Shown piece after piece: positions 1 through 64,000 of a DNA stretch of 64,000 nt. The stretch comes from Patescibacteria group bacterium (lineage in GTDB: Bacteria; Patescibacteriota; Patescibacteriia; UBA9570; JAHJKD01), in NCBI GenBank assembly GCA_041660885.1, contig JBAZVM010000003.1, positions 38,894-102,893 on the forward strand. Reading direction: 5' to 3'. The notes beneath the pieces were generated by a model. It had not been told where the DNA came from and did not search any database. It saw nothing but the letters and a program-made list of their open reading frames with translations. The translations under genes and the position numbers were made by a program. The number at the start of each line of letters is the position of its first letter. Within the stretch, counting starts at the first letter, position 1.

Positions 1-132
1 TTCCTCTTCGGCGGTGAAAGCATCCGCTATTTCGCTCTAACTTTATTCGTCGGCATCGTCGCCGGTACATATTCATCTATGTTTGTGGCTTCTCCATTTT
101 TATTAATCTTTCAAAAAATATTTAAAAAATAA
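1..132 (+). CDS. secF: Protein translocase subunit SecF, C-terminal fragment (5' end outside window)
   Basis: Frame 1 is open from the window edge to TAA at 130-132. The translation FLFGGESIRYFALTLFVGIVAGTYSSMFVASPFLLIFQKIFKK matches the conserved last TM helix (GTYSS.F.ASP) of SecF/SecDF. Confidence 0.55.
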   Translation, partial: FLFGGESIRYFALTLFVGIVAGTYSSMFVASPFLLIFQKIFKK

Positions 133-138
133 TTATAA

Positions 139-3096
139 ATGGCTACGCGCATTGAGATAAAATACAAAAAAAACATTTTAGATACTCGTGCGCAAGTACG
201 TTTAAAAAAATTATCTTCGGACTTCCCTAAAATAAAGGAAGTTTTTTTAGTTGATGTTTATACTATCAACAAATCTTTCAGCACCGAACAATTAAAATCC
301 ATTGCTTCAGCATTGACTAATCCTGTTGTTCAGGAATATTTCTTGTCGGAATCCGCCATAAAAGAAGGTTTTAATTACGCTGCAGAAATCGGTTTTTTGC
401 CCGGTGTTACTGATAATACCGGCCATACGGCCAAAGAAATTATTGAAGACATGCTAAGAATAAAATTTCAAGATGATGAAGATGTATATTTTTCTCAATG
501 TACTTTAATCAAAGGGAAAATCAGCATTAAAGAAGCGAAAAAAATAGGCGATAGTCTGGCCAACAGTTTGATCCAAAGAATTCACATAAAAAATATAGAG
601 CAATACGCGAAAGAAGATGGCATGGATATTATCGTGCCCAAAGTAAATCTAGAGAACGCAATCAATGTTTTGAATGTCGATTTAAATGTTAGCGATAAAG
701 AATTAATAGAATTGGGCAAAAAAGGCATAGCCGAAGAAAATGGAAAAAGGCGCGGGCCTTTGGCTTTGGATTTGAAATCTTTATTAGCGATAAAAAAATA
801 TTTTGGCAAACACAAAAGAAAACCGACTGATATTGAGCTGGAAGCGCTCGCCCAAACATGGAGCGAACATTGCAAACATACTATTTTCGCCTCGCAAATC
901 GATGAAATAAAAGACGGTTTGTACAAGCATTATATTAAGCGGGCTACGGCGGAAATACGCCGTAAAAAGGGAAAAAAGGATTTTTGCGTATCCGTATTTA
1001 AAGATAATTCCGGCGCCATTATTTTCGATGATAAATGGTTAATAACCGATAAGGTGGAAACTCATAATTCACCCTCGGCGCTCGATCCTTTCGGCGGCGC
1101 CATTACCGGCATCGTGGGCGTAAACCGCGATACCATAGGTTTCGGCAAAGGCGCTTTGCCCGTGATAAATAAATATGGCTATTGTTTTGCCTCTCCTTTC
1201 GATGTTGAGCCGATATACAGGGATAAAGAAAAAAAAGATAAGATGCTTTCCCCAAAAAGAATTCTGGAAGGTGTGGTAGCCGGGGTAAACGCCGGAGGAA
1301 ATTGTTCCGGTATTCCCACGCCGCAAGGATTCGTTTATTTTCACGAGCGCTATAAAGGAAAGCCTTTAATATTCGTGGGAACAGTAGGGTTGATACCAAG
1401 AAAAATTAACGGGCAAAACAGCTGCGAAAAAAAAGCCAAACCCGGAGATAAAATTATTATGGTTGGCGGAAAAGTGGGAGCCGATGGCATACATGGAGCT
1501 ACCTTTTCTTCGGAATCTCTTTCTTCCGGCAGCCCGGCCACGGCCGTACAGATTGGCGATCCGTATATGCAGAAAAAATTTTCAGACGCCATTATAAAAG
1601 AGGCCCGAGCACAAAATTTGTACAATTCCATTACCGATAACGGCGCCGGCGGATTGTCTTCTTCCATCGGTGAGATGGCCAAAGAAGCGGGTGGCTGTGA
1701 AGTGTTGCTTGAGAAAGTACCGCTAAAATATCCCGGATTGCAGCCTTGGCAAATTTGGATTTCCGAATCGCAAGAAAGAATGTCTCTGGCCGTACCAACG
1801 GAAAAAGTAGATCAATTCATGGATCTGATGAAAAGAAGAGGCGTAGATGCTTGGGTGATCGGAGAGTTTAATGATTCCGGAAAATGTGTGGTGAAGTATA
1901 ATAATCAAACAGTGCTTGATTTGGATTTGGAATTCATGCACGATGGCAATCCCGAATATATTTTAAAAACTAAATGGAAAAAGCCGACAATAAAAACACC
2001 AAAGATAAAGAAGATAAATCAGAAAAAAATATTTTTAAAGTTATTATCTTCTTTAAACAATGCCTGCTTCAATTTTGTTTCTTATCAGTACGATTACGAA
2101 GTTCTGGGCGGTTCACGCGTGAAACCTTTGCATGGCCACGGGCAAGTGAATTCTCTTGCCTCGGTTACCAGGCCAGTTTTGCATTCTAAAAAAGGCGTGG
2201 TTTGCTCGCAAGGGTTGTATCCCACTTATAGCGAACTTGATCCTTATAATATGGCCGGATGCTCCATAGATACGGCTGTCAGAAATTGTTTGAGTGTCGG
2301 CGGTTCGCTTGATAAGCTAGCTTTATTGGATAATTTTTGCTGGTGCTCTTCCAATGAACCGGAGCGCTTGGGCCAATTAAAAGAAGCCGCTCGCGGGGCT
2401 TATGATTTTGCCAAAGCCTTTGGAACTCCTTTTATTTCCGGTAAAGACAGCATGTTTAATGATTTTAAAGGATTTGATAAACAAGGAAATCCGATAAAAA
2501 TTTCTGTTCCGCCCACTCTTTTAATTTCTGCCACCGGTGTGATTGAAAACACAGATCATTGTGTTACTTTAGACGCAAAAAAAGAAGGAGATTTAATCTA
2601 TGTACTCGGTGAAACTAAGAATGAATTAGCCGGAAGCGAATATTATCGTGCGCTACGCATTGATGGCGGTAAAGTGCCTGTGGTCGATTATAAAACTGCC
2701 ATTAAACTTTATAGAAATTTAGAAAAAGCCATACAGAAAAAAGTAATCGCGTCTGCGCAAAGCATTATATGGGGAGGATTATTAATGGCTTTGGCTAAAA
2801 CAAGCATTGGCGGCCGTTTGGGTATGAAAATAGATTTGGCTAAATTAATAAAAAGCGACGATGTTAATAAAGACGATATCGCTTTATATTCAGAAACCCA
2901 AAGCAGATTGGTTGTTACTGTTTCTCCAAAAAATAAGAAAATATTTGAGAAATTATTCATAAATAATCAAACCTCCTTGATAGGAAAAATTGTTAAAAAT
3001 AAATTTATTATTAATGGATTATCCGGCAAAGAAGTCATTAATGTTTCCATCAATGACTTGGAAAATAATTATAAAAGAACTTTTAAGAATTTTTAA
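139..3096 (+). CDS. purL: Phosphoribosylformylglycinamidine (FGAM) synthase subunit PurL with an N-terminal PurS-like extension (985 aa)
   Basis: The PurL hallmark WSEHCKHTIF lies near residue 240. There are AIR-synthase-like repeats (GGAITGIVGVNRD, DNGAGGLSSSIGEMA, ISGKDSM). The protein is about 200 aa longer at the N-terminus than stand-alone PurL, and it is followed by purQ and purM. Confidence 0.9.
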   Translation: MATRIEIKYKKNILDTRAQVRLKKLSSDFPKIKEVFLVDVYTINKSFSTEQLKSIASALTNPVVQEYFLSESAIKEGFNYAAEIGFLPGVTDNTGHTAKEIIEDMLRIKFQDDEDVYFSQCTLIKGKISIKEAKKIGDSLANSLIQRIHIKNIEQYAKEDGMDIIVPKVNLENAINVLNVDLNVSDKELIELGKKGIAEENGKRRGPLALDLKSLLAIKKYFGKHKRKPTDIELEALAQTWSEHCKHTIFASQIDEIKDGLYKHYIKRATAEIRRKKGKKDFCVSVFKDNSGAIIFDDKWLITDKVETHNSPSALDPFGGAITGIVGVNRDTIGFGKGALPVINKYGYCFASPFDVEPIYRDKEKKDKMLSPKRILEGVVAGVNAGGNCSGIPTPQGFVYFHERYKGKPLIFVGTVGLIPRKINGQNSCEKKAKPGDKIIMVGGKVGADGIHGATFSSESLSSGSPATAVQIGDPYMQKKFSDAIIKEARAQNLYNSITDNGAGGLSSSIGEMAKEAGGCEVLLEKVPLKYPGLQPWQIWISESQERMSLAVPTEKVDQFMDLMKRRGVDAWVIGEFNDSGKCVVKYNNQTVLDLDLEFMHDGNPEYILKTKWKKPTIKTPKIKKINQKKIFLKLLSSLNNACFNFVSYQYDYEVLGGSRVKPLHGHGQVNSLASVTRPVLHSKKGVVCSQGLYPTYSELDPYNMAGCSIDTAVRNCLSVGGSLDKLALLDNFCWCSSNEPERLGQLKEAARGAYDFAKAFGTPFISGKDSMFNDFKGFDKQGNPIKISVPPTLLISATGVIENTDHCVTLDAKKEGDLIYVLGETKNELAGSEYYRALRIDGGKVPVVDYKTAIKLYRNLEKAIQKKVIASAQSIIWGGLLMALAKTSIGGRLGMKIDLAKLIKSDDVNKDDIALYSETQSRLVVTVSPKNKKIFEKLFINNQTSLIGKIVKNKFIINGLSGKEVINVSINDLENNYKRTFKNF

Positions 3097-3097
3097 T

Positions 3098-3868
3098 ATG
3101 AAGCCAAAAGTACTAATTTTATCCGGTTACGGCTTGAATCGAGAAAACGACGCGGTATACGCTTGGGAAAAAGCCAAAGCAACCGTGGAAATTGTACATG
3201 TCAATGATTTAATAGATTATCGGAAAAAGTTAGATGATTATCAGATTTTTATGATACCCGGCGGATTTTCTTATGCCGATGAAACGGGTTCGGGTAATGC
3301 TTTGGCCAATAAAATAAAATATAATTTAGGCGGCCAATTGATAAAATTCATCAATGACGGAAAATTAGTTTTGGGAGTCTGCAACGGTTTTCAAGTTTTA
3401 GTTAATTTGGGGTTACTGCCGGGCATAGACGGCGATTACGAATCAAGAAGAGTGGCTTTGCAGTACAACGCTTCTGCTAGATTGCAGTGCCGCTGGGTGT
3501 ATATTAGAAATCAGTCCAAGAAATGCGTATTTACCAAAGGCATTAAAGATATTATTTTTTGCCCTGTGGCGCACGGAGAAGGCAACTTATATACTGATAA
3601 AAAGACGCTTAAGATTTTAAAAGACAACGACCAGATAGTATTTAGATTCGTTAATGAAAATGGTTCTCCGGCCAAAGGAAAATTTCCTATTAATCCTAAT
3701 GGCGCGCTAGAAGACATAACCGGCATTTGCGATAGTACCGGCCGGGTTCTTGGCATGATGCCGCACGCGGAAGACGCGGTAAATTTAACTAATTTGCCGG
3801 AATGGTCTACAATAAAGAAAACTACCGGTTTAAAGATCTATCAAAACGCTGTTAATTATTTTAAGTAA
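3098..3868 (+). CDS. purQ: FGAM synthase glutamine amidotransferase subunit PurQ
   Basis: Starts MKPKVLILSGYG and contains the class-I GATase nucleophile elbow GVCNGFQ and the HGEG motif. I chose the ATG at 3098 rather than the upstream ORF-track start at 2990, which overlaps purL. Confidence 0.85.
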   Translation: MKPKVLILSGYGLNRENDAVYAWEKAKATVEIVHVNDLIDYRKKLDDYQIFMIPGGFSYADETGSGNALANKIKYNLGGQLIKFINDGKLVLGVCNGFQVLVNLGLLPGIDGDYESRRVALQYNASARLQCRWVYIRNQSKKCVFTKGIKDIIFCPVAHGEGNLYTDKKTLKILKDNDQIVFRFVNENGSPAKGKFPINPNGALEDITGICDSTGRVLGMMPHAEDAVNLTNLPEWSTIKKTTGLKIYQNAVNYFK

Positions 3869-4115
3869 ATATAAATGAATTGTCCGCGCCATCGTTCCGT
3901 TGTTACCCCCGTAGATCATACTTGTCATTGCCATGACGGCGAAGTTAGGCAATTATGCCATAATTATCATTGTCGAAGGTTAAAATGCCCTAGAGCTTTA
4001 CCGGGCAGGCAACGGCACAAAGATGTGCCGCACCATAAACCAAGAAACATCACGGAAAAAACCATGAAATTGTTAGATCGTGTTTTTAAAAATTTTTTAG
4101 ATTAAAACAATCATT

Positions 4116-5159
4116 ATGGATTATAAAACAGCGGGAGTAGATGTAAAATTAGGTGATCAAGCTTCAAAGATTTTATATCAAGCCGCGCAAAAAACATGGG
4201 CCAATAGAAAAGGCTTGGGAAAAATATTTTCACCAAACAAAACTTTTTCCGGCGTTCGAGTGATTGATGTTTCTCAAATGCCGAAAAATACCGTGCTTTG
4301 CATGGGGTTTGATGGTATTGGCACTAAAGTAGAAATAGCTCAGCGTTTGAATATGCATAATACCATGGCTTATGATTTGCTGGCTATGACCTGCGATGAC
4401 GCGGTAATGGCCGGAGGCGAACCGGTTTTAGCCGGATCGGTTTTAGATGTGAATAGTTTGGCCGGAAATATGGACGCCATTAAACAATTGGCTTCCGGTT
4501 ACGTGAAAGCCGCTAGAGAAGCGGGGGTAGCCATTATCAACGGCGAGCTGGCGGAATTGGGAGCGCATATCGGCGGGTATGGCAGGTTTCATTATGCTTG
4601 GAGTTCAACAGTAGTATGGTTCGGCCGCAAGGATAGATTATTTGATGGACGAAAAATAAGAAAAGGGGATTATCTGGTAGGCTTGAAAGAAAATGGTTTT
4701 CGTTCCAACGGATTATCTTTAGTGCGCAAGGTTTTAAAAAATAATAATCATAGAACTATTTGGGAAAAAGTTTCAACGCCTTCAAAAATATACACCAAAG
4801 CGGCCGTAGCCATGTTTGGCGGGTATGATAAAAAACCGCAGGCTAAAGTTCATGGCATTGCCCATATTACCGGCGGCGGCATTCCCGGAAAACTAGGCAG
4901 AGTATTAAAACCATCCGGATTAGGAGCAATTATAAATGATCCTTTTGAACCGCCAGAAATAATGAAATATTGCCAAAAAATTGGCAAAGTAACAGAGAAA
5001 GAAGCCTATTCAGCTTGGAATATGGGGCAGGGAATGGTAATTATAACCCCGGAACCGGATAAAGTTATTAATATTGCTTTGAAAAATAAAATAAAAGCTA
5101 AAGTAATTGGGGAGGTTGTGCATAAATCCGGAATTACCATTAATAGCACTAGATTTTAA
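4116..5159 (+). CDS. purM: Phosphoribosylformylglycinamidine cyclo-ligase (AIR synthase) PurM
   Basis: N-terminus MDYKTAGVDV; motifs GFDGIGTK, DDAVMAGGEP, INGELAE and AHITGGG are typical of PurM. Confidence 0.9.
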   Translation: MDYKTAGVDVKLGDQASKILYQAAQKTWANRKGLGKIFSPNKTFSGVRVIDVSQMPKNTVLCMGFDGIGTKVEIAQRLNMHNTMAYDLLAMTCDDAVMAGGEPVLAGSVLDVNSLAGNMDAIKQLASGYVKAAREAGVAIINGELAELGAHIGGYGRFHYAWSSTVVWFGRKDRLFDGRKIRKGDYLVGLKENGFRSNGLSLVRKVLKNNNHRTIWEKVSTPSKIYTKAAVAMFGGYDKKPQAKVHGIAHITGGGIPGKLGRVLKPSGLGAIINDPFEPPEIMKYCQKIGKVTEKEAYSAWNMGQGMVIITPEPDKVINIALKNKIKAKVIGEVVHKSGITINSTRF

Positions 5160-5174
5160 CATATCTTAAATTAT

Positions 5175-5203
5175 TTGACAGTTTGTCAACTTTCTGCTAT
5201 ATT
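5175..5203 (+). promoter_or_regulatory. Sigma-70-type promoter upstream of the 5243 gene
   Basis: TTGACA (5175-5180), an exact 17-nt spacer, then TATATT (5198-5203), about 40 nt upstream of the ATG. Confidence 0.5.
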
Positions 5204-5242
5204 ATAGGAGTTCAATTTTATATTTCTTTTTAATTAAAAAAT

Positions 5243-6397
5243 ATGAACACCGTAAACATAGAAAACAAGGATAAGGGGGAACTGTTTTCTTCGTCTATTT
5301 TAGACAAAATCATATCCAGCAAGGAGGATCAAGAAAAATCTGAATTTAATCCCGGAGAGGTTATCGCTCAATTGCTTAAGAAATTAAACCAAAAAGAGGC
5401 CGATGTATTAAAAAGACGCTTTGGTCTTTGTGATTTCCCGGAAGAAACTTTGGAAATTATTGGTAAGCGTTACGAGGTAACCAGAGAACGCATCCGACAG
5501 ATCGAAAGCTTGGGCGTAAGAAAAATTGTGGAAGATAAGAATTTTAATATCAGCATTCGTCCGGTAGAGCATGTATTAAGCAATCTTTTCAGCCAGTACG
5601 GCGGAATAATGGAAGAAGAGTATATGCTTAGCCAGCTTTTTATTACCAATCATAACCAAAGCGACGAACAAGCCGTTATATTTACTTTAGGCGAATTGTT
5701 AGATAAACGTTTTTTTTACGTTCAAAGCAGCGCTAAATATCGTTCCGGTTGGAGGCTGCATCTTACTTCCTTGGATTTTGTCGATCAAACCATAGAACAA
5801 TTGATCGCTATTATTGCCAAAGAAAATAAACCCGTAACTTTGGAAAATCTTTTTACCGCGTTTTCTCAAACGGAATTTTTTAAACAGCACAGCGCTCAGT
5901 TAAACGAAAAATCCGTAGAATCGTATTTGGAAATAAGCCAACAAATTTCTAAAAATCCTTTTAACGAATACGGCTTGGTAAATTGGGGCAGCATAATCCC
6001 GAAGCGCATGAATGATAAAATTTATATTATCATGAAAAAAGAAGGTAAGCCCATGCATTTTACTGAAATCGCTTCAAAAATCACTTCTGTTTTCAAGAAA
6101 AAAGCCTATCCGCCAACCGTGCATAACGAATTAATTCTCAACGATAAATACGTTTTAGTGGGTCGCGGCATATACGCCTTGAAGGAATGGGGCTATAAAG
6201 AAGGCGTGGTGGCCGATGTGCTGGTAAACATTTTAAAAGCCCAGCAAAAACCCATGGGCAGAGACGAATTGCTGCAAGAAGTTCTTAAACAAAGAATAGT
6301 GAAGAAGAATACCATTTATTTGGCTTTGACTAATAAAAATAAATTTAAAAAATTAGCAGACGGACGTTATATTATTGCGCCGGAGCAAGTTCAATAA
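5243..6397 (+). CDS. DNA-binding protein with a sigma-70 region-4-like HTH and a C-terminal HARE-HTH-like domain
   Basis: LKRRFGL..ETLEIIGKRYEVTRERIRQIESLGVRKI is a sigma region 4 signature, and no region 2 is present. The C-terminus MHFTEIASKI...VLVGRGIYALKEWGY resembles the HARE-HTH of RpoE-delta type proteins. Confidence 0.6.
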   Translation: MNTVNIENKDKGELFSSSILDKIISSKEDQEKSEFNPGEVIAQLLKKLNQKEADVLKRRFGLCDFPEETLEIIGKRYEVTRERIRQIESLGVRKIVEDKNFNISIRPVEHVLSNLFSQYGGIMEEEYMLSQLFITNHNQSDEQAVIFTLGELLDKRFFYVQSSAKYRSGWRLHLTSLDFVDQTIEQLIAIIAKENKPVTLENLFTAFSQTEFFKQHSAQLNEKSVESYLEISQQISKNPFNEYGLVNWGSIIPKRMNDKIYIIMKKEGKPMHFTEIASKITSVFKKKAYPPTVHNELILNDKYVLVGRGIYALKEWGYKEGVVADVLVNILKAQQKPMGRDELLQEVLKQRIVKKNTIYLALTNKNKFKKLADGRYIIAPEQVQ

Positions 6398-6418
6398 AAA
6401 CAAATACAAGAATTAATT

Positions 6419-8095
6419 ATGGATAGCATTAGCGCTATAGCAGGGGCTATAATTCAGGAAAACGGCAATAATCCTTTTGCCGTATTTTGGTTCTTAATAC
6501 AGCATGGCGCTTTAATATTTGTTTATCCTTTTTTTGTTAAATTTTTATTTGATGGCTGGCTGGAATGGACGCGCGGAATAGTAAAACATAAGAGAAAATA
6601 CGTTTTACTTTCTGTGAACGTTCCCAAAGACAACGAGCAAAGTATGAAAGCCGTAGAACAGATGTTCACGCACATTTACGGGGTGAAACAAGTGCCCACC
6701 TTTACTAAAAAGTATTGGGGCGGCTGGTCTCAGCCCTTAATTTCTTTTGAAATAGAAAGCGATGGCGGCTATATCCAATTCTATATTCGCTGCTGGGTGG
6801 GGCATCAAGATATTATTGAAGCGGCTGTATACGCTCAGTATCCCGATGCGGAAATAAAACTGGTAGACAAAGAAAAAGATTATACCAATAAAATCAATTT
6901 AAAAATGCTAGAAGACGGCACATATGATCTGTATGGGTCCCAATTGCTTTTAGACAATCCTGATATTTATCCCATACGCGGATGGCGCGGATGGGAACAT
7001 CCCATGCCCGGAAAATTTATCGATCCCTTAGCCGCGGTTCTGGAAATGATGAGCCGCATGCAGCCGGGCGAGCATTTTTGGTATCAGATAATGACAGAAC
7101 CAGAGCCATTAGATCATTTAAGCCATGAATGCCAAGAACAGATTAATAAAGTAATTGGCGAACATAAAGCGGCCGGACCGAATATTTTAGATAAAATTTT
7201 AGACATACCGGTAAAATTTCTAGATATCGTGCATGATACTGTTTTTGGCGGCGTGGAAGGTGGGGATCACGCCACGGAAAAACCGGACAAAAGAATTTTT
7301 TTGGTGGAATACGAAAGAGAAATGGTAACGGAATTAGACATGAAGCGTTCCCGCTGGCCGTTTAAATGCAAGGTGCGCTATGTATATTTTGCCAAAAAGG
7401 AAATGTTCAACATAGAAAAAGCTCATCGCAGTTTTATGGGCGCCATTCGCCAATATAAATTTTTAAACAATTTTCATGAAGGCCGGTGGACTACGGTGGA
7501 CTTGGATGACACCTATTGGTTTGATACTTATTACCAACCGTTTCAGAAAACTCGTTTATTTTGGCGCAAGCGCAGCTTGATGCGCAATTATAAAATGATG
7601 GATATGGAACGCGGCGAAGGCGAAGGCTACGCTATGAACACGGAAGAGCTTGCTAGCTTGTACCACTTCCCGCAGATTGACGTACGCGCGCCGTTTGTAC
7701 AAAAAGCGGAAAGCCGCCGTATGGAGCCGCCGACTCAATTGAACTTGGAACAGCAGGAAACCCAGAAAGGCCCCAAGATCGAAGTAAAAACCGAAGTAGT
7801 GGCTGAAGGGGAAGATTTAAATATTAGCACCCCGGTGCCAAAACCCGCCGAAGCAGAACCAAAGATTAAACCGATTATAATAAAGCAAACCGATGAGCAA
7901 ATTGCTTATCATGAAAAATTGCAGCGCGAGCAAGGCTATAAGCCCATGGATAATGTTGATGGCACCACGGCATGGCCTGAAGGCGAAACTCCTGATACAA
8001 TAGAACAGCCGATAAAAGTTCAACCAGTTAGTTTGGAAAAAGATAATAATTCCGGTAGTGTTGGCGGCCCTCCGCCGAATTTACCAGTGGCATAA
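6419..8095 (+). CDS. Hypothetical membrane protein (558 aa) paired with the downstream T4CP-like ATPase
   Basis: Long ORF with an N-terminal hydrophobic segment (FAVFWFLIQHGALIFVYPFFVKFLF) and a Pro/Lys/Glu-rich tail. It ends 4 nt before the next gene. Confidence 0.7.
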   Translation: MDSISAIAGAIIQENGNNPFAVFWFLIQHGALIFVYPFFVKFLFDGWLEWTRGIVKHKRKYVLLSVNVPKDNEQSMKAVEQMFTHIYGVKQVPTFTKKYWGGWSQPLISFEIESDGGYIQFYIRCWVGHQDIIEAAVYAQYPDAEIKLVDKEKDYTNKINLKMLEDGTYDLYGSQLLLDNPDIYPIRGWRGWEHPMPGKFIDPLAAVLEMMSRMQPGEHFWYQIMTEPEPLDHLSHECQEQINKVIGEHKAAGPNILDKILDIPVKFLDIVHDTVFGGVEGGDHATEKPDKRIFLVEYEREMVTELDMKRSRWPFKCKVRYVYFAKKEMFNIEKAHRSFMGAIRQYKFLNNFHEGRWTTVDLDDTYWFDTYYQPFQKTRLFWRKRSLMRNYKMMDMERGEGEGYAMNTEELASLYHFPQIDVRAPFVQKAESRRMEPPTQLNLEQQETQKGPKIEVKTEVVAEGEDLNISTPVPKPAEAEPKIKPIIIKQTDEQIAYHEKLQREQGYKPMDNVDGTTAWPEGETPDTIEQPIKVQPVSLEKDNNSGSVGGPPPNLPVA

Positions 8096-8098
8096 AAT

Positions 8099-9613
8099 AT
8101 GGATAATAACGAAATTACAATTTTCGCGGAAACAAATTTCCGCAATCAGCGCCGAAAATTCGGCATAAAAATTGATGACCGCCGCCGTCATATGTATTTG
8201 ATTGGAAAGACCGGCATGGGAAAATCCACGTTGCTGGAAAATATGATTATTGAAGATATTCGCCAGAATCGGGGAGTAGCCGTGGTTGACCCGCATGGAG
8301 ATTTAGTGGAGAAAATTGTGAAATTTATACCAAACGATCGCATTAATGATATCGTCTATTTCAATCCTTCCGATACCAATTATCCCATTGCTTTTAATAT
8401 TTTAGAAAAAGTGGATCCGGAATATAAGCATCTCATTGCTTATGGCTTGGTAGGAGTATTTAAAAAGATTTGGGCGGATTCCTGGGGTCCCAGAATGGAA
8501 TACATTCTTACCAACTCCATCTTGGCTTTATTGGAATATCCCGGGAGCAGTTTGCTTGGCATTACTCGTATTTTAGTGGATAAAAAATATAGAAAAAAAG
8601 TAGTGAGCAAATTAACCGATCCGGTAGTAAAAACATTCTGGACCGAAGAGTTTGCTAATTATTCCGAAAAGTTTAGAACAGAAGCTATCGCGCCTATTCA
8701 GAACAAAGTCGGACAATTTTTAGCTTCGTCCATTATCAGAAACATAGTCGGCCAATCGCAAAGTACCATTGATATGCGCAAGTTGATGGATGATGGAAAA
8801 ATATTATTAATGAATTTATCCAAAGGCAGAATAGGCGAAGAAAATTCCGCTTTGCTGGGTGCTATGATGATTACTAAAATACAATTGGCAGCCATGAGCC
8901 GCGTGGATGTTCCGGAAGAAACTAGGCGCGATTTTTATTTATATGTCGATGAATTTCAAAATTTCTCCACAGAAAGTTTTGCCAATATTTTATCTGAAGC
9001 TAGAAAGTACCGGCTGAATCTTATCATGGCGCACCAATATATTGAGCAGCTCAGCGATGAAGTGAAAGCTTCCGTATTCGGCAACGTGGGCACTATAGTG
9101 TGTTTCCGTATTGGTGCCATTGATGCTGAAGAGCTGGAACCAGAATTTACTCCCCGTTTTACCGCGGACAATTTGGTAAACATTCCCAAATATAATTTTT
9201 ATATTAAATTAATGATTGATGGCGTTTCATCTGATCCATTTTCCGCTATTGGCTTGCCACCGTCAGTTGGAGAAAACGATAATTTGCAAAAAGTAGTACG
9301 CGTTTCCAGAGAAAGATACGCTCGTCCGAAGAAAATCGTGGAAGAGAAAATTTTACGCTGGAGCGGTATGGAAATTGCCAAAAAAATAGATGAGCCGGAA
9401 GAAAGACCGGAACCCTTAAATATAGAACAAAAAAAAGAACCAATGAAAGAACCGGAAAAAAAACCGCAACCGCCGGCAAATAAACCAATGCCAAGACCGC
9501 AAGTAAAATTGGAGCCGGAGAATAAATCCGTCGAACCCCCGGTTTCTTTGAAAGATTTATCTAAGAAAACAATTTCCTTTATTCCCAAAAAGAATAAACC
9601 AAATAATAATTAA
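8099..9613 (+). CDS. VirD4/TraD-like (type IV coupling protein family) P-loop ATPase
   Basis: Walker A GKTGMGKST; Walker B region FYLYVDEFQNF; ARKYRLNLIMAHQ motif typical of TraD/TraG-type ATPases; low-complexity Pro/Lys/Glu C-terminal tail. Confidence 0.7.
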   Translation: MDNNEITIFAETNFRNQRRKFGIKIDDRRRHMYLIGKTGMGKSTLLENMIIEDIRQNRGVAVVDPHGDLVEKIVKFIPNDRINDIVYFNPSDTNYPIAFNILEKVDPEYKHLIAYGLVGVFKKIWADSWGPRMEYILTNSILALLEYPGSSLLGITRILVDKKYRKKVVSKLTDPVVKTFWTEEFANYSEKFRTEAIAPIQNKVGQFLASSIIRNIVGQSQSTIDMRKLMDDGKILLMNLSKGRIGEENSALLGAMMITKIQLAAMSRVDVPEETRRDFYLYVDEFQNFSTESFANILSEARKYRLNLIMAHQYIEQLSDEVKASVFGNVGTIVCFRIGAIDAEELEPEFTPRFTADNLVNIPKYNFYIKLMIDGVSSDPFSAIGLPPSVGENDNLQKVVRVSRERYARPKKIVEEKILRWSGMEIAKKIDEPEERPEPLNIEQKKEPMKEPEKKPQPPANKPMPRPQVKLEPENKSVEPPVSLKDLSKKTISFIPKKNKPNNN

Positions 9614-9625
9614 TAATAAAAAAAT

Positions 9626-10417
9626 ATGGAAATCATCGGTGCCTTAATTACAATGTTCGTGTTCGGGTTCATTGGCTTGGTTTTTTTACTATTGCTCTGC
9701 ATTAGGCAAATTAATCAGTATGAAAGAGGAATTTTATTTACCATGGGAAAATATTCTCGCACTTACATGCCTGGCTGGAAAATAATTATTCCCATTTTTC
9801 AGAGAATTCATAAAGTGGACATTCGTATAAAAGCGGTAGACGTGCCGGATCAAGAAGCCATAACTAAAGATAATGTTTCGGTAAAAGTTAACGCGGTTAT
9901 TTATTATAAAGTCGGCAGTGCGGAGAAAGCTATTTTAGAAGTAGAAAATTTTTATTACGCCGTTTCTCAATTGGCGCAAACCACTATGCGTAATGTTGTG
10001 GGAGAGGTCAGCCTAGATGAGCTGTTGGCCAATCGCGAAGCCGTGGCTAAGAAAATTAAAGAAATAGTAGATAAAGCTACGGACGCTTGGGGGGTGGATG
10101 TGACTTCCGTGGAATTGAAGCATATTGAGCTTCCGGAAAATTTAAAGCGCACCATGGCCAAACAAGCTGAAGCGGAAAGAGAAAAAAGAGCTACCATTAT
10201 TAATTCTCAAGGAGAGGTATTGGCCGCGGAAAATTTGGCTAAGGCCGCTAAAACTATCTCCGCCGCACCCGGCGCTTTGCATCTTAGAACTTTAAACAGT
10301 ATCAACGATATTTCTTCCGATGCTTCCAATACCGTGGTGTTTGCCGTGCCCATGGAAGTGCTAAAAGCTTTTGAAGGGTTTTCCGAATTCACCAAGAAAA
10401 AAGCCCAGGAAAAATAA
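9626..10417 (+). CDS. SPFH/band-7 (stomatin/slipin-like) membrane protein
   Basis: N-terminal TM helix followed by ERGILFTMGKY...DVPDQEAITKDNVSVKVNAVIYYKV and an AEAEREKRA coiled segment, typical of the SPFH family. Confidence 0.8.
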   Translation: MEIIGALITMFVFGFIGLVFLLLLCIRQINQYERGILFTMGKYSRTYMPGWKIIIPIFQRIHKVDIRIKAVDVPDQEAITKDNVSVKVNAVIYYKVGSAEKAILEVENFYYAVSQLAQTTMRNVVGEVSLDELLANREAVAKKIKEIVDKATDAWGVDVTSVELKHIELPENLKRTMAKQAEAEREKRATIINSQGEVLAAENLAKAAKTISAAPGALHLRTLNSINDISSDASNTVVFAVPMEVLKAFEGFSEFTKKKAQEK

Positions 10418-10486
10418 ATAATACCCCCTCGTATAAAAGCCCTGATAAAAATAACTAGGAAAAAATTATATATTTTTCGTCTTTTG

Positions 10487-10495
10487 TGCTATAAT
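10487..10495 (+). promoter_or_regulatory. Extended -10 promoter element (TGcTATAAT)
   Basis: tgtgcTATAAT at 10485-10495, about 25 nt upstream of the ATG at 10520. The same TGTGCTATAAT string recurs at 23677-23687. Confidence 0.4.
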
Positions 10496-10519
10496 AAATT
10501 AGATTATAAAAACAAAAGA

Positions 10520-10879
10520 ATGAAAAAAATCTTATTGTTCGTAATATTTTCCAGTTTGATGGTTTGTGGTTGTCAATTTGATACAACTACCACCGTAAAC
10601 GCTAATAATAGTGTTTTATGGGTGCAAGATTTTATAAGCGAAAAAAGCGCTAAAGCCGTGGAAAACCCACCGGCTTCTATTAGTATCTGCACCTATCAAA
10701 ATGAAGTGGCGTATTATGTACCGGCGCCTTGCTGCGATCAATTTTCCTCCCTTTATAGCATAAAAAGAGAAGTAATATGCTATCCCGGCGGAGGCTCTGC
10801 CGGTCAGGGAGACGGCCGTTGCCCTGATTTTGATACTGCTCAAGCCGGCTGTCAGGAAATTTGGCGTGATCCGCGTTAA
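10520..10879 (+). CDS. Small Cys-rich secreted protein or lipoprotein
   Basis: MKKILLFVIFSSLMVCGCQ is a signal peptide with a lipobox-like Cys. The ORF-track TTG start at 10484 overlaps the putative -10 box, so I prefer the ATG at 10520. Confidence 0.6.
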   Translation: MKKILLFVIFSSLMVCGCQFDTTTTVNANNSVLWVQDFISEKSAKAVENPPASISICTYQNEVAYYVPAPCCDQFSSLYSIKREVICYPGGGSAGQGDGRCPDFDTAQAGCQEIWRDPR

Positions 10880-10904
10880 TAAATATTAGCGTTAATAAAC
10901 AAAT

Positions 10905-12674
10905 ATGAAAAAAATAGTATTAACCCTGGCTTTATTTGCTGGGTTTGTTTTGTGTTTGCAGGCAAAAGCCGCGGATATCTATGTGGCCGATACCGGCAGC
11001 GATGCCACTGGAAACGGATCGCAGGATGCGCCTTATGCCACGGTAACGCAAGCTTTAAGTGTTATGGCCAGCGGCGATACCATCTATTGCCGGGGTACTA
11101 TTATCGACGACATTACCATACCGACCGCGGCTTCAGGCACGGCTTCGGCTTACTCGCAGATTACCAATTGGCCGGGATACGCGGCCACCATAGATGGCGG
11201 AGGAGCGGCTAATGATTATGTGATTAAAATTACAACTGGCACCAGTTATTTTAACATTAACGGATTAAATCTCACCAATGCCAATGACGGAGGCGTTGTG
11301 GGTAAAGGTACGGAAGCGGGTAGTAATATAATTGTTTCTAACAATACTATTTATAACTTGGTCAACACGGATGATCAATCATATATTTATTTAAAAAATA
11401 TTAGCAATGCTGAAGTAAGTAACAATAATATTTATGGAAACGGTTCAGATCTCTCATCGGTTGGCATTATTTTAGAAATTTGCCCAAATTCTACTGTGTC
11501 TTACAACCAAGTGCATGATTTTGCTCGTTTCGGTGTTGTAATTTCCACTAATACTTATGATTCCGTCGTCTCTAACAACTATATTTATAATATTGGCGGC
11601 AGCGACAGTGATTCTCGAGCGGGCATATATGTTACTGATACTTATAATTTAAAAATATACAATAATACCTTATATAATATTTATAATGAAACTAATGTCA
11701 TGCCTGCCATATACCTAAACGAGGTAGACCTTGATAGCCACGACATTACCATTATTAACAATATAATCAGTACTGCGAACATAGGTATATATAGCGATGG
11801 GGAATCCATAGTCGGTTCATCTTCGGATTATAATATTTTTTATAATTTAAATATTGTTGGTTATCTTGGCAGCGATCCTTATACAACGTTTACCGAATGG
11901 CAAACCAATGCCTATCAAGATGCGCATGGCATGGAAGCTGATCCATTATTCGTGTCCACTAATTCCGTAGCATACGATTTTCACTTGCAAGCATCTTCGC
12001 CGGCTATCGATGCCGGCCTTGATACCGATGAAGTAACGACTGATTATGATAATGAATCAAGGCCTTATAATATAACAGATATCGGCGCCGATGAATTGGC
12101 CGTGGTAGCTGCTCCGGAAAGTTTAGCCGCTACGACAGCGGTAAAAACAGCCGGTGTTTCTTGGCAAATGCCCGAAGGATACACAGCCACTTCTTACAAT
12201 ATTAAATTAAGCGCTAACAGCGATTTAAGCTCTGCTACGGAGTTATCCGGCGATTTAACTGCCATGGATTTAATCGATTTATCTTCTGCCTCGGTTTATT
12301 ATTTCGCGGTGCAAGCGGTTTATGAAACGGATTATGCTTCTTATTCTTCGGATTATTCGGAAACCTCCAGATTCGTTACACTTCCGGCTAAAGTTAAAAA
12401 AGTGGCCATACCCGCGAAATTTATCGGCACGAATCAAGCGAAGATAAAATGGAAAAAACAAAATAGGGTAACAGGATACCAAATAAAAGTGATGAATGCC
12501 AAAGGCAAAAAATTAAAAATGGTGAAAGTCAAAACTAATAAAAAATATAAAATAGTTAAAGGTTTGCAACCCGGCAGAACTTATAAAATTAAAGTCCGCG
12601 CCAGAAAAACTGTAAGCGGAGTAAATTACTGGGGAGCGTGGAGTAAAACAAAAAAATTTATTACTTTAAAATAA
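10905..12674 (+). CDS. Secreted right-handed beta-helix protein with two C-terminal FN3-like domains (paralog 1 of 7)
   Basis: Signal peptide; N-terminal motif ADIYVADTGSDATGNGS..PYATVTQAL..GDTIYCRGT; repeated NNTIYN/NNNIYG turns (PbH1-like); DFHLQASSPAIDAG..TDYDNESRPYNITDIGADE; then an FN3 domain and a Lys-rich FN3 ending WSKTKKFITLK. Confidence 0.8.
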   Translation: MKKIVLTLALFAGFVLCLQAKAADIYVADTGSDATGNGSQDAPYATVTQALSVMASGDTIYCRGTIIDDITIPTAASGTASAYSQITNWPGYAATIDGGGAANDYVIKITTGTSYFNINGLNLTNANDGGVVGKGTEAGSNIIVSNNTIYNLVNTDDQSYIYLKNISNAEVSNNNIYGNGSDLSSVGIILEICPNSTVSYNQVHDFARFGVVISTNTYDSVVSNNYIYNIGGSDSDSRAGIYVTDTYNLKIYNNTLYNIYNETNVMPAIYLNEVDLDSHDITIINNIISTANIGIYSDGESIVGSSSDYNIFYNLNIVGYLGSDPYTTFTEWQTNAYQDAHGMEADPLFVSTNSVAYDFHLQASSPAIDAGLDTDEVTTDYDNESRPYNITDIGADELAVVAAPESLAATTAVKTAGVSWQMPEGYTATSYNIKLSANSDLSSATELSGDLTAMDLIDLSSASVYYFAVQAVYETDYASYSSDYSETSRFVTLPAKVKKVAIPAKFIGTNQAKIKWKKQNRVTGYQIKVMNAKGKKLKMVKVKTNKKYKIVKGLQPGRTYKIKVRARKTVSGVNYWGAWSKTKKFITLK

Positions 12675-12700
12675 TACTTCGATAAACTCAGTATAAATAT

Positions 12701-14473
12701 ATGAAAAAAATATTTGCATCTTTGGTGATTTGTTCCGGCTTAATAATATGTTTGCCGGCTTTGGCCGCGGAATATTATGTAGATGGCGATTCAGGAGATG
12801 ATACAGCCGGATTGGGCACGGTCACCGCGCCATATAAAACTATTACCAAAGCCGTGGCTGTTATGTCTGGCGGAGATACGATTTATTGCCAAGGGACAAT
12901 TACCGACGGTTTAATTGATCTTGACGCCACCAAAGCCGGCACGGCCGACAGCTATACCACTATAACGGTTCGACCCGGTTATACCGCGACTATCAATGCT
13001 AATGGGAATGATTACGCCTTTATGGGTGGAAATGGCGCGCACTATGTTAAAATCAATGGTTTGAATATCACCAATGCTAATTTATTTGCCATCTACGCAT
13101 CCATAGGAGGAGCATCGGATTATTGGGAAATTACTAATAATAATATTTACGGTTTTACGGCAAATCCCGGCACCTATGTAATGATGTTCGGCAATTCCAG
13201 CCATTCTTTGATTTCCAACAATGATTTTGACGGTGAAGATGTTAATGTTTATGCCATTTATTACGGCCTGCTTAACGATGTTATTATTGAAAATAACAAA
13301 TTTCATAATTTTACGGATATTGTTCTGGCCGCGGACGGAGATGATTCCGATATGATTATTAGGAATAACTGGTTTTATAATAACGGCCACGGCGTAGGTT
13401 TTTTAAAAAGTTGTATTGTGTTGACTCGTGATAATGATATCCGTATTTATAATAATTCTTTTTATAATAATTACGACGCTACCAATAATATGTACGCCGT
13501 CATATTATGGGCGAATGATCCCGATGATATTTATGACATCACCTTTAAAAATAATATTGTTGATAAAGCTAATTATGTTTATTATTTTACCGCTGAAGTA
13601 GCCTATGGCATTAATATCGATAATAATGATATTTATGATGTTGATAAAGTTGGAAACATTGATGGCGTCACAGATTATAATTCCATGGCCGAATGGTCTG
13701 TTCTAGGTTACGATGAACATTCATACGGATTTGATCCGTCTTTCGTATCGATTGATGCGAGCAATATCGATTTGCATTTGCAGGAGACCTCTCTTCTTAT
13801 AGACGCCGGAGTGGATACGATCGACGCCATCACGGATTACGATAGCGAAACACGGCCTTATAATATTACGGACATTGGCGCGGATGAACGGCCGCTGGTA
13901 AACGCCTCACCCGTGTTTACAGAAGAATCGGCCTCTGCCACGAAAGTTGATTTATCTTGGTATGCTGATGAAAAATATCCAGTTACGAAATATATTGTGA
14001 AAAGAAGCACGGTAGAGGATTTCACCACGCAAAAGACCAAAGAATTTACAACGACCAGCGGAACTTTATCTAATTTTAAAGCGGCCAAGCAATATTATTA
14101 TTCTATCGCGGGAGTATATGAGACTGATTACGGATCATATTATTCCGATTATTCGGAAACGAGAAGTTTTATTACTTACCCAAAAAAGATAAAAGACGTA
14201 AAAGTACCCTCGGCTCATTTAAAACAGGACAGAGCTTATATTACATGGAAGAAACATGACAGATTAAACAGCTATGTTCTTAAGTTAACTAACAAAGATA
14301 ATCATAACCGAATTAAATATTATACTGTTTCTGGCAGCGAAAATTTTGAGACCATCCATAATCTAACCGCCAATACCAATTACGAAGCAAGAGTGCGGGG
14401 CAGAGTAAAATCCGGAAATACTTATCTCTTGGGCAAATGGAGCGCTATTAAAGAATTTAAAACTTTAGAATAA
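12701..14473 (+). CDS. Secreted beta-helix/FN3 protein (paralog 2 of 7)
   Basis: Same architecture and motifs as paralog 1 (AEYYVDGDSGDD..PYKTITKAV..GGDTIYCQGT; DLHLQ..IDAG..TDYDSETRPYNITDIGADE; basic C-terminal FN3). Confidence 0.8.
   Translation: MKKIFASLVICSGLIICLPALAAEYYVDGDSGDDTAGLGTVTAPYKTITKAVAVMSGGDTIYCQGTITDGLIDLDATKAGTADSYTTITVRPGYTATINANGNDYAFMGGNGAHYVKINGLNITNANLFAIYASIGGASDYWEITNNNIYGFTANPGTYVMMFGNSSHSLISNNDFDGEDVNVYAIYYGLLNDVIIENNKFHNFTDIVLAADGDDSDMIIRNNWFYNNGHGVGFLKSCIVLTRDNDIRIYNNSFYNNYDATNNMYAVILWANDPDDIYDITFKNNIVDKANYVYYFTAEVAYGINIDNNDIYDVDKVGNIDGVTDYNSMAEWSVLGYDEHSYGFDPSFVSIDASNIDLHLQETSLLIDAGVDTIDAITDYDSETRPYNITDIGADERPLVNASPVFTEESASATKVDLSWYADEKYPVTKYIVKRSTVEDFTTQKTKEFTTTSGTLSNFKAAKQYYYSIAGVYETDYGSYYSDYSETRSFITYPKKIKDVKVPSAHLKQDRAYITWKKHDRLNSYVLKLTNKDNHNRIKYYTVSGSENFETIHNLTANTNYEARVRGRVKSGNTYLLGKWSAIKEFKTLE
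13871..14470 (+). repeat. About 600-bp near-identical segment shared with 15611-16207 (3' third of paralogs 2 and 3)
   Basis: Direct nucleotide comparison shows only scattered substitutions. By eye, the encoded ~198 aa differ at about 8 positions, whereas the 5' two-thirds of the two genes are strongly diverged. Confidence 0.85.
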
Positions 14474-14479
14474 ATAAAT

Positions 14480-16210
14480 ATGAAAAAAATATTGTTTGGT
14501 TTCATCACCCTTTTTTCGTTAATAGCTATTCCTGCTTGGGCCGCGGATTATTATGTGGATGGTGATACCGGCAGCAACGCTACTGGTGATGGTTCGGAAA
14601 ACAATCCTTATCAAACAGTCAGCTATGCAATTACAATTATGGCCGGAGGAGATACGGTATATTGTCGCGGTACGGTAAATTCCGGTTTTTCTTTTGATGC
14701 CACCAAGAACGGAACTGCGGATCATTATACTACCGTTACCAATTGGCCGGGTTATGATTGTTTGATAGACGGACAGGGCATAAGCGGCGCCGGCACTAGC
14801 GGTTCGTATCAAAAAATTAACGGCTTAAGCATAAATAATGTCGAATCCATCGGTATTTTTGCCACCGGAGAATATATTGAAATAACCAATAACACTATTA
14901 CCGGTATGACCGGCGCAGTTATTAATCACGGCATTTACGGTGGGCCGGATAATTCCATAATTTCCGGTAATCATGTTTATGGATCAAGAGAATTGGACCA
15001 GTATGGAATAACTTTTTTGGGTTCTGATAATCTGGTAGTTGCCGATAATACAGTCCATGGATTTTCCGCCGTTGGAATAGTGCCCAATACCAGCGGGTCC
15101 GATATTACCATTAAAAATAACGTAGTTTATAACATTGGCAACTTTGCGTCTCATGGATATGCCGTATATGCTTCTTCGATAGATAATATTTGGATATACA
15201 ATAATACTTTTTTTGACATTAACAATACAGGCAATGATTCCTATAGTATAGGTATCGGCGACGATATTACCGATGCGATTATTAAAAATAATATTTTTTA
15301 TCAGACGGATGGCGGATATTACATCAGAACCGACAGTATGAACGAAGTGGAAACCGATTTTAATTTATTCTATGATGTTGATAAATTGGCCAACATGGAT
15401 AGCGTGGATTATACGGCACTAGCCGATTGGCAGGCGTCATCCATAACTCCGGATGCTCGTTCCTTTGTGGACGATCCAGCCCTTGTCAGCGTTACCACTG
15501 ACGTAGAGGATTTTCATTTGCAAGACGATTCACCGGCAATTGATGCCGGCTTTGACTTGGTTGAAGTGGATACGGATTATGATTCAGAATCTCGTCCATA
15601 CAATAAAACCGACATCGGCGCGGACGAACGGCCGCTGGTAAACGCCTCACCGGTTTTTACCGAAGAATCGGCTTTTGCCACGAAAGTTGATTTGTCTTGG
15701 TATGCTGATGAAAAATATCCGGTTACGAAATATATTGTGAAAAGAAGCACAGTAGAGGATTTCACCACGCAAAAGACCAAAGAATTTACAGCCACCAGCG
15801 GCACTTTATCTAATTTCAAAGCGGCCAAGCAATATTATTACGCCATTGCCGGAGTATACGAAACCGATTATGGAGCTTACTACTCCGATTATTCGGAAAC
15901 CAAAAGTTTTATTACTTATCCAAAAAAGATAAAAAACGTAAAAGTACCTTCGGCTCATTTAAAACAGGACAGGGCATATATCACCTGGAAGAAACATGAC
16001 AGATTAAACAGCTATGTTCTCAAGTTAACTAACAAAGATAATCATAACCGTATCAAATATTTTACTGTTTCTGGCAGCGAAAATTTTGAAACTATTCATA
16101 ATCTAACCGCCAATACCAATTACGAAGCAAGAGTGCGGGGTAGAGTAAAATCAGGAAATACTTATCTCTTGGGCAAATGGAGCACTATTAAAGAATTTAA
16201 AACTTTATAA
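14480..16210 (+). CDS. Secreted beta-helix/FN3 protein (paralog 3 of 7)
   Basis: ADYYVDGDTGSNATGDGS..PYQTVSYAI..GGDTVYCRGT; beta-helix turns; DFHLQDDSPAIDAG..TDYDSESRPYNKTDIGADE; the C-terminal ~200 aa are nearly identical to paralog 2. Confidence 0.8.
   Translation: MKKILFGFITLFSLIAIPAWAADYYVDGDTGSNATGDGSENNPYQTVSYAITIMAGGDTVYCRGTVNSGFSFDATKNGTADHYTTVTNWPGYDCLIDGQGISGAGTSGSYQKINGLSINNVESIGIFATGEYIEITNNTITGMTGAVINHGIYGGPDNSIISGNHVYGSRELDQYGITFLGSDNLVVADNTVHGFSAVGIVPNTSGSDITIKNNVVYNIGNFASHGYAVYASSIDNIWIYNNTFFDINNTGNDSYSIGIGDDITDAIIKNNIFYQTDGGYYIRTDSMNEVETDFNLFYDVDKLANMDSVDYTALADWQASSITPDARSFVDDPALVSVTTDVEDFHLQDDSPAIDAGFDLVEVDTDYDSESRPYNKTDIGADERPLVNASPVFTEESAFATKVDLSWYADEKYPVTKYIVKRSTVEDFTTQKTKEFTATSGTLSNFKAAKQYYYAIAGVYETDYGAYYSDYSETKSFITYPKKIKNVKVPSAHLKQDRAYITWKKHDRLNSYVLKLTNKDNHNRIKYFTVSGSENFETIHNLTANTNYEARVRGRVKSGNTYLLGKWSTIKEFKTL
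15611..16207 (+). repeat. Second copy of the about 600-bp near-identical segment (partner of 13871-14470)
   Basis: See 13871-14470. Confidence 0.85.
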
Positions 16211-16219
16211 TAAATAAAT

Positions 16220-18010
16220 ATGAAAAAAATATTATTGTCTTTCTTATTGGGAACAGGATTAATTTTATGTTTACCGGTTTTTGCCGCGGATGTTTATGTT
16301 TCTGAAACCGGCAGCGATGCCACAGGTTTAGGCTCAGAAGCGTCTCCGTTTGCCACTGTTACCCAAGCCTTGGGCGCGATAACCGGCGGAGATACTATTT
16401 ATTGCCAGGGCAATATAACAGACAGCATCACCCTGACGGCCGCACATTCCGGAACTGCCGGTTCATACACTACAATTACCTCTTGGCCAGGTTATGACGC
16501 GGTTTTAAACGGCAATGGAGCTGATACGGTTTTTTTCATCGATAATGATACGCAATACATAAAAATCGATGATTTAGCTTTAACAAATGCTGTCACGAAC
16601 GGCATTCAAACTAATGGAATCGCGGATAATATTATAATATCAAATAATCTAATTTACGGATTAACCGGCGGGTCAGCCGCTAGGGCGCTAGTTTTGAGCG
16701 TAACCAATTCCCAGATAACAGATAACGATTTAAATGGAGGGGCAACCATGGGAGACGGTTTGTATCTGATGTCTTGTGATAATTTAACCATTGCAAAGAA
16801 TAAAATTCATGATTATTTAAGCAACGGCATGTTTTTCGATGTTGTTTCGCAAAATTCTACCGTGGTGAACAACTGGATATATAATATCGGCGGCGGCATG
16901 TCGGCTTACAGCGCCGGTGTTTTTGTGGGAGACTCGCATGATATTCAAATTTTAAATAACTCTTTTTATAACATTTACGATTTGGATTATCCGGCCAGCG
17001 GAATCAGCGTGGCCACCAGCAGCTATGATTGTTATAACATCACTGTAAAAAATAATATTATTGTCGTTGCCAATTATGGATTTAGCTCGGATTACAATTA
17101 TACCGGGTTAGAAGTAGATCATAATCTTTATAATCAGACTAATCTTATAGGTTCTGTAGCTGGCGCCGAATTCAGTACATTAGCGGAATGGCAAGCGGGC
17201 ACTATTTACGACGATAATTCCGTCAGCGGTGATGCCAATTTTCAAATGCTCGTCGCCGGCAATGAAAATCTGCATATTTGGCAGACTTCAGCCGCCATTG
17301 ACGCCGGTGAGAATCTAGCGGAAGTGATTACGGATTTTGACGGAGAGGATCGTCCTTATAATATTACCGATATCGGGGCGGATGAGGCACCTCTGGTTGC
17401 TACGCCCGATAGCTTAAGCTCTAATCCCAAAGTAAGAGAAACCACTCTTTCTTGGCTTACGGATTCGAATTATCCAGTCACTGGTTATAATATAGCATAT
17501 AATGTAAATGAAGACGTTTTTAACGGGACATTCATTACTGGCAACCAAAACGCGGTAGTTACTATAACCGGTTTAAAGCCGGCAAAGAAATATTATGCCA
17601 AGGTTCAGGCTTATTACGAAACGGCTTATGATACTTATCTTTCGGATTATTCAGATACTTTAACATTCGGCACCAAACCGGCCCGTGTAGAAAAGACAAA
17701 GAATTTAATTACGGTTCATAATTATTCTCAATGGCGCTGGAAAAAGCAAAGCCGGGTATTTAATTATGTTATTAAATTGATGGACGAAAATGGTGAAGTG
17801 ATTCAAACAATTCAAGTAAAAAAGAAAAAGAAGTTTGTGAATAATGCCAACAATAAGTTCGTAAAATATTCTATAAGCGGATTAGAATCCGGAAAAACTT
17901 ACATGATAAAAATTCGCGCGAAAAAGAAAGTAAACGGGGAGTGGCTGAAGGGCAAATGGAGCATCACCAAGACATTTAGCACTATGGCAGACTCTGGGCC
18001 CGAATTATAA
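16220..18010 (+). CDS. Secreted beta-helix/FN3 protein (paralog 4 of 7)
   Basis: ADVYVSETGSDATGLGS..PFATVTQAL..GGDTIYCQGN; NLHIWQTSAAIDAG..TDFDGEDRPYNITDIGADE; basic C-terminal FN3 (KTYMIKIRAKKK..WLKGKWSITKTFST). Confidence 0.8.
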   Translation: MKKILLSFLLGTGLILCLPVFAADVYVSETGSDATGLGSEASPFATVTQALGAITGGDTIYCQGNITDSITLTAAHSGTAGSYTTITSWPGYDAVLNGNGADTVFFIDNDTQYIKIDDLALTNAVTNGIQTNGIADNIIISNNLIYGLTGGSAARALVLSVTNSQITDNDLNGGATMGDGLYLMSCDNLTIAKNKIHDYLSNGMFFDVVSQNSTVVNNWIYNIGGGMSAYSAGVFVGDSHDIQILNNSFYNIYDLDYPASGISVATSSYDCYNITVKNNIIVVANYGFSSDYNYTGLEVDHNLYNQTNLIGSVAGAEFSTLAEWQAGTIYDDNSVSGDANFQMLVAGNENLHIWQTSAAIDAGENLAEVITDFDGEDRPYNITDIGADEAPLVATPDSLSSNPKVRETTLSWLTDSNYPVTGYNIAYNVNEDVFNGTFITGNQNAVVTITGLKPAKKYYAKVQAYYETAYDTYLSDYSDTLTFGTKPARVEKTKNLITVHNYSQWRWKKQSRVFNYVIKLMDENGEVIQTIQVKKKKKFVNNANNKFVKYSISGLESGKTYMIKIRAKKKVNGEWLKGKWSITKTFSTMADSGPEL

Positions 18011-18024
18011 TAATTTATTAATAT

Positions 18025-19797
18025 ATGAAGAAAATTTTAACGTGTGGATTTTTTTTAGCTAGTTTGATAGCGTTACCGGTTTTTGCGGCAGATTTTTACG
18101 TGGATGGCGATAATGGCAATGATATCACCGGTACCGGCGAATCTACGGCGCCATATAAATCAATTACTCAAGCCGTTTCCGCTATGGCTGGCGGCGATAC
18201 TGTTTATTGCAAAGGCACTGTAACAGATGGCACTATCACTCTTACTAATACTGTTTCGGGAACGGCTGATGATTATACAACTATTACCGCTTGGCCTGGT
18301 TATGCGCCAATAATTGACGCTACTGGAAACGCGTCTGCTTTTATTTTGGGCCAAGTAAGTTATCTTAAAATAAGTAATTTAAATATTACAGGCGCTGCTA
18401 ATTATGGCATTTATAGCGCCGGGGGCGTTCTTTCGGAATATATAGAAATTTCCGAAAATAATATTTACGGTTTGCAAGCGGGCGCACTGGTCCTTCCGAT
18501 ATTTTTAACAGACAATAATTACGTAACGATAGAAGGCAACGAAATATATGGCGACGGCGATGATAATTATGGAATTGGCTTGGAAACAACGACCAATGTT
18601 GTCATAGAAAAAAATAAAATTCATGATTTTGTCAGGCTGGGCATAGCATCAGACGAAGATTGCTCGATTTTAACTATAAAAAATAATTTAATATATAATA
18701 TTTCAGGCGATCCGGGGTATACTTGGAATAGCGGAATTGTTCTTAGTGAAACTTCTTTTGCAGAGATTAACAACAACACTATTTACAATACCTACAGCGA
18801 TGCCGTAAATATATCTGGCATTATGATTTTAACTCTGGGCGGAACTCCCGGCTATAATACAACAGTTAAAAATAATATAATTCATACGTCTAATTACGGT
18901 GTTATGGTAACAGATGATTCACGCACTGGTTTTTCTTCCGATTACAATGATTTTTATAATGTAACCATGATCGGTTACTGGAACAGCTTTAATCAAAGCA
19001 CTTTAACAGAGTGGCAAGACGCCTCAAACGCGGACGATCATTCGATAATAGTAGATCCTTTATTAACTTCTACCACGGCCGGCGCGGAAGATTTTCATTT
19101 GCGAGCTACTTCACCGTGTATTGATGCCGGCCAAGATAATTCCGTCGTGACTGATGATTACGATTCCGAGCCCAGGCCTTTTGTTTATACTGATATTGGC
19201 GCGGATGAGCGACCGGTTATATCTAGCACGCCCAGTGCTTTGGCTGCCGTGCCCCAAATAAAAAAAGCGGATCTTTCATGGGCTATGAACGGCGCTTATG
19301 GTGTTACTGAATATAATATTAAGATAGGGACACTGGAAGATTTAAGTGATGCAACAATCACGAATATAACCACCACGACCAATGAGACTGCGCTAACAGG
19401 TTTAAAACCCGCAGAAACATATTATTATACGGTTCAAGCCGTATATAGCACTGATTATCAAGAATATTTGTCAGACTACTCCGACATTGCAAATTTTATT
19501 ACTTATCCTAAGAAAGTAGGGTATGTAAAAGTTCCGGTCAGCACCAGAGGATCTACCAGCGTGACAGCTAAATGGAGAAAACAAAATCGCGTGACCGGCT
19601 ATGCCATTAGATTAATGGATAAGAAAGGACGCTTGATTCGCTATATTGATGTTAATACCAATAAAAAGAAAAAAGAAATTACCGGTTTAACACCAGGGAA
19701 AAAGTATAAAATTCAAGTCAGATCCGAATTAAAAGATGGATACAATATATATGTTAGCAAATGGAGCAAAATAAAATCTTTTAAAACAAAAAATTAA
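18025..19797 (+). CDS. Secreted beta-helix/FN3 protein (paralog 5 of 7)
   Basis: ADFYVDGDNGNDITGTGE..PYKSITQAV..GGDTVYCKGT; DFHLRATSPCIDAG..DDYDSEPRPFVYTDIGADE; basic FN3 ending WSKIKSFKTKN. Confidence 0.8.
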   Translation: MKKILTCGFFLASLIALPVFAADFYVDGDNGNDITGTGESTAPYKSITQAVSAMAGGDTVYCKGTVTDGTITLTNTVSGTADDYTTITAWPGYAPIIDATGNASAFILGQVSYLKISNLNITGAANYGIYSAGGVLSEYIEISENNIYGLQAGALVLPIFLTDNNYVTIEGNEIYGDGDDNYGIGLETTTNVVIEKNKIHDFVRLGIASDEDCSILTIKNNLIYNISGDPGYTWNSGIVLSETSFAEINNNTIYNTYSDAVNISGIMILTLGGTPGYNTTVKNNIIHTSNYGVMVTDDSRTGFSSDYNDFYNVTMIGYWNSFNQSTLTEWQDASNADDHSIIVDPLLTSTTAGAEDFHLRATSPCIDAGQDNSVVTDDYDSEPRPFVYTDIGADERPVISSTPSALAAVPQIKKADLSWAMNGAYGVTEYNIKIGTLEDLSDATITNITTTTNETALTGLKPAETYYYTVQAVYSTDYQEYLSDYSDIANFITYPKKVGYVKVPVSTRGSTSVTAKWRKQNRVTGYAIRLMDKKGRLIRYIDVNTNKKKKEITGLTPGKKYKIQVRSELKDGYNIYVSKWSKIKSFKTKN

Positions 19798-19810
19798 TTT
19801 TAATAATAAT

Positions 19811-21565
19811 ATGAAAAAATTATTACTCTGCGGAATAATATTTTCCGCTTTAATGGCTTTGCCGGCATTCGCGGCAGATTATTATGTAGACGGAGACGCG
19901 GGTAATGATCTAACTGGTTTGGGAACGGCAACGGCTCCATATCAAACCGTTACTAAAGCCGTTTCCGTAATGTCTGGCGGAGATACGGTTTATTGCAAAG
20001 GAACAATTATTGATTCAGTTACAATTGATGCTACCAAATCGGGCACCGCGGACAATCCAACTGTTTTTACTAGTTGGGAGGGATCTACTGGAATTATAGA
20101 CGGTAATAGTGCCGCTATCACCATGCAGGTTTCCGGCGATTATATTACAATACAGGGTTTAAGTATTGGGAATGGGACAAGCTATAGTTTAATATCGGTT
20201 GGAAACTATAATTATATCCATGAAAATACTTTTTTCTCTTCATCCGGAATAGCCACCTCTGTTAGCGTATACATGCAAAGTGGCACTAACGCAATTTTCA
20301 GCCATAATACGGTTTTTGGCGATGGAGATGATAATTTTGGTGTTTATTTACATGCCTCGCCTAACGCTTTAATAGAAAACAATACAGTTTACGGTTTTAA
20401 TAAATTTGGCGTTGCTTTGGAACAGGGATGCACAGACAGCGTAGTGAAAAATAATATAATATATAATATTGGCAGCGCTGATGTCTATACTTGGCCCGCC
20501 GCGTTAATAATTGCCGATGATCATGATATTCAAATAATTAATAACACTTTCTATAATACTTATAATGCCACTGTTAATTTTCCAGCTATTCGTCTTACAG
20601 AGCTTGGTATAGCGCAAACTTACGATATCACCATTAAGAATAATATATTTCATACGGCGAATATCGGCGTTTACGCGGATAGCGGAAGTTTTACCGGATC
20701 TAATTGCGATTATAATGATTATTATAATATTACTACGCATGGTTCCGTCGATGGAACGAATTATGCCACATTTGCCGAATGGCAGGGCTATTCCACCAAT
20801 GATGTTCATTCTTTAAATAGTGATCCATTATTCGTTTCAACCGCAACCGGCGCGCTCGACTCTCATTTGCAAGGTACTTCGCCAGCTATTGATGCCGGAA
20901 TCGATATAAGCGGATTAACAACGGATTACGATAATGAAACAAGGCCTTATAATATAACTGATATCGGCGCGGATGAGAGACCGGTTCTAAGCGTCACGCC
21001 GAATAATTTGCATGCCGTACCGTCTGTTAAAAATGCGGATATTTCTTGGGAAATGGATAGCAGTTATGCTGTTACCAGTTATAATGTAAAAATCGGTAAA
21101 TTAGATGATTTAAGCGATGGCGTGGTAGGTTCTCTTAACAGCGCGGATACTTCTTTAAATAACGCCGGCTTAAAACCCGCGCAAAAGTATTATTACGCGG
21201 TACAAGCTATTTACGCTACTGATTATCAAGAATATATATCTGATTATTCTAGCATCGCCAGTTTTTATACATATCCAAAAAAAGTTACGGAAGTGAAAGT
21301 GCCTGAAGCAAAGATTACTTCTACCAGCGCGCGCATTAAATGGAAGAAGCAAAACAGAGTTACCGGCTATACGGTAAAATTAATGGATAAGGATAAGCAT
21401 TTAATAAAATATTTTTCTGTTGATAGCGGCGATCATGCCACGGAGATAACCAATTTAAATTCGGACAAGAAATATAAAATTAAAGTCCGGTCAGAGAATA
21501 AAGTGGGGCAGACGATTTATGTGAGTAAATGGAGCAAGATCAAAACTTTCAGAACCGCGAATTAG
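19811..21565 (+). CDS. Secreted beta-helix/FN3 protein (paralog 6 of 7)
   Basis: ADYYVDGDAGNDLTGLGT..PYQTVTKAV..GGDTVYCKGT; SHLQGTSPAIDAG..TDYDNETRPYNITDIGADE; basic FN3 ending WSKIKTFRTAN. Confidence 0.8.
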   Translation: MKKLLLCGIIFSALMALPAFAADYYVDGDAGNDLTGLGTATAPYQTVTKAVSVMSGGDTVYCKGTIIDSVTIDATKSGTADNPTVFTSWEGSTGIIDGNSAAITMQVSGDYITIQGLSIGNGTSYSLISVGNYNYIHENTFFSSSGIATSVSVYMQSGTNAIFSHNTVFGDGDDNFGVYLHASPNALIENNTVYGFNKFGVALEQGCTDSVVKNNIIYNIGSADVYTWPAALIIADDHDIQIINNTFYNTYNATVNFPAIRLTELGIAQTYDITIKNNIFHTANIGVYADSGSFTGSNCDYNDYYNITTHGSVDGTNYATFAEWQGYSTNDVHSLNSDPLFVSTATGALDSHLQGTSPAIDAGIDISGLTTDYDNETRPYNITDIGADERPVLSVTPNNLHAVPSVKNADISWEMDSSYAVTSYNVKIGKLDDLSDGVVGSLNSADTSLNNAGLKPAQKYYYAVQAIYATDYQEYISDYSSIASFYTYPKKVTEVKVPEAKITSTSARIKWKKQNRVTGYTVKLMDKDKHLIKYFSVDSGDHATEITNLNSDKKYKIKVRSENKVGQTIYVSKWSKIKTFRTAN

Positions 21566-21568
21566 CTT

Positions 21569-21678
21569 TTAAAATCCAAGTAAACTTTTACTTCTTTATT
21601 CACTTTGCTCCACTTGATCTGCAAATCGCTTCCTTTAAAAGCGCGAGAGAGCTGCCGGCCGATGCTGACGGCTCTTTT
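21569..21678 (-). repeat. 110-bp direct repeat copy 1: orphan duplicate of the 3' end of the 130-aa gene (partner 23292-23401)
   Basis: ttaaaatccaagtaaacttttacttctttattcactttgctccac...gctgccggccgatgctgacggctctttt matches 23292-23401 with about 4 mismatches. Here it has no upstream coding continuation, so it is a gene-end remnant. Confidence 0.85.
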
Positions 21679-21784
21679 TGCGTCCGTGGGGCAGTTCTAC
21701 GAAGACTTTGATCAGGTGGAAGAGGGGGGGGGTGCCGGAAATTACTAAAGTCTAAGTAAAAATTTCACTTCTTTGCCTGCATTG

Positions 21785-23251
21785 TTACTGAATTTGGGAG
21801 GTTATTAAAAATATTCGATACTGTTCCAACAAATATTTTTCCAATTCCTTTTGATTTAATTCAGACAAATCAATATCGGTATGTTGAGGGAGATAAGATT
21901 TGAATTTTTCTAAGTTAGCAATCGAAGTAGGCTCATGTGCCAGACGCTCAATTATTCCTGTATCACGTTTTTGGTAATATTTTTCATACAAATCAGCTAA
22001 TAATGTACGATTATTGGCAACTAATCGTAATTTTCTTAAATATTTATTGGGTGTTAAATCAATATCTGTAATACCAGCTATTTGATAGGTATAACCATCA
22101 TAATTTACTCTTTTACCGGGTTCGTTTAAATCAGCACTAAAAATATATACTTCAGGTAAATCATCATCCCATTCTAATCCTTCATATCCTAATATGCGAT
22201 CTATTATAACTAAATATCTGCCTAGAACGTCCTTTATTTTCGCACCAACAGTAAGTGCCGAATAAGCATTCGGTCCTCTTTCTATTGATCCGATTGGAAC
22301 TGCAACTAAGCCTTGTGGAGCTCCTTCGGATACGTTCGTTATATGCCCTTTCAGTAAATAATAAAAACCACGAGGAGATAATAAAACATCTGAGTGCGAC
22401 TTTAAAGATGTTGAAGAACGTTCATCAGTGGCACTGACCCCCATTCCTTTGTCATGTGGTTTATTGCTTTCACCGTGAATATTCATATTTATATAATCTA
22501 TTCCTTTACCCCGTTTTTCTTGCTCGATTAATCGTTTTTTTGTAGCATTATCAAGAGTACGCATGCCATTTCTTTTTCGCACGGCGTTCAACCAATATTC
22601 ATCCTCGCTTCTAGTAATTATTTCACTAGTTTTAATATATTTTTTTGCCATGTCGTATAATTCTGCCCCTGTCCAAAGTGATTCACTTGAATCGATGCCA
22701 CGATAATCACCTAAATCCGATGCAAAATTTAATCTGGTGTAATAATTGTATGGAATCATTGAGTTTGGGTATTGGTAAAAGTTGTTAATACTGTCTTTAT
22801 ATTTTAAAAGGAGCGCTTCTAACTGCTGGGGCGCGATATGCCCGCGCACTCCTTTAACCGCGTCGAATCCGCAAAAAGGGCAACCATGAGAACAGCCAAA
22901 AGTCGGTTGGATGGATAATCTGTTAGTAAAAAGAAAATGCAGTTGATCCGCCGTAAACCGCTGTTCCAGCGCTATGGGTAATTCGCTGTTACTCCAGGCT
23001 TCGCCGTATTTATCGGCAAATATCCTATCAATAGCTTGTTTGACTATATTTGGAAAATATTTTTCATAATAACTGGCTATGGCCACATTGCGTGGATCGT
23101 TAAAAGATTGTTCCAAATACGCCTCTAATGCCCCTTCTTTTTCTATAAGACGGCGGAATAGATCTGCCATTTCTTTAGGGGTAAGCAGATAAAGATCCTG
23201 CTGCATCAAAGCTTGAATTTCTTGGCGCGGTGTACGACCTTCATGCGACAT
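21785..23251 (-). CDS. Hypothetical protein with a radical-SAM-like CX3CX2C cluster motif (488 aa)
   Basis: Long ORF. QPTFGCSHGCPFCGFDAV (about 22860-22915) has the G-C-x3-C-P-F-C spacing seen in radical SAM/activase cluster loops. No other domain was recognised by eye. Confidence 0.45.
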   Translation of the reverse strand: MSHEGRTPRQEIQALMQQDLYLLTPKEMADLFRRLIEKEGALEAYLEQSFNDPRNVAIASYYEKYFPNIVKQAIDRIFADKYGEAWSNSELPIALEQRFTADQLHFLFTNRLSIQPTFGCSHGCPFCGFDAVKGVRGHIAPQQLEALLLKYKDSINNFYQYPNSMIPYNYYTRLNFASDLGDYRGIDSSESLWTGAELYDMAKKYIKTSEIITRSEDEYWLNAVRKRNGMRTLDNATKKRLIEQEKRGKGIDYINMNIHGESNKPHDKGMGVSATDERSSTSLKSHSDVLLSPRGFYYLLKGHITNVSEGAPQGLVAVPIGSIERGPNAYSALTVGAKIKDVLGRYLVIIDRILGYEGLEWDDDLPEVYIFSADLNEPGKRVNYDGYTYQIAGITDIDLTPNKYLRKLRLVANNRTLLADLYEKYYQKRDTGIIERLAHEPTSIANLEKFKSYLPQHTDIDLSELNQKELEKYLLEQYRIFLITSQIQ

Positions 23252-23260
23252 AGAATACGT

Positions 23261-23653
23261 TTAATTGTCAGACGGGGAGTGCCGGACGTTATTAAAATCC
23301 AAGTAAACTTTTACTTCTTTATTCACTTTGCTCCACGTAATCTGCAAATCGCTTCCTTTGAAAGCGCGAGAGAGCTGCCGGCCGATGCTGACGGCTCTTT
23401 TCGGTTCGGTAAAATGAAAGATGATTTTATTTTCGCCTTTTTCGGTTTTACCGCGCTCGTTTTCACGGGTATGATTATCGATTAAATTAAATATTTCGTT
23501 TTGATTGGGTATGTTTTGGTAATTCGTTAAAATCAGTTCATTGGGTAAAATATTTTCCGGAAAATTTTTAGTTTTTTCCTGGCGGCCTCGCACCATGGAT
23601 TCTTTTTCCCTGATGTCTTTGCGCGTGAGCTTAGCTGGCTTGAAAAATGGCAT
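23261..23653 (-). CDS. Hypothetical 130-aa basic protein, upstream partner of the radical-SAM-like gene
   Basis: ORF ends 9 nt before the downstream minus-strand gene. Its last ~37 codons (..KRAVSIGRQLSRAFKGSDLQITWSKVNKEVKVYLDF..) are the sequence duplicated at 21569-21678. Confidence 0.6.
   Translation of the reverse strand: MPFFKPAKLTRKDIREKESMVRGRQEKTKNFPENILPNELILTNYQNIPNQNEIFNLIDNHTRENERGKTEKGENKIIFHFTEPKRAVSIGRQLSRAFKGSDLQITWSKVNKEVKVYLDFNNVRHSPSDN
23292..23401 (-). repeat. 110-bp direct repeat copy 2 (inside the 3' end of the 130-aa gene)
   Basis: See 21569-21678. Confidence 0.85.
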
Positions 23654-23678
23654 ACAAATAGAAGTTAAATAATTAATG

Positions 23679-23687
23679 TGCTATAAT
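23679..23687 (+). promoter_or_regulatory. Extended -10 promoter element (TGcTATAAT) for paralog 7
   Basis: tgtgcTATAAT at 23677-23687, 34 nt upstream of the ATG at 23721. It is the same 11-mer as at 10485-10495. Confidence 0.4.
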
Positions 23688-23720
23688 TTTAGCATAAAAT
23701 AAACTTAAATACTAATTACT

Positions 23721-25439
23721 ATGAAAAGAATTATTGTATTTACGGGGATTCTCATTATCTCTCTATTTTTAGTTAAAACCGGCTATGCCGCCGAGTATTA
23801 CATTGACGCCGCATCAGGCAACGATGCCAATGCCGGATCAGAGAGCGCCCCTTGGCAGAGTTTAAGCAAAATCAATTCTATCACCGGAGGAGATACGGTT
23901 TATTTAAAAGGCGATTTTGTTATTACCAGCCAAATTGATATTACTTCAGCTGTTTCCGGAACTTCATCTGATTATACAAGTATTAACATATGGCCCGGCT
24001 ATAACGCTCTCATTGATATAGCGCCAGATATATATAATCTAAACATACAAGCCAGTTATTTGGATATAAACAATTTGCAATTTCATAATAACGGCACATT
24101 GGCTGCCAATGGAAACGCAATAACATTGGCCGATGGCATTCAATATATTATAATTGACCATTGCAATTTCAGCGATGCGCAAAACGCCATTTATGGAGAT
24201 GGAACAGTCGGTGGTGGAATTTCCGAAGTGGAAATATCAGCCAATTGGTTTACCGGCAACTATAATGGAATAAAGTTAGACTATACTTCCAATGCCGATG
24301 TTTACAAAAATTATTTTTACAATAATAGCAATTATGGAGCCGATACTACTTATACTGATAATGTTTTAATAAACAATAATATTTTTTATTATAATAGGCA
24401 TGGAATTATTGAAGGGGGCAGTGCGGATTTGAAAATTTTGAACAATACTTTTTATCATAATACTTCTTATGGCATCGGGACTGAAATAACCACCAGCGTT
24501 TTAATTAAAAATAATATATTTGATAGCAATGATTATGCCTTGCTAAATATCCTGGGCACTAGTTTTGTAACCGATAATAATTTATTCAATAACAATAATT
24601 TCATCGGCGGCAGCGGTTTTCCTATTATAGATTATTCCGATTTATCTTCTTGGCAGGCGCTGGGTTTTGACGCCTCTTCTTTGGAAGGCGATCCCGTTTT
24701 TACATCCATTGCCAGCGGAACCGAAGATTTTAATTTATTAGCCGGTTCCCCGGCCATAGATAGCGGTTCGGATTTATCCGCTTATTTTTCGAGCGATTAT
24801 GCAAATTCGCCGCGGCCGCAAGGAAGCGCCTTTGATATCGGCGCATACGAGTATACTTCTCCGCCAACAAATTTAACTGCGGTTAATACTCAGGCAAAAG
24901 ATTTGACTTTGACATGGGATGCTTCTTGCACAAGTTGCACATATTCCTTGGCTTATTCTACGGTGGCAGATTTTTCCGCCAATGTTAATACAGTGGAAAA
25001 TATTTTAACAACCACGCAATTGGTTGACGGTTTAAAATCAGCCAAACAATATTATTGGAAAATAAAATCTAATAATGGTATTTATGATTCAGAATATACT
25101 TCCGTGTTAACCGCGCCAACAAAACCAAGCCAAGTGAAACAACTCCATATTAATAACATTACTAATAACGAGGCTGATTCAGAATGGGCAAAACAAAAGC
25201 GAGTAAAGCATTATATTGTGGCGTTAATGGACAGTAACCGCCATGTTCTCAGGAGAATAACTGTGCAAATCAGCCAATCTTATTTAACGGGCTCGGCTCG
25301 AAAAGTAAAAAAGACCATTACTCATCTTTCAGCTGATAAGGAATACAAGATAAAAGTGCGCGCAAAACGAAAAATGAATGGAACTTGGTATAAAGGAAAA
25401 TGGAGTGATGTAAAAACATTTGATACTTTAAGCAATTAA
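23721..25439 (+). CDS. Secreted beta-helix/FN3 protein (paralog 7 of 7, most divergent)
   Basis: AEYYIDAASGNDANAGSE..PWQSLSKI..GGDTVYLKGD; NN(I/T)FY beta-helix turns; DFNLLAGSPAIDSG...FDIGAYE; basic FN3 ending WSDVKTFDTLSN. Confidence 0.8.
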   Translation: MKRIIVFTGILIISLFLVKTGYAAEYYIDAASGNDANAGSESAPWQSLSKINSITGGDTVYLKGDFVITSQIDITSAVSGTSSDYTSINIWPGYNALIDIAPDIYNLNIQASYLDINNLQFHNNGTLAANGNAITLADGIQYIIIDHCNFSDAQNAIYGDGTVGGGISEVEISANWFTGNYNGIKLDYTSNADVYKNYFYNNSNYGADTTYTDNVLINNNIFYYNRHGIIEGGSADLKILNNTFYHNTSYGIGTEITTSVLIKNNIFDSNDYALLNILGTSFVTDNNLFNNNNFIGGSGFPIIDYSDLSSWQALGFDASSLEGDPVFTSIASGTEDFNLLAGSPAIDSGSDLSAYFSSDYANSPRPQGSAFDIGAYEYTSPPTNLTAVNTQAKDLTLTWDASCTSCTYSLAYSTVADFSANVNTVENILTTTQLVDGLKSAKQYYWKIKSNNGIYDSEYTSVLTAPTKPSQVKQLHINNITNNEADSEWAKQKRVKHYIVALMDSNRHVLRRITVQISQSYLTGSARKVKKTITHLSADKEYKIKVRAKRKMNGTWYKGKWSDVKTFDTLSN

Positions 25440-25440
25440 A

Positions 25441-26778
25441 ATGAAAAAAATATTTTTAGTATTTGGATTAGCCATAGGATTAATTCTACCGCTTGCCGGC
25501 CGCGCGGTTGGCGAGGATATTTGGGTGATAGAAACAGGAGGAGAGGGGACTTTCGTTTCTCTGCTTGGAACAAATTATAACGTAACCACAAAAACAACAG
25601 ACGAAATAAAGTTGGGTATTTCTTCAGACGTGGAATTATTAATATATCCGGGAGGCTTGTTGCCGATAACCCAAGCGCAAGACGCTGATTTGCAGGCCGC
25701 TATTTTGGATTATGTTAATAATGGCGGCAATTATTTCGGCAGCTGCGGGGGTTCTATTCCCGGCGCGCAACAATTAACTTATGATTATGGAGTTTTAGAT
25801 ATGATTGGATTAGTTCAAGTGGATGCTATAGATTATTTAGATTGGTTTACCACTGTTTCTTATACAGATGGTTTTGTTTTTAACGATAATACGGAAATAA
25901 ACGGAGAATATGCCAGCGGCACGCACTGGCTAACTTATAGCGGCGGCCCCGCTTTTGATATAGTGTCCGGTTATGAGAATGATATTGAAGTGCTCGCTAC
26001 TTACGCGGCCAATTTTAATAGCGCTCAGACCAGCCATTATGAAGTGCAAGGAAAAGCGGCTATTGTTTCCACAGCTTATGGATTAGGAAAAGTAATTTTA
26101 TGCGCGCCGCATCCGGAAAGCGACAGCAGTACGCAATTTATTTTTGACAACATGGTCACTTGGTTGCTTACGGCAACAGATTACACGCCGGAGCAAACGC
26201 AAAACGTACAAGTGAAAAAAATTAAATCAAATCAAGTAAAAGTAAAATGGGATACGCAAGCCGATACCTCGCAATACCAGATAAAAGTGAGAAACAAAAA
26301 GGGGAAGGTGGTTTTTTCCGGTAAGACTACTAATGATTATATTTTCGTCAATCCATTAAAAAAGGGAAAGAATTATTCCGTTAAAGTGCGTGCCATTGGT
26401 TTTTATGAACAGCCCGGGCCTTGGTCGGAAAAAATTTCATTCAAAACTAAATCTTGGCGTTATTATCATAACATTCCCTATTCTTTTAATTTGAAATTTT
26501 CTAAAGAGTGGAAAGGTTTAAAAGTAAAAAAGAGTGTCCAGGATTACGGAACGGTTTTACATTTTAGATTGCCCACAACTTCCGAGTATTATCCGCATGG
26601 TTATGCCACCATGTTTTCTATTATCGTTTACACTAAAGATCAATGGGCCGGAGAAGATTCTCTAGCCGAGAGTGATGATTATGTATTTTCGTGGTCTCAT
26701 GTGCATGATGCGCCGATTGGTCTAACTGCTCGTATGCAGGAAACGGAAAGTATCATAGATACTTTTAAACTTGATTGA
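25441..26778 (+). CDS. Secreted protein: class-I-GATase-like (BPL_N-type) domain, basic FN3 module, and an unknown C-terminal domain
   Basis: Signal peptide; LLIYPGG...NNGGNYFGSCGGS...GKVILCAPHPE resembles the BPL_N/GATase1-like fold; an internal FN3 (QVKKIKSNQVKVKWD..YQIKVRNKKGK..YSVKVRAIG..WSEKISFKTK). The start overlaps the stop region of paralog 7. Confidence 0.6.
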   Translation: MKKIFLVFGLAIGLILPLAGRAVGEDIWVIETGGEGTFVSLLGTNYNVTTKTTDEIKLGISSDVELLIYPGGLLPITQAQDADLQAAILDYVNNGGNYFGSCGGSIPGAQQLTYDYGVLDMIGLVQVDAIDYLDWFTTVSYTDGFVFNDNTEINGEYASGTHWLTYSGGPAFDIVSGYENDIEVLATYAANFNSAQTSHYEVQGKAAIVSTAYGLGKVILCAPHPESDSSTQFIFDNMVTWLLTATDYTPEQTQNVQVKKIKSNQVKVKWDTQADTSQYQIKVRNKKGKVVFSGKTTNDYIFVNPLKKGKNYSVKVRAIGFYEQPGPWSEKISFKTKSWRYYHNIPYSFNLKFSKEWKGLKVKKSVQDYGTVLHFRLPTTSEYYPHGYATMFSIIVYTKDQWAGEDSLAESDDYVFSWSHVHDAPIGLTARMQETESIIDTFKLD

Positions 26779-26779
26779 T

Positions 26780-28636
26780 TTATTTCGTTTTGAAAGTTTT
26801 ATAATCGGACCAAACAACAGAGTAACCTTTTTTATTAATGGCGCGCACTCTTACCTTGTAATTTGTTTGCGTTTTTAAGCCTTTTATTAATTTAGTATTG
26901 GCCGTGAATTTCTTTTTGGTGCGCACTCTTTTTACCAGAGAATCATCGCTTTTTCTAATTTCAAGCTGGTATCCTTTCTTAGATTTTTTAATCCTTTTAA
27001 AGGTGACAGTAGCGCGAGTGGTGCCGCGGCTGGCAAGCCTTACTCTTTTTACTGGTTGATTTATATAAGCAATCGTTCCGGAATTTAAGCTGAACATTTC
27101 TTCGGTGTTATCTGTTACGCTGAGTTCTCCGACAAGCGTGTCTACCTGGCCATCCGGATTCTGCACGGTTATATTCAAGTATCCGGCGTTCATGCCTTTG
27201 GGCGCGGTGCAAGTTAAGGAGTATCCATCGCTTGCGACCGTCGCGTTTAAGCAAGGAAAATCACCAATCATAACTTTTGCCCCATTTTCTATATAGAATC
27301 CGCTTACGGTTAAAACGTTATCGACATCATTCACAATAGTTTCCGGTGAAACGCTGCTTAAAGTTGGCGCGTAATCGGTGGTGACGGTAAGCGCATTTTT
27401 TAGAACCGTGGATTGAGAACCGTTGACTACTTTAATGTTATAAAGGCCCGCGGTTAAGTAGGGTAGAGTAATTTCTATTTGATTGTTGCCTATGGCCGCC
27501 ACTTCTGAAGCCGCAGTTTCCACGCCGTTTAATACAAAATAGACTAGCGATGATGAAGTGAAGTTATTGCCATAAAGATCAATAAATCCGCCTGATTGCA
27601 CTACATTCGGTATGGGGGCGGCGTTATTAATATCAACATCGGCGTATGCGGCAGCCGCGGAAGGGCAATCTCCATTTAACATAGGGAAAATTACGTATTT
27701 CCCCTTTGGAAGCAAAACGGTATTATCCGCGGTACCGGACGCAACGACTTTATTGGTGCCATAAGAATTAATCCAGAAACCGGCGGCGTCGGTTAGAGAG
27801 ATGGATACGGTTTGCGATTTTAACAACTCAAAAGTGCCGCCGTTTAACTGAATGCCCCAATCTCCGCAAGATTGTTCGGCGGTGATGTTGGTAGAAAAAT
27901 CCGGATCAGCTTCCGAAGTCCCTTCATTAGTTATGGCCACATCATCGACAAACCAGCCGCGAAAAGCGTTATAACGGTAGTCTCTTGAATCAAAATAGAA
28001 ACGAATATAAACAGTACCGCCGGCGTAAGAATCCAAACTAAAAGTATGGTCTACCCACTGGCCCGCTTGGCCTAATCCGCCGGAAGTATATGGTTTAAAT
28101 GATTCGCCGTTTACATCGTTGATAGGGTTAATGCTGTCTAATTCTGTAAAATTTACGCCATCGGTGGAAGCTTGCACATACATCATGTCGTATGTATTCA
28201 CATCTACGCCTTCGATTTCCCACCATGTGGCAAATTCCAAAGTAGCATTGGTTTGCGCGGAAAGATCAATAGCCGGAGACATCAAGTAGCCGGTGTTGGC
28301 CTCGTTTGATAGCCCGCCGTTTTTAGCGGTTTGATTAGCCGTGTTATAGGCGCCGATATAAGTGCCGGTGGCATCCTCGCCATACCACCAAGCAGTGGAA
28401 CCGGAGTAAGCGGAAGGCAAAGAGCCGTCGTCTGGCAGTGAAATTAAATCGGGATTCAACGCAGAACTGACGCTGATATTTTCCGGATTGGTGATTTGGT
28501 GCCAGAATCCCGTGGATGTCCACCCGTTGGCGCCGGTTTCCATGTCGTCAAAAAAGATATTTTCCGCTTTAGCTGGTAATGCCTGGAACAAGCCAAAGCA
28601 AAGGGCTAAAGCCGAAATTAACAATGTTTTTTTCAT
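26780..28636 (-). CDS. Secreted protein with an N-terminal jelly-roll (MAM/LamG-like) domain, IPT/TIG-like repeats and a C-terminal basic FN3 module
   Basis: Signal peptide; ENIFFDDMETGANGWTSTGFWH..., ATLEFATWWEIEG; two Ig-like repeats (..LTVSGFYIENGAKVMIGDFPC..); C-terminus YQLEIRKSD..YKVRVRAINKKG..WSDYKTFKTK. It is convergent with the 25441 gene, with a 1-nt gap. Confidence 0.7.
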   Translation of the reverse strand: MKKTLLISALALCFGLFQALPAKAENIFFDDMETGANGWTSTGFWHQITNPENISVSSALNPDLISLPDDGSLPSAYSGSTAWWYGEDATGTYIGAYNTANQTAKNGGLSNEANTGYLMSPAIDLSAQTNATLEFATWWEIEGVDVNTYDMMYVQASTDGVNFTELDSINPINDVNGESFKPYTSGGLGQAGQWVDHTFSLDSYAGGTVYIRFYFDSRDYRYNAFRGWFVDDVAITNEGTSEADPDFSTNITAEQSCGDWGIQLNGGTFELLKSQTVSISLTDAAGFWINSYGTNKVVASGTADNTVLLPKGKYVIFPMLNGDCPSAAAAYADVDINNAAPIPNVVQSGGFIDLYGNNFTSSSLVYFVLNGVETAASEVAAIGNNQIEITLPYLTAGLYNIKVVNGSQSTVLKNALTVTTDYAPTLSSVSPETIVNDVDNVLTVSGFYIENGAKVMIGDFPCLNATVASDGYSLTCTAPKGMNAGYLNITVQNPDGQVDTLVGELSVTDNTEEMFSLNSGTIAYINQPVKRVRLASRGTTRATVTFKRIKKSKKGYQLEIRKSDDSLVKRVRTKKKFTANTKLIKGLKTQTNYKVRVRAINKKGYSVVWSDYKTFKTK

Positions 28637-28767
28637 AATTTTTGGTTATTTTTTATTAGATATCAAAATATATATTTATTATATCATATTATTGCCATTA
28701 AAAAAATTTGTTGTTCAACCGGCTCTGTAGTATAATATATTTAATATAATTAACTTGGAGGAAAAAT

Positions 28768-29931
28768 ATGTCATTGTTAAAAAACAAAATTGGCTTGAAA
28801 TTGGGAGTCCTAACGCTTTTTTGCGTTATGGGATTTTCCGCCCTGCCGGCTTTGGCCGCGGAAGTGGAAATAGTTAATGGTACGCTGCAGTATCCAGATG
28901 CTTCAGCCGCTTCAGGCGTGCACGTGGAAATGCACACTTCCAATGGTGATATTATGGTAACAGGCACAACAGATGTCAGCGGAAATTTTAGTTTTGTTTA
29001 CGAAAGCGCTACGCTCGATGGTAAAACTTTAACAGTGGAATTAACTCCCCCGACCGGTTATAACCGTCCCACCACGAATTATCCGTATAGCTTCACTTAT
29101 ACTGCAGGGGACTCAGTTAGAGCAATAGGCACATGGACATTAGTGACTGCGCCCAAAACCATTAATGTGACGGTAGTGAACGATCTAGGCGCCGCAGTTG
29201 ACGCTGATGTAGTGGCGTATTCTTTAAGCAGCACTCTGGGTTCAGATGTAGGCGGCAGCACCGGAGCGGACGGCTTATATAGCATATCTATAACCGGCGG
29301 TGATTGGTATGTAAAAGCCGATGCCAATTTAAGCACTACCAATGCCGATTCTTACCCATGGATGTTCGCGGGAGCGGCGCAGAAAGTATCTTTCGCGCAA
29401 GACAGTTCCGCGGAAAGCACAGACTTAACTTTTACCGTCACAACCACGCAATCTCGCGTGCAAGCTCGATTCTTGGATTCTTCCGGCGCGATTTTAACCG
29501 GCAATGATTTTGATGCCGATATTACTTTTATCAGATCAGACGGCATTTCTACCAGAAGAAAGGTAAATGCTTCCGGCATTGTTGATGTATATTTGCTGCC
29601 CGGCATATATCGGGTTTGGCCGGATCATCCGCAAATAACCAGTACGCAAACTTTTTTAGATGAAAATGTTGTGTTTATCGTGGCGGATAATGAGAATAAA
29701 AATTTAGGAGACATTCAAGCAATCAATAAAGGCTCGCATATAACCGGTAAAGTTATCAATCAAGATAATGACGTAGTTTCCGGAGCGCAGTTACTTTTAA
29801 CGAGAGAGGGTTCACCGGAAAGGCAATACGGTTCCACTGACAGTTACGGAGAATATTCTTTTTTAGTGGGTCCCGGCAATTACACTATAGTTCTTGGTAC
29901 TTCCGGCTTGGTAACCGAGTATACTTTATAA
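28768..29931 (+). CDS. Secreted Ig/carboxypeptidase-regulatory-like repeat protein, N-terminal part of a split gene
   Basis: RBS GGAGG 7 nt upstream; signal peptide; repeated ~90-aa beta-sandwich units (GTV.D..G.P..GA.V). It ends at TAA 29929-29931, in the same frame as the next ORF. Confidence 0.7.
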   Translation: MSLLKNKIGLKLGVLTLFCVMGFSALPALAAEVEIVNGTLQYPDASAASGVHVEMHTSNGDIMVTGTTDVSGNFSFVYESATLDGKTLTVELTPPTGYNRPTTNYPYSFTYTAGDSVRAIGTWTLVTAPKTINVTVVNDLGAAVDADVVAYSLSSTLGSDVGGSTGADGLYSISITGGDWYVKADANLSTTNADSYPWMFAGAAQKVSFAQDSSAESTDLTFTVTTTQSRVQARFLDSSGAILTGNDFDADITFIRSDGISTRRKVNASGIVDVYLLPGIYRVWPDHPQITSTQTFLDENVVFIVADNENKNLGDIQAINKGSHITGKVINQDNDVVSGAQLLLTREGSPERQYGSTDSYGEYSFLVGPGNYTIVLGTSGLVTEYTL

Positions 29932-29949
29932 AGTCCCGCGACCGCATCC

Positions 29950-32118
29950 GTGGCCTCTAATAATGAAACGATAGACGATTTAAATTTAGAAGTGTTTAAA
30001 AATAATATTACCATACAAGGAACGGTAAACCATAACAGCGCGGCCGTGGAGAATTTCTATGGCACCATTGTCGTACAAAGCGCCAGCGCTACTGATACTT
30101 ATTTTACCGCCATAGATCCGGATGGCACCTATGAAATAAATTTACCCACCAGCGCGATTTCCGCGGAAGAGCTTGAAGTCAGCATGATTACTCAGCCGGG
30201 CGCGAATTTATATTTGCCGAGTTCGGAAAAGAAAACAGTCACCGTAGACGCGGGCACTTACGAAAAAAATCTTGCCTTATCCGATGAAGACGCGGTGATC
30301 AGCGGCAGTATCACCAATTTATCTGGCGGGGCTATAGCCGATTTGGGCACAAATGCCACTATCGTAGCCATGAACACAAAAGGTTCAGTGGAAACTGCAA
30401 TTGTCGGAAGCGATGAAAACTACAGCATGACAGTCGCTCCGGGCGATTGGACATTGGGAGTAAAGCTGGAGAATGAAGATTTAGCCACTATTGTGGCAGC
30501 TTCGGGAAATTATTTGCAAACAACAGCTGCTTCGGGAAACGAAGCTAATGTAGATATCCCCGTAGCGGAAAAACAGGCCACTATAACCGGTACAGTTACC
30601 GATAACGAAGGCCATGGGGTGGCAGCTGCTCCTTTAGTGCTCACTAATTTATCGGCCTTACAAGCTTCTGATGACGAAGTAAATCCCGCGGAAGTTGTTT
30701 ATATTGCCGCGCAAACGGATGAAAATGGCGATTATAGCGCTTCAGTACCTGTTGGGACTTTTACCATAAACGCCGGAACTAATCCTAATGTGGAAAGTTT
30801 AATGGAACCGGTCTCGGTGACGGCCACAGTGGCCGCAGCCGGTACGGCTGACGCGGATTTATCTTATCGCACGGCCGATAAAACTTTATCCGGTGAAGTA
30901 AGCGTGGGCACCGGCACTATTATGGATGGCAAAGTGATAGCGTATTCCAATAACGGCGGATATGCCGAAGCTGATATTGATAGTAATAACGGCTATTCTT
31001 TGGCCTTGGTGGCCGGAGAATGGGAAGTCATTGCTTCCGGCTTGGTCAATAATAAATTATATGCCAGTTCTGTTAACACGGTGAACATTGAAAATGCTTC
31101 AAATTCTTTAGATTTAACCATGATGAGCACGGGCCAAGATGTGCCTGGTGTTTCTTCCATAACCAAAGGTGGAGACGAATTAATAGCGATCGGCAATGAT
31201 GCCGGAGTTGCTGCCATGATTCAGCCTTATGGCGCGGTGTTCTCCGGAGATGTATCCGTGGAATTATCTCCGGTGGCTGAAGTATCTCCGACATCCAATG
31301 GTTTGCAAGCCAGTTTATCGTACGAATTGCGCGTGACATCCGATGATAAAGAAGTCACCCAGCTTAATATTCCGGCTACAATTGTCATGCCCATTGCCAC
31401 AGACGGGGAAATCAGCGGCGTGGCCGTTGATAGCAGTAAATTGGCCGCGCAATATTGGAGCCCGGAAGAAGAAATGTGGCAGCCCGATGGCGTCACCGGA
31501 GTGGTGGATACGGAAAATAATCGCGTGATCATCCAAACGGATCATCTTTCCCGCTTTTCCGTAACCGGTCCGGAAAGTTCCGCGCCGGCTAAAATTAGAA
31601 ATGTGCGGGTGCCGGATAAATACAGAAAAGCCAGGCAAGTGCGAGTACGTTGGCAAGCCGATGCCAAAGCGGATAGATATGTTTTGCAATTGCGCACCAA
31701 AAAAGGCGTGAAAGTGAAATATTTTTCCGTGAACAAGCACAGCCGTATAATCAGGAAGAAATATTTAGTGGCCAATAAAGCGTATAAAGCGCGCGTCAGA
31801 GGCATAAACAGCCTTGGCGAAACCGGCGCTTGGTCTGATTACAAAAATTTCCGTACCAAACCGGGCAAAGTGCGCGATGTCAGCTTCAACCAAAGTAATT
31901 CTATGGTCACCTTTCTTGCCGGACGAGGCGCTCATTTAACCTACCAAATAAAATTAATGGACGAAGACGGCAAAAAACTGCGCTTAATCAAGGCGACCAC
32001 AACCAAGAAAGTTATCAGCAGCTTAGAAACCGGCACCACTTATAAAATAAAAGTAAGAGCCAAATACGATAAAGACAATATCGGCGTTTGGAGCGATCAA
32101 CTTACTATTACTAAGTAA
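29950..32118 (+). CDS. Ig/carboxypeptidase-regulatory-like repeat protein with two C-terminal basic FN3 modules (C-terminal part of a split gene)
   Basis: No signal peptide or RBS, and the ORF-track start is a GTG. It lies in the same frame as 28768-29931. The C-terminus carries two tandem FN3 modules (..YVLQLRTKKG..YKARVRGIN..WSDYKNFRTKPG.. and ..YQIKLMDEDGKK..YKIKVRAKY..WSDQLTITK). Confidence 0.65.
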   Translation: MASNNETIDDLNLEVFKNNITIQGTVNHNSAAVENFYGTIVVQSASATDTYFTAIDPDGTYEINLPTSAISAEELEVSMITQPGANLYLPSSEKKTVTVDAGTYEKNLALSDEDAVISGSITNLSGGAIADLGTNATIVAMNTKGSVETAIVGSDENYSMTVAPGDWTLGVKLENEDLATIVAASGNYLQTTAASGNEANVDIPVAEKQATITGTVTDNEGHGVAAAPLVLTNLSALQASDDEVNPAEVVYIAAQTDENGDYSASVPVGTFTINAGTNPNVESLMEPVSVTATVAAAGTADADLSYRTADKTLSGEVSVGTGTIMDGKVIAYSNNGGYAEADIDSNNGYSLALVAGEWEVIASGLVNNKLYASSVNTVNIENASNSLDLTMMSTGQDVPGVSSITKGGDELIAIGNDAGVAAMIQPYGAVFSGDVSVELSPVAEVSPTSNGLQASLSYELRVTSDDKEVTQLNIPATIVMPIATDGEISGVAVDSSKLAAQYWSPEEEMWQPDGVTGVVDTENNRVIIQTDHLSRFSVTGPESSAPAKIRNVRVPDKYRKARQVRVRWQADAKADRYVLQLRTKKGVKVKYFSVNKHSRIIRKKYLVANKAYKARVRGINSLGETGAWSDYKNFRTKPGKVRDVSFNQSNSMVTFLAGRGAHLTYQIKLMDEDGKKLRLIKATTTKKVISSLETGTTYKIKVRAKYDKDNIGVWSDQLTITK

Positions 32119-32938
32119 GAATTTTCATTAAGCGGTTAAATCCACCCAGATCTTTTAGGATAACTATTTTTGCTAGAGGATAATACTTTAACGCGATTCT
32201 TTTTACTATAGCGCTTTGTTTATGCCCGCTTTCCAGCATAATGAAGCCATTTTTTGCCATAAAATTTTGGCTTTGCTTAAAGAAAGAATTCAATAATTTT
32301 TGAAAATCATTTGGCGTTAGAGCTATTTGAGGCTCATAACGCAAACTCTTTTTTTTCGCTTCGTTTTTGGTTAAGTAGGGCGGATTAAAAAGAATCAAAT
32401 CAATTTTATTTTTGTATTTGGCCGGGATATTCTTAAGCAGATCGCTCTTAAAGAAAATTATTTTGGTATTATTCAGCTTGGCATTTTTTTTAGCAATAGC
32501 CAGAGCCTTAGAGGAAATATCAGAAGCCAGCATTAATGATTTCGGAGAATTCTTTTTTACGGCAATAGCCACGCAGCCCGAACCCGTGCCAACATCTACT
32601 ATAGTATTCTTTCCGGATAATAATTTTAAAGCTTCTTCCACCATTAATTCCGTATCCGGGCGGGGGATAAGCACATTTTTATTTACTAAAAATTGAAGGC
32701 TGAAAAATTCTTTAGAACCGGTAATATAGGCGATAGGCTCTGCCTTTTTTCTTCTTTCCACCAGTTTAATGAATTTATTTTCTGTATTTTTAGCAATATT
32801 TTTTTCCGGATGAGAATATAAAAAATAACGCGGCTTATGAAGCATGCAGCTTAATAATACTTCCGCGTCTAAAAGGGGAGTAGCCGTAAAAGAGCGCAGT
32901 TTTTTGCTGGCTTTTTCAAGCAGCTTGGCTATGGTCAT
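32111..32938 (-). CDS. prmC: Release-factor glutamine N5-methyltransferase PrmC/HemK
   Basis: SAM-binding motif VDVGTGSGCVAIA, catalytic NPPY (LILFNPPYL), and a position downstream of prfA. Confidence 0.85.
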   Translation of the reverse strand: MTIAKLLEKASKKLRSFTATPLLDAEVLLSCMLHKPRYFLYSHPEKNIAKNTENKFIKLVERRKKAEPIAYITGSKEFFSLQFLVNKNVLIPRPDTELMVEEALKLLSGKNTIVDVGTGSGCVAIAVKKNSPKSLMLASDISSKALAIAKKNAKLNNTKIIFFKSDLLKNIPAKYKNKIDLILFNPPYLTKNEAKKKSLRYEPQIALTPNDFQKLLNSFFKQSQNFMAKNGFIMLESGHKQSAIVKRIALKYYPLAKIVILKDLGGFNRLMKILT

Positions 32939-33912
32939 TATTCGTTTAAAACAGCTTCGTTAGTAAGCGTAATCACTTCGTTATGGCTATCGATAATGCT
33001 TTCGTAATCGGTTTGAATGGAGGAATCGTAATCGGCAATGGTTTCGCTGGTTACTTTGCCCGCGTCGTAATCCGTTAACAATGTATTAAAATCCGTTACA
33101 AAGTTTTCCAAGGCTATTTTATAATTTTCATCAAAATATTGTTTTACCGATTGCGTATTGGCCTCGGAAAAATCCATTTCTTCCAAAGAACTGAAAGTTT
33201 GTTCTTTGTGATCCAATAAAGTTTGGTAATTTTCTCGAACCGTGGCCGGCTCGCTGACAACATCCCAATCATCCATGTAAGCGTTATATAGATTTTCCGA
33301 ATCCGTTGTTAAATAATCAATGGTGGCGTTTAATCTTTCCAAAGGGTCTTCGCTGCTCAAGCTGGCTTTATCCACCGAAGTAGATTGGTAAGTTTCCAAT
33401 TGAGTGAATATGGCGTCTTCCGCTGTTTGGAAAGAGGAATACGCTTCTTGTATTTGGGTTTCAAATTCCACTGCTTTGGCCGCATCTGTTTTATAAGTTT
33501 GGTTGGCGTAATATTGCCCAACTTCATCATATTTGGTTACATAGGCTTCATATTTCGCGATATAATCTTGCAATAAGCCTTCTATGGTATTTTGTTTTTC
33601 CGTGGCGGAGATTTTCATGCTTGTCCCTAATAAAATCGTTTTCATGGCTTCCAATTGGGTAGTGGCTTCTGTTTTGTTCGCGGTATCAAAAGTTATTTCA
33701 TCTTCGGCTTTAACTTCCAGAGGAACGCTATCTTCGTAATTGGAATGAAGCGTTTCTAATTTTGCGTCCGCTAGATTTAATTCTTCCACGTAAGTGTTAA
33801 AATAATCCATTTCATTCATAATTACGCCGGAATCGGAATCGTTCGCGTTAAAACAGCTAGCCCCGGTTAATACGAGCAGAGAAAGCAGCGCAATAATTTT
33901 TAAAGATTTCAT
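32938..33912 (-). CDS. Acidic secreted protein or lipoprotein (324 aa), hypothetical
   Basis: Signal peptide MKSLKIIALLSLLVLTGASCF, then a helical acidic sequence. Its stop overlaps the prmC start (TAATG). Confidence 0.6.
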   Translation of the reverse strand: MKSLKIIALLSLLVLTGASCFNANDSDSGVIMNEMDYFNTYVEELNLADAKLETLHSNYEDSVPLEVKAEDEITFDTANKTEATTQLEAMKTILLGTSMKISATEKQNTIEGLLQDYIAKYEAYVTKYDEVGQYYANQTYKTDAAKAVEFETQIQEAYSSFQTAEDAIFTQLETYQSTSVDKASLSSEDPLERLNATIDYLTTDSENLYNAYMDDWDVVSEPATVRENYQTLLDHKEQTFSSLEEMDFSEANTQSVKQYFDENYKIALENFVTDFNTLLTDYDAGKVTSETIADYDSSIQTDYESIIDSHNEVITLTNEAVLNE

Positions 33913-33942
33913 GATGATGTAAGTTACTTGTTAATTTTATAA

Positions 33943-35019
33943 TTATAGCATTTTTTGCAATTGAAGTTTATAGTCTTCGTCTTTCAGGGTGTTGATAATC
34001 ATATCCAAATTGCCGTTGAGAATTTTTTGAATTTCATGCCAGCTTTGTTTAATTCTGTGATCTGTAATCCTATCCTGCGGGTAATTATAGGTTCTGATTT
34101 TTTCGCTGCGGTCTCCGGTGCCGATCTGCGAGCGCCTTTGCGCGCCCAGTTTTTTTTCTTCTTCCTCGCGGATATGGGCGAGCAAGCGGGATTTTAAAAC
34201 TTTTAAAGCCTTGGCTTTATTTTTATGCTGAGATTTTTCATCCTGGCAGGTCACGATCATGCCCGAAGGAATATGCACGATGCGCACGGCGGAATCGGTA
34301 GTGTTCACGCTTTGACCGCCATGGCCGCCGGAGCGGAATACATCGATACGCAAATCGGAATCTTTAATATCCAAGTCCACGTCTTCGGCTTCGGGCAGAA
34401 CCGCCACCGTGGCCGTGGATGTATGCACGCGTCCGGATTTTTCCGTTTCCGGCACCCGCTGCACGCGATGCACGCCGCTTTCGTATTTCATTAAACCAAA
34501 AACATGGTATCCTTTTATTTCGAATATCGCTTCTTTAAAACCGCCTACGCCCGTAACGCTGCTGCTCATCATGTTAAGCTGCCATTTTTTTTCTTCCGCG
34601 TATTTGGTGTACATGCGGAATAATTCCGTGGCAAACAAGCCGGCTTCGTCTCCACCGGCTCCGGCGCGCAGTTCCACGATCACATCTTTTTCATCAAGCG
34701 GATCTTTCGGGAGTAAAGTTATTTCAATGGTTTTTTCCAGTTTATTTTTTTCCTCTTCCAGGCGCAAAATTTCTTCTTTGGCCAGGCTTTTCATTTCCGC
34801 GTCTTTTTCATTGATCGCGGATTTCTTGGCGTTTTCCAAAGCTCCGGAAGTTTCATTCAGTTTATTAAAAACATCAACCTGTTGTTTGATTTCTTCGTAT
34901 TCTTTGCTGGCTTTAATGTATTTTTGCGGATTGCCAATAATAACAGGATTGGCTAAATCCTGCTCTAAACCTTTTAACTTTTCCTGAAGTTTATGGAAAT
35001 GGGAAGTAATATCCGCCAT
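33943..35019 (-). CDS. prfA: Peptide chain release factor 1
   Basis: GGQ motif (SGGHGGQSVNTTDSAVRIVHIPSG) and RF1-type RVHTSTATVAVLPE. Confidence 0.92.
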   Translation of the reverse strand: MADITSHFHKLQEKLKGLEQDLANPVIIGNPQKYIKASKEYEEIKQQVDVFNKLNETSGALENAKKSAINEKDAEMKSLAKEEILRLEEEKNKLEKTIEITLLPKDPLDEKDVIVELRAGAGGDEAGLFATELFRMYTKYAEEKKWQLNMMSSSVTGVGGFKEAIFEIKGYHVFGLMKYESGVHRVQRVPETEKSGRVHTSTATVAVLPEAEDVDLDIKDSDLRIDVFRSGGHGGQSVNTTDSAVRIVHIPSGMIVTCQDEKSQHKNKAKALKVLKSRLLAHIREEEEKKLGAQRRSQIGTGDRSEKIRTYNYPQDRITDHRIKQSWHEIQKILNGNLDMIINTLKDEDYKLQLQKML

Positions 35020-35028
35020 AAAGCCTAG

Positions 35029-35325
35029 CTACGCTTCTTTTTCTACCTTGGGTTTTTTGTTGGCAGCTTTCTTGGCGCGTTTGGCTTTTTTGTTAACGTT
35101 TTTTCGGGTGGCTTTTGCAGCGGCCGCTTTCTTTTGTTTGGCTTCGAATTTTTCTACGCGGCGGGCCGTGTCTACAAATTTTTGCTTACCCGTAAAAAAC
35201 GGGTGGCAAGCCGAACATATTTCGGTGTTGATTGTTTCCACGGTCGAGCCGGTTTTAAAAGTATTGCCGCAGGCGCAAACCACCTTGGCATCTTTATAAT
35301 ATTTGGGGTGAATGTCTTTTTTCAT
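35029..35325 (-). CDS. rpmE: 50S ribosomal protein L31 with a Lys/Ala-rich C-terminal extension
   Basis: [10 protein letters not shown]...CACGNTF...[13 protein letters not shown] is the L31 signature. It is followed by about 35 aa of a [11 protein letters not shown]-type tail. Confidence 0.9.
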
Positions 35326-35371
35326 ATAGGCGCTATCTTAGCATTAATTAATTAAAAGTCAAATGTATTTA

Positions 35372-35932
35372 TTAAGGCATTATTCTCTGCACGAGATCCA
35401 CAATGGGGCTGAAATTAAGCACTTTTACCATAACCAAACCCTTGATATTTTTTTTTTCTATGGGGCCTTGTTGGCGGGAGTCTAAACTTACTTTGCGGTT
35501 ATCGCCGAGAAGCATGAAATGGTCGTCTGGAATTTTAAAATTTAATGTTTCGTTTTTCAAATTAGCCGGATCCAAATATGGTTCTTCCAATAAAAAAGAG
35601 TTGCCATTGGTTTCGGTGATTCTCACTTGTTTGTCTTTAATATCTATGGTTTCTCCGGGCAAAGCCACGATTCTTTTGATAACATACGGTTTATCGCTGG
35701 CGAATTTAGCCACCACGATATCTCCGCGTTTCGGTGTTTGCAAATGGTATTTCAGCTTGTTTATTAGTAAATAATCATAGCTGTAGTAATTCGGTTCCAT
35801 GGAAGTGCCTTTTACGTAAAAAGGCTCCATTAAAAAGGTTCTGATAGGTATAATAATAGCTAAAGAAATTACTATTACTTTAACTGTTTCAAATACTTTA
35901 TTTCCTTCCCATTTTTTGAAGGGATTTTTCAT
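35372..35932 (-). CDS. lepB: Signal peptidase I
   Basis: N-terminal TM helix; catalytic Ser box VKGTSMEPN; Lys box VIKRIVALPGE; GDNRKVSLDSR. Confidence 0.88.
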   Translation of the reverse strand: MKNPFKKWEGNKVFETVKVIVISLAIIIPIRTFLMEPFYVKGTSMEPNYYSYDYLLINKLKYHLQTPKRGDIVVAKFASDKPYVIKRIVALPGETIDIKDKQVRITETNGNSFLLEEPYLDPANLKNETLNFKIPDDHFMLLGDNRKVSLDSRQQGPIEKKNIKGLVMVKVLNFSPIVDLVQRIMP

Positions 35933-36087
35933 ATTTTATTTTTTGTAAATTAGACCGATTTATTCTATCTATTTTTATATCTTTTGTCAATTATTGTATT
36001 TTGCGGATTTATGATTTTGACACCCGTTTAATGTTGGTATAGAATCGAATAAAGTAGAAATAAGGCGACTCCCGCCTTATTTTTTGT

Positions 36088-36744
36088 TTGAAAAAAATGC
36101 CCAATGATTTATTTTTAAAAAAATATCGAATCTCATCCGCGCGATTGCAACATTACGATTATTCATTATCCGGATATTATTTTGTTACCATTTGCGCCTG
36201 GCAAATGTTGCCGTATTTTGGAAAAATCGAAAATAATAAAATGGAATTATCGAAAATCGGTAAAATCGTGCGCGATCAATTATTAAAAACGGAAAAATTG
36301 CGGCGTACTGTACGATTGGATGAATGGGTAATCATGCCAAACCATGTGCACGCGATTATTGTAATTGACAATGCATTACGTTTTGTAGAGACGCATTGCA
36401 ATGCGTCTCTACACATTCACAATGCGTTTTCACGCCAACACAACGGCAATGCGTCTTTACGAAAACCACCGGCACGCATCCCATTACCCGAACGGTTACC
36501 ATGGCACCATGAAAAAAATAAATTCGGTCCGCAAAAAAATAATTTGCCGTCCATTATCCGCGGGTTCAAATCATCGGTGAAACGGATTTGCGATAAAAAT
36601 GGGGAACATAATTTTTGTTGGCAACCGCGATACCACGACCACATCATCCGTCACGAATATTCGTTGCGCATGATTCGGCGTTACATCAAACAAAACCCTT
36701 GCCAATGGGGAGGGATAGGAATAATAAAAAATGACCCTTATTAA
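36088..36744 (+). CDS. REP-associated tyrosine transposase (RayT, IS200/IS605 Y1 HUH family)
   Basis: YFVTICAW, HUH motif MPNHVHAIIV, and C-terminal WQPRYHDHIIRHE..IRRYIKQNPCQW. The real start may be the ATG at 36097. No IS ends or tnpB are present, so it is of the domesticated/RayT type. Confidence 0.75.
   Translation: MKKMPNDLFLKKYRISSARLQHYDYSLSGYYFVTICAWQMLPYFGKIENNKMELSKIGKIVRDQLLKTEKLRRTVRLDEWVIMPNHVHAIIVIDNALRFVETHCNASLHIHNAFSRQHNGNASLRKPPARIPLPERLPWHHEKNKFGPQKNNLPSIIRGFKSSVKRICDKNGEHNFCWQPRYHDHIIRHEYSLRMIRRYIKQNPCQWGGIGIIKNDPY
36385..36412. repeat. 28-bp perfect palindrome (REP-like) inside the RayT coding region, flanked by further half-sites
   Basis: GTAGAGACGCATTG|CAATGCGTCTCTAC read directly. 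Additional CAATGC(G/A)T half-sites lie at about 36369, 36419 and 36447. It is translated in frame as VETHCNASLH. Confidence 0.9.
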
Positions 36745-36907
36745 GGGTCATTTCCAACCACGTTCCTAGACCGGGTGTCCCGGCCACGCCACCGTCCAGT
36801 GACAGTTCGGAATACAGGTTTTTGTAAATACACAATATCACATCCTTTTTATTTGTCAAAAATACGAATTTGCCATATTATTATTAAACAATTTAAAGAA
36901 AGAAGTT

Positions 36908-37867
36908 ATGAATACAAATAATCAAATCATCATTTATAACACAGAAGACGGCCAAACAAAGATTGAGGTCAAAATTAAAAATGAGACCGTTTGGCTCAGC
37001 CAGGCACAAATGGCGGAATTATTTCAAAAAACTGTACCAACTATCAATGAACATATAAAAAATGTATTTTTAGAGAGAGAATTAACGGAGAATTCAACTA
37101 TTCGGAAATTCCGAATAGTTCAGAAAGAAGGGAAAAGGGTTGTTGAGAGAGATGTTGATCACTATAATCTTGATGTCATAATTTCAGTTGGTTACCGTGT
37201 TAGCTCTCACCAGGGCACGCAATTTCGCATTTGGGCAACGCAGAAATTAAAAGAGTACATCATCAAAGGTTTCGTTATGGACGATGAGCGCTTGGAAAGC
37301 GGTAATGTTTCTAAAACCTATTTTGAGGAATTAGAGGAGCGTATTCGTAAAATCCGCACTTCGGAAGCCAATTTTTATCAAAAGGTTAGGGATGTTTTCG
37401 CCACCAGCGCCGATTACAGTTCTAAAACCGATTACGCGCAGAAATTTTTTTCGGTCGTGCAAAACAAATTCCATTACGCGATTACCGGGTTGACCGCTTC
37501 TGAAATTGTGCATAGCCGCGTTGATAGCGGCAAGAAGAATTTAGGCCTTACCAATTGGAAAGGCGAAATAATCACCCGCGATCAAGCGCAAATTGCTAAA
37601 AATTATTTGGAAGAATTGGAAATTAAAAGATTGAATTTATTGGTTGAACAATTTTTATCGTTTGCTGAATTACAAAGCGTGGAAAAGAGAGTAATGTATA
37701 TGCGCGATTGGATTAGAAAATTAGACGATTTTTTAATCTTGAATGATAAGGAAATTTTGGGCAATTCGGGAAGTGTGTCGCATAAAAATATGGAACAGAA
37801 AGTTCGGGCGGAGTTAGAAAGGTATAATCAAAAAAAACTAAGTGATGTTAAAAAAATAAAGAAATAA
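36908..37867 (+). CDS. RhuM-family protein
   Basis: IIIYNTEDGQTKIEVKIKNETVWLSQAQMAELFQKTVPTINEHIKNVF...YNLDVIISVGYRVSSHQGTQFRIWAT is the RhuM family signature. Confidence 0.8.
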   Translation: MNTNNQIIIYNTEDGQTKIEVKIKNETVWLSQAQMAELFQKTVPTINEHIKNVFLERELTENSTIRKFRIVQKEGKRVVERDVDHYNLDVIISVGYRVSSHQGTQFRIWATQKLKEYIIKGFVMDDERLESGNVSKTYFEELEERIRKIRTSEANFYQKVRDVFATSADYSSKTDYAQKFFSVVQNKFHYAITGLTASEIVHSRVDSGKKNLGLTNWKGEIITRDQAQIAKNYLEELEIKRLNLLVEQFLSFAELQSVEKRVMYMRDWIRKLDDFLILNDKEILGNSGSVSHKNMEQKVRAELERYNQKKLSDVKKIKK

Positions 37868-38097
37868 AACAGCCCATGCCCGCCCACCTTCGGCGCACCC
37901 GTTTCCGCGCCAACATATCCTTATCCTCCCGTGGTTTGCGGATTAAGGGTGTATGAGGTGTATGATTTTGGAATAATCCATTGAGTATCCGATGATTATC
38001 TGAAATATCGGGGATGAGGGGAGGGGGAAAATGGGTTTTTGGGATGGGTTTGCGGCGTTGCGAGACGTTGGATTTTATGTTATGTTTATAACCAAGT

Positions 38098-38979
38098 ATG
38101 ATAAAAAAGATTAATGATAAAAAATATAAATTTATAGATTTATTCGCAGGAATAGGCGGTTTTCATTTAGCCTTCCATCAAGCAGGTGCGCGTTGTGTTT
38201 TTGCCAGCGAATGGGATGATAATGCCAGAAAAACATATGAGAAAAATTTTAAAAAAGTAGAGCCAGAGCTGTTCAAAAACAATAATTTTAAAGGTGATAT
38301 TACCAAGGTCAATGAAAAAGAGATACCTGAGTTTGATATTTTGACCGCAGGTTTTCCATGTCAGCCTTTCAGTCATGCTGGTTATAAAAAAGGATTTACC
38401 GATACAAGGGGAACTTTATTCTATGATATAGTCAGAATAATAAAAGATAAGAAGCCAGCGGCATTTTTCTTGGAAAATGTAAGCCATTTGTTAAAGCATG
38501 ATAATGGAAAAACATTCGCAGCAATAAAAAGAGTTATAGAGCACGATTTAAAATATTCATTTTATTATAAAATTGTTCGCGCGTCGGATTTTAATTTACC
38601 GCAACATAGGCCCCGTTTGTTTATGATAGGTTTTAGAAATAAAAATATTAAATTTAATTTTCCCGAACCGGTTAAACTCACAAAAACGATGACTGATATC
38701 TTCGGTGAAAAATGTGAGAAAAAAATAGGATACACTTTGCGTGTCGGCGGCAGAGGTTCGGGAATAAAGGATCGAAGGAATTGGGATTCTTATAGAGTTG
38801 CTGGTAAAATAAAAAGATTGACACCCACTGAAGGAAAAAAAATGATGGGTTTTCCAAATAATTTTATTTTTCCCGTTACTGAAACGCAAGCTATGAAGCA
38901 ATTAGGCAATGCAGTTGCCGTAAATGCGATATCGGCTACAGCAAAACAAATTGTTAATACGTTGAATCAATATGCTTAA
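38098..38979 (+). CDS. dcm: DNA (cytosine-5)-methyltransferase
   Basis: Motif I FIDLFAGIGGF, motif IV GFPCQPFS, motif VI FLENV, motif VIII QHRPRLFMIGF, and motif X QLGNAVAV. Confidence 0.92.
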   Translation: MIKKINDKKYKFIDLFAGIGGFHLAFHQAGARCVFASEWDDNARKTYEKNFKKVEPELFKNNNFKGDITKVNEKEIPEFDILTAGFPCQPFSHAGYKKGFTDTRGTLFYDIVRIIKDKKPAAFFLENVSHLLKHDNGKTFAAIKRVIEHDLKYSFYYKIVRASDFNLPQHRPRLFMIGFRNKNIKFNFPEPVKLTKTMTDIFGEKCEKKIGYTLRVGGRGSGIKDRRNWDSYRVAGKIKRLTPTEGKKMMGFPNNFIFPVTETQAMKQLGNAVAVNAISATAKQIVNTLNQYA

Positions 38980-40057
38980 AGGCAATAAAGGAGAATGGAG
39001 CGAAATATACGCCTTTTTAAAAATACTTGAAGAAGGTAAGCTTTTTGCCGCCGATGAAAATTTAAACAAATTGAAGAATAAATATTTTGATGTTTTAGAA
39101 ATAAGTCGAAACGAAGCAAAAACAGGTTTAAAAAAATACAATATTACGGAAAAATGGGGGTATATAAAAATTTCAGACGATAACAACCAACAAATTGAAA
39201 TTGTCGATAGAAATATATTGAGCGGCAAAATCGATAAAATTTTTGAAGAAATAAAGTCTGCTTCCTCGAGTTCTTTTGATATTCCCATTGCCGATGATCT
39301 CATGACAAAATTATATTGTTCGCAGATAAAAGCGGGAAGTCAAAAAAAAGCCGATCTGTTTTTAAAGATATATGATAGTGCGTCGCATGAATCGCTTGAT
39401 TTGGGTTTTAGTATCAAATCGATGTTGGGATCCGCTTCAACATTGCTTAATGCTTCTGGCGCAACAAATTTTATTTTTAGAATCAATAATAAAAAAGTTG
39501 ACTTGAACGGTATTAATAAAATTGTCGGAAAATCCAAAATTAGAGACAGAATGGAGCAAATTATTAAAGAAGGTGGCAGCATCGAGTATAGTGGAACTGA
39601 CAATCCAATTTTTAATCGTAACTTACGAAAGATAGACACAATATTTCCGATTATAATTGCCAATGCTCTTTTAAAATATTATCGGGGAGAAGGAGCCAAT
39701 ATTCAAGATTTAATCAAAGCACTGGCTATCGATAAAACTTTATCACATAAATATGATTTAAAAAATAGCGATTATTCTTACAAAATTAAAATTTTTTTAT
39801 CGGCTATCGCCTTGGGCATGACTCCGAATAAAGAATGGGACGGTTTTGCGACCGCGCATGGCGGTTATATCATTGTGAAAGAAAATGGTGAAGTTCTTTG
39901 CTATCATTTGAATAATCGCGATCAATTTGAAGAATATTTATTGAATAATACAAGACTTGAAACACCAAGTTCCACGCGTCATGAATACGGTGTTGTTTAT
40001 GAGGAAAAAGGTATTCAATATATTAAACTCAATTTACAAATTCGCTTTATTAAATAA
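38972..40057 (+). CDS. Type II restriction endonuclease, HpaII-like family
   Basis: The N-terminus GNKGEWSEIYAFLKILEEGKLFAADENLNKL resembles, from memory, the conserved N-terminus of the RE_HpaII family. It overlaps the methylase by 8 nt and the vsr start by 1 nt. Confidence 0.65.
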   Translation: MLKGNKGEWSEIYAFLKILEEGKLFAADENLNKLKNKYFDVLEISRNEAKTGLKKYNITEKWGYIKISDDNNQQIEIVDRNILSGKIDKIFEEIKSASSSSFDIPIADDLMTKLYCSQIKAGSQKKADLFLKIYDSASHESLDLGFSIKSMLGSASTLLNASGATNFIFRINNKKVDLNGINKIVGKSKIRDRMEQIIKEGGSIEYSGTDNPIFNRNLRKIDTIFPIIIANALLKYYRGEGANIQDLIKALAIDKTLSHKYDLKNSDYSYKIKIFLSAIALGMTPNKEWDGFATAHGGYIIVKENGEVLCYHLNNRDQFEEYLLNNTRLETPSSTRHEYGVVYEEKGIQYIKLNLQIRFIK

Positions 40058-40461
40058 TGACGGATATTTTTTCCAAAAAGAAAAGAAGCGAGATAATGGC
40101 AAAAGTGCGATATAAAGACAGTGCTATTGAAATTGCATTCAGAAAAGCATTGTGGCATAAAGGTTATAAATATAGAAAAAATTCTACAAAATATTTCGGT
40201 AAACCTGATTTAGTCCTAGCAAAACATAAAACGGTAATTTTTATTGATTCTTGTTTTTGGCATGGGTGTCCAAAGCATTATAGTTTACCAACGACAAGAA
40301 AAAAATTTTGGCGAAAAAAATTATTAAGGAACAGAGAAAGAGACAGAGAGGTGAACAAGTACTATAAAAGAAAGCACTGGCATCTAATAAGAATTTGGGA
40401 GCATTCAATTATTAATAATCTTGATAAAATAATAAAAAAAACAGCTATAAAACTAAATTAA
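40057..40461 (+). CDS. vsr: Very-short-patch repair endonuclease
   Basis: SEIMAKVRYKDSAIEIAFRKALWHKGYKYRKN...GKPDLVLAKHKTVIFIDSCFWHGCPKH is the Vsr signature. It follows a C5-methylase, which is the classical pairing. Confidence 0.88.
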   Translation: MTDIFSKKKRSEIMAKVRYKDSAIEIAFRKALWHKGYKYRKNSTKYFGKPDLVLAKHKTVIFIDSCFWHGCPKHYSLPTTRKKFWRKKLLRNRERDREVNKYYKRKHWHLIRIWEHSIINNLDKIIKKTAIKLN

Positions 40462-40496
40462 TTTGGGGTGATAAAAAATAAGTAAATTTTTGTATT

Positions 40497-41735
40497 ATGC
40501 TTGAAAAAACTTGGAAAAAAATTGAAAAAGATGTTGATTTTTTGATAAAAAATGCAACTATTAATAGTGAACCACTAGCACATTCTTATCTAGTCAAACA
40601 ACAAATAGACGGAAAATTTATTAATCTTAATAACAACGGTTATGATGCTTATAAAAAAATAATATTTACATTATTATCGTTTAGTAATATCGAAGCACAT
40701 TTTATTGATAAAGACATAGAGGACCTAGTTACTAAGAGTATTAGAGTTAACAAAGAAAAATTCAAGGATATTTTTTTATCAAATCTAGATAAAATATTAA
40801 ATGATGTAAAAACAGAGGAATATACTATTTATATTCCTATATATAATATTAGGCTTAGTGATAATTGGAAATTCGCAGATGTTGAATTAATATCTCCTCA
40901 TAACATTAATTTAATTAAAGAGTTGAACGAAGCAAAAGATGTAAAGTCGTTGAAAGACGAAGGGGCATGTTTAGCTCGTATATATTTAAGGGGATATAGC
41001 TGTAAAAAAAGCAGCATTTTGGCTGAAGAAAGAGTATTAAAAATTATTAATATAATCTATTTAATAATTTCGAATCAAAGTTCATGGGTAGAAAATATAA
41101 ACGCATTGTATCAAAAAAAATGGTTTACAAATATAAAAATTATTATTGATAATAAAAATAACAAAAGCCAGACAAATTATGAGAGACAGGACAAAGATAT
41201 TATTTCATTATTAGATTTAAATCAATATATTAGTTTATTTAATAATAAATTCGCTAAAAAATGTGAAGAGATTATATTAAATAATAATAAAGATTATTTA
41301 CAAAAAAAAATTATTCATTCTTTGGATTGGTTTGGTAAAGGTGTAGATGCTATTGGTGTAGAAAAGATTTTGTATCATTGTATAGCCCTGGAAATATTAT
41401 TAACTCAAGATATAGATAATGAATCTCATTATAATTTAAAGAGTTCTACTCAGCAAATATCAGAGAGGGGCGCTTTTTTATTAGGAAAAAATTTTATTGA
41501 TAGAATATTTTTTTCAAAAAGTCTAAAAAAAATTTATCGTCTAAGGAGCGAAATAGTACATAGTGGTAAGCAGAGAGTCGAATTTCTTAAAATTTTAGAA
41601 ACGCAGATATTAACAGCTAAAATTATTTTTGCGGTCATTCAATTATCAAAAAATATAAAAACTCAAGAAAAATATAATGAATATTTTGAAAAATTATTAT
41701 TTTCTTGTACCGATGATAATCGGCATATACCATAA
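40497..41735 (+). CDS. Hypothetical 412-aa protein with a C-terminal HEPN-like (Rx4H) domain
   Basis: Very AT-rich ORF. The C-terminal helical region ..ILYHCIALEILLT...KKIYRLRSEIVHSGK.. contains the R-x4-H motif in the Y.LRS.IVH.G context typical of HEPN nuclease families. The N-terminal ~270 aa were not recognised. Confidence 0.55.
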   Translation: MLEKTWKKIEKDVDFLIKNATINSEPLAHSYLVKQQIDGKFINLNNNGYDAYKKIIFTLLSFSNIEAHFIDKDIEDLVTKSIRVNKEKFKDIFLSNLDKILNDVKTEEYTIYIPIYNIRLSDNWKFADVELISPHNINLIKELNEAKDVKSLKDEGACLARIYLRGYSCKKSSILAEERVLKIINIIYLIISNQSSWVENINALYQKKWFTNIKIIIDNKNNKSQTNYERQDKDIISLLDLNQYISLFNNKFAKKCEEIILNNNKDYLQKKIIHSLDWFGKGVDAIGVEKILYHCIALEILLTQDIDNESHYNLKSSTQQISERGAFLLGKNFIDRIFFSKSLKKIYRLRSEIVHSGKQRVEFLKILETQILTAKIIFAVIQLSKNIKTQEKYNEYFEKLLFSCTDDNRHIP

Positions 41736-41760
41736 CGCAAAGCATATTTATTAATGAAAA

Positions 41761-41944
41761 AACCTCCAACCCCCCATCTCCACCCTCACCCCCGCCCCGC
41801 GGCGGGTAGAGAGACGAGGGACACACTCACCGAATGGGCTAGTAAAAGGAGGGGTTCCATTTTGGAACTTGAAGGTTTGACCATTATAATATAATTGTTT
41901 AATATATTTACATAGGCGCCCCTTTGCGGCGCTTTTTTTGTTTT
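41761..41944 (+). repeat. 184-bp direct repeat R, copy A (partner 42800-42983)
   Basis: aacctccaacccc...ccccgcggcgggtagagagacgaggg.acacactcaccgaatgggctagtaaaaggaggggttccatttt...taattgtttaatatatttacataggcgcccctttgcggcgctttttttgtttt. The two copies are collinear, with substitutions clustered in the C-rich 5' part and around 41875-41895. Confidence 0.9.
41916..41939 (+). terminator. Rho-independent terminator inside repeat copy A
   Basis: GCGCC-cctttgc-GGCGC followed by T7. Confidence 0.7.
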
Positions 41945-41976
41945 TTAATTTTTATTTTTAATAAAATAACGACAAT

Positions 41977-42801
41977 ATGAAAAAAATTATTACAAAAGGA
42001 CTGCAAATATGCATGTTTCAGAAAAATAAGAAGGATTATATATCTCTAACCGATATAGCCAGATATAAGAATCGTGTTGAGCCAAGAGATGTAATTAAAA
42101 ATTGGATGCGTAATAGAAGTACCATTGAATTTATTGGGTTTTGGGAGAAACTGAATAACCCCAATTTTAAAGAGGTCGAATTCGACCTCTTTAAAAAAGA
42201 AGCCGGTAATAACGCTTTTGTGCTTACGCCACAAAAGTGGATCGAAATAACAAATGCTATTGGAATTATTTCTAAATCTGGCAAATATGGGGGTGGCACT
42301 TTTGCCCATAAAGACATTGCTTTTGAATTTGCTTCCTGGATAAGTGCGGAATTTAAACTTTATTTGATTAAAGAATTCCAAAGATTAAAAGAAGAAGAAA
42401 ATGCGCGTTTGGCTCTTGGCTGGGATACGAAACGCATGTTAACCAAAATTAACTATCGTATTCACACGGACGCCATTAAAGCGCATTTAATTCCAAAACG
42501 GTTGCCAAAAGCGAAAATAAACATGATTTATGCCAATGAAGCGGATGTATTGAACATGGCTTTATTTGGTTTGACTGCCAAAGAATGGCGAGAAAAGAAT
42601 AAAAATCTTGATGGTAATATACGCGATTACGCGGATGTCGCCCAGCTTGTGTGCTTGGCGAATTTGGAAACTTTTAACGCTGAATTTATTAGAAAGGGGA
42701 TAAAACAATCAGACCGATTGTTAAATCTAAACGAAATCGCGATCGTTCAAATGAAATCGTTAATAAATAATTCCAGTTTAAAAAAATTATTACCTAAATA
42801 A
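41977..42801 (+). CDS. KilA-N domain protein
   Basis: ISLTDIARYKN...VIKNWMRNRSTIEFIGFWEKLNNPNF...GGGTFAHKDIAFEFASWIS is the KilA-N DNA-binding domain signature. Confidence 0.75.
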   Translation: MKKIITKGLQICMFQKNKKDYISLTDIARYKNRVEPRDVIKNWMRNRSTIEFIGFWEKLNNPNFKEVEFDLFKKEAGNNAFVLTPQKWIEITNAIGIISKSGKYGGGTFAHKDIAFEFASWISAEFKLYLIKEFQRLKEEENARLALGWDTKRMLTKINYRIHTDAIKAHLIPKRLPKAKINMIYANEADVLNMALFGLTAKEWREKNKNLDGNIRDYADVAQLVCLANLETFNAEFIRKGIKQSDRLLNLNEIAIVQMKSLINNSSLKKLLPK

Positions 42802-42983
42802 CCTCCAACCCCCATCCCCACCCCCACCTCTGCCCCGCGGCGGGTAGAGAGACGAGGGGACACACTCACCGAATGGGCTAGTAAAAGGAGGGGTTCCATT
42901 TTAGAATATGAAAGTTTGACCTTTATAAAATAATTGTTTAATATATTTACATAGGCGCCCCTTTGCGGCGCTTTTTTTGTTTT
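42800..42983 (+). repeat. 184-bp direct repeat R, copy B
   Basis: See 41761-41944. It starts inside the stop codon of the KilA-N gene. Confidence 0.9.
42955..42978 (+). terminator. Rho-independent terminator inside repeat copy B
   Basis: GCGCC-cctttgc-GGCGC followed by T7, identical to copy A. Confidence 0.7.
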
Positions 42984-43029
42984 ATGTAAATTTAAATAAA
43001 TATAGTATAATTAATTAAATCTAAGAATT

Positions 43030-44052
43030 ATGGAAAATTATCAGGTTCTAAACAGTGATTTTATGAAAAAAAAGGAGCAACAATCAAAAATCGTCATTTA
43101 TCAAACCAATGATGGGCAAACTAAGGTAACTGTTCATTTTAAAGATGAAACCGTTTGGCTTACTATTGATCAAATGGCGGAATTATTTAACAAAAGCCGT
43201 TCTACTATAAATGAGCATATTTTGAATATTTATGCCGAAAAAGAGCTGAATGAAGCTGAATCTGTGAGAAAAATCGGAAATTCCGATTTTTCTACAAAGC
43301 CTACAAATTTCTATAATTTAGATGTCATTATTTCCGTTGGTTATCGCGTAAAATCCAAAAGAGGCACGCAGTTTCGTATTTGGGCGAATAAAATATTAAA
43401 ACAGTATTTGCTTCAAGGTTATGCAATAAATGAAAAAAGACTGCTTGAAGCGCAAAATAAATTCCACGAATTGCAGGAAGCGGTTTTATTTTTGCAAAAG
43501 CAATCCAAAAAAGAATTGCTTTCCGGCCAAGTGGCGGAAATATTAAATTTATTGGCGGACTATTCCAAGACTCTTTCTTTATTAAATGGGTATGATAAAG
43601 GAGAATTGGCAGATAAAAAGGGGAGAAAAACAAAATTCGTTTTGAAATATAAAGATTGCGCGAAAATAATTGCGGAAGTGAAAAAGGAATTAATCGCCAA
43701 GAAAGAAGCGGGAAATTTATTCGGGCGAGAAAGAGATAAAAGTTTTGATGGAATAATTAAAGGTTTATACCAAACTTTTTCCAAGAAAGAATTGTATCCC
43801 ACCATTGAAGCCAAAGCTTCACATTTGCTTTATCTCATTATCAAAGACCATCCGTTTGTAGACGGCAATAAAAGAACCGCCGCGTTTTTATTCGTTTATT
43901 TTTTAGATAAAACAGGTTACCTTTTCAAGGAGACCGGCGAAAGAAAAATAAATGATAACGCTTTAACCGCGCTAGCCTTGCTTGTTGCCGAAAGCGATCC
44001 GAAAGACAAGGAAGTGATGATTAAGATTATAAAGAATTTATTAGCGGAATAA
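43030..44052 (+). CDS. RhuM-Fic/Doc family fusion protein
   Basis: The N-terminal ~120 aa are homologous to the RhuM gene at 36908 (IVIYQTNDGQTKVTVHFKDETVWL..YNLDVIISVGYRVKSKRGTQFRIWAN). The C-terminus has the Fic/Doc motif HPFVDGNKRTA. Confidence 0.8.
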   Translation: MENYQVLNSDFMKKKEQQSKIVIYQTNDGQTKVTVHFKDETVWLTIDQMAELFNKSRSTINEHILNIYAEKELNEAESVRKIGNSDFSTKPTNFYNLDVIISVGYRVKSKRGTQFRIWANKILKQYLLQGYAINEKRLLEAQNKFHELQEAVLFLQKQSKKELLSGQVAEILNLLADYSKTLSLLNGYDKGELADKKGRKTKFVLKYKDCAKIIAEVKKELIAKKEAGNLFGRERDKSFDGIIKGLYQTFSKKELYPTIEAKASHLLYLIIKDHPFVDGNKRTAAFLFVYFLDKTGYLFKETGERKINDNALTALALLVAESDPKDKEVMIKIIKNLLAE

Positions 44053-44129
44053 TTATTATCACTTGCCTCAAAAGCAAAATGAAATAATAATTCGAGTTTG
44101 AAGAAACTATCTCTAAAATGATTCGCGGC

Positions 44130-44158
44130 TTGCCAAAAACCGTTGGATATATTAGAAT
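44130..44158 (+). promoter_or_regulatory. Sigma-70-type promoter of the rpsB-tsf operon
   Basis: TTGCCA (44130-44135), a 17-nt spacer, then TAGAAT (44153-44158). Confidence 0.45.
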
Positions 44159-44269
44159 AGTTTCGTTGTAATAATAACTAATTAATTTCCTGTTTTTCGC
44201 GGTAAATTAGCTCCTTGCCCAAAAAGGGTCTGCTAATTTGCGGAAAGCAGCAGAATCAAAGGAAACATT

Positions 44270-44980
44270 ATGCAAGAAATCTCCTTATCCGAGATGCTGA
44301 AATGCGGCGTGCACTTCGGGCATCGCAAAAGTAAGAAACACCCCAAGATGGGGCGCTTTGTTTTTGACGTAAAACAAGGCATTTGTATCATCGACCTGGA
44401 AAAAACCAAAGAAAAGCTGGAAGAAGCTTTGAAAGTGGTTAAAAGTTTGGCCAGCCAGAATAAAACCATTTTATTCGTAGGCACCAAGCGCCAAGCCGTG
44501 GAAATCGTAAAAAAATACGCCAAAGATTGCGGCATGCCGTATATGGTGGAAAGATGGATCGGCGGGTTGTTTACCAATTTCAGCAATGTCACGCGCTTAT
44601 CGCAAAAGTTGACGCGCTTGAAACGAGACCGCGATACAGGTAATTTGGGAAAGTACACAAAAAAAGAACAGTTGAATTTTCAACGTGAAATAGAGAAGTT
44701 GGAAAAAATGGTGGGCGGCATAGAAAAAATGAGCAAGTTGCCCGATGCCATATTCGTGGTAGACATGAAAGAAGAAAAAACCGCGATCAAAGAAGCGGTC
44801 CGGCGCAAAGTTCCCATTATTGCCATGGCCGATACCAATGTCAATCCCGATCTCGCGCAGTATCCCATACCTTCAAACGACGACGCTATAAAATCAATCA
44901 ACTACATTGTAAAAGCCGTTGCGGAAACTATTAAAGAAAACAAGAAAGAAATCGCGCCCGTAGCCGCTCCTGCCAAATAA
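44270..44980 (+). CDS. rpsB: 30S ribosomal protein S2
   Basis: LKCGVHFGHRKSKKHPKM, ILFVGTKRQA and VVDMKEEKTAIKEA.....PIIAMADTN are S2 signatures. Confidence 0.92.
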   Translation: MQEISLSEMLKCGVHFGHRKSKKHPKMGRFVFDVKQGICIIDLEKTKEKLEEALKVVKSLASQNKTILFVGTKRQAVEIVKKYAKDCGMPYMVERWIGGLFTNFSNVTRLSQKLTRLKRDRDTGNLGKYTKKEQLNFQREIEKLEKMVGGIEKMSKLPDAIFVVDMKEEKTAIKEAVRRKVPIIAMADTNVNPDLAQYPIPSNDDAIKSINYIVKAVAETIKENKKEIAPVAAPAK

Positions 44981-45007
44981 TTAATAATTAAACTCTAAAA
45001 TAAAAAG

Positions 45008-45595
45008 ATGGAAATCTCTCTCGATTTGATTAAAAAATTGCGCATTCAAACCGGCGCCGGCATGATGGATTGCAAAAAATTTCTTACCCAATCTAAAGGG
45101 GATTACGATAAAGCCATAGAATTATTCCGCAAAGAAGGGCAAAAAATCGCTTCTAAAAAATCCACCCGCGAAACGCAATCCGGGTTGGTGGATTCGTACA
45201 TTCATCCGGGCAACCGCGTGGGCGTGCTTATTAACGTGGCCTGCGAAACCGATTTCGTGGCGCAAAATTCCGAGTTCAAACAATTGGTGCACGATTTAGC
45301 CATGCATGTGGCGGCTTTTGATCCGCAATACAAGGAACCGCAAGATATTCCGGCGGATATTCTTGATAAAGAAAAAGATATTTACCGGGAACAGTTAAAG
45401 AAAGAAAAGAAGCCGGCTAAAATGATAGAAAAAATTTTAGAAGGAAAGCTAAAAAAATATTATACGGAAATTTGTTTGATGGAGCAGCCCTATTTAAAAG
45501 ACGACAAAAAAACAGTTCGTCAATATTTAACGGAAAATATTGCCAAGATCGGCGAGAACATTCAAATTAGAAGCTTTATTCGCTATAGCCTATAA
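45008..45595 (+). CDS. tsf: Translation elongation factor Ts (short, 195-aa form)
   Basis: LIKKLRIQTGAGMMDCKKFL (UBA-like N-terminus), GVLINVACETDFVAQN, and a position after rpsB. Confidence 0.9.
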   Translation: MEISLDLIKKLRIQTGAGMMDCKKFLTQSKGDYDKAIELFRKEGQKIASKKSTRETQSGLVDSYIHPGNRVGVLINVACETDFVAQNSEFKQLVHDLAMHVAAFDPQYKEPQDIPADILDKEKDIYREQLKKEKKPAKMIEKILEGKLKKYYTEICLMEQPYLKDDKKTVRQYLTENIAKIGENIQIRSFIRYSL

Positions 45596-45596
45596 A

Positions 45597-46445
45597 ATGC
45601 AAGAAGAGACGCAAAAAGTAGTTGAAGCCAATGTCCATTCCTGGGAGAAGAATTATTTTCTCGATCCGGCCGATTTTAACATTAAAAGAGACGACTGGGT
45701 AATTTTCACTTCAGCCGTAGGCGGCGAGGCGGGTAAAGTGGTAGGCGTGCATACTTTAAAAAAGAAAGACGTAGTAGAACCGCTCACGCCAGTGGAGCGC
45801 ACGGCCAATTTGGAAGATCTCAAGAAAATCAAAGAACAGCAGGAAAACAGGAAAGACGCCATGAAAGTGTGCAAGCAGTTTATACGAAAAAACAGCTTGC
45901 CCATGAAATTGGTGGATTGCAATTATACTTTCGACGGCAAGAAAATAGTGTTCGCGTTTACGGCCGAGAGCCGCGTGGATTTCCGCGATTTGGTAAAAGA
46001 TTTATCTACGCACTATAAAAAGGTAATCCGTTTGCAACAGATCGGCATTCGCGATGAATTAAAGAATATCGGCGGCATCGGGCCTTGCGGACGCGGCGTT
46101 TGTTGCGCCAATTTCTTAAAAGAATTGGGAAATATTACCACGGATTTGGCCAGATTGCAGCAAGTGCAGCAAAGAGGAAGCGACAGGCTTTCCGGCGCTT
46201 GCGGACGCTTAAAATGCTGTTTAAATTATGAGGCTGAAGGCTACAGGGCGTGCAGCCAAGATTTGCCTCCGCTCGATAGCATGATCCAAACCGAACAAGG
46301 CAAAGGCCGCGTTATCGACTGGAACGTAATTAAGCATTCCGTGCTCGTGCGCGTAGACGATGAAACAATCGTGGAACATTATTTCGGATGCAAAAAATGC
46401 CGGTGCTCCGGGTGCGCCGCTAATAAATATTTTACAAAAAAATGA
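45597..46445 (+). CDS. PSP1 C-terminal domain protein (RicT/YaaT-like)
   Basis: KLVDCNYTFDGKKIVFAFTAESRVDFRDLVKDLSTHYKKVIRLQQIGIRDE...GPCGRGVCCANFL is the PSP1 signature. I prefer the ATG at 45597 because the ORF-track start at 45540 overlaps tsf. Confidence 0.8.
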   Translation: MQEETQKVVEANVHSWEKNYFLDPADFNIKRDDWVIFTSAVGGEAGKVVGVHTLKKKDVVEPLTPVERTANLEDLKKIKEQQENRKDAMKVCKQFIRKNSLPMKLVDCNYTFDGKKIVFAFTAESRVDFRDLVKDLSTHYKKVIRLQQIGIRDELKNIGGIGPCGRGVCCANFLKELGNITTDLARLQQVQQRGSDRLSGACGRLKCCLNYEAEGYRACSQDLPPLDSMIQTEQGKGRVIDWNVIKHSVLVRVDDETIVEHYFGCKKCRCSGCAANKYFTKK

Positions 46446-47236
46446 TATTTTATATTATTGTTTCTTCAATCGCCGCTATCTGTTTAATCGTTATTGCCTT
46501 TATTGTCATACAAAAATTTTCTAAATTGGCGGCTATCGATTTAGAAGCGATGAAGCATCACAAACAAAAGCAGGTGAAAGTTTCCATTGTGGAAGAAAGG
46601 CTGGAGCGCAATCTGCGCGAGATTAAAACCAAGATCACGGTAAAATCCGCCCCTTTAAGAAAAAGGCTGAAAAAGCGCTTAGGCGAAATTTATAGTAAGG
46701 CTATAAAATTACAAAAAGAGTATAAAAACAAAGCCTTGCATGGAAAGCCTTTAAAACAAGAAGATAAAGAAGCTATCCGCCAAAAAGTTAACGGCTTGGT
46801 GCAAGACGCGGAAGAATTGACCAAGCAAGCGAAATACGTGGAAGCGGAAAAGAAATATATTGAAGCCATCAGCTTGGACAAGCAAAACATGGGAACTTAT
46901 AAAGGTTTGGGCGATTTGTATGTCACGAAAAAAGATTACGACCATGCGCGCGAGACTTTTGAATTTATTAAAGAAATCAGTCCGAACGATGATGTGATTT
47001 GGCGCCAGCTTGGTTCTTTGTATGAATTGTTAAACCATCAAGAAAAAGCCGTGAAATATTATAAGAAAGCCGTGGACATCGCTCCCAAGAACCCGAAAAA
47101 TTTGGATTTATTATTTTTATCCAGCATTAAAGCTAAAGATAGATTAATGGCTAAAGAAGCTTTGAAGAATTTAGAAGAAGTGAATCCGGAAAATAATAAT
47201 CTCCCGCAGTATAAGCAGCAATTGAAAGATCTGTAA
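46442..47236 (+). CDS. Membrane-anchored TPR-repeat protein
   Basis: N-terminal TM helix; TPR-like repeats (YVEAEKKYIEAISLD, ETFEFIKEISPND, AVKYYKKAVDIAPKN). Its start overlaps the upstream stop (ATGA). Confidence 0.7.
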   Translation: MIFYIIVSSIAAICLIVIAFIVIQKFSKLAAIDLEAMKHHKQKQVKVSIVEERLERNLREIKTKITVKSAPLRKRLKKRLGEIYSKAIKLQKEYKNKALHGKPLKQEDKEAIRQKVNGLVQDAEELTKQAKYVEAEKKYIEAISLDKQNMGTYKGLGDLYVTKKDYDHARETFEFIKEISPNDDVIWRQLGSLYELLNHQEKAVKYYKKAVDIAPKNPKNLDLLFLSSIKAKDRLMAKEALKNLEEVNPENNNLPQYKQQLKDL

Positions 47237-47245
47237 AAATTTAAC

Positions 47246-47318
47246 GCCGATGTAGCTCAGTTGGTAGAGCACCTCCATGGTAAGGAGGTGGTCCGCAGTT
47301 CGAATCTGCGCATCGGCT
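47246..47318 (+). tRNA. tRNA-Thr (anticodon GGT)
   Basis: Manual cloverleaf: acceptor GCCGATG/CATCGGC, D arm GCTC-AGTTGGTA-GAGC, anticodon stem CCTCC/GGAGG with loop ATGGTAA, and T arm CGCAG-TTCGAAT-CTGCG. It is 73 nt with no encoded CCA. Confidence 0.9.
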
Positions 47319-47338
47319 CAAATATAATGCTAAATAAA

Positions 47339-47375
47339 ATAATCCCTATTAAAACTTGGGATTATTTTAATTTTT
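47339..47375 (+). terminator. Hairpin plus T-tract after tRNA-Thr
   Basis: ATAATCCC-(11 nt)-GGGATTAT followed by tttaattttt. Confidence 0.5.
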
Positions 47376-47533
47376 ATAAATACTATTTATCTAATGTTTA
47401 TAAAAATGGTCCCTCCTGATACCTCCTTGAAGAAAAAGAACGATTGGTGGTTACCTCCCCTAAAGCTGGACCAATGCTTTAAGGAAGATGCAGACTCCCT
47501 GATGTCGATATTACGATAAGCTCCTTTGCTCTT

Positions 47534-47794
47534 TTACTTTTTGGTGTCACGGACATCTATTGTTTCTTCACCTAGGATACGACCACTCCCGTTACAATAA
47601 CGACACCTTTCACGAAAGATGCCTGTGCTTCGATGGTAATCATTAATATGATATCCCGCACCATCACAAGACCAGCACTTAAGAGGCACTATTTTACCAG
47701 TTTTTATTTCAAAATTGGTATTGCCGCAGTTAGGGCAGGATTCCGCGCTTAAGGCCACGATATGGCCACATTCAGGACAGTTACCAGACGGCAT
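47534..47794 (-). CDS. Small zinc-ribbon / DnaJ-type CxxCxGxG protein (86 aa)
   Basis: CPECGH...CPNCGN, CWSCDGAGY and CRYCNGSGR. GGAGG lies 6 nt upstream of the internal ATG at 47794, so I prefer that start to the ORF-track start at 47851. Confidence 0.55.
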   Translation of the reverse strand: MPSGNCPECGHIVALSAESCPNCGNTNFEIKTGKIVPLKCWSCDGAGYHINDYHRSTGIFRERCRYCNGSGRILGEETIDVRDTKK

Positions 47795-47989
47795 GTTGCC
47801 TCCACTATTGTGCCGGGTTTTTTCAAAGAGCGATATACAAGCATAGACCATCTATACTTGCATTGTAGTGTCAATCTATCATTTACCATCTATAAGTCAA
47901 ATATGTAAATTGTAAATAATAACGCTTTACTTTCGCTTCACTTAGTGTAGTGTATTCCTGTAATAGCTAAAAAAGTATAAAATACAAAT

Positions 47990-48664
47990 ATGCGCTTATT
48001 AATAATAGAAGATGAGAAAGATTTGGCTCTGCCTTTGAAGAAAACCCTGGAAATGAAGGGTTTTGCCGTGGATTACGCGGAAGACGGGGAACAAGGCTAC
48101 AATACAGCCAGATTGAATAAATACGATTGTATTCTACTGGATTTGAATTTACCGAAAATCGACGGCATTAAACTGGCCGATATGTTAAGGAAAAAGATAA
48201 ACGATACGCCGATAATCATGTTAACCGCCCGCAGCCAGATTTATGACAAGCTGGAAGGATTTGAGTCCGGTGCTGATGATTTTGTAACCAAACCGTTCGA
48301 CTTGAGTGAATTGGTGGCCAGGATTAAAGCGGTGATAAAACGCAATAGCAATAATAAAACTTTAAGATTAAAATTCAGCGGATATGAATTGGTGCCGGAA
48401 CAAAATTTAATAATTAAAAAAGAAAAAAATAAAGACAGGAAAATCGCTATCAGCAATAAAGAAACGGCTTTGCTGGAGTATCTGTTGCGCAATAAAGACA
48501 AAATAGTTTCCACGGAAGAATTATTGGAACATGTGTGGGATCGGGAAGTGGATTTATTCACGGATACGGTAAAAACGCATATTAAAAATTTAAGAAAAAA
48601 AATCGATCCGAATAAAGAAATAATTACCACGTTAAGAGGGAAAGGATACCGTATAAATATATGA
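47990..48664 (+). CDS. OmpR-family response regulator
   Basis: Receiver domain (LLIIEDE..., DCILLDLNLPKIDG, MLTAR) plus a winged-helix C-terminus (..TLRGKGYRI). Confidence 0.9.
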   Translation: MRLLIIEDEKDLALPLKKTLEMKGFAVDYAEDGEQGYNTARLNKYDCILLDLNLPKIDGIKLADMLRKKINDTPIIMLTARSQIYDKLEGFESGADDFVTKPFDLSELVARIKAVIKRNSNNKTLRLKFSGYELVPEQNLIIKKEKNKDRKIAISNKETALLEYLLRNKDKIVSTEELLEHVWDREVDLFTDTVKTHIKNLRKKIDPNKEIITTLRGKGYRINI

Positions 48665-49803
48665 AATTTCATAAAACCATACGTTTTAAATTAACTTTCT
48701 GGTATTCGCTTCTTTTTGTGATCACCAATCTGATTTTTATCGGAACGGCTAATTATATTATTACTGAACATTACAATGATCGTTTGCCTAAATTTTTAGA
48801 GCGCGATTTGCCGTTTGAAGTGATGATGCCGGTGAACCCCGTGCCCATGCAGGAGTTTGATTTCAATGAAACTTTGCGCCAAACCAGGCAAAACGATTTG
48901 GCGCAGATTAGAAAAATATTGGTTTTGTCTTTTTTAATGTTAACTTGTTTATCATTCGGCAGCGGTTACTTGATTTCCGGTAAATTATTGAATCCTTTAA
49001 AAAAAATTAATAAAACCGCAAAAGATATTAATTCGCAGAACTTGCATAAACAAATTGAGCACGAAGATATCGGAGACGAAATTAGCGAATTGGTGAACAA
49101 TTTAAACGCCATGATCTCGCGTTTGAACGTGTCTTTCGCTTTGCAAAAACAATTTGTGGAAAACGCGTCTCATGAATTAAAGACGCCTTTATCCATAATA
49201 AAAATAAATTTGAACATGGCCGAACTGGAAAAAGAAAAATTATCCGAAGAAACAAAAAATTATTTACAAACCTCGATAAAATCGGCGGATTTAATGAATA
49301 AATTAATCGAAGATTTATTATTATTGTCTTTAGCGGATAGAGATGTGAAAATGGAAAAAATAAATGTTAAAATCGTTTTAGAAGAAGCGGTTAATCAATT
49401 AAAAATGCTTGCTTTAAAGCATAATATAACTCTTGATTCAAAAATAAACGCTAATGGTGATAGGATGATTAATGGCAATAAAGCTTTATTAACCAGGGCA
49501 TTTATGAACATTATTGAAAACGCCATAAAATATTCCAAAGAAAAAGGGGACATCATCGTTAAAATGGATAAAGAAAAAGATCAAGCTGTTATTAAAATTA
49601 TTGATAATGGCATTGGCATACCGGAAGATAAACGAGAAAAAGTATTTGAGAGGTTTTATCGCGTTGATGCTTCACGATCCAAGAAATCCGGCGGCACCGG
49701 TTTGGGGTTGGCCATTACTAAAAGAATCATTGAATTACATAAAGGCAGCATCAGCCTTACTTCAGAATTGAATTTGGGTACGGAAGTAACCATCAAAATA
49801 TAG
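48661..49803 (+). CDS. Sensor histidine kinase (HAMP-HisKA-HATPase)
   Basis: Two TM segments, H-box SHELKTPL, N-box IIENAIKYS, and G-boxes IDNGIGI and GGTGLGLAI. It overlaps the regulator gene by 4 nt. Confidence 0.9.
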   Translation: MKFHKTIRFKLTFWYSLLFVITNLIFIGTANYIITEHYNDRLPKFLERDLPFEVMMPVNPVPMQEFDFNETLRQTRQNDLAQIRKILVLSFLMLTCLSFGSGYLISGKLLNPLKKINKTAKDINSQNLHKQIEHEDIGDEISELVNNLNAMISRLNVSFALQKQFVENASHELKTPLSIIKINLNMAELEKEKLSEETKNYLQTSIKSADLMNKLIEDLLLLSLADRDVKMEKINVKIVLEEAVNQLKMLALKHNITLDSKINANGDRMINGNKALLTRAFMNIIENAIKYSKEKGDIIVKMDKEKDQAVIKIIDNGIGIPEDKREKVFERFYRVDASRSKKSGGTGLGLAITKRIIELHKGSISLTSELNLGTEVTIKI

Positions 49804-49869
49804 TTTTTTTATTTACTTTCACTTCACGCAAGTAGTATTAGCATTAGAACAAATATAATTATTAATGCT

Positions 49870-51324
49870 ATGACAATGTTGAAATCTGTTTTTAAGTTTA
49901 TCAAAAATCATAAAATTACCTCGTTAATTTTATTGCTAGCGATCGGCGCGGGCGTGTATTTCGGTTATACGCAGCTTCTAACCAAAACAAGCGAAGAAGT
50001 CAGTTATACTACGGCCACTGTTAAAAAAGGTGATATTTTATCTTTGGTCTCCAGTAGCGGGCAAGTGGGTGATGCCAACCAGATAAATTTAATGTCGGAA
50101 GTGAGTGGAGAAATTACAGAAATTGCGGTAAAAGAAGGGCAAGAAGTTAAATCCGGAGACTTAATCGCTCAAATCGATGATGAAACGCTGGAAAATGAAA
50201 TTTATCAGGCTTCTTTAGCCGTACAAACAGCGCAGAACAGCTTAGACAAATTAATAGAACCAGCATCTGATGCGGATATTTTGAAAGCAGAAAACGCGGT
50301 TACATCCGCGGAAAACAGTTTAACAAAATTGAAATTAACACAAGATCAAGAAATGGAAACAGCTAAAGACGACAGAGACGAAGCGCAAGATAATTTGGAT
50401 GATCTCAGCAAAGACGATCTTGAATATGATACGAAAAAAGAAACATATAAAAGCCAAATTCAAGATGCCAAACAAAAAATAGAAACTTATAAAATTACCC
50501 ACCCCATGGATTTAGCTGAAACTGAAGCTAAAGTAACTGAAGCCAAACAAGCCCTGGAAGATGTTAAAGCCGGCACTAATGAAGATGAAATAGAAGCGCA
50601 AGAATTAAATGTGGCGGAAAAACAAAGCCAATTAAACGATCTAATCTCGCAAAGGTCCGATTATACCGTAACCGCTCCCAAAGACGGTACGGTAGCTATC
50701 ATCAATTACGAAGAAGGAGAAAAAATAACCGGTGGAGGCAGTGTCACTAGCACTACAGCTTTGGCAGTTTTAATCTCACAAACGAAGAATGCCGTGGTTT
50801 CCATAAATGAAGTGGATGTGCCCAGCGTTTCCGTGGGGTTAAAAGCCAATTTAACTTTTGACGCTCTGCCCGATTTGGAAATGACCGGAACAGTATCGGA
50901 AGTGGATCTTATCGGTACGGTGGAAAATAATGTAGTTTACAATAATGTGACCGTGGCTTTCGATACTCAAGACGAGCGAATTAAAAATGGCATGACCGTG
51001 AATGTCGACATAATCACGCAATCAAAAAAAGATATATTGATTATTGCCAGTTCGGCCATTAAAACTCAAGGCGATAGTAATTACGTTCAAATCCTTAATA
51101 ATAAACAAGTGGAAACGGTTAAAGTGGAAATTGGCATAAGCGATGATACCAATACGGAAATATTAAGCGGTTTAAGCGCGGGCGATGAAGTAATTTTAAA
51201 AACAAACACTTCTTCCGATTCCGATGATGAGGAAGACGACGAAGAAGAAGAGGCTTCCGGCTCCATTTTAAATATGGGCAGTGGAGGAACGCAAGGCGGA
51301 CCGCCCAGCGGCATGATGCAATAA
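49870..51324 (+). CDS. HlyD/MacA-type periplasmic adaptor (membrane fusion protein) with an acidic Asp/Glu C-terminal tail
   Basis: N-terminal TM helix, lipoyl-like GEITEIAVKEGQEVKSGDLIAQID, a long coiled-coil, a beta-barrel (VTAPKDGTVA), and the tail SSDSDDEEDDEEEE...GGPPSGMMQ. Confidence 0.8.
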   Translation: MTMLKSVFKFIKNHKITSLILLLAIGAGVYFGYTQLLTKTSEEVSYTTATVKKGDILSLVSSSGQVGDANQINLMSEVSGEITEIAVKEGQEVKSGDLIAQIDDETLENEIYQASLAVQTAQNSLDKLIEPASDADILKAENAVTSAENSLTKLKLTQDQEMETAKDDRDEAQDNLDDLSKDDLEYDTKKETYKSQIQDAKQKIETYKITHPMDLAETEAKVTEAKQALEDVKAGTNEDEIEAQELNVAEKQSQLNDLISQRSDYTVTAPKDGTVAIINYEEGEKITGGGSVTSTTALAVLISQTKNAVVSINEVDVPSVSVGLKANLTFDALPDLEMTGTVSEVDLIGTVENNVVYNNVTVAFDTQDERIKNGMTVNVDIITQSKKDILIIASSAIKTQGDSNYVQILNNKQVETVKVEIGISDDTNTEILSGLSAGDEVILKTNTSSDSDDEEDDEEEEASGSILNMGSGGTQGGPPSGMMQ

Positions 51325-51326
51325 TT

Positions 51327-52013
51327 ATGATAGAACTTAAAAAAATTTATAAAAAATACCAAGTCGGAGACGCGGAAAGCCAGATATTGAAGAATATTAA
51401 TTTGAAAATCGAAGAAGGGGAATTTACTGCCATTATGGGGCCGTCCGGTTCAGGAAAAACCACCATGATGAATATCTTAGGCATGTTGGACACGCCGACT
51501 AGCGGGCAATATATTTTTAACGGTAAAAATATTTCTTCGTTATCAGGCGATGAATTGGCGGAGATTCGTTTGAAAAATATCGGTTTTATTTTTCAGAGTT
51601 TTAATCTTTTAAAACGATCAACGGTAATGAGAAATGTCATTATGCCTTTTATTTACGCGGAAAAACCCAATGGTAACGCGGAAAGAGAAAAAAAAGCGGC
51701 CATGGCTTTGAAGAAAGTCGGCTTGGGTCAGGAAAAATTATGGGATCATTTATCTAACCAGCTTTCCGGAGGGCAAATGCAGAGAGTAGCCATTGCCAGA
51801 GCCTTGATAAACAATCCGGACGTGTTGCTAGCCGATGAACCAACCGGTAATTTAGACAGTAAATCCGGTTATGAAATTATGAATTTATTTATTGATTTAA
51901 ATAAGCAAGGCCATACTGTCGTCATGATTACGCACAGTGAAGAAATAGCGCAACTGGCGCATCGCGTTATTCAAATCAAAGACGGAGAAATTATAAAAGA
52001 TTATCGCAATTAA
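51327..52013 (+). CDS. ABC transporter ATP-binding protein (MacB/LolD family)
   Basis: Walker [10 protein letters not shown], signature [14 protein letters not shown], and Walker [12 protein letters not shown]. Confidence 0.92.
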
Positions 52014-52015
52014 TT

Positions 52016-53230
52016 ATGCTCTATAAAGATTTATTGCAAGAAACATATTTAGCCATTGTCGCCAATAAAGCTCGTTCGGCTTTGACAATTTTAGGTATTG
52101 TCATCGGTATCGGCTCGGTTATTGCCATGGTTTCTATCGGCCAGGGTGCGAAGCAATCTATTACGGATAGAATAGAAGAAAGCGGCGCTAATTTATTAAC
52201 CGTCAGCCCGGGCCAACAGCGATCCTTCGGCCCGATCAGTTCCGGCCAGGGCAGCGCGGAAACTTTGACCATGGAAGATGTGGAATCCATTAAAACGATC
52301 ACCGATGTAGAAGAGGTTTCCCCGGAATCTTCCAGCCGTTATCAAATCACGGCTTCCGGTAATAATACGAACGCTTCCATTTATGGAGTTTATCCGGAAT
52401 ACGAAGTAGTGAAAGAAGTGACATTAAATAGCGGTATGTTTATCGCTTCAAGCCAAGTTAGCAGTTCGGCCAAAGTAGCAGTACTGGGAGCAACTTTGTC
52501 CGAAGATCTTTTTGGTGAAGAAGTTGACCCCGTAGGGCAATCTGTAAAAATCAACGGTATAACTTTTAAAGTGATTGGATTGCTATCGGAAACCGGCAGC
52601 GGTATGAATAGCACGGACGACGCGGCATTAATCCCTTTAACGGTTTTACAACGATATTTATCTGGCAGCGAAACTTTATCCAGTATCAGCGTAAAAGTAG
52701 CGGACCAAGACGCTATGGATCAAGTGCAGCAAAATATTACTGATGCATTATTAATTAATCATGACATAGCCAGCGAAGACGACGCCGATTTCAGCGTGCG
52801 CAGTTCCATGGAAATGGTGGAAATGGCCAGCTCAATATCAAGTACATTAACTATGCTTCTGGGTTCTATCGCGGCCATATCTTTAATAGTCGGTGGTATA
52901 GGTATCATGAACATGATGCTAACATCGGTAACAGAAAGAACCAGAGAAATCGGTTTAAGAAAAGCCATTGGAGCCAAAAGCAGCGATATAAATAAGCAGT
53001 TTTTAGCGGAATCCATCATGCTTACTTTTATCGGAGGAATTGTCGGTATAATCGGCGGCTGGTTGGCTTCATATTTGATTACAAAATTTTCGGGTACCGC
53101 CACTTCCGTCACATATTATTCCGTGGCTTTGGCTTTCGGCGTTTCCGTGGTGATCGGCGTGGTATTCGGATATTATCCGGCTCGGCGCGCATCTCGGCTT
53201 AATCCTATAGACGCTTTGCGTTATGAATAA
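52016..53230 (+). CDS. ABC transporter permease (MacB/FtsX family)
   Basis: MacB-type periplasmic domain followed by an FtsX domain (ERTREIGLRKAIGA..., YPARRASRLNPIDALRYE). Confidence 0.9.
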   Translation: MLYKDLLQETYLAIVANKARSALTILGIVIGIGSVIAMVSIGQGAKQSITDRIEESGANLLTVSPGQQRSFGPISSGQGSAETLTMEDVESIKTITDVEEVSPESSSRYQITASGNNTNASIYGVYPEYEVVKEVTLNSGMFIASSQVSSSAKVAVLGATLSEDLFGEEVDPVGQSVKINGITFKVIGLLSETGSGMNSTDDAALIPLTVLQRYLSGSETLSSISVKVADQDAMDQVQQNITDALLINHDIASEDDADFSVRSSMEMVEMASSISSTLTMLLGSIAAISLIVGGIGIMNMMLTSVTERTREIGLRKAIGAKSSDINKQFLAESIMLTFIGGIVGIIGGWLASYLITKFSGTATSVTYYSVALAFGVSVVIGVVFGYYPARRASRLNPIDALRYE

Positions 53231-53248
53231 TCATTAATTATAAATATT

Positions 53249-53647
53249 ATGAAAGAAAAAATTAGTAAAAAACCAAAGAATAAAATTATCATTATTATTA
53301 ACATCATCGCGCTGGTAATAATTTTAGCCGTGGCCGGATTTTTCGTGTATGATAAATATATAAAAAAGAACGTTCCGCCAATGGGGCAAGGAGGGCCTAT
53401 GGGGCAGATGGATATCGAAAGTATGTGTGAAAGAATTAATAGTGGCGAGGAAGATGCAAATAGACAACCGCCGGAAGAAATGGAAAATACTGGCAATAAC
53501 GAACGTCCTGAAGGAGAAAGCTTTAATCAAGAAGATATGGAGGAGCGCCAAACTCTGATAGAAGAAATATGCGCCGATGGCGAAGTAACAGAAGAAGAAA
53601 AAACGCAATTTGAAGAATCTCAACCGAGCATACCTAGTAATAATTAA
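53249..53647 (+). CDS. Membrane-anchored acidic hypothetical protein
   Basis: A single N-terminal TM helix (IIIIINIIALVIILAVAGFFV), then an acidic low-complexity region containing PPMGQGGPMGQM. Confidence 0.5.
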   Translation: MKEKISKKPKNKIIIIINIIALVIILAVAGFFVYDKYIKKNVPPMGQGGPMGQMDIESMCERINSGEEDANRQPPEEMENTGNNERPEGESFNQEDMEERQTLIEEICADGEVTEEEKTQFEESQPSIPSNN

Positions 53648-53650
53648 TTA

Positions 53651-54244
53651 ATGAAATATTTAATTAAAATTGATAGAATAGCCGCATGGATATTGCTAAG
53701 CAGCATGTTTGGCTATTTTATTAGCGGCTACGGAATGAGCAAGGGAATAATTAGCGCGGAGTTAAGCACTAAGATACATCTAAGCTATCTTTCTTATATT
53801 ATTTTGGCTTCATTTATTATTCATACTAGTTATGCCATTCATCTGGCTTTTAAACGATGGCGTATTTGGCAGATGCCAGGTAAAATAGCATTGATTTTAT
53901 TTTTCATTTTCTTTTTCGTCGCTTTTCTTTATATTGATAAATTCTATGAAAAAAAGTCCACTAATATAATAAATAATACCGTCAGCACGAATACAGCCAT
54001 TGATACGGAAAATAAAGCGGTGGAAAAATCTTTTACCGAGGAAGAATTGGCAAAGTATAACGGACAAAATAACATGCCGGCTTATGTGGCTGTTGATGGC
54101 AAGGTATATGATCTAACGCAAGTATTCAGAAATGGCAGCCATTTTTCTCATATAGCCGGTACGGAATTAACCGACGCTTTTTACAGCTATCATGCCAAGC
54201 AAGCGATATCTAAATATCCAGTTGTTGGGCAATTTGTTCCTTAG
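53651..54244 (+). CDS. Membrane protein with a C-terminal cytochrome b5-like heme/steroid-binding domain
   Basis: Four predicted TM helices, then FTEEELAKYNGQNNMPAYVAVDGKVYDLTQVF..GSHFSHIAGTELTDAF, which matches the cyt-b5-like (PGRMC-type) pattern. Confidence 0.7.
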   Translation: MKYLIKIDRIAAWILLSSMFGYFISGYGMSKGIISAELSTKIHLSYLSYIILASFIIHTSYAIHLAFKRWRIWQMPGKIALILFFIFFFVAFLYIDKFYEKKSTNIINNTVSTNTAIDTENKAVEKSFTEEELAKYNGQNNMPAYVAVDGKVYDLTQVFRNGSHFSHIAGTELTDAFYSYHAKQAISKYPVVGQFVP

Positions 54245-54316
54245 TTGACGAATATTAAAATTTATTGTATTTTAAATACAAATGTGTTATGAATATAATG
54301 CATTTGTATTTATTTA

Positions 54317-54400
54317 GGGCAGGTACCAGAGCGGTCAAATGGGCTTGGCTGTAAACCAAGTGGCCTCCGGCCTTCGGGGGTTCGAATCCCTCCCTGCCCA
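54317..54400 (+). tRNA. tRNA-Tyr (anticodon GTA), class II with a long variable arm
   Basis: Acceptor GGGCAGG/CCTGCCC, anticodon stem CTTGG/CCAAG with loop CTGTAAA, a long variable arm (tggcctccggccttcg), T arm GGGGG-TTCGAAT-CCCTC, and discriminator A. Confidence 0.88.
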
Positions 54401-54475
54401 CCTTCGTCCCGCCTGCGGCGGGACTTCGGTGGGCACGGCCCACCGTTGCTCTGTTTTATACAGACTTCGGTGGGC
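54396..54475 (+). other. GC-rich hairpin cluster starting in the tRNA-Tyr 3' end (alternating GCCCACC / GGTGGGC segments)
   Basis: The segments are GCCCACC (54396-54402), ttc, GTCCCGCC-tgc-GGCGGGAC, ttc, GGTGGGC (54428-54434), acg, GCCCACC (54438-54444), a gap, then GGTGGGC (54469-54475). Several mutually exclusive pairings are possible. Confidence 0.6.
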
Positions 54476-54503
54476 GTGTCTTCCTTAATATTATATATAA
54501 AGC

Positions 54504-54749
54504 ATGTATTTTGTTTATATTTTAAAGAGTGCAGCTGATAATAATTTATATATTGGCTCAACTGATAATTTAGATAGAAGAATTCAAGAACATAATACCG
54601 GTAATGTAAATTCGACAAAAAATAGAAGACCATTAAAATTAAAATGCTATTTCGTTTTTGAAGAAAGAAAAACCGCAGCACAATTTGAAAAGTATCTAAA
54701 AACCGGATCTGGTAAGGCATTCGCTTATAAACACTTTAATATTAAATAA
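54504..54749 (+). CDS. GIY-YIG nuclease family protein (81 aa, UPF0213-like)
   Basis: MYFVYILKS..NNLYIGSTDNLDRRIQEHN.G......NRRPLKL matches the GIY-(10 aa)-YIG, R and E core of small GIY-YIG proteins. Confidence 0.8.
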   Translation: MYFVYILKSAADNNLYIGSTDNLDRRIQEHNTGNVNSTKNRRPLKLKCYFVFEERKTAAQFEKYLKTGSGKAFAYKHFNIK

Positions 54750-54828
54750 GTATTCAGGGTTCGAATTTTAACCTACGTAGCCCGAAGGGCGAAGTAGGTC
54801 CCTCCCGGGATACAATAAAATAAAAAAT

Positions 54829-55719
54829 ATGAATTACGGCGACATCTTAAAAAAATCATACCAGCTTACCAAAAAGTATAAAATTTTATGGTTACTTGGT
54901 TTATTAATAGGTGGTGGGTCTTCTTACAGCGGAAACTATAGTTTCAGCGGTTTAGGCGATTCAGAACTCGGCAATGATTTAACAAACGAATTTGATTTTT
55001 CCATTATTCAAGATTATTGGTATATCGTAGCCGTATTAATGCTTTTGGTGCTGCTCTTTGTATTGGTGGCGGCTGTTATTTCCATTATGGCGCGCGGCGG
55101 CTTGTTTCATGGTGTTCATCAAGCGCAGGAAGATAAAAAACCTTCTTTTAAAGAAAGTTTCTATGTGGGCGCCGGAAAGTTTTGGCGCGTGTTGAGCATT
55201 CAATTGGCTATGGTGGCCGTCATTGGCGCGGTGATATGCGTATTAATCATTCCGGCCGCGTTGCTCATGATCATTCCTGTGATCGGTTGGGTGATTGGCG
55301 GATTGCTATTAATTGTTGCCATTCTCTTGATTATCGTTTTAAGTTTAACTTTTGCTTTGTTAAGCAATTATATTTATTGTTACGCGGTTATTGAAAATCA
55401 AACGATTGTGCAATCTATTAAATCCGGCTGGGCGTTGCTTAAAAAGAATTTAGGCGAATCCATTATCATGGCTTTGATTATTTACGGCATTGGCTTTGGC
55501 GCGGCTTTAGTGATAATTTTTTCCCTGATATTAATCTTAGCAATTTTTGGCGGGGTCGGCTTCTTATTATATTTAGCGTTTAAATGGATTGGAGTGGGAA
55601 TAGCCGCCGCTATTGCCTTAATAGTTTTGATGGTTATTGGTTTATTGCTAAGAGGAGTTTTAAATGTATTTACATATTCTTGCTGGGTTTATACTTTTAA
55701 AGAATTAAAAGGAAAATAG
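54829..55719 (+). CDS. Polytopic membrane protein, hypothetical
   Basis: A 296-aa ORF with 5-6 long hydrophobic segments. Confidence 0.6.
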   Translation: MNYGDILKKSYQLTKKYKILWLLGLLIGGGSSYSGNYSFSGLGDSELGNDLTNEFDFSIIQDYWYIVAVLMLLVLLFVLVAAVISIMARGGLFHGVHQAQEDKKPSFKESFYVGAGKFWRVLSIQLAMVAVIGAVICVLIIPAALLMIIPVIGWVIGGLLLIVAILLIIVLSLTFALLSNYIYCYAVIENQTIVQSIKSGWALLKKNLGESIIMALIIYGIGFGAALVIIFSLILILAIFGGVGFLLYLAFKWIGVGIAAAIALIVLMVIGLLLRGVLNVFTYSCWVYTFKELKGK

Positions 55720-55724
55720 ATATC

Positions 55725-56834
55725 ATGAATTTTATTGCTGATCAAAGAACAGAAATTCCAGGTAAGAGAAAAAGTCGTTGGGATAAATTAAAAGGCACTA
55801 GATTTGAGCGAGTTTTATTATTGGTAGGAATTCCTTTGGCCACGCTTGGTGCCGCAGAATATACCAGAGAAAAAGCTAACGAAGCCATTGATGCGCGTGA
55901 CATGGAAGAGATGTTGTATAAAACGTCTTATGAAGTTAACCCAAGAATAAATAATTTGGAAACTCCTTGGGATCCTCGTGAAAATGTTGAAACGGAAAAT
56001 GCCATACATAACCTTGATTTTACTCAAGAATTCAAAAAAACCGGTTTGGAATTAGATTCTTTTTATATGTGTTCGTCTGTTGATAAAAATGGCCAAAAAA
56101 TTATAGATGGTTGGTCATATGAATTGTTGAATGGAAATGTGGTTCCGGTTGGCAGTAAAGAATTAAGGAAAGAAATAATATATGATTGGGGAGTTCCGCC
56201 CAGCCAGATGATTATGACGCGCGCAATAATTCTTGACTCTACTTTCGTTCGACCATCCACAATGGCAGGGCCTAGCCAGTATTTGATCCCAAGAATTCCC
56301 GGAGAGTATTCTTTTCCACCTGTTTTTCAAGATAAAGAACAAGAATATTGGAAGCAAAGGTTAGATGATGATGTGGAATTATCATTGTCTGTCATTCAGA
56401 AGTTAGAATTAACCGAACAACCGCCGGAAACGCAAGAGATGGTAAAGAAAGCACTGGGTGATATTTTTGTAAGACAGACCGCTTATGATATCGAATATGT
56501 GAGTGTGGGGGCTAATATGTCGCAATTTACTACTCAGCCGGAGATTAGAGATTCATTAAAAGCTGATAAAATAAAAAAATTAGAAACAGCGCGGGATCGT
56601 TTAATAAAAGCTTATGAAGAATTATACCAAATTGAACCAGATGATAACGATCTGCGCATTTTAAAAGAAAATAATATTACTGCCATTGCCGGTAAAGATG
56701 TGGCTTTTTTTGGAATAGCAAAGAAATTATCAATTGCTACCGGATATGATACGGATTTTTGGACCAATGAATATAACCAGCGCTTAGAGCCGCTGCCAGT
56801 AGAAGAGCCAACAGATGCGGTTGCGCAATTATAA
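55725..56834 (+). CDS. Hypothetical protein with an N-terminal membrane anchor (369 aa)
   Basis: Long ORF 6 nt after the previous gene, with one TM segment (FERVLLLVGIPLATLGAAEY). Confidence 0.55.
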   Translation: MNFIADQRTEIPGKRKSRWDKLKGTRFERVLLLVGIPLATLGAAEYTREKANEAIDARDMEEMLYKTSYEVNPRINNLETPWDPRENVETENAIHNLDFTQEFKKTGLELDSFYMCSSVDKNGQKIIDGWSYELLNGNVVPVGSKELRKEIIYDWGVPPSQMIMTRAIILDSTFVRPSTMAGPSQYLIPRIPGEYSFPPVFQDKEQEYWKQRLDDDVELSLSVIQKLELTEQPPETQEMVKKALGDIFVRQTAYDIEYVSVGANMSQFTTQPEIRDSLKADKIKKLETARDRLIKAYEELYQIEPDDNDLRILKENNITAIAGKDVAFFGIAKKLSIATGYDTDFWTNEYNQRLEPLPVEEPTDAVAQL

Positions 56835-56870
56835 ATAGGTTGACAAAAAGAGTTTTTTTAATAATAATAG

Positions 56871-56943
56871 GCCGAAGTAGCTCAGCTGGTAGAGCAACAG
56901 TTTTGTAAACTGTAGGTCGTCGGTCCGAATCCGACCTTCGGCT
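56871..56943 (+). tRNA. tRNA-Thr (anticodon TGT)
   Basis: Acceptor GCCGAAG/CTTCGGC, D arm GCTC-AGCTGGTA-GAGC, anticodon stem ACAGT/ACTGT with loop TTTGTAA, and T arm GTCGG-TCCGAAT-CCGAC. Confidence 0.9.
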
Positions 56944-56989
56944 CCGTTTGAAAGAAGATATAATTAATAATTGAAAATTAAGAAAAAAT

Positions 56990-57151
56990 ATGTCACAAGA
57001 TAATCTGGTAAAAATGGAGTGCAAGGAGTGCAAGAAAACCACCCATTACACCAAAAAGAATAAAAAGAAGTTGCACCAAGCGGGTAAACTGCAATTGAAG
57101 AAACATTGCAAATTTTGCCACAAGCACACTCCGCACAAAGAAACGAAATAA
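56990..57151 (+). CDS. rpmG: 50S ribosomal protein L33 (53 aa; below the ORF-track size cut-off)
   Basis: My own translation is MSQDNLVKMECKECKKTTHYTKKNKKKLHQAGKLQLKKHCKFCHKHTPHKETK. The CxxC...CxxC zinc ribbon and the ..L.LKK.C..C.KHT.HKETK ending are the L33 signature. Confidence 0.85.
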   Translation: MSQDNLVKMECKECKKTTHYTKKNKKKLHQAGKLQLKKHCKFCHKHTPHKETK

Positions 57152-57158
57152 TAATTGC

Positions 57159-57187
57159 GTAGAGACAGAACAATGTCCTGTCTCTAC
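57159..57187. repeat. REP-like hairpin sharing the GTAGAGAC arm with the RayT-internal palindrome; probable rpmG terminator
   Basis: GTAGAGACAG-aacaatgtc-CTGTCTCTAC, a perfect 10-bp stem, lies between the rpmG stop and tRNA-Trp. Confidence 0.75.
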
Positions 57188-57193
57188 ATCTAT

Positions 57194-57264
57194 AGGGGCG
57201 TCGGTTAATGGTAAACCAGCGGTCTCCAAAACCGCAACTGCGGGTTCGATTCCTGCCGCCCCTG
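57194..57264 (+). tRNA. tRNA-Trp (anticodon CCA)
   Basis: Acceptor AGGGGCG/CGCCCCT, anticodon stem GCGGT/ACCGC with loop CTCCAAA, and T arm GCGGG-TTCGATT-CCTGC. It is 71 nt. Confidence 0.88.
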
Positions 57265-57426
57265 CCTCTTTATTTGCATCGTCCATAATTTAATATCTTG
57301 ATTCGCTAGATATAAAAATATTCTTTGATTAAAGGTGTTTTTTTTGATATATTAAAGCATATGGAGAGACTATTTTGATAAAGAATCAAAAGAAAGAATA
57401 TGATAATAATAAGGCAGATTAAATAT

Positions 57427-58467
57427 ATGAAAAAAATTATTATCCCATTTTTTGTTTTAATGCTTGGTTTATTTTTTGTTTTAGAGTCAAATGCTGATAC
57501 AAGTCCTAGCATTAGGATGAAATCAAGCCGAACACGAATGGTAAAAGGCGATACAGTCACGATCTCGGGCAGAGTTATTCCCAAAAAGGCCGGGGTGGCT
57601 GTTAATATCTTGCGAAGCCAGAATGATCCGTCTGATGGATATAAAATTATCAAAACTGTGGCCACAGATAAATATGGAAAATATTCGGCAGATATCATTT
57701 TAATGAAAACAAGGCGTATTAGAACCTTTTACAAATATTCAGGCAAAAAAATTTATAGCATTAGAAGAAAAGTGGTAATAAATAATAAAGTATTAATTGT
57801 TCCCGGCTATGAAAATGCTAAAGAAGCTCTGTCAACCGGAACAATATTAGTAAATAAAACCGGCGATTGGGACTATACGGGAAACCCAGAAGATAATTCT
57901 TTTCCATATCCAATAGACTTTATTGACATTAAAGATATTTACCTCGGGATTGATGAGGATAATCTCTATGTCTTGACTGTTTTCGATGGCATATGGCCAG
58001 AGAATAATAGCGATTGGCCTTCGTTTGATGGCGATCACGTTACTAGTTATTCATTTAGTATTGCCATTGATAGCGATAATAACCCAGATACCGGTTGTCT
58101 ATCTGACGGTGGCGTAGAAATGACTTTAGATATTGGTGCAACCAAGAATGTAGAAACGGGAACATACAATCATTATAGAACAAATCCTACCGGAATAGAA
58201 TTTCCAGAAGAAGATAGGTATGAGAATTTTTATTTTTTTGATGGAAAAATTATTGGAGGCCCTGGTTATGATTATTTTATTAATATTTATCCTCTAAGTA
58301 ATTTAAATTTAACAAAGGGCCAGGCAGTTTCTCTTAAAATAAAATCTGAAGCAGAAAGTAAAGCATATTCCCATGCTTCCGCCGACGACATCAATTGGTA
58401 CGATGGCCCAGGAGTAAATAATATTTTTGTAACTCTTGGAAAAAATGAGACTATAAATATTGATTAA
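57427..58467 (+). CDS. Secreted hypothetical protein (346 aa)
   Basis: Signal peptide MKKIIIPFFVLMLGLFFVLESNA. I prefer the ATG at 57427 to the ORF-track start at 57400. Confidence 0.6.
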   Translation: MKKIIIPFFVLMLGLFFVLESNADTSPSIRMKSSRTRMVKGDTVTISGRVIPKKAGVAVNILRSQNDPSDGYKIIKTVATDKYGKYSADIILMKTRRIRTFYKYSGKKIYSIRRKVVINNKVLIVPGYENAKEALSTGTILVNKTGDWDYTGNPEDNSFPYPIDFIDIKDIYLGIDEDNLYVLTVFDGIWPENNSDWPSFDGDHVTSYSFSIAIDSDNNPDTGCLSDGGVEMTLDIGATKNVETGTYNHYRTNPTGIEFPEEDRYENFYFFDGKIIGGPGYDYFINIYPLSNLNLTKGQAVSLKIKSEAESKAYSHASADDINWYDGPGVNNIFVTLGKNETINID

Positions 58468-58469
58468 TT

Positions 58470-59351
58470 CTAATACGTATTTAATTCTCTATCCGGATTG
58501 GCGCGAAAGGGAATTACGGAAAAGTTTTGATTGCTTGCTTTATAAAGATATTCAGCTTCTTTTTCTTCTTTGATATATTCAACATTCAGTATCAAATTAT
58601 TATGATTGGCATAGCGCTTTAATAATTTTTTGCGATATATTCTGTCGGATTTTGAAGTATTGTAAAATAAATCTTCAATACCAATGCAGTTGGTATTTTC
58701 CCAGTATAGATCGCGGTATGATGCTCCGGCATCATCAATAATTGATTCGCCATTTTGCGGGCAAATGATAGATTGATTCTGCGTTTCCAGATTTTCCCGA
58801 ATTTTTTGTATGAGTTTAACCATGCGGTTGGCGGATTTTTTCGTACCAAAACCGTGATTGCCCCAATAATAATATCCGTCGATAATATCCAAATAGACTC
58901 CATCAAAACCCGCTGCTTCAATGCGGTCGAGATAGGGAAGTATCCCAGTTTCCCACCAAGCATCGTGCCAATATTTCACTTTATAGTTGCCTGCCCAATT
59001 TTTATTCTCCGGCCCCAGCCAAGCGGGCGGATCATTGGCCCAGGCGTCTTGCCAGTAAAAACGATATTCCTCCGCTTCGCCAAGGGATAGATAGGCAAGA
59101 ACGATTTTTCCGCTATCTCGCAAATTTTGTATTTGTTCGTAGGTATACGCTTCATCGTCTGTGCCGTCTTTGGAGTAATCAATAACCACAATATCATATG
59201 CGGTGCTAGCTAATGCTTCCGTATCCGCGTCCTGCAATTGATAAACCCATGAATCCACGTTTTTCCAGATGTCGTCATTTAATGCTTGTGCTGTTGTACT
59301 AATAAAAAAGCCGGGAAAAATTATTAGAAGTGAAAATAATATTTTTTTCAT
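58470..59351 (-). CDS. Secreted GH114-like / TM1410-family glycoside hydrolase (endo-alpha-1,4-polygalactosaminidase-like)
   Basis: Signal peptide; WVYQLQ, YDIVVIDYS, GKIVLAYLSLGEAEEYRFYW, NYKVKYWHDAWW and AGFDGVYLDIIDGYYYW match the TIM-barrel GH114/PelA-hydrolase-like pattern. Confidence 0.65.
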   Translation of the reverse strand: MKKILFSLLIIFPGFFISTTAQALNDDIWKNVDSWVYQLQDADTEALASTAYDIVVIDYSKDGTDDEAYTYEQIQNLRDSGKIVLAYLSLGEAEEYRFYWQDAWANDPPAWLGPENKNWAGNYKVKYWHDAWWETGILPYLDRIEAAGFDGVYLDIIDGYYYWGNHGFGTKKSANRMVKLIQKIRENLETQNQSIICPQNGESIIDDAGASYRDLYWENTNCIGIEDLFYNTSKSDRIYRKKLLKRYANHNNLILNVEYIKEEKEAEYLYKASNQNFSVIPFRANPDRELNTY

Positions 59352-59387
59352 ATTATAATTATATCAATTGCCCCATATTTTGGCTAA

Positions 59388-59396
59388 TGGTATAAT
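59388..59396 (+). promoter_or_regulatory. Extended -10 element (TGgTATAAT)
   Basis: tggTATAAT at 59388-59396, 28 nt upstream of the ATG at 59424. Confidence 0.4.
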
Positions 59397-59423
59397 ATAA
59401 AAATAATAATTTAAATAAAAAAA

Positions 59424-59879
59424 ATGAAAAAAACTTTTTATTTGATGCTCGTTGTTTTGTTCATCGGTTTGGCGCTTTATGCAGCCATGCCCGGGCAAAC
59501 AAAAGCCATGACAATACAGGATAGATTTAATGGCAATGCTTATAATGGGACATGGGAATTAACAAGCGATCCCTGCGAGCCGGAAAACGTTGGCAATACC
59601 GGATATATTTCTTTTCAAACACTCAGTTTGAAAAGAAAAGGCGGATTAAAAGTTAATAATGCCGTTTGGTTCGATGAAACTAGTGTTACCATGACCGGGC
59701 GAGTATATAAAAAGAATGATAAATTTCGCGTAAGATTCACTTATCCTGTTGATGACACCAGCTGGGATGGATTAATCAAAGGAAGAATCACGCAAAAAAG
59801 AATTAGAGGCACTTATACTCATTCGTCAGACGGCTGCACATGGGGCGGGTCTTTTAATGCGCCAAGGCAATATAATTAA
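59424..59879 (+). CDS. Small secreted hypothetical protein (151 aa)
   Basis: Signal peptide MKKTFYLMLVVLFIGLALYAAMPGQTKA, in an ORF with coding-like composition. Confidence 0.55.
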   Translation: MKKTFYLMLVVLFIGLALYAAMPGQTKAMTIQDRFNGNAYNGTWELTSDPCEPENVGNTGYISFQTLSLKRKGGLKVNNAVWFDETSVTMTGRVYKKNDKFRVRFTYPVDDTSWDGLIKGRITQKRIRGTYTHSSDGCTWGGSFNAPRQYN

Positions 59880-61028
59880 TCAAGATCCGTACGTTCCGGT
59901 TATATAATCTTGTTCAATAATATTTCCCTGCATGTTTGTTTCCAATTCGGAAATTGTGGAAGCGGTTACAGTCGCGGTATTTAAAGCATAAATTTCCCAT
60001 TGATAACGATGGTTTTCTCCGCCCGGCGGGCAAGGGCCGCTATATTGAGTTAAGGAAAAATCATTTGGCAATTCCGTTCCGCCCGAAGGAACGCTATTTT
60101 GCGATACGGAAGATGCGCTGGAGGAAATATTTTTTACGCCCCAATGCATAAAATTTGAAGCATCAATGTCTCGCACGATAATAACAAAACTTTGCGTTCC
60201 AGCAGGCGCGGAAATCCAATTGAGTTCGGGGTTAACATCGCTTCCATCGCAAGTAAATTCCACGGGAATAGAGCCATTATCCGCAAAAGCGGGGCTTGAT
60301 ATGGTTAAACTGTCATCATCAACCACGGTTATGGTAGCCGGATTATTTATACTCGCTAAGGTGGCTCCGCTGGGATTTGATAATGTAATATAAAAAGTCT
60401 CGTTGTTTTCATTATCGATATCTTGCACCAAGCTTAAAGAAAGAGTGGCGGAAGTGGCTCCGCTGGGAATGGTTAGCGTGCCAGTAGCTGAGGTATAATC
60501 CGATCCTGATATAGCCGTATTATCCGATGTAGCGTACGAGACGGTTATATTGTTCGATGAAGCCGCGCTTATGTTAATCGCAACATCGATAGACACGGCG
60601 GATTCATTTCCGGAATATGCATTGGCGGAAAAATCCAAAGTTGGCGTTGTTTCAGTGATCTCTTCTTCTTCGATTTCGTCGTCCGTATTGGCGGTTCGCA
60701 CTTTTTTTAGATCAGACCAAGGCCCGGTAATTTCACCTTTTTTTGCGCGAACTTTAAAGTAATAAACTTTATTGCGTGTTAAATTATTTATTTTTTTTCT
60801 TAAATTTTTCGTTGAAACTATTTTAATTAATCCTTTGTTTCTATTTAATACTTTAATTTTATAATTCTCTGCGTTTGTCACCTTATTCCAGGCTAAGGTG
60901 ACGGAAGTATTGTCTTTTACTAAAACATGAACATTCGACACCTTTTTTAAAACCGTAATGGAATCCGCCTTTGGAGCATAGAAAAATGCTAAATTTATCA
61001 AGCAGACAAACAGTAATATTTTTTTCAT
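59880..61028 (-). CDS. Secreted fusion: basic FN3 module, Calx-beta domain and YbhB/YbcL-type PEBP domain
   Basis: Signal peptide; FN3 (VSNVHVLVKDNTSVTLAWNKV..YKIKVLNRNKG..YYFKVRAKKG..WSDLKKVRT); Calx-beta (ITVSYATSDNTAISGSDYTSATGTLTIPSG..ETFYITLSNPSGATLA); PEBP (FTCDGSDVNPELNWISAPAGTQSFVIIVRDIDA..HWGV..YSGPCPP.GENHRYQWEIYAL). Confidence 0.75.
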   Translation of the reverse strand: MKKILLFVCLINLAFFYAPKADSITVLKKVSNVHVLVKDNTSVTLAWNKVTNAENYKIKVLNRNKGLIKIVSTKNLRKKINNLTRNKVYYFKVRAKKGEITGPWSDLKKVRTANTDDEIEEEEITETTPTLDFSANAYSGNESAVSIDVAINISAASSNNITVSYATSDNTAISGSDYTSATGTLTIPSGATSATLSLSLVQDIDNENNETFYITLSNPSGATLASINNPATITVVDDDSLTISSPAFADNGSIPVEFTCDGSDVNPELNWISAPAGTQSFVIIVRDIDASNFMHWGVKNISSSASSVSQNSVPSGGTELPNDFSLTQYSGPCPPGGENHRYQWEIYALNTATVTASTISELETNMQGNIIEQDYITGTYGS

Positions 61029-61145
61029 ACCTCAATATTTAATGGTAATTACCCTTAATAATAACATATTATTAATATCATCGTATAGATAGTTTGTAGA
61101 AACTATAATCTATCAAAAAATTTATATTTGTGTTAATATTTAATT

Positions 61146-61487
61146 ATGAAAAAACAAATAATCGGTAAATTTAAAGAAGAGCCCAGAACAACAATAGCTT
61201 GGTTGGCGATCGGCCTGGGTTTGGTCGCCTGGTTCGGCGTTATTGTTTCGATCATTGTACAAGCAATATTATCACAGCCCGACAACGAAAAAATCTGTTT
61301 GATTATTGGTATAATTTTTATGGCTTTTGCCATTATCTGCGATCTCTCTTCTGTAATTACCGGCATTATAGCTCTTAAAAAAGGCGAACGATCGTGGCTA
61401 TTATGGGCAGTGTTTATTCCGGCGATATTGCTTTGCTGTTTTTGGAGTTTAGGTATTGTTGATTATTTTTTTAATAGTTTGTCATGA
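61146..61487 (+). CDS. Small membrane protein (113 aa)
   Basis: Three or four hydrophobic helices. It overlaps the next gene by 4 nt. Confidence 0.5.
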   Translation: MKKQIIGKFKEEPRTTIAWLAIGLGLVAWFGVIVSIIVQAILSQPDNEKICLIIGIIFMAFAIICDLSSVITGIIALKKGERSWLLWAVFIPAILLCCFWSLGIVDYFFNSLS

Positions 61488-63025
61488 AGAAAATAAAAAA
61501 AATCTGCGTAATTTTATTTGTTGCGTTTTTTTTAATTTCATTGAAACAAGTTGCGGCGGAAACATATTCAGTAACCAAAGAAGCAGACACACTAGACGGA
61601 ACTTGCGATGCGGATTGTTCTCTAAGAGAAGCGATTGATACCAGCAATGAAAGAGAAGGCTTGGATACGATACAAATTCCCAGCGGGCATTACACCATTA
61701 CTATAGAAGGTGTTGATGAGCAAGAAAACGCCACCGGAGATTTTAACGTGTTCGACGATGTGACCATCATCGGCAGCGGCATGGACGATACCATTATCGA
61801 CGGAAATTATTTGGATCGCGTTTTTGATTTGGAAGACAGTATATTTGATTGGAGTTCTTCGCAAGTGACCATTCAGGATTTAACCATACAAAACGGCGAA
61901 CTGCGTATTTACGAATCCAACTACGATTATTATTTGGGCGGGGGAGGAATTTTAAGTTATGGCGCGGTTTTAGAAATGACTAATGTAAAATTGCAAAATA
62001 ATAAAATATACGGCGCGGAAGGTGGGGGAGCGTATTTGAACAGAGACGCTTATTTAACCAATTGCGTGATTACGGGCAACTATTCCGATTCCATCGGCGG
62101 CGGGCTTTATCATTGGGATAGGCTGAATATAGAAGGAAGCACGATTACGAATAATACGGCCGATTATAACGGCGGAGGGATATACTTTGATTGCGAGGAT
62201 CCGGAAAATTCCTGTAATGATTGGTATTATTTGCGCATTGAGCATTCATCCATCAGCCATAATCAATCCGGCAGAGATGGCGGAGGCCTTTATGCTCAAG
62301 GAGAAGCTTACATAAAAAAAACCGATATTAGCGATAATATCGCCGAATCCGGAGGAGGTATTTATGTGGAGATATATAATAATATCATGTTGAATAAAGT
62401 AAATATGTACAGAAACAGCGCGGAAAAAGGAGGGGCTATTTATAATGGCAATCATGTTCAAGTTAAAAAATCTTTGCTTGCGGATAATAATGCCGCTTTA
62501 AAAGGCGGGGGAATTTACAATGAAGATACAATATTCGTTGGCAATAGCACTTTGTACAACAATTCCGCTGTTTTGGGCGGAGGGATTTATAACCACAGCG
62601 CCGGCCAGCAAAAAATATTATTCTCCACTATCTATGGCAACGACGCCTCAAATAAAGGCGGCGCAATCTATCAAGAAAATAAAGGCGTTTATTTTCAAAT
62701 AAAGAATTCCATTATCGCGGAAAACAATTGTGCGTCGGAAAAACATAAAAAGTTTATCGAATCTTTCGGTAATAATATCAGCGATAATGATTCCTGTTAT
62801 TTTAATCATGAATCCGATCACGGCGGGATAAAAAAACAGATCGTAGAAGATACTTTGGCGGATAACGGCGGCTATACATTTACTTTGGCCTTGGCTTCAA
62901 AATCACCGGCCATTGATGCTATAGAACATTCTTCTTGTACGGATTTTGATAATGAAACTGTAAAATACGATCAAAGAAGAAAAAGAAGATTAAAAAAATG
63001 CGACGCGGGAGCTTATGAAAAATAA
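61484..63025 (+). CDS. Secreted Pmp-like/right-handed beta-helix protein with an N-terminal CSLREAI motif
   Basis: Signal peptide; DGTCDADCSLREAIDTSN; many GGG(I/L)Y(N/A) repeat turns; C-terminal ADNGGYT.T..L...SPAIDA......D.......DQR motif. Confidence 0.7.
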   Translation: MKKIKKICVILFVAFFLISLKQVAAETYSVTKEADTLDGTCDADCSLREAIDTSNEREGLDTIQIPSGHYTITIEGVDEQENATGDFNVFDDVTIIGSGMDDTIIDGNYLDRVFDLEDSIFDWSSSQVTIQDLTIQNGELRIYESNYDYYLGGGGILSYGAVLEMTNVKLQNNKIYGAEGGGAYLNRDAYLTNCVITGNYSDSIGGGLYHWDRLNIEGSTITNNTADYNGGGIYFDCEDPENSCNDWYYLRIEHSSISHNQSGRDGGGLYAQGEAYIKKTDISDNIAESGGGIYVEIYNNIMLNKVNMYRNSAEKGGAIYNGNHVQVKKSLLADNNAALKGGGIYNEDTIFVGNSTLYNNSAVLGGGIYNHSAGQQKILFSTIYGNDASNKGGAIYQENKGVYFQIKNSIIAENNCASEKHKKFIESFGNNISDNDSCYFNHESDHGGIKKQIVEDTLADNGGYTFTLALASKSPAIDAIEHSSCTDFDNETVKYDQRRKRRLKKCDAGAYEK

Positions 63026-63030
63026 CTGAT

Positions 63031-64000
63031 TTACATTCCGGCTATTCTAGCGCCGCCTTCGTAATTTTCATCAAAGACCAATTCAGTAAATAACACTTTC
63101 TTTTTATTGTTATAACGATAAGTTTTTACCCAAGCTTGGCCTGCGCTGGCTTGGCTCATGGTAATTTCATCTTTCCTGTCTTCATCCCAATCAGAAGTTG
63201 TCACATCAACAGAACCGAAAAAAGTGTTGCCGAATGGCGTGTAAAATATTTTTTTCCGTTTGCCGTCAGCTTCAAACACTCTTACTTCAGCGATGCGGTC
63301 TCCGGCGGTGCCGGCAATGATTTCATCCGCACCGTCGGCATCAATGTCTCCGGTTGTGATATTTAAACCGCCCGTATATTCTTTTTCAAAGGCGCGGAAA
63401 ACTTGCAGTCTTTCGCCGTTTTCCGAAAGTACGGCAATCAAAGTTTTTTCACCGGATAATAAGCCGGCTATAACTTCGTCCACGCCATCAGCGTCGATAT
63501 CTCCTGAAGCAACATCCACTCCGCTGGTATATGAATTGGCAAAAGGCTCTGTTTGCCAAAGAAGAGTTCCATAGCGGTCGAAAACTTTTACTAATGATGT
63601 TTTGCCCGGTCCAGAACCAGCAATTATTTCATCTATGCCATCGCCGTTTATATCACCCGAGGCTACACGCATGCCCTTTTGGTATTTATAGCGAAAGGCT
63701 GTAAATTTACCCAGTAAATAGTCATTCTCCGTTTTTATTCTAATTATGCCGGTGTTATTGATATCTTCGGCTAGAATAATATCTTGCTCTCCCGTGCCCT
63801 TTACATCGCCGATGGCAATATCAGCTTTACTCATTTTTTCGCTGTCCGTGGCCAAGCTCGCGTTCACATCGCCTGTTTGGCATAAAGTTTTTACAAAGCC
63901 GACGTAAGGAGCGTTTTGCACTACTGCTACATGATCTGTTATAGAAGAATTGGTCTTATTGATAAATTGAATAATTTTTTTATTTTTATTTCCAAAATTA
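63031..64000 (-). CDS. FG-GAP/VCBS-repeat protein, 5' end outside the window
   Basis: Repeated GDI(N/D)GDG.DEIIAG calcium-binding FG-GAP motifs. My reading of the minus frame shows it stays open from the GTG at 63921 to the window end, so the gene is probably partial. Confidence 0.7.
   Translation of the reverse strand, partial: NFGNKNKKIIQFINKTNSSITDHVAVVQNAPYVGFVKTLCQTGDVNASLATDSEKMSKADIAIGDVKGTGEQDIILAEDINNTGIIRIKTENDYLLGKFTAFRYKYQKGMRVASGDINGDGIDEIIAGSGPGKTSLVKVFDRYGTLLWQTEPFANSYTSGVDVASGDIDADGVDEVIAGLLSGEKTLIAVLSENGERLQVFRAFEKEYTGGLNITTGDIDADGADEIIAGTAGDRIAEVRVFEADGKRKKIFYTPFGNTFFGSVDVTTSDWDEDRKDEITMSQASAGQAWVKTYRYNNKKKVLFTELVFDENYEGGARIAGM

Follow-up and report, generated by a model that had tools for sequence, protein, structure and literature searches.

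[quoted passage not shown]

The window, a stretch of 64,000 nucleotides from a Patescibacteria group bacterium (GCA_041660885.1, JBAZVM010000003.1:38894-102893), encodes 12 copies of a basic fibronectin type III (FN3) module, distributed over 11 ORFs whose products are of six designs and otherwise acidic. It represents a subfamily of the FN3 domain specialised in charge and, judging from its sequence and a structural model, may well serve in this Patescibacteria lineage as a modular, non-covalent anchor which retains proteins at the surface by electrostatic attraction. The copies, and the features next to them, are located as follows.

12384-12671, plus strand: basic FN3, C-terminus of beta-helix paralog 1 (ORF 10905-12674), net charge +30
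14180-14470, plus strand: basic FN3, C-terminus of beta-helix paralog 2 (ORF 12701-14473), net +11
15917-16207, plus strand: basic FN3, C-terminus of beta-helix paralog 3 (ORF 14480-16210), net +13
17693-18007, plus strand: basic FN3 with a 10-aa insertion, C-terminus of beta-helix paralog 4 (ORF 16220-18010), net +16
19510-19794, plus strand: basic FN3, C-terminus of beta-helix paralog 5 (ORF 18025-19797), net +22
21278-21562, plus strand: basic FN3, C-terminus of beta-helix paralog 6 (ORF 19811-21565), net +14
25128-25436, plus strand: basic FN3 with an insertion, C-terminus of beta-helix paralog 7 (ORF 23721-25439), net +14
26182-26460, plus strand: basic FN3, internal in a BPL_N/GATase-like protein (ORF 25441-26778), net +14
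26783-27064, minus strand: basic FN3, C-terminus of a MAM/IPT protein with choice-of-anchor J (ORF 26780-28636), net +26
31582-31860, plus strand: basic FN3, first of a C-terminal tandem pair in an Ig-repeat (CarboxypepD_reg) protein, net +23
31855-32115, plus strand: basic FN3, second of the tandem pair, at the extreme C-terminus of the Ig-repeat protein, net +9
60684-60959, minus strand: basic FN3, directly after the signal peptide of a Calx-beta/PEBP protein (ORF 59880-61028), net +18
12123-12386, plus strand: acidic FN3, directly before the basic FN3 of paralog 1, net -7
13913-14182, 15665-15922, 17420-17680, 19237-19506, 20999-21274 and 24864-25115: the equivalent acidic FN3s of paralogs 2-7
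11970-12095, plus strand: choice-of-anchor Q (NF041518) at the end of the paralog 1 beta-helix core, upstream of the FN3 pair (30.9 bits, cut-off 25)
28768-32118, plus strand: split gene of the Ig-repeat surface protein, with an in-frame TAA at 29929-29931

A profile HMM built from the 12 copies and run against the six-frame translation of the window recovered the same 12 at 73-113 bits, which confirmed the places given for them in the first-pass annotation; the consensus proposed there also agrees with the alignment. The remaining matches in the window were seven weak ones (8-24 bits), all of them acidic FN3 domains of the beta-helix paralogs. The module is 87-105 amino acids long, with an insertion of 8-10 amino acids in two copies. 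The Ig-repeat ORF 29950-32118, earlier described as a secreted protein with tandem modules, does carry two C-terminal copies but itself lacks a signal peptide, being the 3' part of the split gene; the signal peptide is encoded by the 5' ORF, 28768-29931. The gene is a single, unbroken ORF in the related loci L003 and L013.

All 12 isolated modules matched PF00041 at E <= 0.01, the strongest of them with 7.4e-10; where the cut-off is 25 bits, copy 1 alone scored 37.9 bits and the full-length module-bearing proteins 29-51 bits. The AF2 model of the copy at 12384-12671 (pLDDT 95.9) has seven strands (residues 18-22, 31-38, 43-49, 55-59, 66-77, 80-83 and 90-93), and its best matches in Foldseek were canonical FN3 domains with a TM score of about 0.8. 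In addition to the PF00041 profile, the module thus has the seven-stranded beta-sandwich with the conserved Trp in strand B, Tyr in strand C, Leu in the EF loop and Tyr in strand F. At the corresponding positions (W23, Y32, L61 and Y67) every copy has a hydrophobic residue, and Y32, L61, Y67, R72, W86 and S87 are invariant in the alignment. The earlier wording "FN3-like" was right about the relationship and too cautious about its degree, as all copies are genuine FN3 domains. The module represents neither a new fold nor a new family.

The module differs from the rest of its proteins in charge. The 12 copies have a net charge of +9 to +30 and a pI of 10.0-11.4, whereas the proteins with the module removed have a net charge of -26 to -49 and a pI of 4.05-4.45, bearing out the claim that the module is far more basic than its passengers. 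The most positive stretch of 95 amino acids outside the module in these proteins has a charge of -1 to -6, and the mean for non-module stretches of this length in the extracytoplasmic proteins of the window is -8.1 ± 4.8. Cytoplasmic proteins of this genome have a pI of 8.5-10 and extracytoplasmic proteins one of 4-5.5, so that the basic tag is exceptional among exported sequence. An internal control for charge is provided by the acidic FN3 (net -1 to -7) which directly precedes the basic one in each of the seven beta-helix paralogs. On both sheets of the module there are exposed columns, more than 25 in all, in which Lys or Arg makes up 40 % or more, with peaks at K70 (97 %), R72 (88 %), K45 (84 %) and K35 (78 %).

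The presence of Lys and Arg on both sheets would allow electrostatic binding to a polyanionic layer. In the proposed mechanism, the proteins would be exported by Sec via the N-terminal signal peptide, which can be read from the sequence, and the terminal FN3 would tether the acidic passenger, catalytic or adhesive and in many cases followed by an acidic FN3 as spacer. The exposed basic residues of both beta-sheets would bind the layer electrostatically, candidates for which are wall glycopolymers, an S-layer, bound eDNA or the head groups of membrane lipids, and the acidic parts would be repelled and face outward. Since charge density, rather than a motif at the terminus, would determine such binding, the module could function in a C-terminal or internal position, behind the signal peptide or as a tandem pair. 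No genes for teichoic acids or an S-layer were seen within the window, which counts against the proposal.

A census of related contigs from at least seven Patescibacteria assemblies gave 38 module-bearing proteins, a set subject to ascertainment bias since the loci were located via beta-helix homologs which were already tagged. The module ended within 7 residues of the C-terminus in 35 of the 38, followed the signal peptide directly in two (one in the window, one in L012) and was internal in one. A signal peptide was present in 37, the sole exception being the split gene. Basic modules had charges of +5 to +45 and acidic FN3s of -15 to -1, ranges which are separate, and the acidic FN3 always preceded the basic one. 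Positive charge was retained among homologs with approximately 30 % identity. The first-pass annotation had staked its anchor proposal on confinement to signal-peptide proteins, terminal bias and charge conservation across homologs, and all three were found in the census.

The basic modules form one clade and the acidic FN3s a separate one, and similarity in low-charge columns is higher within the basic modules (46 %) than between basic and acidic ones (37 %). Together these observations suggest a common origin of the basic modules, although the split between the clades could partly reflect composition. The passengers comprise beta-helix, BPL_N, MAM/TIG, Ig-repeat, S8 subtilase and Calx/PEBP types and proteins of unknown type; the S8 subtilase of L007 has two basic FN3s at its end. 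A point against the anchor reading is that secreted proteins which lack the tag are also encoded, in the window a GH114 protein (58470-59351) and a PMP-repeat protein (61484-63025), and in the related loci FG-GAP/deacetylase proteins.

The position of the module coincides with that of recognised anchors. Domains of three choice-of-anchor families (Q, J and Z) occur in the passengers. Choice_anch_Q was identified in two beta-helix paralogs (30.9 and 26.4 bits, cut-off 25), and the MAM/IPT protein has both choice_anch_J (33.5 bits) and a CoaZ repeat (38.2 bits), each with a cut-off of 30; the NCBIfam choice-of-anchor families are by definition surface proteins with lineage-specific anchors. In other phyla, homologous cores are followed at the C-terminus by a T9SS type A domain (P0187, 25.6 bits vs a cut-off of 23), a near-threshold PEP-CTERM (P0186), dockerin (P0178, P0179 and P0183), RTX repeats (P0182) or a TM helix (P0180). 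As these cores have recognised anchors or secretion tags at the same position, the cationic FN3 occupies the anchor slot. The tagged proteins end 0-7 amino acids past the last FN3 strand (e.g. ...KFITLK, ...FKTLE or ...TFRTAN), a crude hydropathy count gave 0 or 1 hydrophobic segment per protein, and none of them has a TM tail, LPXTG, PEP-CTERM or PGF-CTERM-type C-terminal signal. Searches of the 11 proteins and 12 modules with Pfam and NCBIfam profiles (E <= 0.01) gave no match to SLH (PF00395), LysM (PF01476), SLAP (PF03217), GW/SH3_8 (PF13457), CWB1/CWB2 or WxL, in agreement with the earlier statement that the module is none of the known anchors.

There is an architectural likeness to the non-covalent basic anchors of S-layer and S-layer-associated proteins of Lactobacillus. 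SLAP-type domains (PF03217) are C-terminal, have a high pI, serve as non-covalent attachment modules of diverse exported enzymes, including the subtilase-type envelope protease PrtB, and replace LPXTG (PMC10535647). The module shares this architecture, its attachment being a prediction, but SLAP may be SH3-like rather than FN3, occurs in another phylum and has demonstrated binding. GW modules (SH3_8, PF13457), found in Listeria InlB and Ami and in staphylococcal autolysins, are likewise basic, re-associate secreted proteins non-covalently with the anionic wall or lipoteichoic acid and bind more strongly when arranged in tandem, an arrangement which also occurs with the module; they have an SH3b fold and no sequence match to the module. 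A catalogue of wall-binding domains in monoderms (PMC5817068) does not give FN3 as one of them.

Within the FN3 family itself, clustered basic residues bind polyanions in the heparin-binding domains of animals (fibronectin III-13 in HepII and tenascin-C III-5), which share the Pfam family and fold of the module. Tenascin III-5 binds heparin (PMC3630135), and the module profile matches the III-13 region of PDB entries 1fnh and 3r8q with E about 1e-7. These domains are eukaryotic and internal and have a localised cationic patch, whereas the module is terminal, is charged on both sheets and occurs on many unrelated bacterial exoproteins. The Gram-positive cell-envelope proteases ScpA and PrtP have FN3-type domains after a secreted S8 protease, as does the L007 subtilase (PMC10535647), but there they are spacers or substrate binders followed by a wall-spanning region and LPXTG or SLAP, whereas the module is itself terminal and polycationic. 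FN3 domains are also frequent as inert spacers of bacterial exoenzymes, an observation which counts against the anchor reading. Basic C-terminal FN3s were found on secreted proteins of Clostridia as well, including two peptidoglycan-directed enzymes, one lysozyme-like and the other a D-Ala-D-Ala carboxypeptidase, and by analogy are possibly parallel to the Patescibacteria tag.

A broader proposal is put forward more tentatively, namely that the polycationic FN3 might represent a general anchor for surface display which works without sortase and forms a class not recognised before. It would be the "anchor of choice" in a Patescibacteria lineage, and perhaps in some Clostridia as well, would be used in modular fashion on adhesins, enzymes and candidate coat proteins, and would bind a specific anionic envelope polymer. 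If this reading of the sequences were true, the surface proteome displayed by these uncultured episymbionts could be predicted from the HMM together with a filter for charge.

The same charge could instead direct released enzymes and adhesins to the anionic surface (LPS, teichoic acids or S-layer) of the host cell that carries the episymbiont and not retain them on the producer, an explanation we regard as rather unlikely. The charge features are equally compatible with it, and the tagged proteins have no other anchor and, once secreted, would be free to diffuse. Among the passengers, pectate-lyase-like beta-helices, the S8 protease and the adhesin-like MAM/IPT domains might have a host envelope as their target, and FN3-bearing surface proteins have been proposed as candidates for host interaction in Patescibacteria (PMC13059738). 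However, the order of passenger, acidic spacer and basic C-terminal domain resembles wall-proximal anchors of monoderms and not distal adhesive tips, the choice-of-anchor logic favours retention on the producer, and the Clostridia counterparts are free-living, with basic FN3s on enzymes for their own wall.

It is improbable that the FN3 is a passive spacer, or a domain for solubility or charge balance, whose Lys richness offsets the acidic passengers or reflects an AT-rich codon bias. FN3 is a generic linker, the profile matching 51,632 proteins at E < 1e-3, and the module DNA is slightly richer in AT than the window (GC 0.356 vs 0.387), with a K:R ratio of 210:72. Tag charge nevertheless did not follow passenger charge (r = -0.25, p = 0.13; per residue r = -0.04), and 33 of the 38 census proteins were still net negative despite the tag. 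Acidic FN3s are present in the same genes, showing that the basic composition is not imposed by codon bias or by the fold. A spacer would also be expected between domains, yet in 35 of the 38 proteins no domain follows the tag, and its charge is kept at the low identity given above.

The first-pass annotation had offered a T9SS-like export tag as an alternative to the anchor, and a sorting signal, possibly removed after export, that is read by a dedicated machinery for secretion or attachment now appears very improbable. The sorting domain at the C-terminus of T9SS cargo is a beta-sandwich similar to the module in size and fold, and like PEP-CTERM and LPXTG it takes the same position after choice-of-anchor Q and J passengers; the module shares its strong C-terminal bias and the slot which it has in the beta-helix homolog P0187. 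One of the 12 copies had a marginal match to Por_Secre_tail (PF18962, E = 0.0069), and a VirD4/TrwB-like ATPase adjoins the arrays in four genomes. The proposal fits poorly, however, with the N-terminal, internal and tandem copies, with the lack of a conserved motif beyond the generic FN3 core residues and with the ordinary Sec signal peptides throughout. TIGR04183, TIGR04131 and PF18962 were all below threshold in the modules and proteins, which have no TM helix or sortase motif and no evident cognate machinery; genes for T9SS components (PorK/L/M/N, SprA and PorU/V) were absent from the 64-kb window. T9SS moreover requires an outer membrane, which is generally held to be missing in Patescibacteria.

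Binding of extracellular nucleic acid, for capture of eDNA or RNA in nucleotide scavenging or for attachment to a biofilm matrix, is very unlikely: Patescibacteria depend on scavenged building blocks and the positive charge is high and diffuse on both faces, but the module has no nucleic-acid-binding fold or motif, the passengers are neither nucleases nor uptake components, the purine synthesis genes purL and purM are encoded in the window, and DNA would not be specifically favoured over other polyanions.

Some features of individual proteins may be added. In the Calx-beta/PEBP protein the basic FN3 is followed by an acidic linker, DDEIEEEE. The internal FN3 of the BPL_N/GATase-like protein is followed by approximately 105 amino acids with no domain assigned, and in the orthologs from L003 and L004 the module forms the C-terminal end. 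The basic FN3 of beta-helix paralog 3 is almost identical to that of paralog 2, and the paralog 5 protein is identical to P0154 from a Patescibacteria MAG.

The lysine-rich fibronectin type III (FN3) module was located by translating the ORFs of the window, and a hidden Markov model (HMM) built from the 12 copies was then run against the six-frame translation. The model recovered exactly these 12 copies (73-113 bits), in the 11 ORFs and at the positions named in the first-pass annotation and far beyond chance expectation, and alignment of the copies reproduced the consensus proposed there. The only other matches were seven weak ones (8-24 bits), each to the FN3 domain directly before the basic one, one per beta-helix paralog. 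The tagged ORFs are:

10905-12674: tandem right-handed beta-helix paralog 1, one module
12701-14473: beta-helix paralog 2, one module
14480-16210: beta-helix paralog 3, one module
16220-18010: beta-helix paralog 4, one module
18025-19797: beta-helix paralog 5, one module
19811-21565: beta-helix paralog 6, one module
23721-25439: beta-helix paralog 7, one module
25441-26778, plus strand: BPL_N/GATase-like protein, module internal
26780-28636, minus strand: MAM/IPT protein, one module
29950-32118, plus strand: Ig-repeat protein, two modules
59880-61028, minus strand: Calx-beta/PEBP protein, one module

A classical signal peptide (MKK, a hydrophobic stretch and A-x-A) opens 10 of the 11 tagged ORFs, and a hydropathy rule assigned an export signal to 10/11 tagged ORFs compared with 12/37 other ORFs of the window (Fisher p = 0.001). 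The one exception is the Ig-repeat ORF, which shares its frame with an upstream signal-peptide ORF (28768-29931), the gene (28768-32118, plus strand) being split into the signal-peptide ORF and the tag-bearing ORF by one in-frame TAA (29929-29931). The read-through product is collinear with a single ORF of a related contig (43 % identity over 1,039 alignment columns), with the TAA aligned opposite a Glu, and Ig-repeat/CarboxypepD_reg orthologs are unsplit in the related contigs L003 (17342-20404) and L013 (7657-10722), with approximately 1,020 aa each. A nonsense mutation, a sequencing error or a recent pseudogene could account for the TAA. The BPL_N/GATase-like protein carries approximately 105 extra residues (aa 341-445) after its basic FN3, an extension which had no family match and is absent from the orthologs of L003 (345 aa) and of another related contig, L004 (430 aa), both of which end with the module. 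Beta-helix paralogs 2 and 3 share 43-63 % identity over their first approximately 1,200 nt and 84-95 % over the last approximately 570 nt, coding for the pair of acidic and basic FN3s, which indicates that gene conversion or recombination has recently affected a tract in the tail only.

PF00041 was matched by all 12 isolated copies, and AlphaFold2 (AF2) predicted a seven-stranded sandwich from the 12-row alignment (pLDDT 95.9). Foldseek searches of the PDB returned canonical FN3 domains (TM approximately 0.8), and a profile search of PDB sequences returned titin, fibronectin, NCAM and similar proteins, the III-13 region of fibronectin's heparin-binding III-12-14 fragment being among the matches. 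Judged by sequence and predicted structure, the module is a genuine FN3 domain. Searching 1.84 billion representative proteins with the 12-copy profile (HMMER) gave 51,632 matches at E < 1e-3, the top 150 by summed score being giant multi-FN3 proteins; this search identifies the profile as generic FN3 only and is uninformative on a subfamily. The models of known anchors in Pfam and NCBIfam (SLH, LysM, SLAP, GW, CWB, T9SS sorting domain, LPXTG or PEP-CTERM) were not matched, in line with the earlier remark that the module is not a recognised anchor. As the profile is generic and no known anchor was matched, it is charge and placement that are distinctive, not the fold.

The 12 modules have net charges of +9 to +30 and pI values of 10.0-11.4, whereas the remainder of each tagged host has a net charge of -26 to -49 (pI 4.05-4.45), so the module is indeed far more basic than its passengers, as first noted. 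Beyond the module, no 95-residue stretch of the tagged proteins exceeds -1, and the mean for stretches outside modules in the window's extracytoplasmic proteins is -8.1 ± 4.8. All seven beta-helix paralogs have an acidic FN3 (net -1 to -7) immediately 5' of the basic one, so neither the FN3 fold nor codon bias forces lysine richness. Over the whole window, ORFs without an export signal, presumably cytoplasmic, have pI values of 8.5-10, and signal-peptide proteins or their ectodomains 4-5.5, which makes the tag an exception among exported sequence.

In a neighbour-joining tree of 50 FN3 domains, 32 of them basic, 31 basic copies formed one clade; the thirty-second, a weak match (2.3 bits) from the related contig L007, fell beside the acidic clade. 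Orthologous hosts pair across genomes in the basic clade, where different architectures are interleaved. Mean identity was 30 % among basic, 34 % among acidic and 18 % between basic and acidic domains; on 29 rarely charged columns the corresponding values were 46, 49 and 37 %, so the basic modules share ancestry beyond composition, by a modest margin. The pattern fits an old module which would have come by shuffling to several passengers and from then on been passed down vertically along with each of them. When mapped on the strands of the model, the more than 25 columns in which K/R reaches at least 40 % are the outward alternate positions of strands A, B, C, C', E, F and G, together with the BC loop, so that both sheets are covered, with peaks at K70 (97 %), R72 (88 %), K45 (84 %), K35 (78 %), K3 (75 %) and K90 (69 %). 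The charge in the model is spread diffusely as a polycationic coat, more strongly along a stripe on the C-C'-F-G sheet, and such a coat would be better suited to binding an extended polyanion than to forming a discrete pocket for a ligand.

Choice-of-anchor domains are found in surface proteins whose anchor (LPXTG, PEP-CTERM or T9SS) varies by lineage (bioRxiv 10.1101/2023.03.06.531300). The NCBIfam choice-of-anchor Q domain was matched above its curated cut-off at the end of the beta-helix core, and the MAM/IPT protein has a choice-of-anchor J domain and a choice-of-anchor Z repeat, also above the curated cut-offs. Retrieved homologs sharing the beta-helix and choice-of-anchor Q core were compared for what follows the core:

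P0187: T9SS type A sorting domain (25.6 bits, cut-off 23)
P0186: PEP-CTERM-like tail (14.9 bits, cut-off 16), with LPEP, a hydrophobic helix and RRGQ
P0178, P0179 and P0183: dockerin (precomputed PF00404)
P0185: ends in a dockerin-like repeat, recognised by eye
P0182: RTX repeats
P0180 (Kerfeldbacteria): C-terminal transmembrane helix with the tail RIRKR

Several retrieved homologs end directly at the core. In the lineage of the window, the slot is occupied by an acidic and then a basic FN3, or by a basic FN3 alone, and nothing follows, the proteins stopping 0-7 residues past the last strand. By this comparison of sequences, the position of the basic FN3 is equivalent to that of known anchors.

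A protein of an NCBI/JGI MAG of a "Patescibacteria group bacterium" matches paralog 5 with 100 % identity, and every homolog of paralog 5 from other Patescibacteria assemblies (28-64 % identity) has a lysine-rich FN3 at its end. The short Patescibacteria forms P0170 and P0171 keep this end and lack the acidic FN3. The lysine-rich FN3 end is absent from the retrieved non-Patescibacteria homologs (P0172-P0179 and P0181-P0187). All ORFs of six contigs around homologs (L003, L004, L005, L007, L012 and L013) were scanned with the module HMM, giving, with the window, a census of 38 tagged proteins from at least 7 assemblies, which is not an unbiased sample because the loci were reached via beta-helix homologs. 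The first-pass annotation had proposed to look for restriction to signal-peptide proteins, terminal bias and conserved charge, and the census bears out all three: a signal peptide is present in 37/38 tagged proteins, and the basic FN3 lies at most 7 residues from the C-terminus in 35, directly behind the signal peptide in two (the Calx-beta/PEBP protein of the window and a 230-aa protein of L012) and internally only in the BPL_N protein of the window. The charge is kept across homologs, the 42 basic modules having net charges of +5 to +45 (median +22) and the 19 acidic FN3s -15 to -1, with disjoint ranges; the acidic FN3 always precedes the basic one. Among the additional passengers in the census loci are an S8 subtilase ending in two basic FN3s and three proteins that have no Pfam match, save FN3-type domains in two of them. 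No further copies were found in the 9.5 kb by which contig L011 extends the window contig downstream. A conserved secreted FG-GAP and polysaccharide deacetylase protein occurs in the same neighbourhoods of L003, L004, L012 and L013 (e.g. L013, 4407-5993); none of its four copies matched the module HMM, and the last 100 residues of the L012 and L013 copies have a net charge of -4 to -6. Tagging is thus selective.

Genome and metagenome scans with the module alignments returned two Clostridia loci, the window's own short contig and one more. Secreted signal-peptide proteins with a lysine-rich FN3 at the C- or N-terminus were found in Clostridia (Anaeromassilibacillus, Acutalibacteraceae) and on a metagenome contig, together with the retrieved proteins P0001-P0003:

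L001, 7379-10243: basic-FN3 protein, Clostridia
L002, 4494-5771: basic-FN3 protein, Clostridia
L002, 7388-9142: basic-FN3 protein, Clostridia
L010, 222-3977: metagenome contig

Their passengers include two enzymes that act on peptidoglycan, one phage-tail-lysozyme-like and the other an S11 D-Ala-D-Ala carboxypeptidase, which is consistent with association with a monoderm wall; others are a BspA-type LRR protein and a transglutaminase-like protein. Basic FN3 tags may thus reach beyond Patescibacteria; the Clostridia copies score only 30-48 bits and are at best putative members of the same subfamily.

After Sec export, the cationic FN3 would stick to an anionic layer of the envelope, and the acidic spacer and passenger would be repelled and project outward. 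That the tag serves in this way as a non-covalent, electrostatic surface-retention module has about an even chance of being correct, and of the envelope anchor and export tag suggested in the first-pass annotation, the anchor is the best-supported reading. N-terminal, internal and tandem copies fit adhesion by charge and argue, by their independence of position, against a processed C-terminal sorting signal. The main rival reading, in which the partner is a host cell surface instead of the producer's own envelope, is not told apart from the first by sequence and is considered rather improbable; were it correct, the tag would mark candidate host-interaction effectors. Simple charge balancing is unlikely, and the idea of charge compensation was dropped, since tag and passenger charge are uncorrelated among the 38 tagged proteins (r = -0.25, p = 0.13) and 33 of these are net negative overall. 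An origin from a phage cell-wall-binding domain is not supported, tblastn of one module against phage genomes having given no match.

In function, such a retention module comes closest to two kinds of basic, non-covalent anchor in Gram-positive bacteria, namely GW modules and the SLAP domains found in S-layer-associated proteins of Lactobacillus, the protease PrtB among them (PMC10535647). In structure, the nearest polyanion binders are those FN3s of fibronectin and tenascin-C that bind heparin. The module belongs to the FN3 family and to none of the anchor families. FN3 is omitted from a comprehensive 2018 review of monoderm wall-binding domains (PMC5817068), an S-layer preprint describes beta-helix lattice domains with diverse, partly novel anchoring domains, the basic FN3 tag not among them, and searches of the literature found no account of a basic FN3 serving as an anchor in either Patescibacteria or monoderm bacteria. 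The FN3 fold and the principle of cationic retention are already familiar; the tag puts an ordinary domain to a use that is real and conserved and has apparently not been described before.

Most Patescibacteria are uncultured symbionts that live attached to surfaces, and little is understood of how they display proteins on the envelope. The tag is well defined and testable, and a common, easily recognised tag would allow the surface-retained proteome of this uncultured phylum to be predicted from sequence and would serve as a portable handle in experiments on localisation and display. It would also place FN3 among the non-covalent anchoring domains and extend the choice-of-anchor idea to a lineage whose examined tagged proteins show no recognised anchor.

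The secreted protein at 57400-58467 (plus strand), which had no Pfam match, has a basic stretch that is not FN3 (net +19, aa approximately 36-130) directly after its signal peptide, and an acidic remainder. AF2 prediction of this region with no alignment supplied gave an unusable model (pLDDT 33.8). The stretch may represent another type of cationic segment for surface retention, besides the FN3 tag.

On the opposite strand within the beta-helix array lies a 488-aa ORF (21785-23251, minus strand) with a CSHGCPFC (CX3CX2C) motif and a weak Radical_SAM match; it is absent from the syntenic loci L003 and L004, and was rejected on this ground as a tag-processing enzyme. A VirD4/TrwB-like ATPase (DUF87/TrwB_AAD_bind) adjoins the beta-helix arrays in four assemblies, its relatives also matching DUF8128, and in the window a separate 558-aa ORF without family matches lies 5' of it:

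6419-9613, plus strand: ATPase of the window
L004, 6719-8908: ATPase
L005, 16955-19153: ATPase
L013, 1797-3980: ATPase

The stretch from approximately 36900 to 44050 of the window has a low GC content (27-35 %) and contains an HpaII-type restriction-modification pair:

38098-38979: C5 methylase
38972-40057: endonuclease

The pair is flanked by RhuM-family and RhuM-Fic genes, and the stretch looks like a mobile defence island.

What the first reader, a model, noticed from the sequence alone, without database searches (positions are those of the whole stretch)
41761..42983. 184-bp direct repeats bracket a single KilA-N gene: a one-gene cassette with its own terminator module
Repeat R (41761-41944 and 42800-42983) begins at or within 26 nt of the stop codon of the preceding gene. 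It has four parts in order:
- a C-rich tract
- a GC-rich core (ccccgcggcgggtagagagacgaggg.acacactcaccgaatgggctagtaaaaggaggggttcc)
- an AT-rich segment
- an identical strong terminator (GCGCC-cctttgc-GGCGC-T7)

The two copies flank exactly one gene, giving a unit length of 1,039 bp. Substitutions cluster in the C-rich tract and around the TTGACC-like segment, while the core and terminator are nearly invariant.

Together with the 110-bp repeats around the radical-SAM-like gene, this is a second example in this window of a single gene flanked by long direct repeats. That suggests a recombination-based cassette capture or exchange mechanism that needs no dedicated integrase in cis. Alternatively, R may encode a conserved 3'-UTR or small RNA.
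Basis: partly seen in the sequence, partly recalled or inferred. Interest (0 to 1): 0.6.

Follow-up and report, generated by a model that had tools for sequence, protein, structure and literature searches.

The report
Single defence gene inserted with target duplication
The two 190-bp repeats are most likely one stretch of local DNA that was duplicated when a widely travelling one-gene unit (a KilA-N "phage-defence candidate") was inserted next to a restriction-modification system, a known but mechanistically unexplained way for genes to enter bacterial genomes.

Summary
Two direct repeats (41748-41944 and 42787-42983, about 92-93% identical, 1,039 bp apart) bracket one KilA-N gene, and each ends in an identical terminator-like hairpin.

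R does not travel with the gene. It was absent from 83 other KilA-N loci, GTDB genomes, JGI metagenomes, IMG/VR, plasmids, phages and Rfam.

Flanking repeats do recur in this gene family. 12 of 71 KilA-N homologues from many phyla carry lineage-specific direct repeats of 50 nt or more, against 6 of 386 neighbouring ORFs (p = 7e-7). The repeated DNA is arbitrary local sequence: the 3' end of the upstream ORF, a spacer, or the leader and first codons of the downstream gene. The insert is always about one ORF.

The window's second repeat pair duplicates the last ~40 codons of an ORF around a radical-SAM-like gene.

This matches "insertion with long target duplication" (Nobusato 2000; Furuta 2010), described until now for restriction-modification genes. 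The cargo here is PADLOC candidate PDC-S22, in an HpaII-type defence island. No empty site could be retrieved, so the insertion is inferred.

Separately, the KilA-N ORF contains a 13-bp hairpin kept by compensatory codon changes across 82 homologues.

The parts
41748..41944 (+). R1, the upstream copy of the direct repeat. Under the proposed reading it is the copy of the duplicated target that stays attached to the upstream 412-aa gene. It comprises a C-rich tract, a GC-rich core, an AT-rich segment and a terminator-like hairpin.
42787..42983 (+). R2, the downstream copy of the direct repeat. Its left edge supplies the last codons (L-P-K) and the stop codon of the KilA-N ORF.
41914..41944 (+). 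Terminator-like hairpin (AGGCGCC-CCTTTGC-GGCGCTT) plus T run, at the 3' end of R1
42953..42983 (+). Identical terminator-like hairpin plus T run, at the 3' end of R2
41945..41976 (+). 32-nt AT-rich leader between R1 and the KilA-N start codon. It is the left part of the inserted unit and is not conserved in other lineages.
41977..42801 (+). KilA-N gene (274 aa), the sole cargo. It matches Pfam KilA-N (E = 6e-22) and PADLOC phage-defence candidate PDC-S22 over its full length (E = 2e-132). More than 8,000 homologues at 60-78% identity occur across many phyla.
42166..42195 (+). 30-nt perfect palindrome inside the KilA-N ORF (codons F64-K73). It forms a 13-bp hairpin with an AAUU loop and is kept across the family by compensatory codon changes.
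40497..41735 (+). Upstream neighbour: an orphan 412-aa gene (24% G+C) with no family match. Its only database match is itself, in a Patescibacteria MAG.
43030..44052 (+). Downstream neighbour: a RhuM/Fic-DOC gene that matches PADLOC candidate PDC-S23
38098..40461 (+). HpaII-type restriction-modification system plus Vsr: C5 methyltransferase 38098-38979, HpaII endonuclease 38972-40057, Vsr 40057-40461. This is the core of the defence island.
21569..21687 (-). Second example in the window, distal repeat copy. It is a now non-coding duplicate of the last ~40 codons of the 130-aa ORF and still carries the ancestral ending '...YLDFKS*'.
23292..23410 (-). Second example, proximal repeat copy. It lies within the 3' part of the 130-aa ORF (23261-23653, minus strand), whose reading frame now runs on into the insert.
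21785..23251 (-). Second example, the inserted single gene (488 aa). Its radical-SAM match is weak and below Pfam's cut-off.

Best explanation
R1 and R2 are the two copies of a long target duplication. In a Patescibacteria genome, the spacer between an orphan 412-aa gene and a RhuM/Fic gene carried one copy of R. That spacer lies in a defence island built around an HpaII-type restriction-modification system. R served as the upstream gene's 3' untranslated region and intrinsic terminator.

A minimal, horizontally promiscuous unit was inserted at the 3' edge of R. The unit consists of the KilA-N ORF (PADLOC candidate PDC-S22) with a 32-nt leader and no trailer. About 197 bp of target ended up on both sides of it.

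Consequences of this geometry:
- The upstream gene keeps its terminator.
- KilA-N gains a copy of that terminator, and its last three codons and stop codon come from R2.
- The downstream gene keeps its upstream context.

No element-encoded integrase, terminal inverted repeats or conserved ends are involved, so the insertion is made by host recombination or repair. Two routes fit:
- joining of the incoming DNA at staggered breaks, followed by fill-in;
- a single homologous crossover of a circular intermediate that already carried a copy of the target.

**What is shown:** the repeat architecture, the ORF-only insert, the lack of mobility genes, the enrichment of such repeats in this family, and the arbitrary, local nature of the repeated DNA.

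**What is inferred:** that the ancestral site had a single R, and how the duplication is made.
For: **Lineage-specific repeats recur around KilA-N.** Direct repeats of 50 nt or more flank 12 of 71 KilA-N homologues from many phyla, against 6 of 386 other ORFs in the same loci. Fisher p = 7e-7.

**The repeated DNA is whatever lies at the site.**
- The last 51-101 nt of the upstream ORF, ending at its stop codon (L057, L028).
- Intergenic DNA (L013, L026, this window).
- The leader plus the first 8 codons of the downstream Bro-N gene (L064, 107 nt, 100% identical).
- 300 nt of the downstream Bro-N gene's 5' end (L072).

**The insert is always about one ORF.**
- It measures 842-1,023 nt in 11 of 12 cases.
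- The leaders are not conserved, and there are no terminal inverted repeats.

**The events have different ages.** Repeat identity ranges from 74% to 100%.

**R is not part of the gene's baggage.** There is no R homologue in 83 KilA-N loci or in any collection scanned.

**The window holds a second, cleaner case.**
- 119 nt encoding the C-terminus of a 130-aa ORF are duplicated on either side of one inserted gene.
- The ancestral stop codon is preserved in the distal copy.

**The architecture matches published cases of restriction-modification genes.** Those carry 46-423-bp flanking repeats at 93-100% identity, with no mobility gene (PMC2853133).

**The context fits.**
- KilA-N = PDC-S22 and RhuM/Fic = PDC-S23 are genes typically found embedded in restriction-modification or BREX loci.
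- The island genes are 24-34% G+C, against 40-44% for the adjacent rpsB and tsf.
Against: - No empty site (a single R between the 412-aa gene and RhuM/Fic) could be retrieved. The upstream gene is an orphan, and the only other contigs of this organism are short and break inside R. The polarity of the event, insertion rather than some other rearrangement, is therefore inferred by analogy.
- The copy number of R in the rest of the genome is unknown.
- R1 and R2 differ at about 7-8% of positions, unevenly distributed (P about 0.01). This would also fit selection on a functional element, or a donor and recipient that already differed.
- In L013 three copies of a terminator-promoter-leader module flank two successive genes, and two copies are shared right up to the start codon. 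This looks more like a reused expression module than two clean target duplications.
- The comparison set is the 80 best-scoring loci, not a random sample.
Confidence: 0.6

Rival explanations
1. R is a functional, reusable module: a terminator plus promoter or 5' leader, or a 3'-UTR-derived small RNA. It is kept in front of or behind each defence gene and serves as portable homology for swapping cassettes by homologous recombination.
For: - The hairpin-plus-T-run and a 46-nt core are identical in both copies, while differences cluster elsewhere.
- L013 and L064 show arrays in which successive genes share the same intergenic module, in L013 right up to the start codon.
- Both R copies sit 32-46 nt upstream of a PDC gene.
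Against: - R occurs nowhere else in any data searched.
- There is no Rfam match, and neither strand folds better than shuffled sequence (z = -0.3 to -1.8).
- Translated R finds no called ORFs.
- In other lineages the repeats are coding fragments of neighbouring genes (L057, L028, L072, and window 21569 / 23292), which cannot all be regulatory modules.
- The promoter-like match would start transcription right at the terminator hairpin, and such matches are at chance frequency.
Confidence: 0.17
2. KilA-N lies by chance between two members of a dispersed genomic repeat family (REP- or MITE-like), perhaps connected with the IS200-like Y1 transposase gene 5 kb away.
For: - A weak Y1_Tnp match lies at 36088-36744.
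- A short-read contig of the same organism breaks inside R.
- Furuta et al. list 'chance insertion between repeats' as one class.
Against: - There are only two copies in 64 kb, exactly bracketing one gene.
- The contig break is already explained by these two copies.
- R is 197 nt and not palindromic overall.
- The same one-gene bracketing recurs with unrelated sequences in 11 other lineages.
Confidence: 0.1
3. R1 and R2 are attL and attR of a site-specific recombination event: an integron-like attC, a Xer site, or an integrase acting in trans.
For: The arrangement is direct repeats bracketing a single cassette-like gene in the same orientation as its neighbours.
Against: - No integrase was found among the genes annotated from 32.9 to 46.4 kb.
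- There is no GTTRRRY core in R, and the insert ends lack an attC-like inverted-repeat architecture.
- Repeat lengths (50-300 nt) and sequences differ completely between lineages, which is unlike a recombinase core site.
Confidence: 0.04
4. R is a cis-regulatory leader (a riboswitch- or attenuator-like aptamer plus terminator) that controls KilA-N and RhuM/Fic.
For: The order GC-rich core, terminator hairpin, 32-46 nt, start codon resembles a transcription-attenuation leader, and it stands before two defence-candidate genes.
Against: - There is no Rfam hit even at E <= 10.
- Folding is not significant.
- No obvious anti-terminator alternative was seen.
- There is no upstream promoter above chance.
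- No homologues exist for a covariation test.
- The one-sided R1/R2 changes in the C-tract strengthen a stem in R2 only and are not compensatory (sequence inspection).
Confidence: 0.05

Closest known systems
Insertion with long target duplication (Nobusato et al. 2000; Furuta, Abe & Kobayashi 2010, NAR 38:2428, PMC2853133)
   Same: - A short gene unit with no integrase or transposase is bracketed by long direct repeats (46-423 bp in the literature, about 197 and 119 bp here). The repeats are unique local sequence and 93-100% identical.
- The repeat can overlap the 3' end of the neighbouring gene.
- Single-gene cases are known (mcrA, orphan methyltransferase).
- The cases are associated with restriction-modification loci.
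   Different: - The cargo is not a restriction-modification gene. It is a KilA-N DNA-binding-domain protein (PDC-S22) and, in the second case, a radical-SAM-like gene.
- The host is a Patescibacteria (CPR) bacterium.
- The empty site that defines the published cases was not available.
- The enrichment across one gene family in many phyla (17% against 1.6%) has not, to my knowledge, been reported.
Genes 'embedded' in defence systems: PADLOC phage-defence candidates (Payne et al. 2024, bioRxiv 10.1101/2024.01.29.577857)
   Same: - KilA-N matches PDC-S22 and RhuM/Fic matches PDC-S23 / S05 over their full length.
- They lie in the same orientation next to a restriction-modification system.
- Their neighbours in other loci are further PDC singles: Bro-N (S13) and ORF6N/RhuM (S05).
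   Different: - That work defines the families by context and does not address how embedding happens.
- Here the genes sit beside a type II system rather than between the genes of a type I, BREX or DISARM system.
- Defence activity of PDC-S22 is untested.
Integration next to a duplicated gene end by temperate elements (for example e14 / phage 21 in icd, or tRNA-targeting islands)
   Same: The inserted DNA is flanked by diverged direct repeats that include the end of a host gene, so the host gene stays intact.
   Different: Those elements carry an integrase and recombine at a fixed core within the repeat. Here the insert holds a single non-recombinase ORF, and the repeat sequences and lengths are unrelated between lineages. 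This comparison rests on general knowledge and was not tested here.
Integron gene cassettes / attC
   Same: One-gene units in an array, in the same orientation, separated by repeated elements.
   Different: No IntI integrase, no attC core or architecture, and the repeats are ordinary local DNA, including coding sequence.

Membership tests
Insertion with long target duplication (Furuta et al. 2010 criteria) | Inserted segment flanked by direct repeats longer than 30 bp | tested here: met
   About 197 nt at 92-93% identity. The second case is 119 nt at 94%.
Insertion with long target duplication (Furuta et al. 2010 criteria) | No mobility gene (integrase, transposase, phage gene) in or next to the insert, and an insert shorter than 20 kb | tested here: met
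   The insert is 842 nt and holds only the KilA-N ORF. The nearest mobility-like gene is a weak Y1_Tnp match 5 kb away.
Insertion with long target duplication (Furuta et al. 2010 criteria) | The repeat is not a high-copy dispersed element | tested here: inconclusive
   Two copies in the 64-kb window and none in any public collection scanned. The rest of this genome could not be read.
Insertion with long target duplication (Furuta et al. 2010 criteria) | A related genome shows an empty site with one copy of the repeat | not testable with these tools
   No relatives could be retrieved. The 412-aa gene is an orphan. Exact-protein look-ups return only short contigs of the same organism.
Insertion with long target duplication (Furuta et al. 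2010 criteria) | The inserted genes are restriction-modification genes (as the class was originally described) | tested here: not met
   The cargo is a KilA-N / PDC-S22 gene. It lies 1.5 kb from an HpaII system. This criterion concerns the cargo, not the mechanism.
PADLOC PDC-S22 (phage-defence candidate) | Full-length match to the family HMM | tested here: met
   E = 2.1e-132, residues 2-271 against profile positions 5-273 of 281
PADLOC PDC-S22 (phage-defence candidate) | Anti-phage activity | not testable with these tools
   The family is only a candidate, proposed from guilt-by-embedding.
Integron cassette / attC | attC with inverted R''-L'' / L'-R' arms and a GTTRRRY core, and an IntI integrase nearby | tested here: not met
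   No GTTRRRY within R. No such inverted repeats. No integrase among the genes annotated from 32.9 to 46.4 kb.
IS element, transposon or MITE | Terminal inverted repeats and a short target-site duplication | tested here: not met
   Only weak AT-rich inverted matches at the insert ends. The insert ends are not conserved across 12 lineages.
Known RNA family (Rfam 15), including riboswitches and sRNAs | Covariance-model match at or near the gathering score | tested here: not met
   No match in R at the gathering threshold. Only chance-level hits at E <= 10.
Type III toxin-antitoxin (ToxIN-like) | Tandem short RNA repeats followed by a terminator, upstream of the toxin gene | tested here: not met
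   The only tandem repeats in R are ACCCCC x3.5 and a T-rich run.
Intrinsic (Rho-independent) terminator | GC-rich stem, 3-8 nt loop, followed by a U tract | tested here: met
   7-bp stem with 5 G-C pairs, a 7-nt loop and T7 in both copies. Function was not tested.

The most novel reading that the evidence does not exclude
PDC-S22 KilA-N genes are semi-autonomous one-gene mobile units. Long target duplication is their insertion footprint, and more generally the route by which small defence genes become 'embedded' in defence loci. The covarying hairpin conserved inside the ORF is the cis-acting site that the KilA-N protein recognises, for mobilisation or for control of its own mRNA. In one locus (L029) free-standing copies of this hairpin flank the gene, and in another (L025) a truncated older copy ends right at it.
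Probability: 0.15. Interest if true: 0.85.

Novelty: new member of a known kind. Interest (0 to 1): 0.5.

Why it matters
How single defence genes come to sit inside or beside other defence systems is an open question. The paper that defined these candidates leaves the mechanism unexplored. A repeat footprint that recurs in about one in six members of one such family, across many phyla, ties this 'embedding' to the long-known but unexplained 'insertion with long target duplication'. It also offers a tractable model: a roughly 850-bp unit, events of many ages, and a geometry in which the neighbouring genes stay intact.

For genome annotation the lesson is practical. Long direct repeats around a lone gene in such islands should be read as duplicated local DNA, not as a new RNA or recombination element.

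The in-ORF hairpin is a separate lead. It is a clear case of nucleic-acid structure dictating amino-acid pairs in a widespread protein.

Tried and rejected
**Searches for R elsewhere.**
- Exact-pattern scans with three core segments found nothing in IMG/VR, GTDB genomes or JGI metagenomes.
- blastn against plasmids and phages found nothing.
- A chimeric query of R translated in the open frames of both strands, run against the 5.8-billion-protein set, found nothing.
- nhmmer with an R profile against 83 KilA-N loci found only a short contig of the same organism.

**R as an RNA.**
- Rfam at the gathering score and at E <= 10 gave no meaningful match.
- Folding of both strands was not better than shuffles.

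**Empty site.**
- Exact-protein look-ups for KilA-N, RhuM/Fic (two start codons), the 412-aa protein and RpsB returned only two short Logan contigs from one run, SRR18595301.
- A homologue search with the 412-aa protein returned only itself.

**Other leads dropped.**
- *C-rich tracts as a general target feature.* They are not clearly enriched near KilA-N (2 of 80 against 3 of 1,157). Dropped.
- *KilA-N ORFs generally reading out of the unit into the target.* The C-terminal tails vary, but the commonest ending is a canonical KKLK*. I kept this only for this window.
- *E. coli as a natural empty-versus-filled experiment.* One of 5,426 genomes carries a homologue, but within a larger island next to dinD. 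Not informative.
- *Structure of KilA-N.* The AlphaFold model was poor (pLDDT 57), so no fold search was run. A profile search against PDB sequences was empty.
- *attC core, tandem repeats and terminal inverted repeats.* None were present.
Full report
**1.

Two direct repeats bracket a single ORF.
- blastn aligns 41758-41944 with 42800-42983 at 93.5% identity over 185 nt.
- A global alignment places the left edge about 10 nt further out (41748 / 42787) and counts 16 differences in 198 columns.
- Start-to-start spacing is 1,038-1,039 nt.
- nhmmer and blastn find no third copy in the 64-kb window.

- The C-rich tract reaches 16 C in 20 nt.
- The core is about 60% G+C, in a window of 38.7%.
- An AT-rich segment follows.
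- Both copies end in an identical hairpin plus T7 that the terminator scan picks up.

The uneven spread of differences is modest evidence. The clean stretches are 54 and 46 nt long, with permutation P of about 0.01 for both together. The TTGACC-N17-TAATAT match is present in both copies. However, promoter-like matches here are at chance frequency (33 found, 28.7 expected), and transcription from it would begin at the terminator hairpin.

**2. Context.**

The repeats lie in an AT-rich island between lepB and rpsB-tsf. Its contents, in order:
- a weak IS200-like Y1 transposase match (36088-36744);
- a DUF3800-IX RNA (36752-36820, minus strand);
- a RhuM gene (36908-37867);
- a C5 methyltransferase, the HpaII endonuclease and Vsr (38098-40461);
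- an orphan 412-aa gene;
- R1, KilA-N, R2;
- a RhuM/Fic-DOC gene.

Island genes are 24-34% G+C, against 40-44% for rpsB and tsf.

KilA-N is a full-length match to PADLOC's phage-defence candidate PDC-S22 (E = 2e-132). RhuM/Fic matches PDC-S23 (E = 1e-123). These candidate families were defined because they are found embedded in type I restriction-modification, BREX and DISARM loci. The defining paper leaves open how embedding happens.

The 412-aa protein matches only itself, annotated at NCBI in a 'Patescibacteria group bacterium' MAG.

**3. R is not a known or a travelling element.**
- Rfam gives nothing in R at the gathering score, and only chance-level hits at E <= 10.
- Neither strand folds better than shuffled sequence (z between -0.3 and -1.8).
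- Core 20-22-mers are absent from IMG/VR, GTDB species representatives and JGI metagenomes. R is also absent from plasmids and phages.
- Translated R finds no called ORF among 5.8 billion proteins.
- An HMM of R finds nothing in 83 other KilA-N loci.
- The only other sighting is a 1.6-kb Logan contig of the same organism. It ends inside the stretch shared by R1 and R2, as expected at a repeat in a de Bruijn assembly.

**4. The gene is the travelling part, and flanking repeats are a family trait.**

KilA-N has more than 8,000 homologues at 60-78% identity. They occur in CPR phyla, Bacteroidota, Campylobacterota, Gammaproteobacteria, Spirochaetes and archaea. It is rare in phages (14 records), present on 25 plasmids, and found in 1 of 5,426 complete E. 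coli genomes.

I compared the 600 nt upstream and downstream of each gene in 80 GTDB loci plus the window.
- Direct repeats of 50 nt or more flank 12 of 71 KilA-N genes, against 6 of 386 other ORFs. Fisher p = 7e-7.
- The repeats are unrelated between lineages.
- Their content is whatever lies at the site:
  - the last 51 or 101 nt of the upstream ORF, ending at its stop codon (L057, L028);
  - spacer DNA (L013, L026, this window);
  - the leader plus the first eight codons of the downstream Bro-N gene (L064, 107 nt, 100% identical);
  - 300 nt of the 5' end of the downstream Bro-N gene (L072).
- The DNA between the repeats is always about one ORF (842-1,023 nt in 11 of 12 cases). Leaders are non-conserved (19-156 nt in most), and there are no inverted termini.
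- Repeat identity runs from 74% to 100%, so these are independent events of different ages.

Some of the few repeat-flanked 'other' genes are themselves PDC-type singles: RhuM and an AntA-like gene. KilA-N's neighbours are often Bro-N, ORF6N or RhuM genes.

**5. The second case in the window is cleaner.**

The 119-nt pair (21569-21687 and 23292-23410, 94% identical) duplicates the last ~40 codons of a minus-strand 130-aa ORF, on either side of one inserted 488-aa gene.
- The distal copy still reads '...KVYLDFKS*'.
- The proximal copy, attached to the ORF body, reads on into the insert ('...YLDFNNVRHSPSDN*').

A coding 3' end repeated as a non-coding fragment beyond an inserted gene is hard to explain other than by duplication of the target.

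**6. Interpretation.**

This architecture is the one Kobayashi's group named 'insertion with long target duplication'. Their cases are gene units without mobility genes, flanked by 46-423-bp unique direct repeats at 93-100% identity. The repeats sometimes overlap a neighbouring gene's 3' end. Comparison with empty sites shows them to be duplicated target. The cases include single genes and occur mostly in naturally competent bacteria, and the mechanism is unknown (PMC2853133).

I therefore read R as the pre-existing 3' UTR and terminator of the 412-aa gene, duplicated when an ORF-only KilA-N unit entered at its 3' edge. In the window the right junction lies within the last codons. The family's usual ending is '...KKLK*', whereas here it is '...KKL-LPK*', and the LPK* is encoded by the left edge of R2.

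The geometry explains why such insertions survive in tightly packed islands. Both neighbours keep their own ends and signals, and the newcomer borrows a terminator (as here) or a leader and start codon (as in L064).

How the duplication is made is not shown. Two routes are candidates:
- joining at staggered breaks with fill-in;
- a Campbell-type single crossover of a circle carrying one copy of the target.

**7. What weakens this.**
- No empty site could be obtained, so the polarity is inferred.
- The copy number of R in the rest of the genome is unknown.
- The 7-8% unevenly distributed divergence between R1 and R2 would also fit a selected element.
- In L013, three copies of a terminator-promoter-leader module flank two successive genes, and two of them are shared right up to the start codon. 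This is closer to a reused expression module than to two clean duplications.

I put the target-duplication reading at about 0.6. The rivals are:
- a functional or portable module, about 0.17;
- a chance position between dispersed repeats, about 0.1;
- a regulatory leader, about 0.05;
- a site-specific att site, about 0.04.

**8. An unexpected feature inside the gene.**

The KilA-N ORF contains a perfect palindrome, TTTAAAGAGGTCGAATTCGACCTCTTTAAA (42166-42195, codons F64-K73). In 82 homologues the palindrome is maintained by compensatory codon changes. Examples are CCC/GGG, CTG/CAG, GAG/CTC, CAC/GTG, AGC/GCT and CGT/ACG. GTC..GAC switches to ATC..GAT or CTC..GAG, and AAC..GTT to AAT..ATT.

Formal counts on the 13-bp stem:
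- 96.1% of cells are paired.
- 8 of 13 pairs show changes on both sides.
- 136 cells have double changes, against 33 +/- 4 in shuffles.
- The covariation score is 0.396, against 0.116 in shuffles.
- All measures collapse when the partners are slid by one to three columns.

Imperfect pairs are G.U-type on the sense strand 57 times and A.C-type 7 times. This points to a sense-strand RNA, or single-stranded DNA, hairpin rather than a duplex binding site. In the window the hairpin folds at -18.9 kcal/mol (z = -7.9).

A covariance model finds the following.
- One copy in the window, and one in the E. coli homologue.
- Free-standing non-coding copies with different stems but the same CGAATTCG centre, flanking the gene in L029.

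In L025, an older truncated KilA-N copy ends right after the hairpin, and the next copy starts about 10 nt later.

I found no description of this element. Its role is unknown. Candidates are autoregulation through the mRNA, a processing site, or a cis site for the protein. I found no link between it and R.

**9. Verdict.**

R is most likely duplicated local DNA, not a new RNA or recombination module. That makes this a new member, with a non-restriction-modification cargo and a CPR host, of a known but unexplained kind of insertion. Two results go beyond the window: the enrichment of the footprint across the PDC-S22 family, and the covarying in-ORF hairpin.

Noticed in passing
window 42166-42195 (+), inside the KilA-N ORF; also L002-L084 and L086: A 30-nt perfect palindrome forms a 13-bp hairpin with an AAUU loop in codons F64-K73. 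Compensatory codon changes keep it in 82 homologues from many phyla.
- 96% of cells are paired, and 8 of 13 pairs change on both sides.
- Sense-strand G.U pairs number 57, against 7 A.C pairs.
- It has no Rfam family, and I found no description in the literature.
   Followed up: yes
L029 4784-4940 and 5842-5897; L025 5001-5346; L058 647-1244; L050 4950-4984: Free-standing, non-coding copies of the same hairpin motif flank KilA-N in L029. They share the CGAATTCG centre but have different stems. In L025 and L058, truncated N-terminal KilA-N fragments carrying the hairpin stand in tandem before the full-length gene, and L050 has an extra copy of the hairpin just upstream of the gene. In L025 the fragment ends right after the hairpin.
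   Followed up: partly
window 21569-21687 and 23292-23410, with the gene 21785-23251 (-): A second single-gene insertion with a 119-nt duplication of the 3' coding end of a 130-aa ORF. The ancestral stop codon is preserved in the distal copy. The inserted gene has only a weak, sub-threshold radical-SAM match and no PADLOC, NCBIfam or PHROG hit.
   Followed up: yes
window 36752-36820 (-), next to 36088-36744 (+): A DUF3800-IX RNA (Rfam RF02968, 51.7 bits, above its gathering score) lies 8 nt from the end of an ORF with a weak IS200-like Y1 transposase match, and just upstream of a RhuM gene (36908-37867).
   Followed up: no
window ~10900-25400: A run of paralogous genes of about 1.75-1.8 kb encodes secreted beta-helix / fibronectin-III proteins (Beta_helix, NosD, fn3). 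Their shared signal-peptide starts and internal segments account for most of the other direct-repeat families in the window.
   Followed up: partly
L013 3648-3794, 4793-4976, 5839-6000: In a Saccharibacteria genome, three copies of one intergenic module (terminator hairpin, TTGACT promoter-like site, leader) separate an AntA-like gene, KilA-N and the next gene. The first two copies are shared right up to the start codon.
   Followed up: partly
L072 2546-7947: Here KilA-N sits between the methyltransferase-like and specificity-like genes of a type I restriction-modification system. My reading of those two genes rests on sequence motifs only and was not scanned. It carries an in-frame stop and is flanked by a 300-nt duplication of the 5' end of a Bro-N (PDC-S13) gene.
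   Followed up: partly
L086 (E. coli 2022CK-00450, NZ_CP104681.1 68674-69531): Only 1 of 5,426 complete E. coli genomes carries a homologue detectable at the DNA level. It lies at the edge of a multi-gene island next to dinD and also has the in-ORF hairpin (38.8 bits).
   Followed up: partly

Follow-up and report, generated by a model that had tools for sequence, protein, structure and literature searches.

Is the short structured segment directly behind a tRNA-Tyr gene in a patescibacterial genome a discrete element that targets tRNA genes, as a sequence-only reading of this DNA had proposed, or does it serve the host? In the window, as we call the whole 64-kb stretch analysed here, an intact tRNA-Tyr(GTA) gene (called by ARAGORN; Rfam tRNA, 59.8 bits, E=2e-12) is followed by two strong hairpins, a gene for an 81-residue GIY-YIG protein, and a further hairpin set inside a split copy of the tRNA-Tyr T-arm (Table 1). 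The segment of GC-rich hairpins and predicted nuclease gene amounts to only about 400 bp. Its neighbours encode a Cyt-b5 domain protein and a DUF7544 protein; no integrase or transposase was found near it, and none of the called genes of four related loci (L083, L084, L086 and L087) encodes an integrase. The promoter-like site ahead of the tRNA gene is the sole candidate for a promoter that could drive the tRNA and the downstream segment together, and neither promoter-like sites on the + strand nor a T-run terminator were found between the tRNA end and the start of the ORF.

Table 1. Features of the tRNA-Tyr locus, numbered from the first nucleotide of the window.
Feature	Position	Strand	Description
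Promoter-like site	54271..54299	+	TTTAAA-17-TATAAT, upstream of tRNA-Tyr; consensus match only
tRNA-Tyr(GTA)	54317..54402	+	intact
Last 7 nt of tRNA-Tyr	54396..54402		GCCCACC: end of acceptor 3' strand, discriminator A and CC; doubles as outer 5' arm of the first hairpin
Module M+ (first hairpin)	54396..54434	+	two-tier: GCCCACC(54396-402)-TTC-GTCCCGCC-tgc-GGCGGGAC-TTC-GGTGGGC(54428-34)
Second hairpin	54437..54478	+	GCCCACC 54438-44 pairs with GGTGGGC 54469-75
GIY-YIG nuclease gene (predicted)	54504..54749	+	81 aa, intact, catalytic domain only, SLX1/UPF0213-like
GGGTTCGAAT	54757..54766	+	identical to tRNA-Tyr T-stem 5' strand and T-loop (54378-87)
Module M-	54772..54798	+	two-tier, inverted: CCTAC-GTA-GCCC-gaa-GGGC-GAA-GTAGG
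TCCCTCCC	54799..54806	+	identical to tRNA-Tyr T-stem 3' strand and first two acceptor bases

The ORF matches the Pfam GIY-YIG model (PF01541) with E=1e-18 (67.8 bits against a cut-off of 22.6), and the residues Y16, G18, H30 and E62 are invariant in its family, with R26 present in at least 90% of members. Profile comparison recovers 1zg2 (E=6.5e-14), 1ywl (1.1e-8) and Slx1 (1.7e-7), and the predicted structure (pLDDT 95.9; secondary structure order E-E-H-E-H-H) corresponds to the GIY-YIG fold, with 1zg2 (UPF0213), Slx1 (TM 0.66-0.69) and the I-TevI catalytic domain as the nearest folds. Profile, motifs, conserved residues and predicted fold thus place the protein in the GIY-YIG superfamily and, as judged by likeness in sequence and modelled fold, among the Slx1-like/UPF0213 stand-alone type; its activity as a nuclease is presumed, as is the substrate proposed below. 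With the UPF0213 stand-alones (B. halodurans BH0048/1zg2, E. faecalis EF2693/1ywl and B. subtilis YazA) it shares a single minimal domain of ~80-100 aa and the same catalytic residues. It differs from them in a C-terminal motif, FEKYLKTGSG, that is peculiar to the present subfamily, in the hairpin leader and in genomic context: canonical UPF0213 genes lie in a conserved trmN6-yazA-rsmI operon (Bacillota) and are not tRNA-linked, whereas the present subfamily sits behind tRNA or tmRNA genes. The TIGR01453 match is confined to residues 2-38 and falls below the cut-off, and PADLOC and NCBIfam assigned neither a defence system nor a specific family. To our knowledge every characterised GIY-YIG homing endonuclease has a DNA-binding domain. 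The present protein has none, the catalytic domain spanning all 81 residues, and site-specific cleavage is therefore unexplained.

The structured elements around the gene are far from random, and the sequence features described in the earlier reading were all recovered at their positions and exceed chance expectation. At the left, the segment begins with TTCG at 54403, so that the junction reads discriminator-CC/TTCG and lies at the extreme 3' terminus of the tRNA (position 75/76). GCCCACC at 54438-44 is a second copy of the tRNA 3' end and GGTGGGC at 54469-75 a second complement of it; in relatives, likewise, a copy of the tRNA 3' end recurs after the first complement. The segment GACTTCGGTGGGC occurs twice, at 54422(-34) and 54463(-75), a count matched by 0/100 shuffles, and these leader repeats make alternative hairpin pairings possible. 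The leader fold (54396-54503) has an energy of -57.2 kcal/mol (z=-7.3), and none of 200 shuffles was equally stable; the right end (54745-54830) folds at -24.7 kcal/mol (z=-3.3). No GC-rich structured leader follows the other three tRNAs of the window or 36 of the 39 unlinked tRNAs in related loci, and a scan for GC-rich hairpins found no further modules in the 64 kb. Rfam 15 gave only spurious sub-threshold matches to the leader and right end of the window, and on 20 related loci it reported, at the gathering threshold, tRNA and tmRNA only; no ribozyme, T-box, group I intron or tRNA-like match was seen in either set. Most related loci show the plan of M+ at their tRNA 3' ends, and the leader hairpin represents conserved sequence of the element, not a terminator.

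At the right end the two T-arm pieces flank an inverted module whose bottom strand reads TTC...TAC, as in M+. The GGG of GGGTTCGAAT pairs with CCC at 54800-02 and so encloses this hairpin. TCCCTCCC completes the partial tRNA copy, a split one of 10 + 7-8 nt that lacks an acceptor strand. A single instance of the split motif GGGTTCGAAT...CCCTCCC was counted in the window and none in any of 100 shuffles, and GGTTCGAAT is present only twice in the 64 kb, in the tRNA and here. The Rfam tRNA model gave no match to the fragment (54750-54815) even at E<=10. The motif does recur at related loci: L087 keeps it (as GGGGTTCGAAT), L086 has it in degenerate form, both retain M- with compensatory changes, and L083 carries a different split copy of the tRNA-Tyr 3' end, TCCCTC...CCTGCCCACC. 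These orthologous copies go against the refuting outcome named in the earlier reading, in which the similarity would not be reproduced elsewhere. A hairpin of the M- type lies at the same place in L088, which has no GIY-YIG gene. The right end of the window, with its T-arm halves flanking a hairpin, is not derivable from an L088-type empty site by one simple insertion, and attempts at a single-step history that would join the L088-type site with the L083-type and window-type right ends reconstructed none.

Comparison with relatives shows that this locus is one member of a large family of cassettes at tRNA and tmRNA 3' ends. At 50% identity the family falls into 6,018 clusters (E<=1e-10). Among the 80 closest genomic relatives, a same-strand tRNA or tmRNA ends ~30-660 nt upstream of the gene in 68 of the 76 informative loci (within 300 nt in 59 of the 68). 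By chance ~2% would be expected, given how densely unlinked tRNAs occur in these loci; the remaining 8 loci have no upstream tRNA or tmRNA. The linked genes include tmRNA and tRNAs for Ser, Ala, Tyr, Gln, Glu, Pro, Trp, Lys, Met, Arg, Asn and Leu, and the loci come from at least six phyla (listed as Patescibacteria, Bacteroidota, Alphaproteobacteria, Acidobacteriota, Dependentiae and Desulfobacterota). Cassettes measure 0.35-0.5 kb and their predicted nucleases 78-81 aa; the gene adjoins only one or two of the tRNAs of a genome, and some cassettes are wedged between two tRNAs (L049, L051 and L074). These observations support the view that the hairpins and the GIY-YIG gene form a discrete cassette tied to tRNA genes, and the proposal that the two belong together is borne out by relatives that nearly always lie on the same strand directly downstream of a tRNA or tmRNA. 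A T-loop-like fragment downstream was rejected as a family-wide feature and holds for the lineage of the window only, GTTCRAN in the 200 nt after the gene giving ~20 matches where ~14 are expected, 5 of them within annotated tRNAs, which is no enrichment. Phage and plasmid collections contain essentially no members, and IMG/VR only 2 contigs with the family; no transfer vehicle is therefore evident.

The junction and the hairpins follow a common grammar across these loci. In 59 linked tRNAs the junction is discriminator-CC/TTCG in 28 and CCA followed by 1-3 nt and TTCG in 23, and TTCG appears within the first 12 nt behind 52 of 66 linked as against 3 of 39 unlinked tRNAs. CCT at the junction was seen in only 2 of 40 unlinked tRNAs, both of which have a leader without the gene. 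The leader holds a perfect reverse complement of the junction of 7-13 nt (mean 7.9 versus 5.4 in shuffled sequence, p=2e-10), and this complement covaries with the tRNA end. Modules have the plan arm-TTC-stem-loop-stem-TWC-arm', the first outer arm being the tRNA's own 3' terminus, which later leader segments repeat or complement. Strict two-tier modules are concentrated near the genes (26 of 28 in the surrounding 48 kb, 2 in 312 kb of flanks), and the most enriched pentamers, at 7-10x, are CGAAG, CTACG, CGTAG and CTTCG (CTWCG/CGWAG). Modules stand in both orientations around the gene, and some members have, besides an inverted hairpin module, part of the tRNA 3' end copied at a displaced position. 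Tandem hairpin arrays occur in L005, L010, L057, L058, L061 and L066, and leaders without a gene stand behind tRNAs in L009, L071 and L015. In 46-47 of 57-58 loci the antisense strand of the first hairpin folds more stably than the sense strand, an energy difference that the conserved triplets directly produce, and on the TTC-reading strand A:C mismatches outnumber G:T wobbles (18 versus 5, small counts that are not independent). On whether the hairpins act as RNA or as DNA, these figures give no more than a hint, which points to the CGWAG-reading strand.

The history of the cassette was examined first at the orthologous tRNA-Tyr locus and then across the family. The gene is present in the window, L083, L086 and L087 and is missing between tRNA-Tyr and DUF7544 in L088, an empty site found by protein search and contig look-up, so the presence/absence polymorphism anticipated for related tRNA-Tyr loci is real. 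By the neighbouring gene L088 is the closest relative of the window (68% identity, versus 36-42% for the others), and the cassette has most likely been lost from it. A metagenome scan with the DUF7544 neighbour returned only the window's own sequence, and distant DUF7544 homologues (P0125 and P0127; 27-28% identity) are not syntenic. Across the orthologous copies of this one locus in the window's lineage dN/dS is 0.15-0.41 at a dS of 0.7-1.35. The cassette here is under purifying selection and, as judged from this divergence, old and vertically inherited, not a recent insertion. In the family, likewise, no near-identical copies were found at different sites, and no recent transposition was seen.

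Signs of movement come from elsewhere in the family. The genes for tRNA-Ser(gct) and tRNA-Ser(tga) are adjacent in L004 and L044 and have a cassette between them in L009; close proteins stand behind different RNAs (one pair, 80% identical, behind Arg and tmRNA; another, 87% identical, behind Ser(tga) and Ser(gct)); and the Ser-linked clade includes both Patescibacteria and Bacteroidota. Significant direct repeats surround the ORF in 14 of 68 loci. Clean flanking repeats of 14-54 nt were found in L011, L013, L052, L060 and L072; the copies of the tRNA 3' end in L011, L013 and L052 begin at the T-stem 3' strand, and the repeat in L060 reaches 54 nt. The leader and gene are duplicated in L010, where one copy has decayed and 12 hairpin units stand in tandem. 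The footprint that had been read from the window, an intact tRNA at one end and a partial 3' copy at the other, is thus matched by exact tRNA 3' copies beyond the gene in other members, although such flanking tRNA repeats are confined to about a fifth of the loci; mean downstream similarity to the own tRNA versus other tRNAs does not differ significantly, only the tail of the distribution (these 14 of 68 loci) doing so.

What an explanation has to accommodate has been shown above: the link to genes for tRNAs and tmRNA, the junction with its leader, the grammar of the hairpins, the repeats that flank some genes, presence/absence polymorphism, and an ORF under selection. The best explanation, which we hold to be correct with somewhat better than even confidence, is that the cassette is a selfish element specific for tRNA and tmRNA 3' ends that is ancient and has been maintained at tRNA-Tyr in the lineage of the window. 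Such a target-specific element would bring its own copy of the tRNA 3' end and so leave the host tRNA intact, and, having no promoter of its own, would be transcribed by read-through from the tRNA promoter. Gain, duplication or loss might proceed by break-induced or homologous recombination within the repeats formed by tRNA 3' ends and hairpins, at breaks that the nuclease would make in hairpin or cruciform structures; homing would then amount to cleavage of empty sites by the nuclease. We infer both the co-transcription and this route of movement.

A bolder version of the selfish-element reading, to which we give only modest credence, would make the cassette a new kind of prokaryotic mobile element in which the only protein is a bare SLX1-like structure-specific nuclease and the target is chosen through pairing of nucleic acids, not by a protein. 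The two-tier modules at the termini, with their complement of the target tRNA or tmRNA 3' end, would pair with the target, and the hairpin or cruciform formed in this way would be cleaved by the nuclease, one strand at one end and the opposite strand at the other. Pairing-guided choice would explain why lineages in CCA-encoding genomes, which pair only with CCA + gcc, stand behind many RNAs, and why lineages in Patescibacteria, which pair with the discriminator and acceptor bases, stand behind one tRNA type.

The strongest competitor, a rather unlikely one in our estimate, is a domesticated host gene. Its product would be a small structure-specific nuclease, made from a transcript shared with a tRNA or tmRNA, that serves the host, for example by acting on secondary structures, on R-loops or on stalled forks where stable-RNA genes are heavily transcribed, or on RNA. 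The leader would have a regulatory or processing role in the joint tRNA-mRNA transcript, and the right end would be a signal for RNA processing or stability. Residence at one orthologous locus with purifying selection also fits such a gene, as do the strict same-strand arrangement with neither internal promoter nor terminator and the retention of the right-end structure through compensatory changes, a similar hairpin being present even in L088. SLX1-type nucleases are, moreover, host repair enzymes (PMC1564403). Against this stand the absence of the gene from the closest relative of the window, its position behind only one or two tRNAs per genome and behind different tRNAs in close relatives, and the tRNA 3'-end direct repeats, tandem amplification and decayed copies. 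The greater antisense stability of the first hairpin and mismatches that favour A:C over G:T on the transcribed strand would likewise be unexpected if the leader worked as an RNA element in the sense transcript.

That hairpin modules stand in both orientations around the gene, form tandem arrays and follow tRNAs without the gene could also mean that the modules themselves are the mobile or amplifying entities, akin to REP/REPIN or double-hairpin elements, with the GIY-YIG protein as a single-copy nuclease acting in trans, as RAYT does; the tRNA 3' end would be a preferred landing site of hairpins and the gene merely retained beside it. Hairpins at three different positions of the tRNA-Tyr-derived sequence (in L088, L083 and the window) and the GTAG core within the CGWAG signature, a core typical of REPs, speak in its favour. 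We nevertheless regard it as improbable: the modules cluster instead of being scattered, with just 2 of the 28 strict ones outside cassette neighbourhoods in 312 kb of flanks and none elsewhere in the window; their stems are not sequence repeats and covary with the adjacent tRNA end; and no HUH/Y1 transposase is involved. An integrase-island remnant in tRNA-Tyr with leftover GIY-YIG cargo, or a decayed tandem tRNA-Tyr duplicate beside an unrelated gene, would account for the classical attL/attR pattern of an intact tRNA and a partial 3' copy and is very improbable given the lack of an integrase in the window neighbourhood and the related loci inspected, the same 0.4-kb architecture in 68 independent loci, some between adjacent tRNAs, and a conserved leader grammar specific to the gene.

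The selfish-element reading can be set against better-known systems. With integrase-mediated islands and prophages the cassettes share the target class, tRNA and tmRNA 3' ends, a replacement 3' end supplied by the element, and an intact gene at one border, faced in a subset of members by a direct repeat of its 3' part at the other, often from the T-arm onward. They differ in having no tyrosine or serine recombinase, in a size of 0.4 kb rather than kilobases, in the lack of repeats in most members and in a junction at 75/76 with conserved TTCG. Free-standing GIY-YIG ORFs of mitochondria supply a host gene with a new 3' end and displace the old one, a strategy shared with the cassettes in that the replacement copy keeps the host gene functional; their targets, however, are fungal mitochondrial protein-coding genes and their nucleases are larger. 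Double-hairpin elements are found in Allomyces mtDNA, and GIY-YIG ORFs are associated with small mobile hairpin elements; we know of no relation of any of these to tRNA 3' termini. REP/REPIN-RAYT systems likewise pair a single-copy gene with short inverted structured palindromes that flank it, have a G(T/A)AG core beside the stems and show tandem amplification, but they use an HUH/Y1 (IS200/IS605-like) enzyme, whereas GIY-YIG is the only gene of the cassette; REP palindromes are dispersed, whereas cassette modules are not and have stems that covary with the neighbouring tRNA end.

Free-standing homing endonucleases of the Seg/I-TevI type are also small nuclease genes between or next to conserved genes, have no transposase or integrase and show presence/absence polymorphism at a fixed site, and SegB of phage T4 works within a cluster of tRNA genes (PMC13096335). 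They fall within the UvrC/HEase branch of the superfamily and not to the Slx1 branch, which a 2006 survey saw as vertically inherited and non-selfish (PMC1564403). Their enzymes have 200-250 aa with linkers and DNA-binding domains as against a bare catalytic domain, they are borne by phages and organelles whereas the cassette family is chromosomal, and they lack the target-pairing hairpin modules that the cassettes have.

We found no published description of a tRNA-end GIY-YIG cassette in the open-access literature, and the family is apparently undescribed. If the selfish-element reading is right, a very large family annotated only as 'GIY-YIG nuclease family protein' would gain a genomic habit, tRNA and tmRNA 3' ends; no smaller class of tRNA-targeting elements would be known, and the Slx1-like branch, thought to be purely cellular, would have its first selfish lineage. 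They would offer a test system for how a catalytic domain achieves site specificity without a DNA-binding module and for whether pairing between an element's hairpin and the tRNA 3' terminus serves targeting. In CPR bacteria a structured trailer starting at position 76 may affect tRNA maturation. In annotation, partial tRNA copies might be taken for tRNA pseudogenes, and the GC-rich leaders produce N-terminally over-extended gene calls.

The best-supported reading of the sequence behind the window's tRNA-Tyr gene, and one that we consider somewhat probable, is a selfish cassette specific for the 3' ends of tRNA and tmRNA genes. Such a cassette would bring its own copy of the tRNA terminus, be expressed from the tRNA promoter, and be gained, amplified and lost through recombination at tRNA and hairpin repeats, with its SLX1-like nuclease making breaks at hairpin or cruciform structures. 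The sequence-only reading had proposed a GIY-YIG mini-cassette integrated at tRNA-Tyr and ending in a T-arm-like partial tRNA copy, and all the elements it described were found in the sequence (Table). The region 54396-54503 folds with -57.2 kcal/mol (z=-7.3; equal stability in 0/200 shuffles), and GACTTCGGTGGGC is present twice in the leader, at 54422 and 54463. The split motif of the right end occurs once in the window and in 0/100 shuffles, GGTTCGAAT has only two occurrences in the 64 kb, and the right-end fold has z=-3.3; the Rfam tRNA covariance model did not match the right end even at E<=10. GC content is 53.5% in the leader, 26% in the ORF and 38.7% in the window, which is Patescibacteria sequence. 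Behind the window's other three tRNAs (Thr, Thr, Trp) the DNA is AT-rich and has no such hairpins, and a scan of the window for GC-rich hairpins recovered no second module. A promoter-like site lies 5' of tRNA-Tyr (54271-99), and neither a promoter-like site nor a T-run terminator was detected on the + strand between tRNA-Tyr and the ORF, which makes co-transcription of the cassette gene with the tRNA plausible.

Features of the window cassette and of the related loci compared with it (hairpins in parentheses; L handles denote related loci)
Feature	Position	Strand	Sequence or support
tRNA-Tyr(GTA)	54317-54402	+	ARAGORN; Rfam tRNA model 59.8 bits, E=2e-12
Last seven tRNA-Tyr bases (acceptor 3' strand end, discriminator A, CC)	54396-402		GCCCACC
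First hairpin	54396 to 54434	+	GCCCACC then ttc-GTCCCGCC-tgc-GGCGGGAC-ttc-GGTGGGC
Second pair	54438-44 and 54469-75	+	GCCCACC and GGTGGGC
GIY-YIG ORF	54504-54749	+	Pfam E=1e-18
Segment 3' of ORF stop	54757-66	+	GGGTTCGAAT
Nested hairpin	54772-98	+	CCTAC-gta-GCCC-gaa-GGGC-gaa-GTAGG
Segment 3' of nested hairpin	54799-806	+	TCCCTCCC
Right end, window			GGGTTCGAAT-tttaa-(CCTAC gta GCCC gaa GGGC gaa GTAGG)-T-CCCTCCC
Right end, L087			GGGGTTCGAAT-ttta-(CCCTAC gta ... gga GTAGGG)-CCCGACC
Right end, L086			GGGGGTGAGAAT-tttat-(CCTAC gaa GCTCTAC gaa GTAGAGC gaa GTAGG)-GCCCGACC
Right end, L083			TCCCTC-ttta-(CCCGCC gaag TCCCGC aaat GCGGGA cgaag GAGGG)-CCTGCCCACC
L088 site			...CGGGGGTTCGAATCCCTCCCTGCCCAC-att-(GTCCGCC gaag CCCCGA gtaaa TCGAGGGG cgtag GCGGA)-tcttatctataaaataaaaat-ATG(DUF7544)
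Tandem array and second gene copy, L010	2745-3150 and 3252-3458
Second, diverged window-type cassettes	L004 1150-1297; L027 200-444		apparent tmRNA 3' end ..CCGGGyTCAyyyCCCGGCATCTCCAC
Second-kind GIY-YIG genes	L015 2030-2284; L035 2031-2285; L037 2071-2334
Partial tRNA 5' copies	L037 1950-2045; L015 1931-1950; L035 about 1998-2007

A scan of one genome per species recovered 575 relatives. Among the best 80 of these 575 loci, 76 had upstream sequence long enough to judge, and 68 of the 76 showed a same-strand tRNA or tmRNA end upstream of the gene (ARAGORN and Rfam), against a chance expectation of ~2% from the density of other tRNAs in the same loci; in 59/68 the RNA gene ends <=300 nt upstream. 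The linked RNA genes are Ser (the commonest), Ala, Tyr, Gln, Glu, Pro, Trp, Lys, Met, Arg, Asn and Leu tRNAs and tmRNA, and the carriers include Patescibacteria, Bacteroidota, Alphaproteobacteria, Acidobacteriota, Dependentiae (Babeliales), Desulfobacterota and others. Some cassettes are wedged between two tRNAs (L049, L051, L074), with the next tRNA starting 1-3 nt past the stop codon or overlapping it, so that the whole cassette spans only ~0.4 kb. Collections of phages and plasmids contain virtually no members of the family, and in IMG/VR it is found on two contigs only, both times at the contig end. The canonical UPF0213 gene yazA is part of the operon trmN6-yazA-rsmI and does not follow a tRNA gene, and the tRNA/tmRNA-gene context is specific to the window-type subfamily.

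The protein belongs to the Slx1-like minimal branch of the GIY-YIG superfamily, a lineage that the superfamily survey regards as cellular and inherited vertically (PMC1564403). Among forty relatives Y16, G18, H30 and E62 are invariant, R26 is kept by at least 90%, and the motif FEKYLKTGSG is shared at the C-terminus. Their profile best matches UPF0213 BH0048 (1zg2, E=6.5e-14) and EF2693, next the nuclease domains of SLX1, and I-TevI only weakly; the nearest solved folds to the AlphaFold model (pLDDT 95.9) are likewise UPF0213 and Slx1, and no fitting system or specific family was found in PADLOC and NCBIfam. It is a bare catalytic domain without a DNA-binding module, whereas in the Seg/Tev homing endonucleases a DNA-binding domain defines the architecture. 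The family comprises 6,018 clusters (50% identity, E<=1e-10). Many of its representatives in the protein library are called at 100-135 aa with the domain at the C-terminus, probably on account of start codons set too far upstream, within the GC-rich, stop-poor leader.

The leaders share a common grammar. After the discriminator, the junction reads CC|TTCG in 28/59 linked tRNAs and CCA + 1-3 nt + TTCG in 23/59; CCT follows only 2/40 unlinked tRNAs of the same loci, both with a gene-less leader, and TTCG falls in the first 12 nt of 52/66 linked versus 3/39 unlinked tRNAs. The junction (tRNA end + TTCGC) has a perfect reverse complement of 7-13 nt deeper in the leader (mean 7.9 versus 5.4 shuffled, p=2e-10), which changes with the tRNA: CACCActtcgc/gcgaagTGGTG in Ala, CCGCCttcgc/gcgaaGGCGG in Ser and TGCCCACC/GGTGGGCA in the window. 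With CCA-encoding tRNAs the pairing covers CCA + gcc only, and close relatives there sit behind many different RNAs; in Patescibacteria it extends to the discriminator and acceptor bases, and clades stay with one tRNA type. Both patterns would fit a role of the pairing in target choice or in function. A two-tier module of the plan arm-TTC-stem-loop-stem-T(T/A)C-arm' recurs; of 28 strict examples, 26 fall in the 48 kb that surround the genes and 2 in the 312 kb of flanking sequence. M+ modules (TTC on the tRNA strand) have the tRNA 3' end as their first outer arm; inverted M- modules (G(T/A)A...GAA) are found either in the stretch from M+ to the gene or, as in the window, 3' of the gene. The four most enriched leader pentamers are CGAAG, CTACG, CGTAG and CTTCG (7-10-fold), and no Rfam family matches the leader in the window region or in 20 related loci.

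On the TTC-reading strand, the non-Watson-Crick positions of module stems are A:C in 18 cases and G:T in 5, and the first hairpin is predicted to be stabler on the antisense strand at 46-47 of 57-58 loci (p ~1e-5), these counts being small and not independent and the antisense energy bias following from the conserved triplets. The GAA/GWA internal loops of the CGWAG-reading strand are capable of sheared G-A pairing and correspond to the d(C-GNA-G) DNA loop, which is very stable. In the window, the best folds of the two end modules would lie on opposite strands, a symmetry that fits DNA ends rather than a single RNA. All these strand observations are hints only.

The three closest proteins (67-70% identity) share the window's neighbourhood, MacB/FtsX ... 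tRNA-Tyr - GIY - DUF7544 (relatives L083/84/85, L086 and L087). Pairwise dN/dS among the window and orthologous GIY genes is 0.15-0.41 at dS 0.68-1.35; therefore the gene has long been kept by selection at the tRNA-Tyr locus, and the cassette is an old one in the lineage of the window, where selection maintains it. An unlikely alternative reading, though the foremost of those considered, is a host nuclease that has been domesticated and has an RNA leader. The right ends of the window, L087 and L086 share a consensus structure of 14 pairs, three with compensatory changes, and that of L083 is a tRNA-Tyr 3' end split at a different position. A further relative, L088, has the closest orthologue of the window's DUF7544 (68% identity versus 36-42% for the GIY-bearing relatives), and its 1-kb Logan contig, starting inside the tRNA, has the end of tRNA-Tyr and a single M- hairpin before DUF7544 but lacks a GIY gene. 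Because L088 is without the gene and the other relatives carry the cassette, its presence is polymorphic at one tRNA-Tyr locus. Loss in L088 is most parsimonious, since more distant relatives have the cassette; no single simple event leading from the L088 state to the window's right end could be derived.

Significant direct repeats on either side of the ORF were found in 14/68 loci, against ~0.7 expected at the p<=0.01 cut-off. In L011, L013 and L052 the copy on the downstream side, 14 nt long, comprises precisely the 3' strands of T-stem and acceptor stem, the discriminator and C; in L072 it is 20 nt from the T-loop on, and in L060 54 nt (16 nt of tRNA and the first hairpin), with similarity running on to the next start codon. 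These copies end as unlinked tRNAs do, with discriminator-C and then unrelated sequence, and thus look as a displaced original 3' end would. A T-loop-like fragment 3' of the gene did not prove to be a general family feature in a search of related loci. Locus L010 has a leader and gene, twelve tandem 35-36-nt hairpin units, and a leader with a truncated gene copy (94% identical); tandem unit arrays are also seen in the leaders of L005, L057, L058, L061 and L066. Gene-less leaders follow tRNA-Ser(tga) in L009 (2889-2950), tRNA-Leu in L071 (2790-2877, minus) and tRNA-Ile(gat) in L015; together with the L088 module (29-70), these may represent traces of cassettes since lost, or else units in their own right. 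A REP/RAYT-like system, with the hairpins as the mobile part, is to our mind less probable still than a domesticated nuclease.

With respect to movement of the proposed selfish cassette between targets, nearest-neighbour proteins have the same tRNA type in 43 cases and different types in 23, and switches occur at high protein identity, with 80% between an Arg(cct)-linked and a tmRNA-linked protein in Acidobacteriaceae and 87% between Ser(tga)- and Ser(gct)-linked ones. The genes for Ser(gct) and Ser(tga) adjoin each other in L004 and L044, and the cassette lies between them in L009; one Ser-linked clade includes Patescibacteria and Bacteroidota. L004 and L027 have two diverged cassettes each, ~1-2 kb apart, one behind a tmRNA-like 3' end that ARAGORN did not call.

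The window neighbours of the cassette are a Cyt-b5-domain protein and the DUF7544 membrane protein, and there is no integrase or transposase; integrase-borne islands have a recombinase whereas the cassette does not, and an integrase-island remnant or a tRNA duplicate is a very improbable source. The cassette can be likened to a homing endonuclease gene of the free-standing kind to which the '3'-end replacement' trick of tRNA-integrating islands has been added. A full-text search of open-access literature did not turn up any account of minimal GIY-YIG cassettes linked to tRNA or tmRNA genes, and a new, pairing-guided type of element is a possibility.

Another type of small GIY-YIG gene, of 84-87 aa and with the motif REK.LK at the C-terminus, was observed directly upstream of an intact tRNA, in a mirror arrangement of the window type. 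It follows a partial 5' copy of that tRNA (36 + 19 nt in L037, 20 nt in L015, ~10 nt in L035), and in L037 a 41-nt double hairpin is inserted in the anticodon loop of the copy. The yazA genes of Bacillus and Listeria (L095 1486-1785, L096 1483-1755) overlap two genes, that of a tRNA(Val) m6A37 methyltransferase at its 3' end and rsmI at its 5' end, an RNA-modification rather than a tRNA-gene neighbourhood. The 'viral' contig end L093 from IMG/VR (1501-1850) encodes a family member without an upstream tRNA, followed by CTCTCC-GAAG-TTTTAA-CGAAG-GAGAG and a tRNA-3'-like fragment AATCCCAGTCGGCTCAC; its CGAAG-GAGA(G) motif also precedes the displaced tRNA copy in L003, with a close variant, CGAAG-TAGA, in L013. 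Unrelated to the cassette, the window contains two near-identical 82-nt C-rich segments (AAxAACCTCCAACCCCC...CACTCACCGAATGGGC) ~1 kb apart, at 41758-41839 and 42797-42878.
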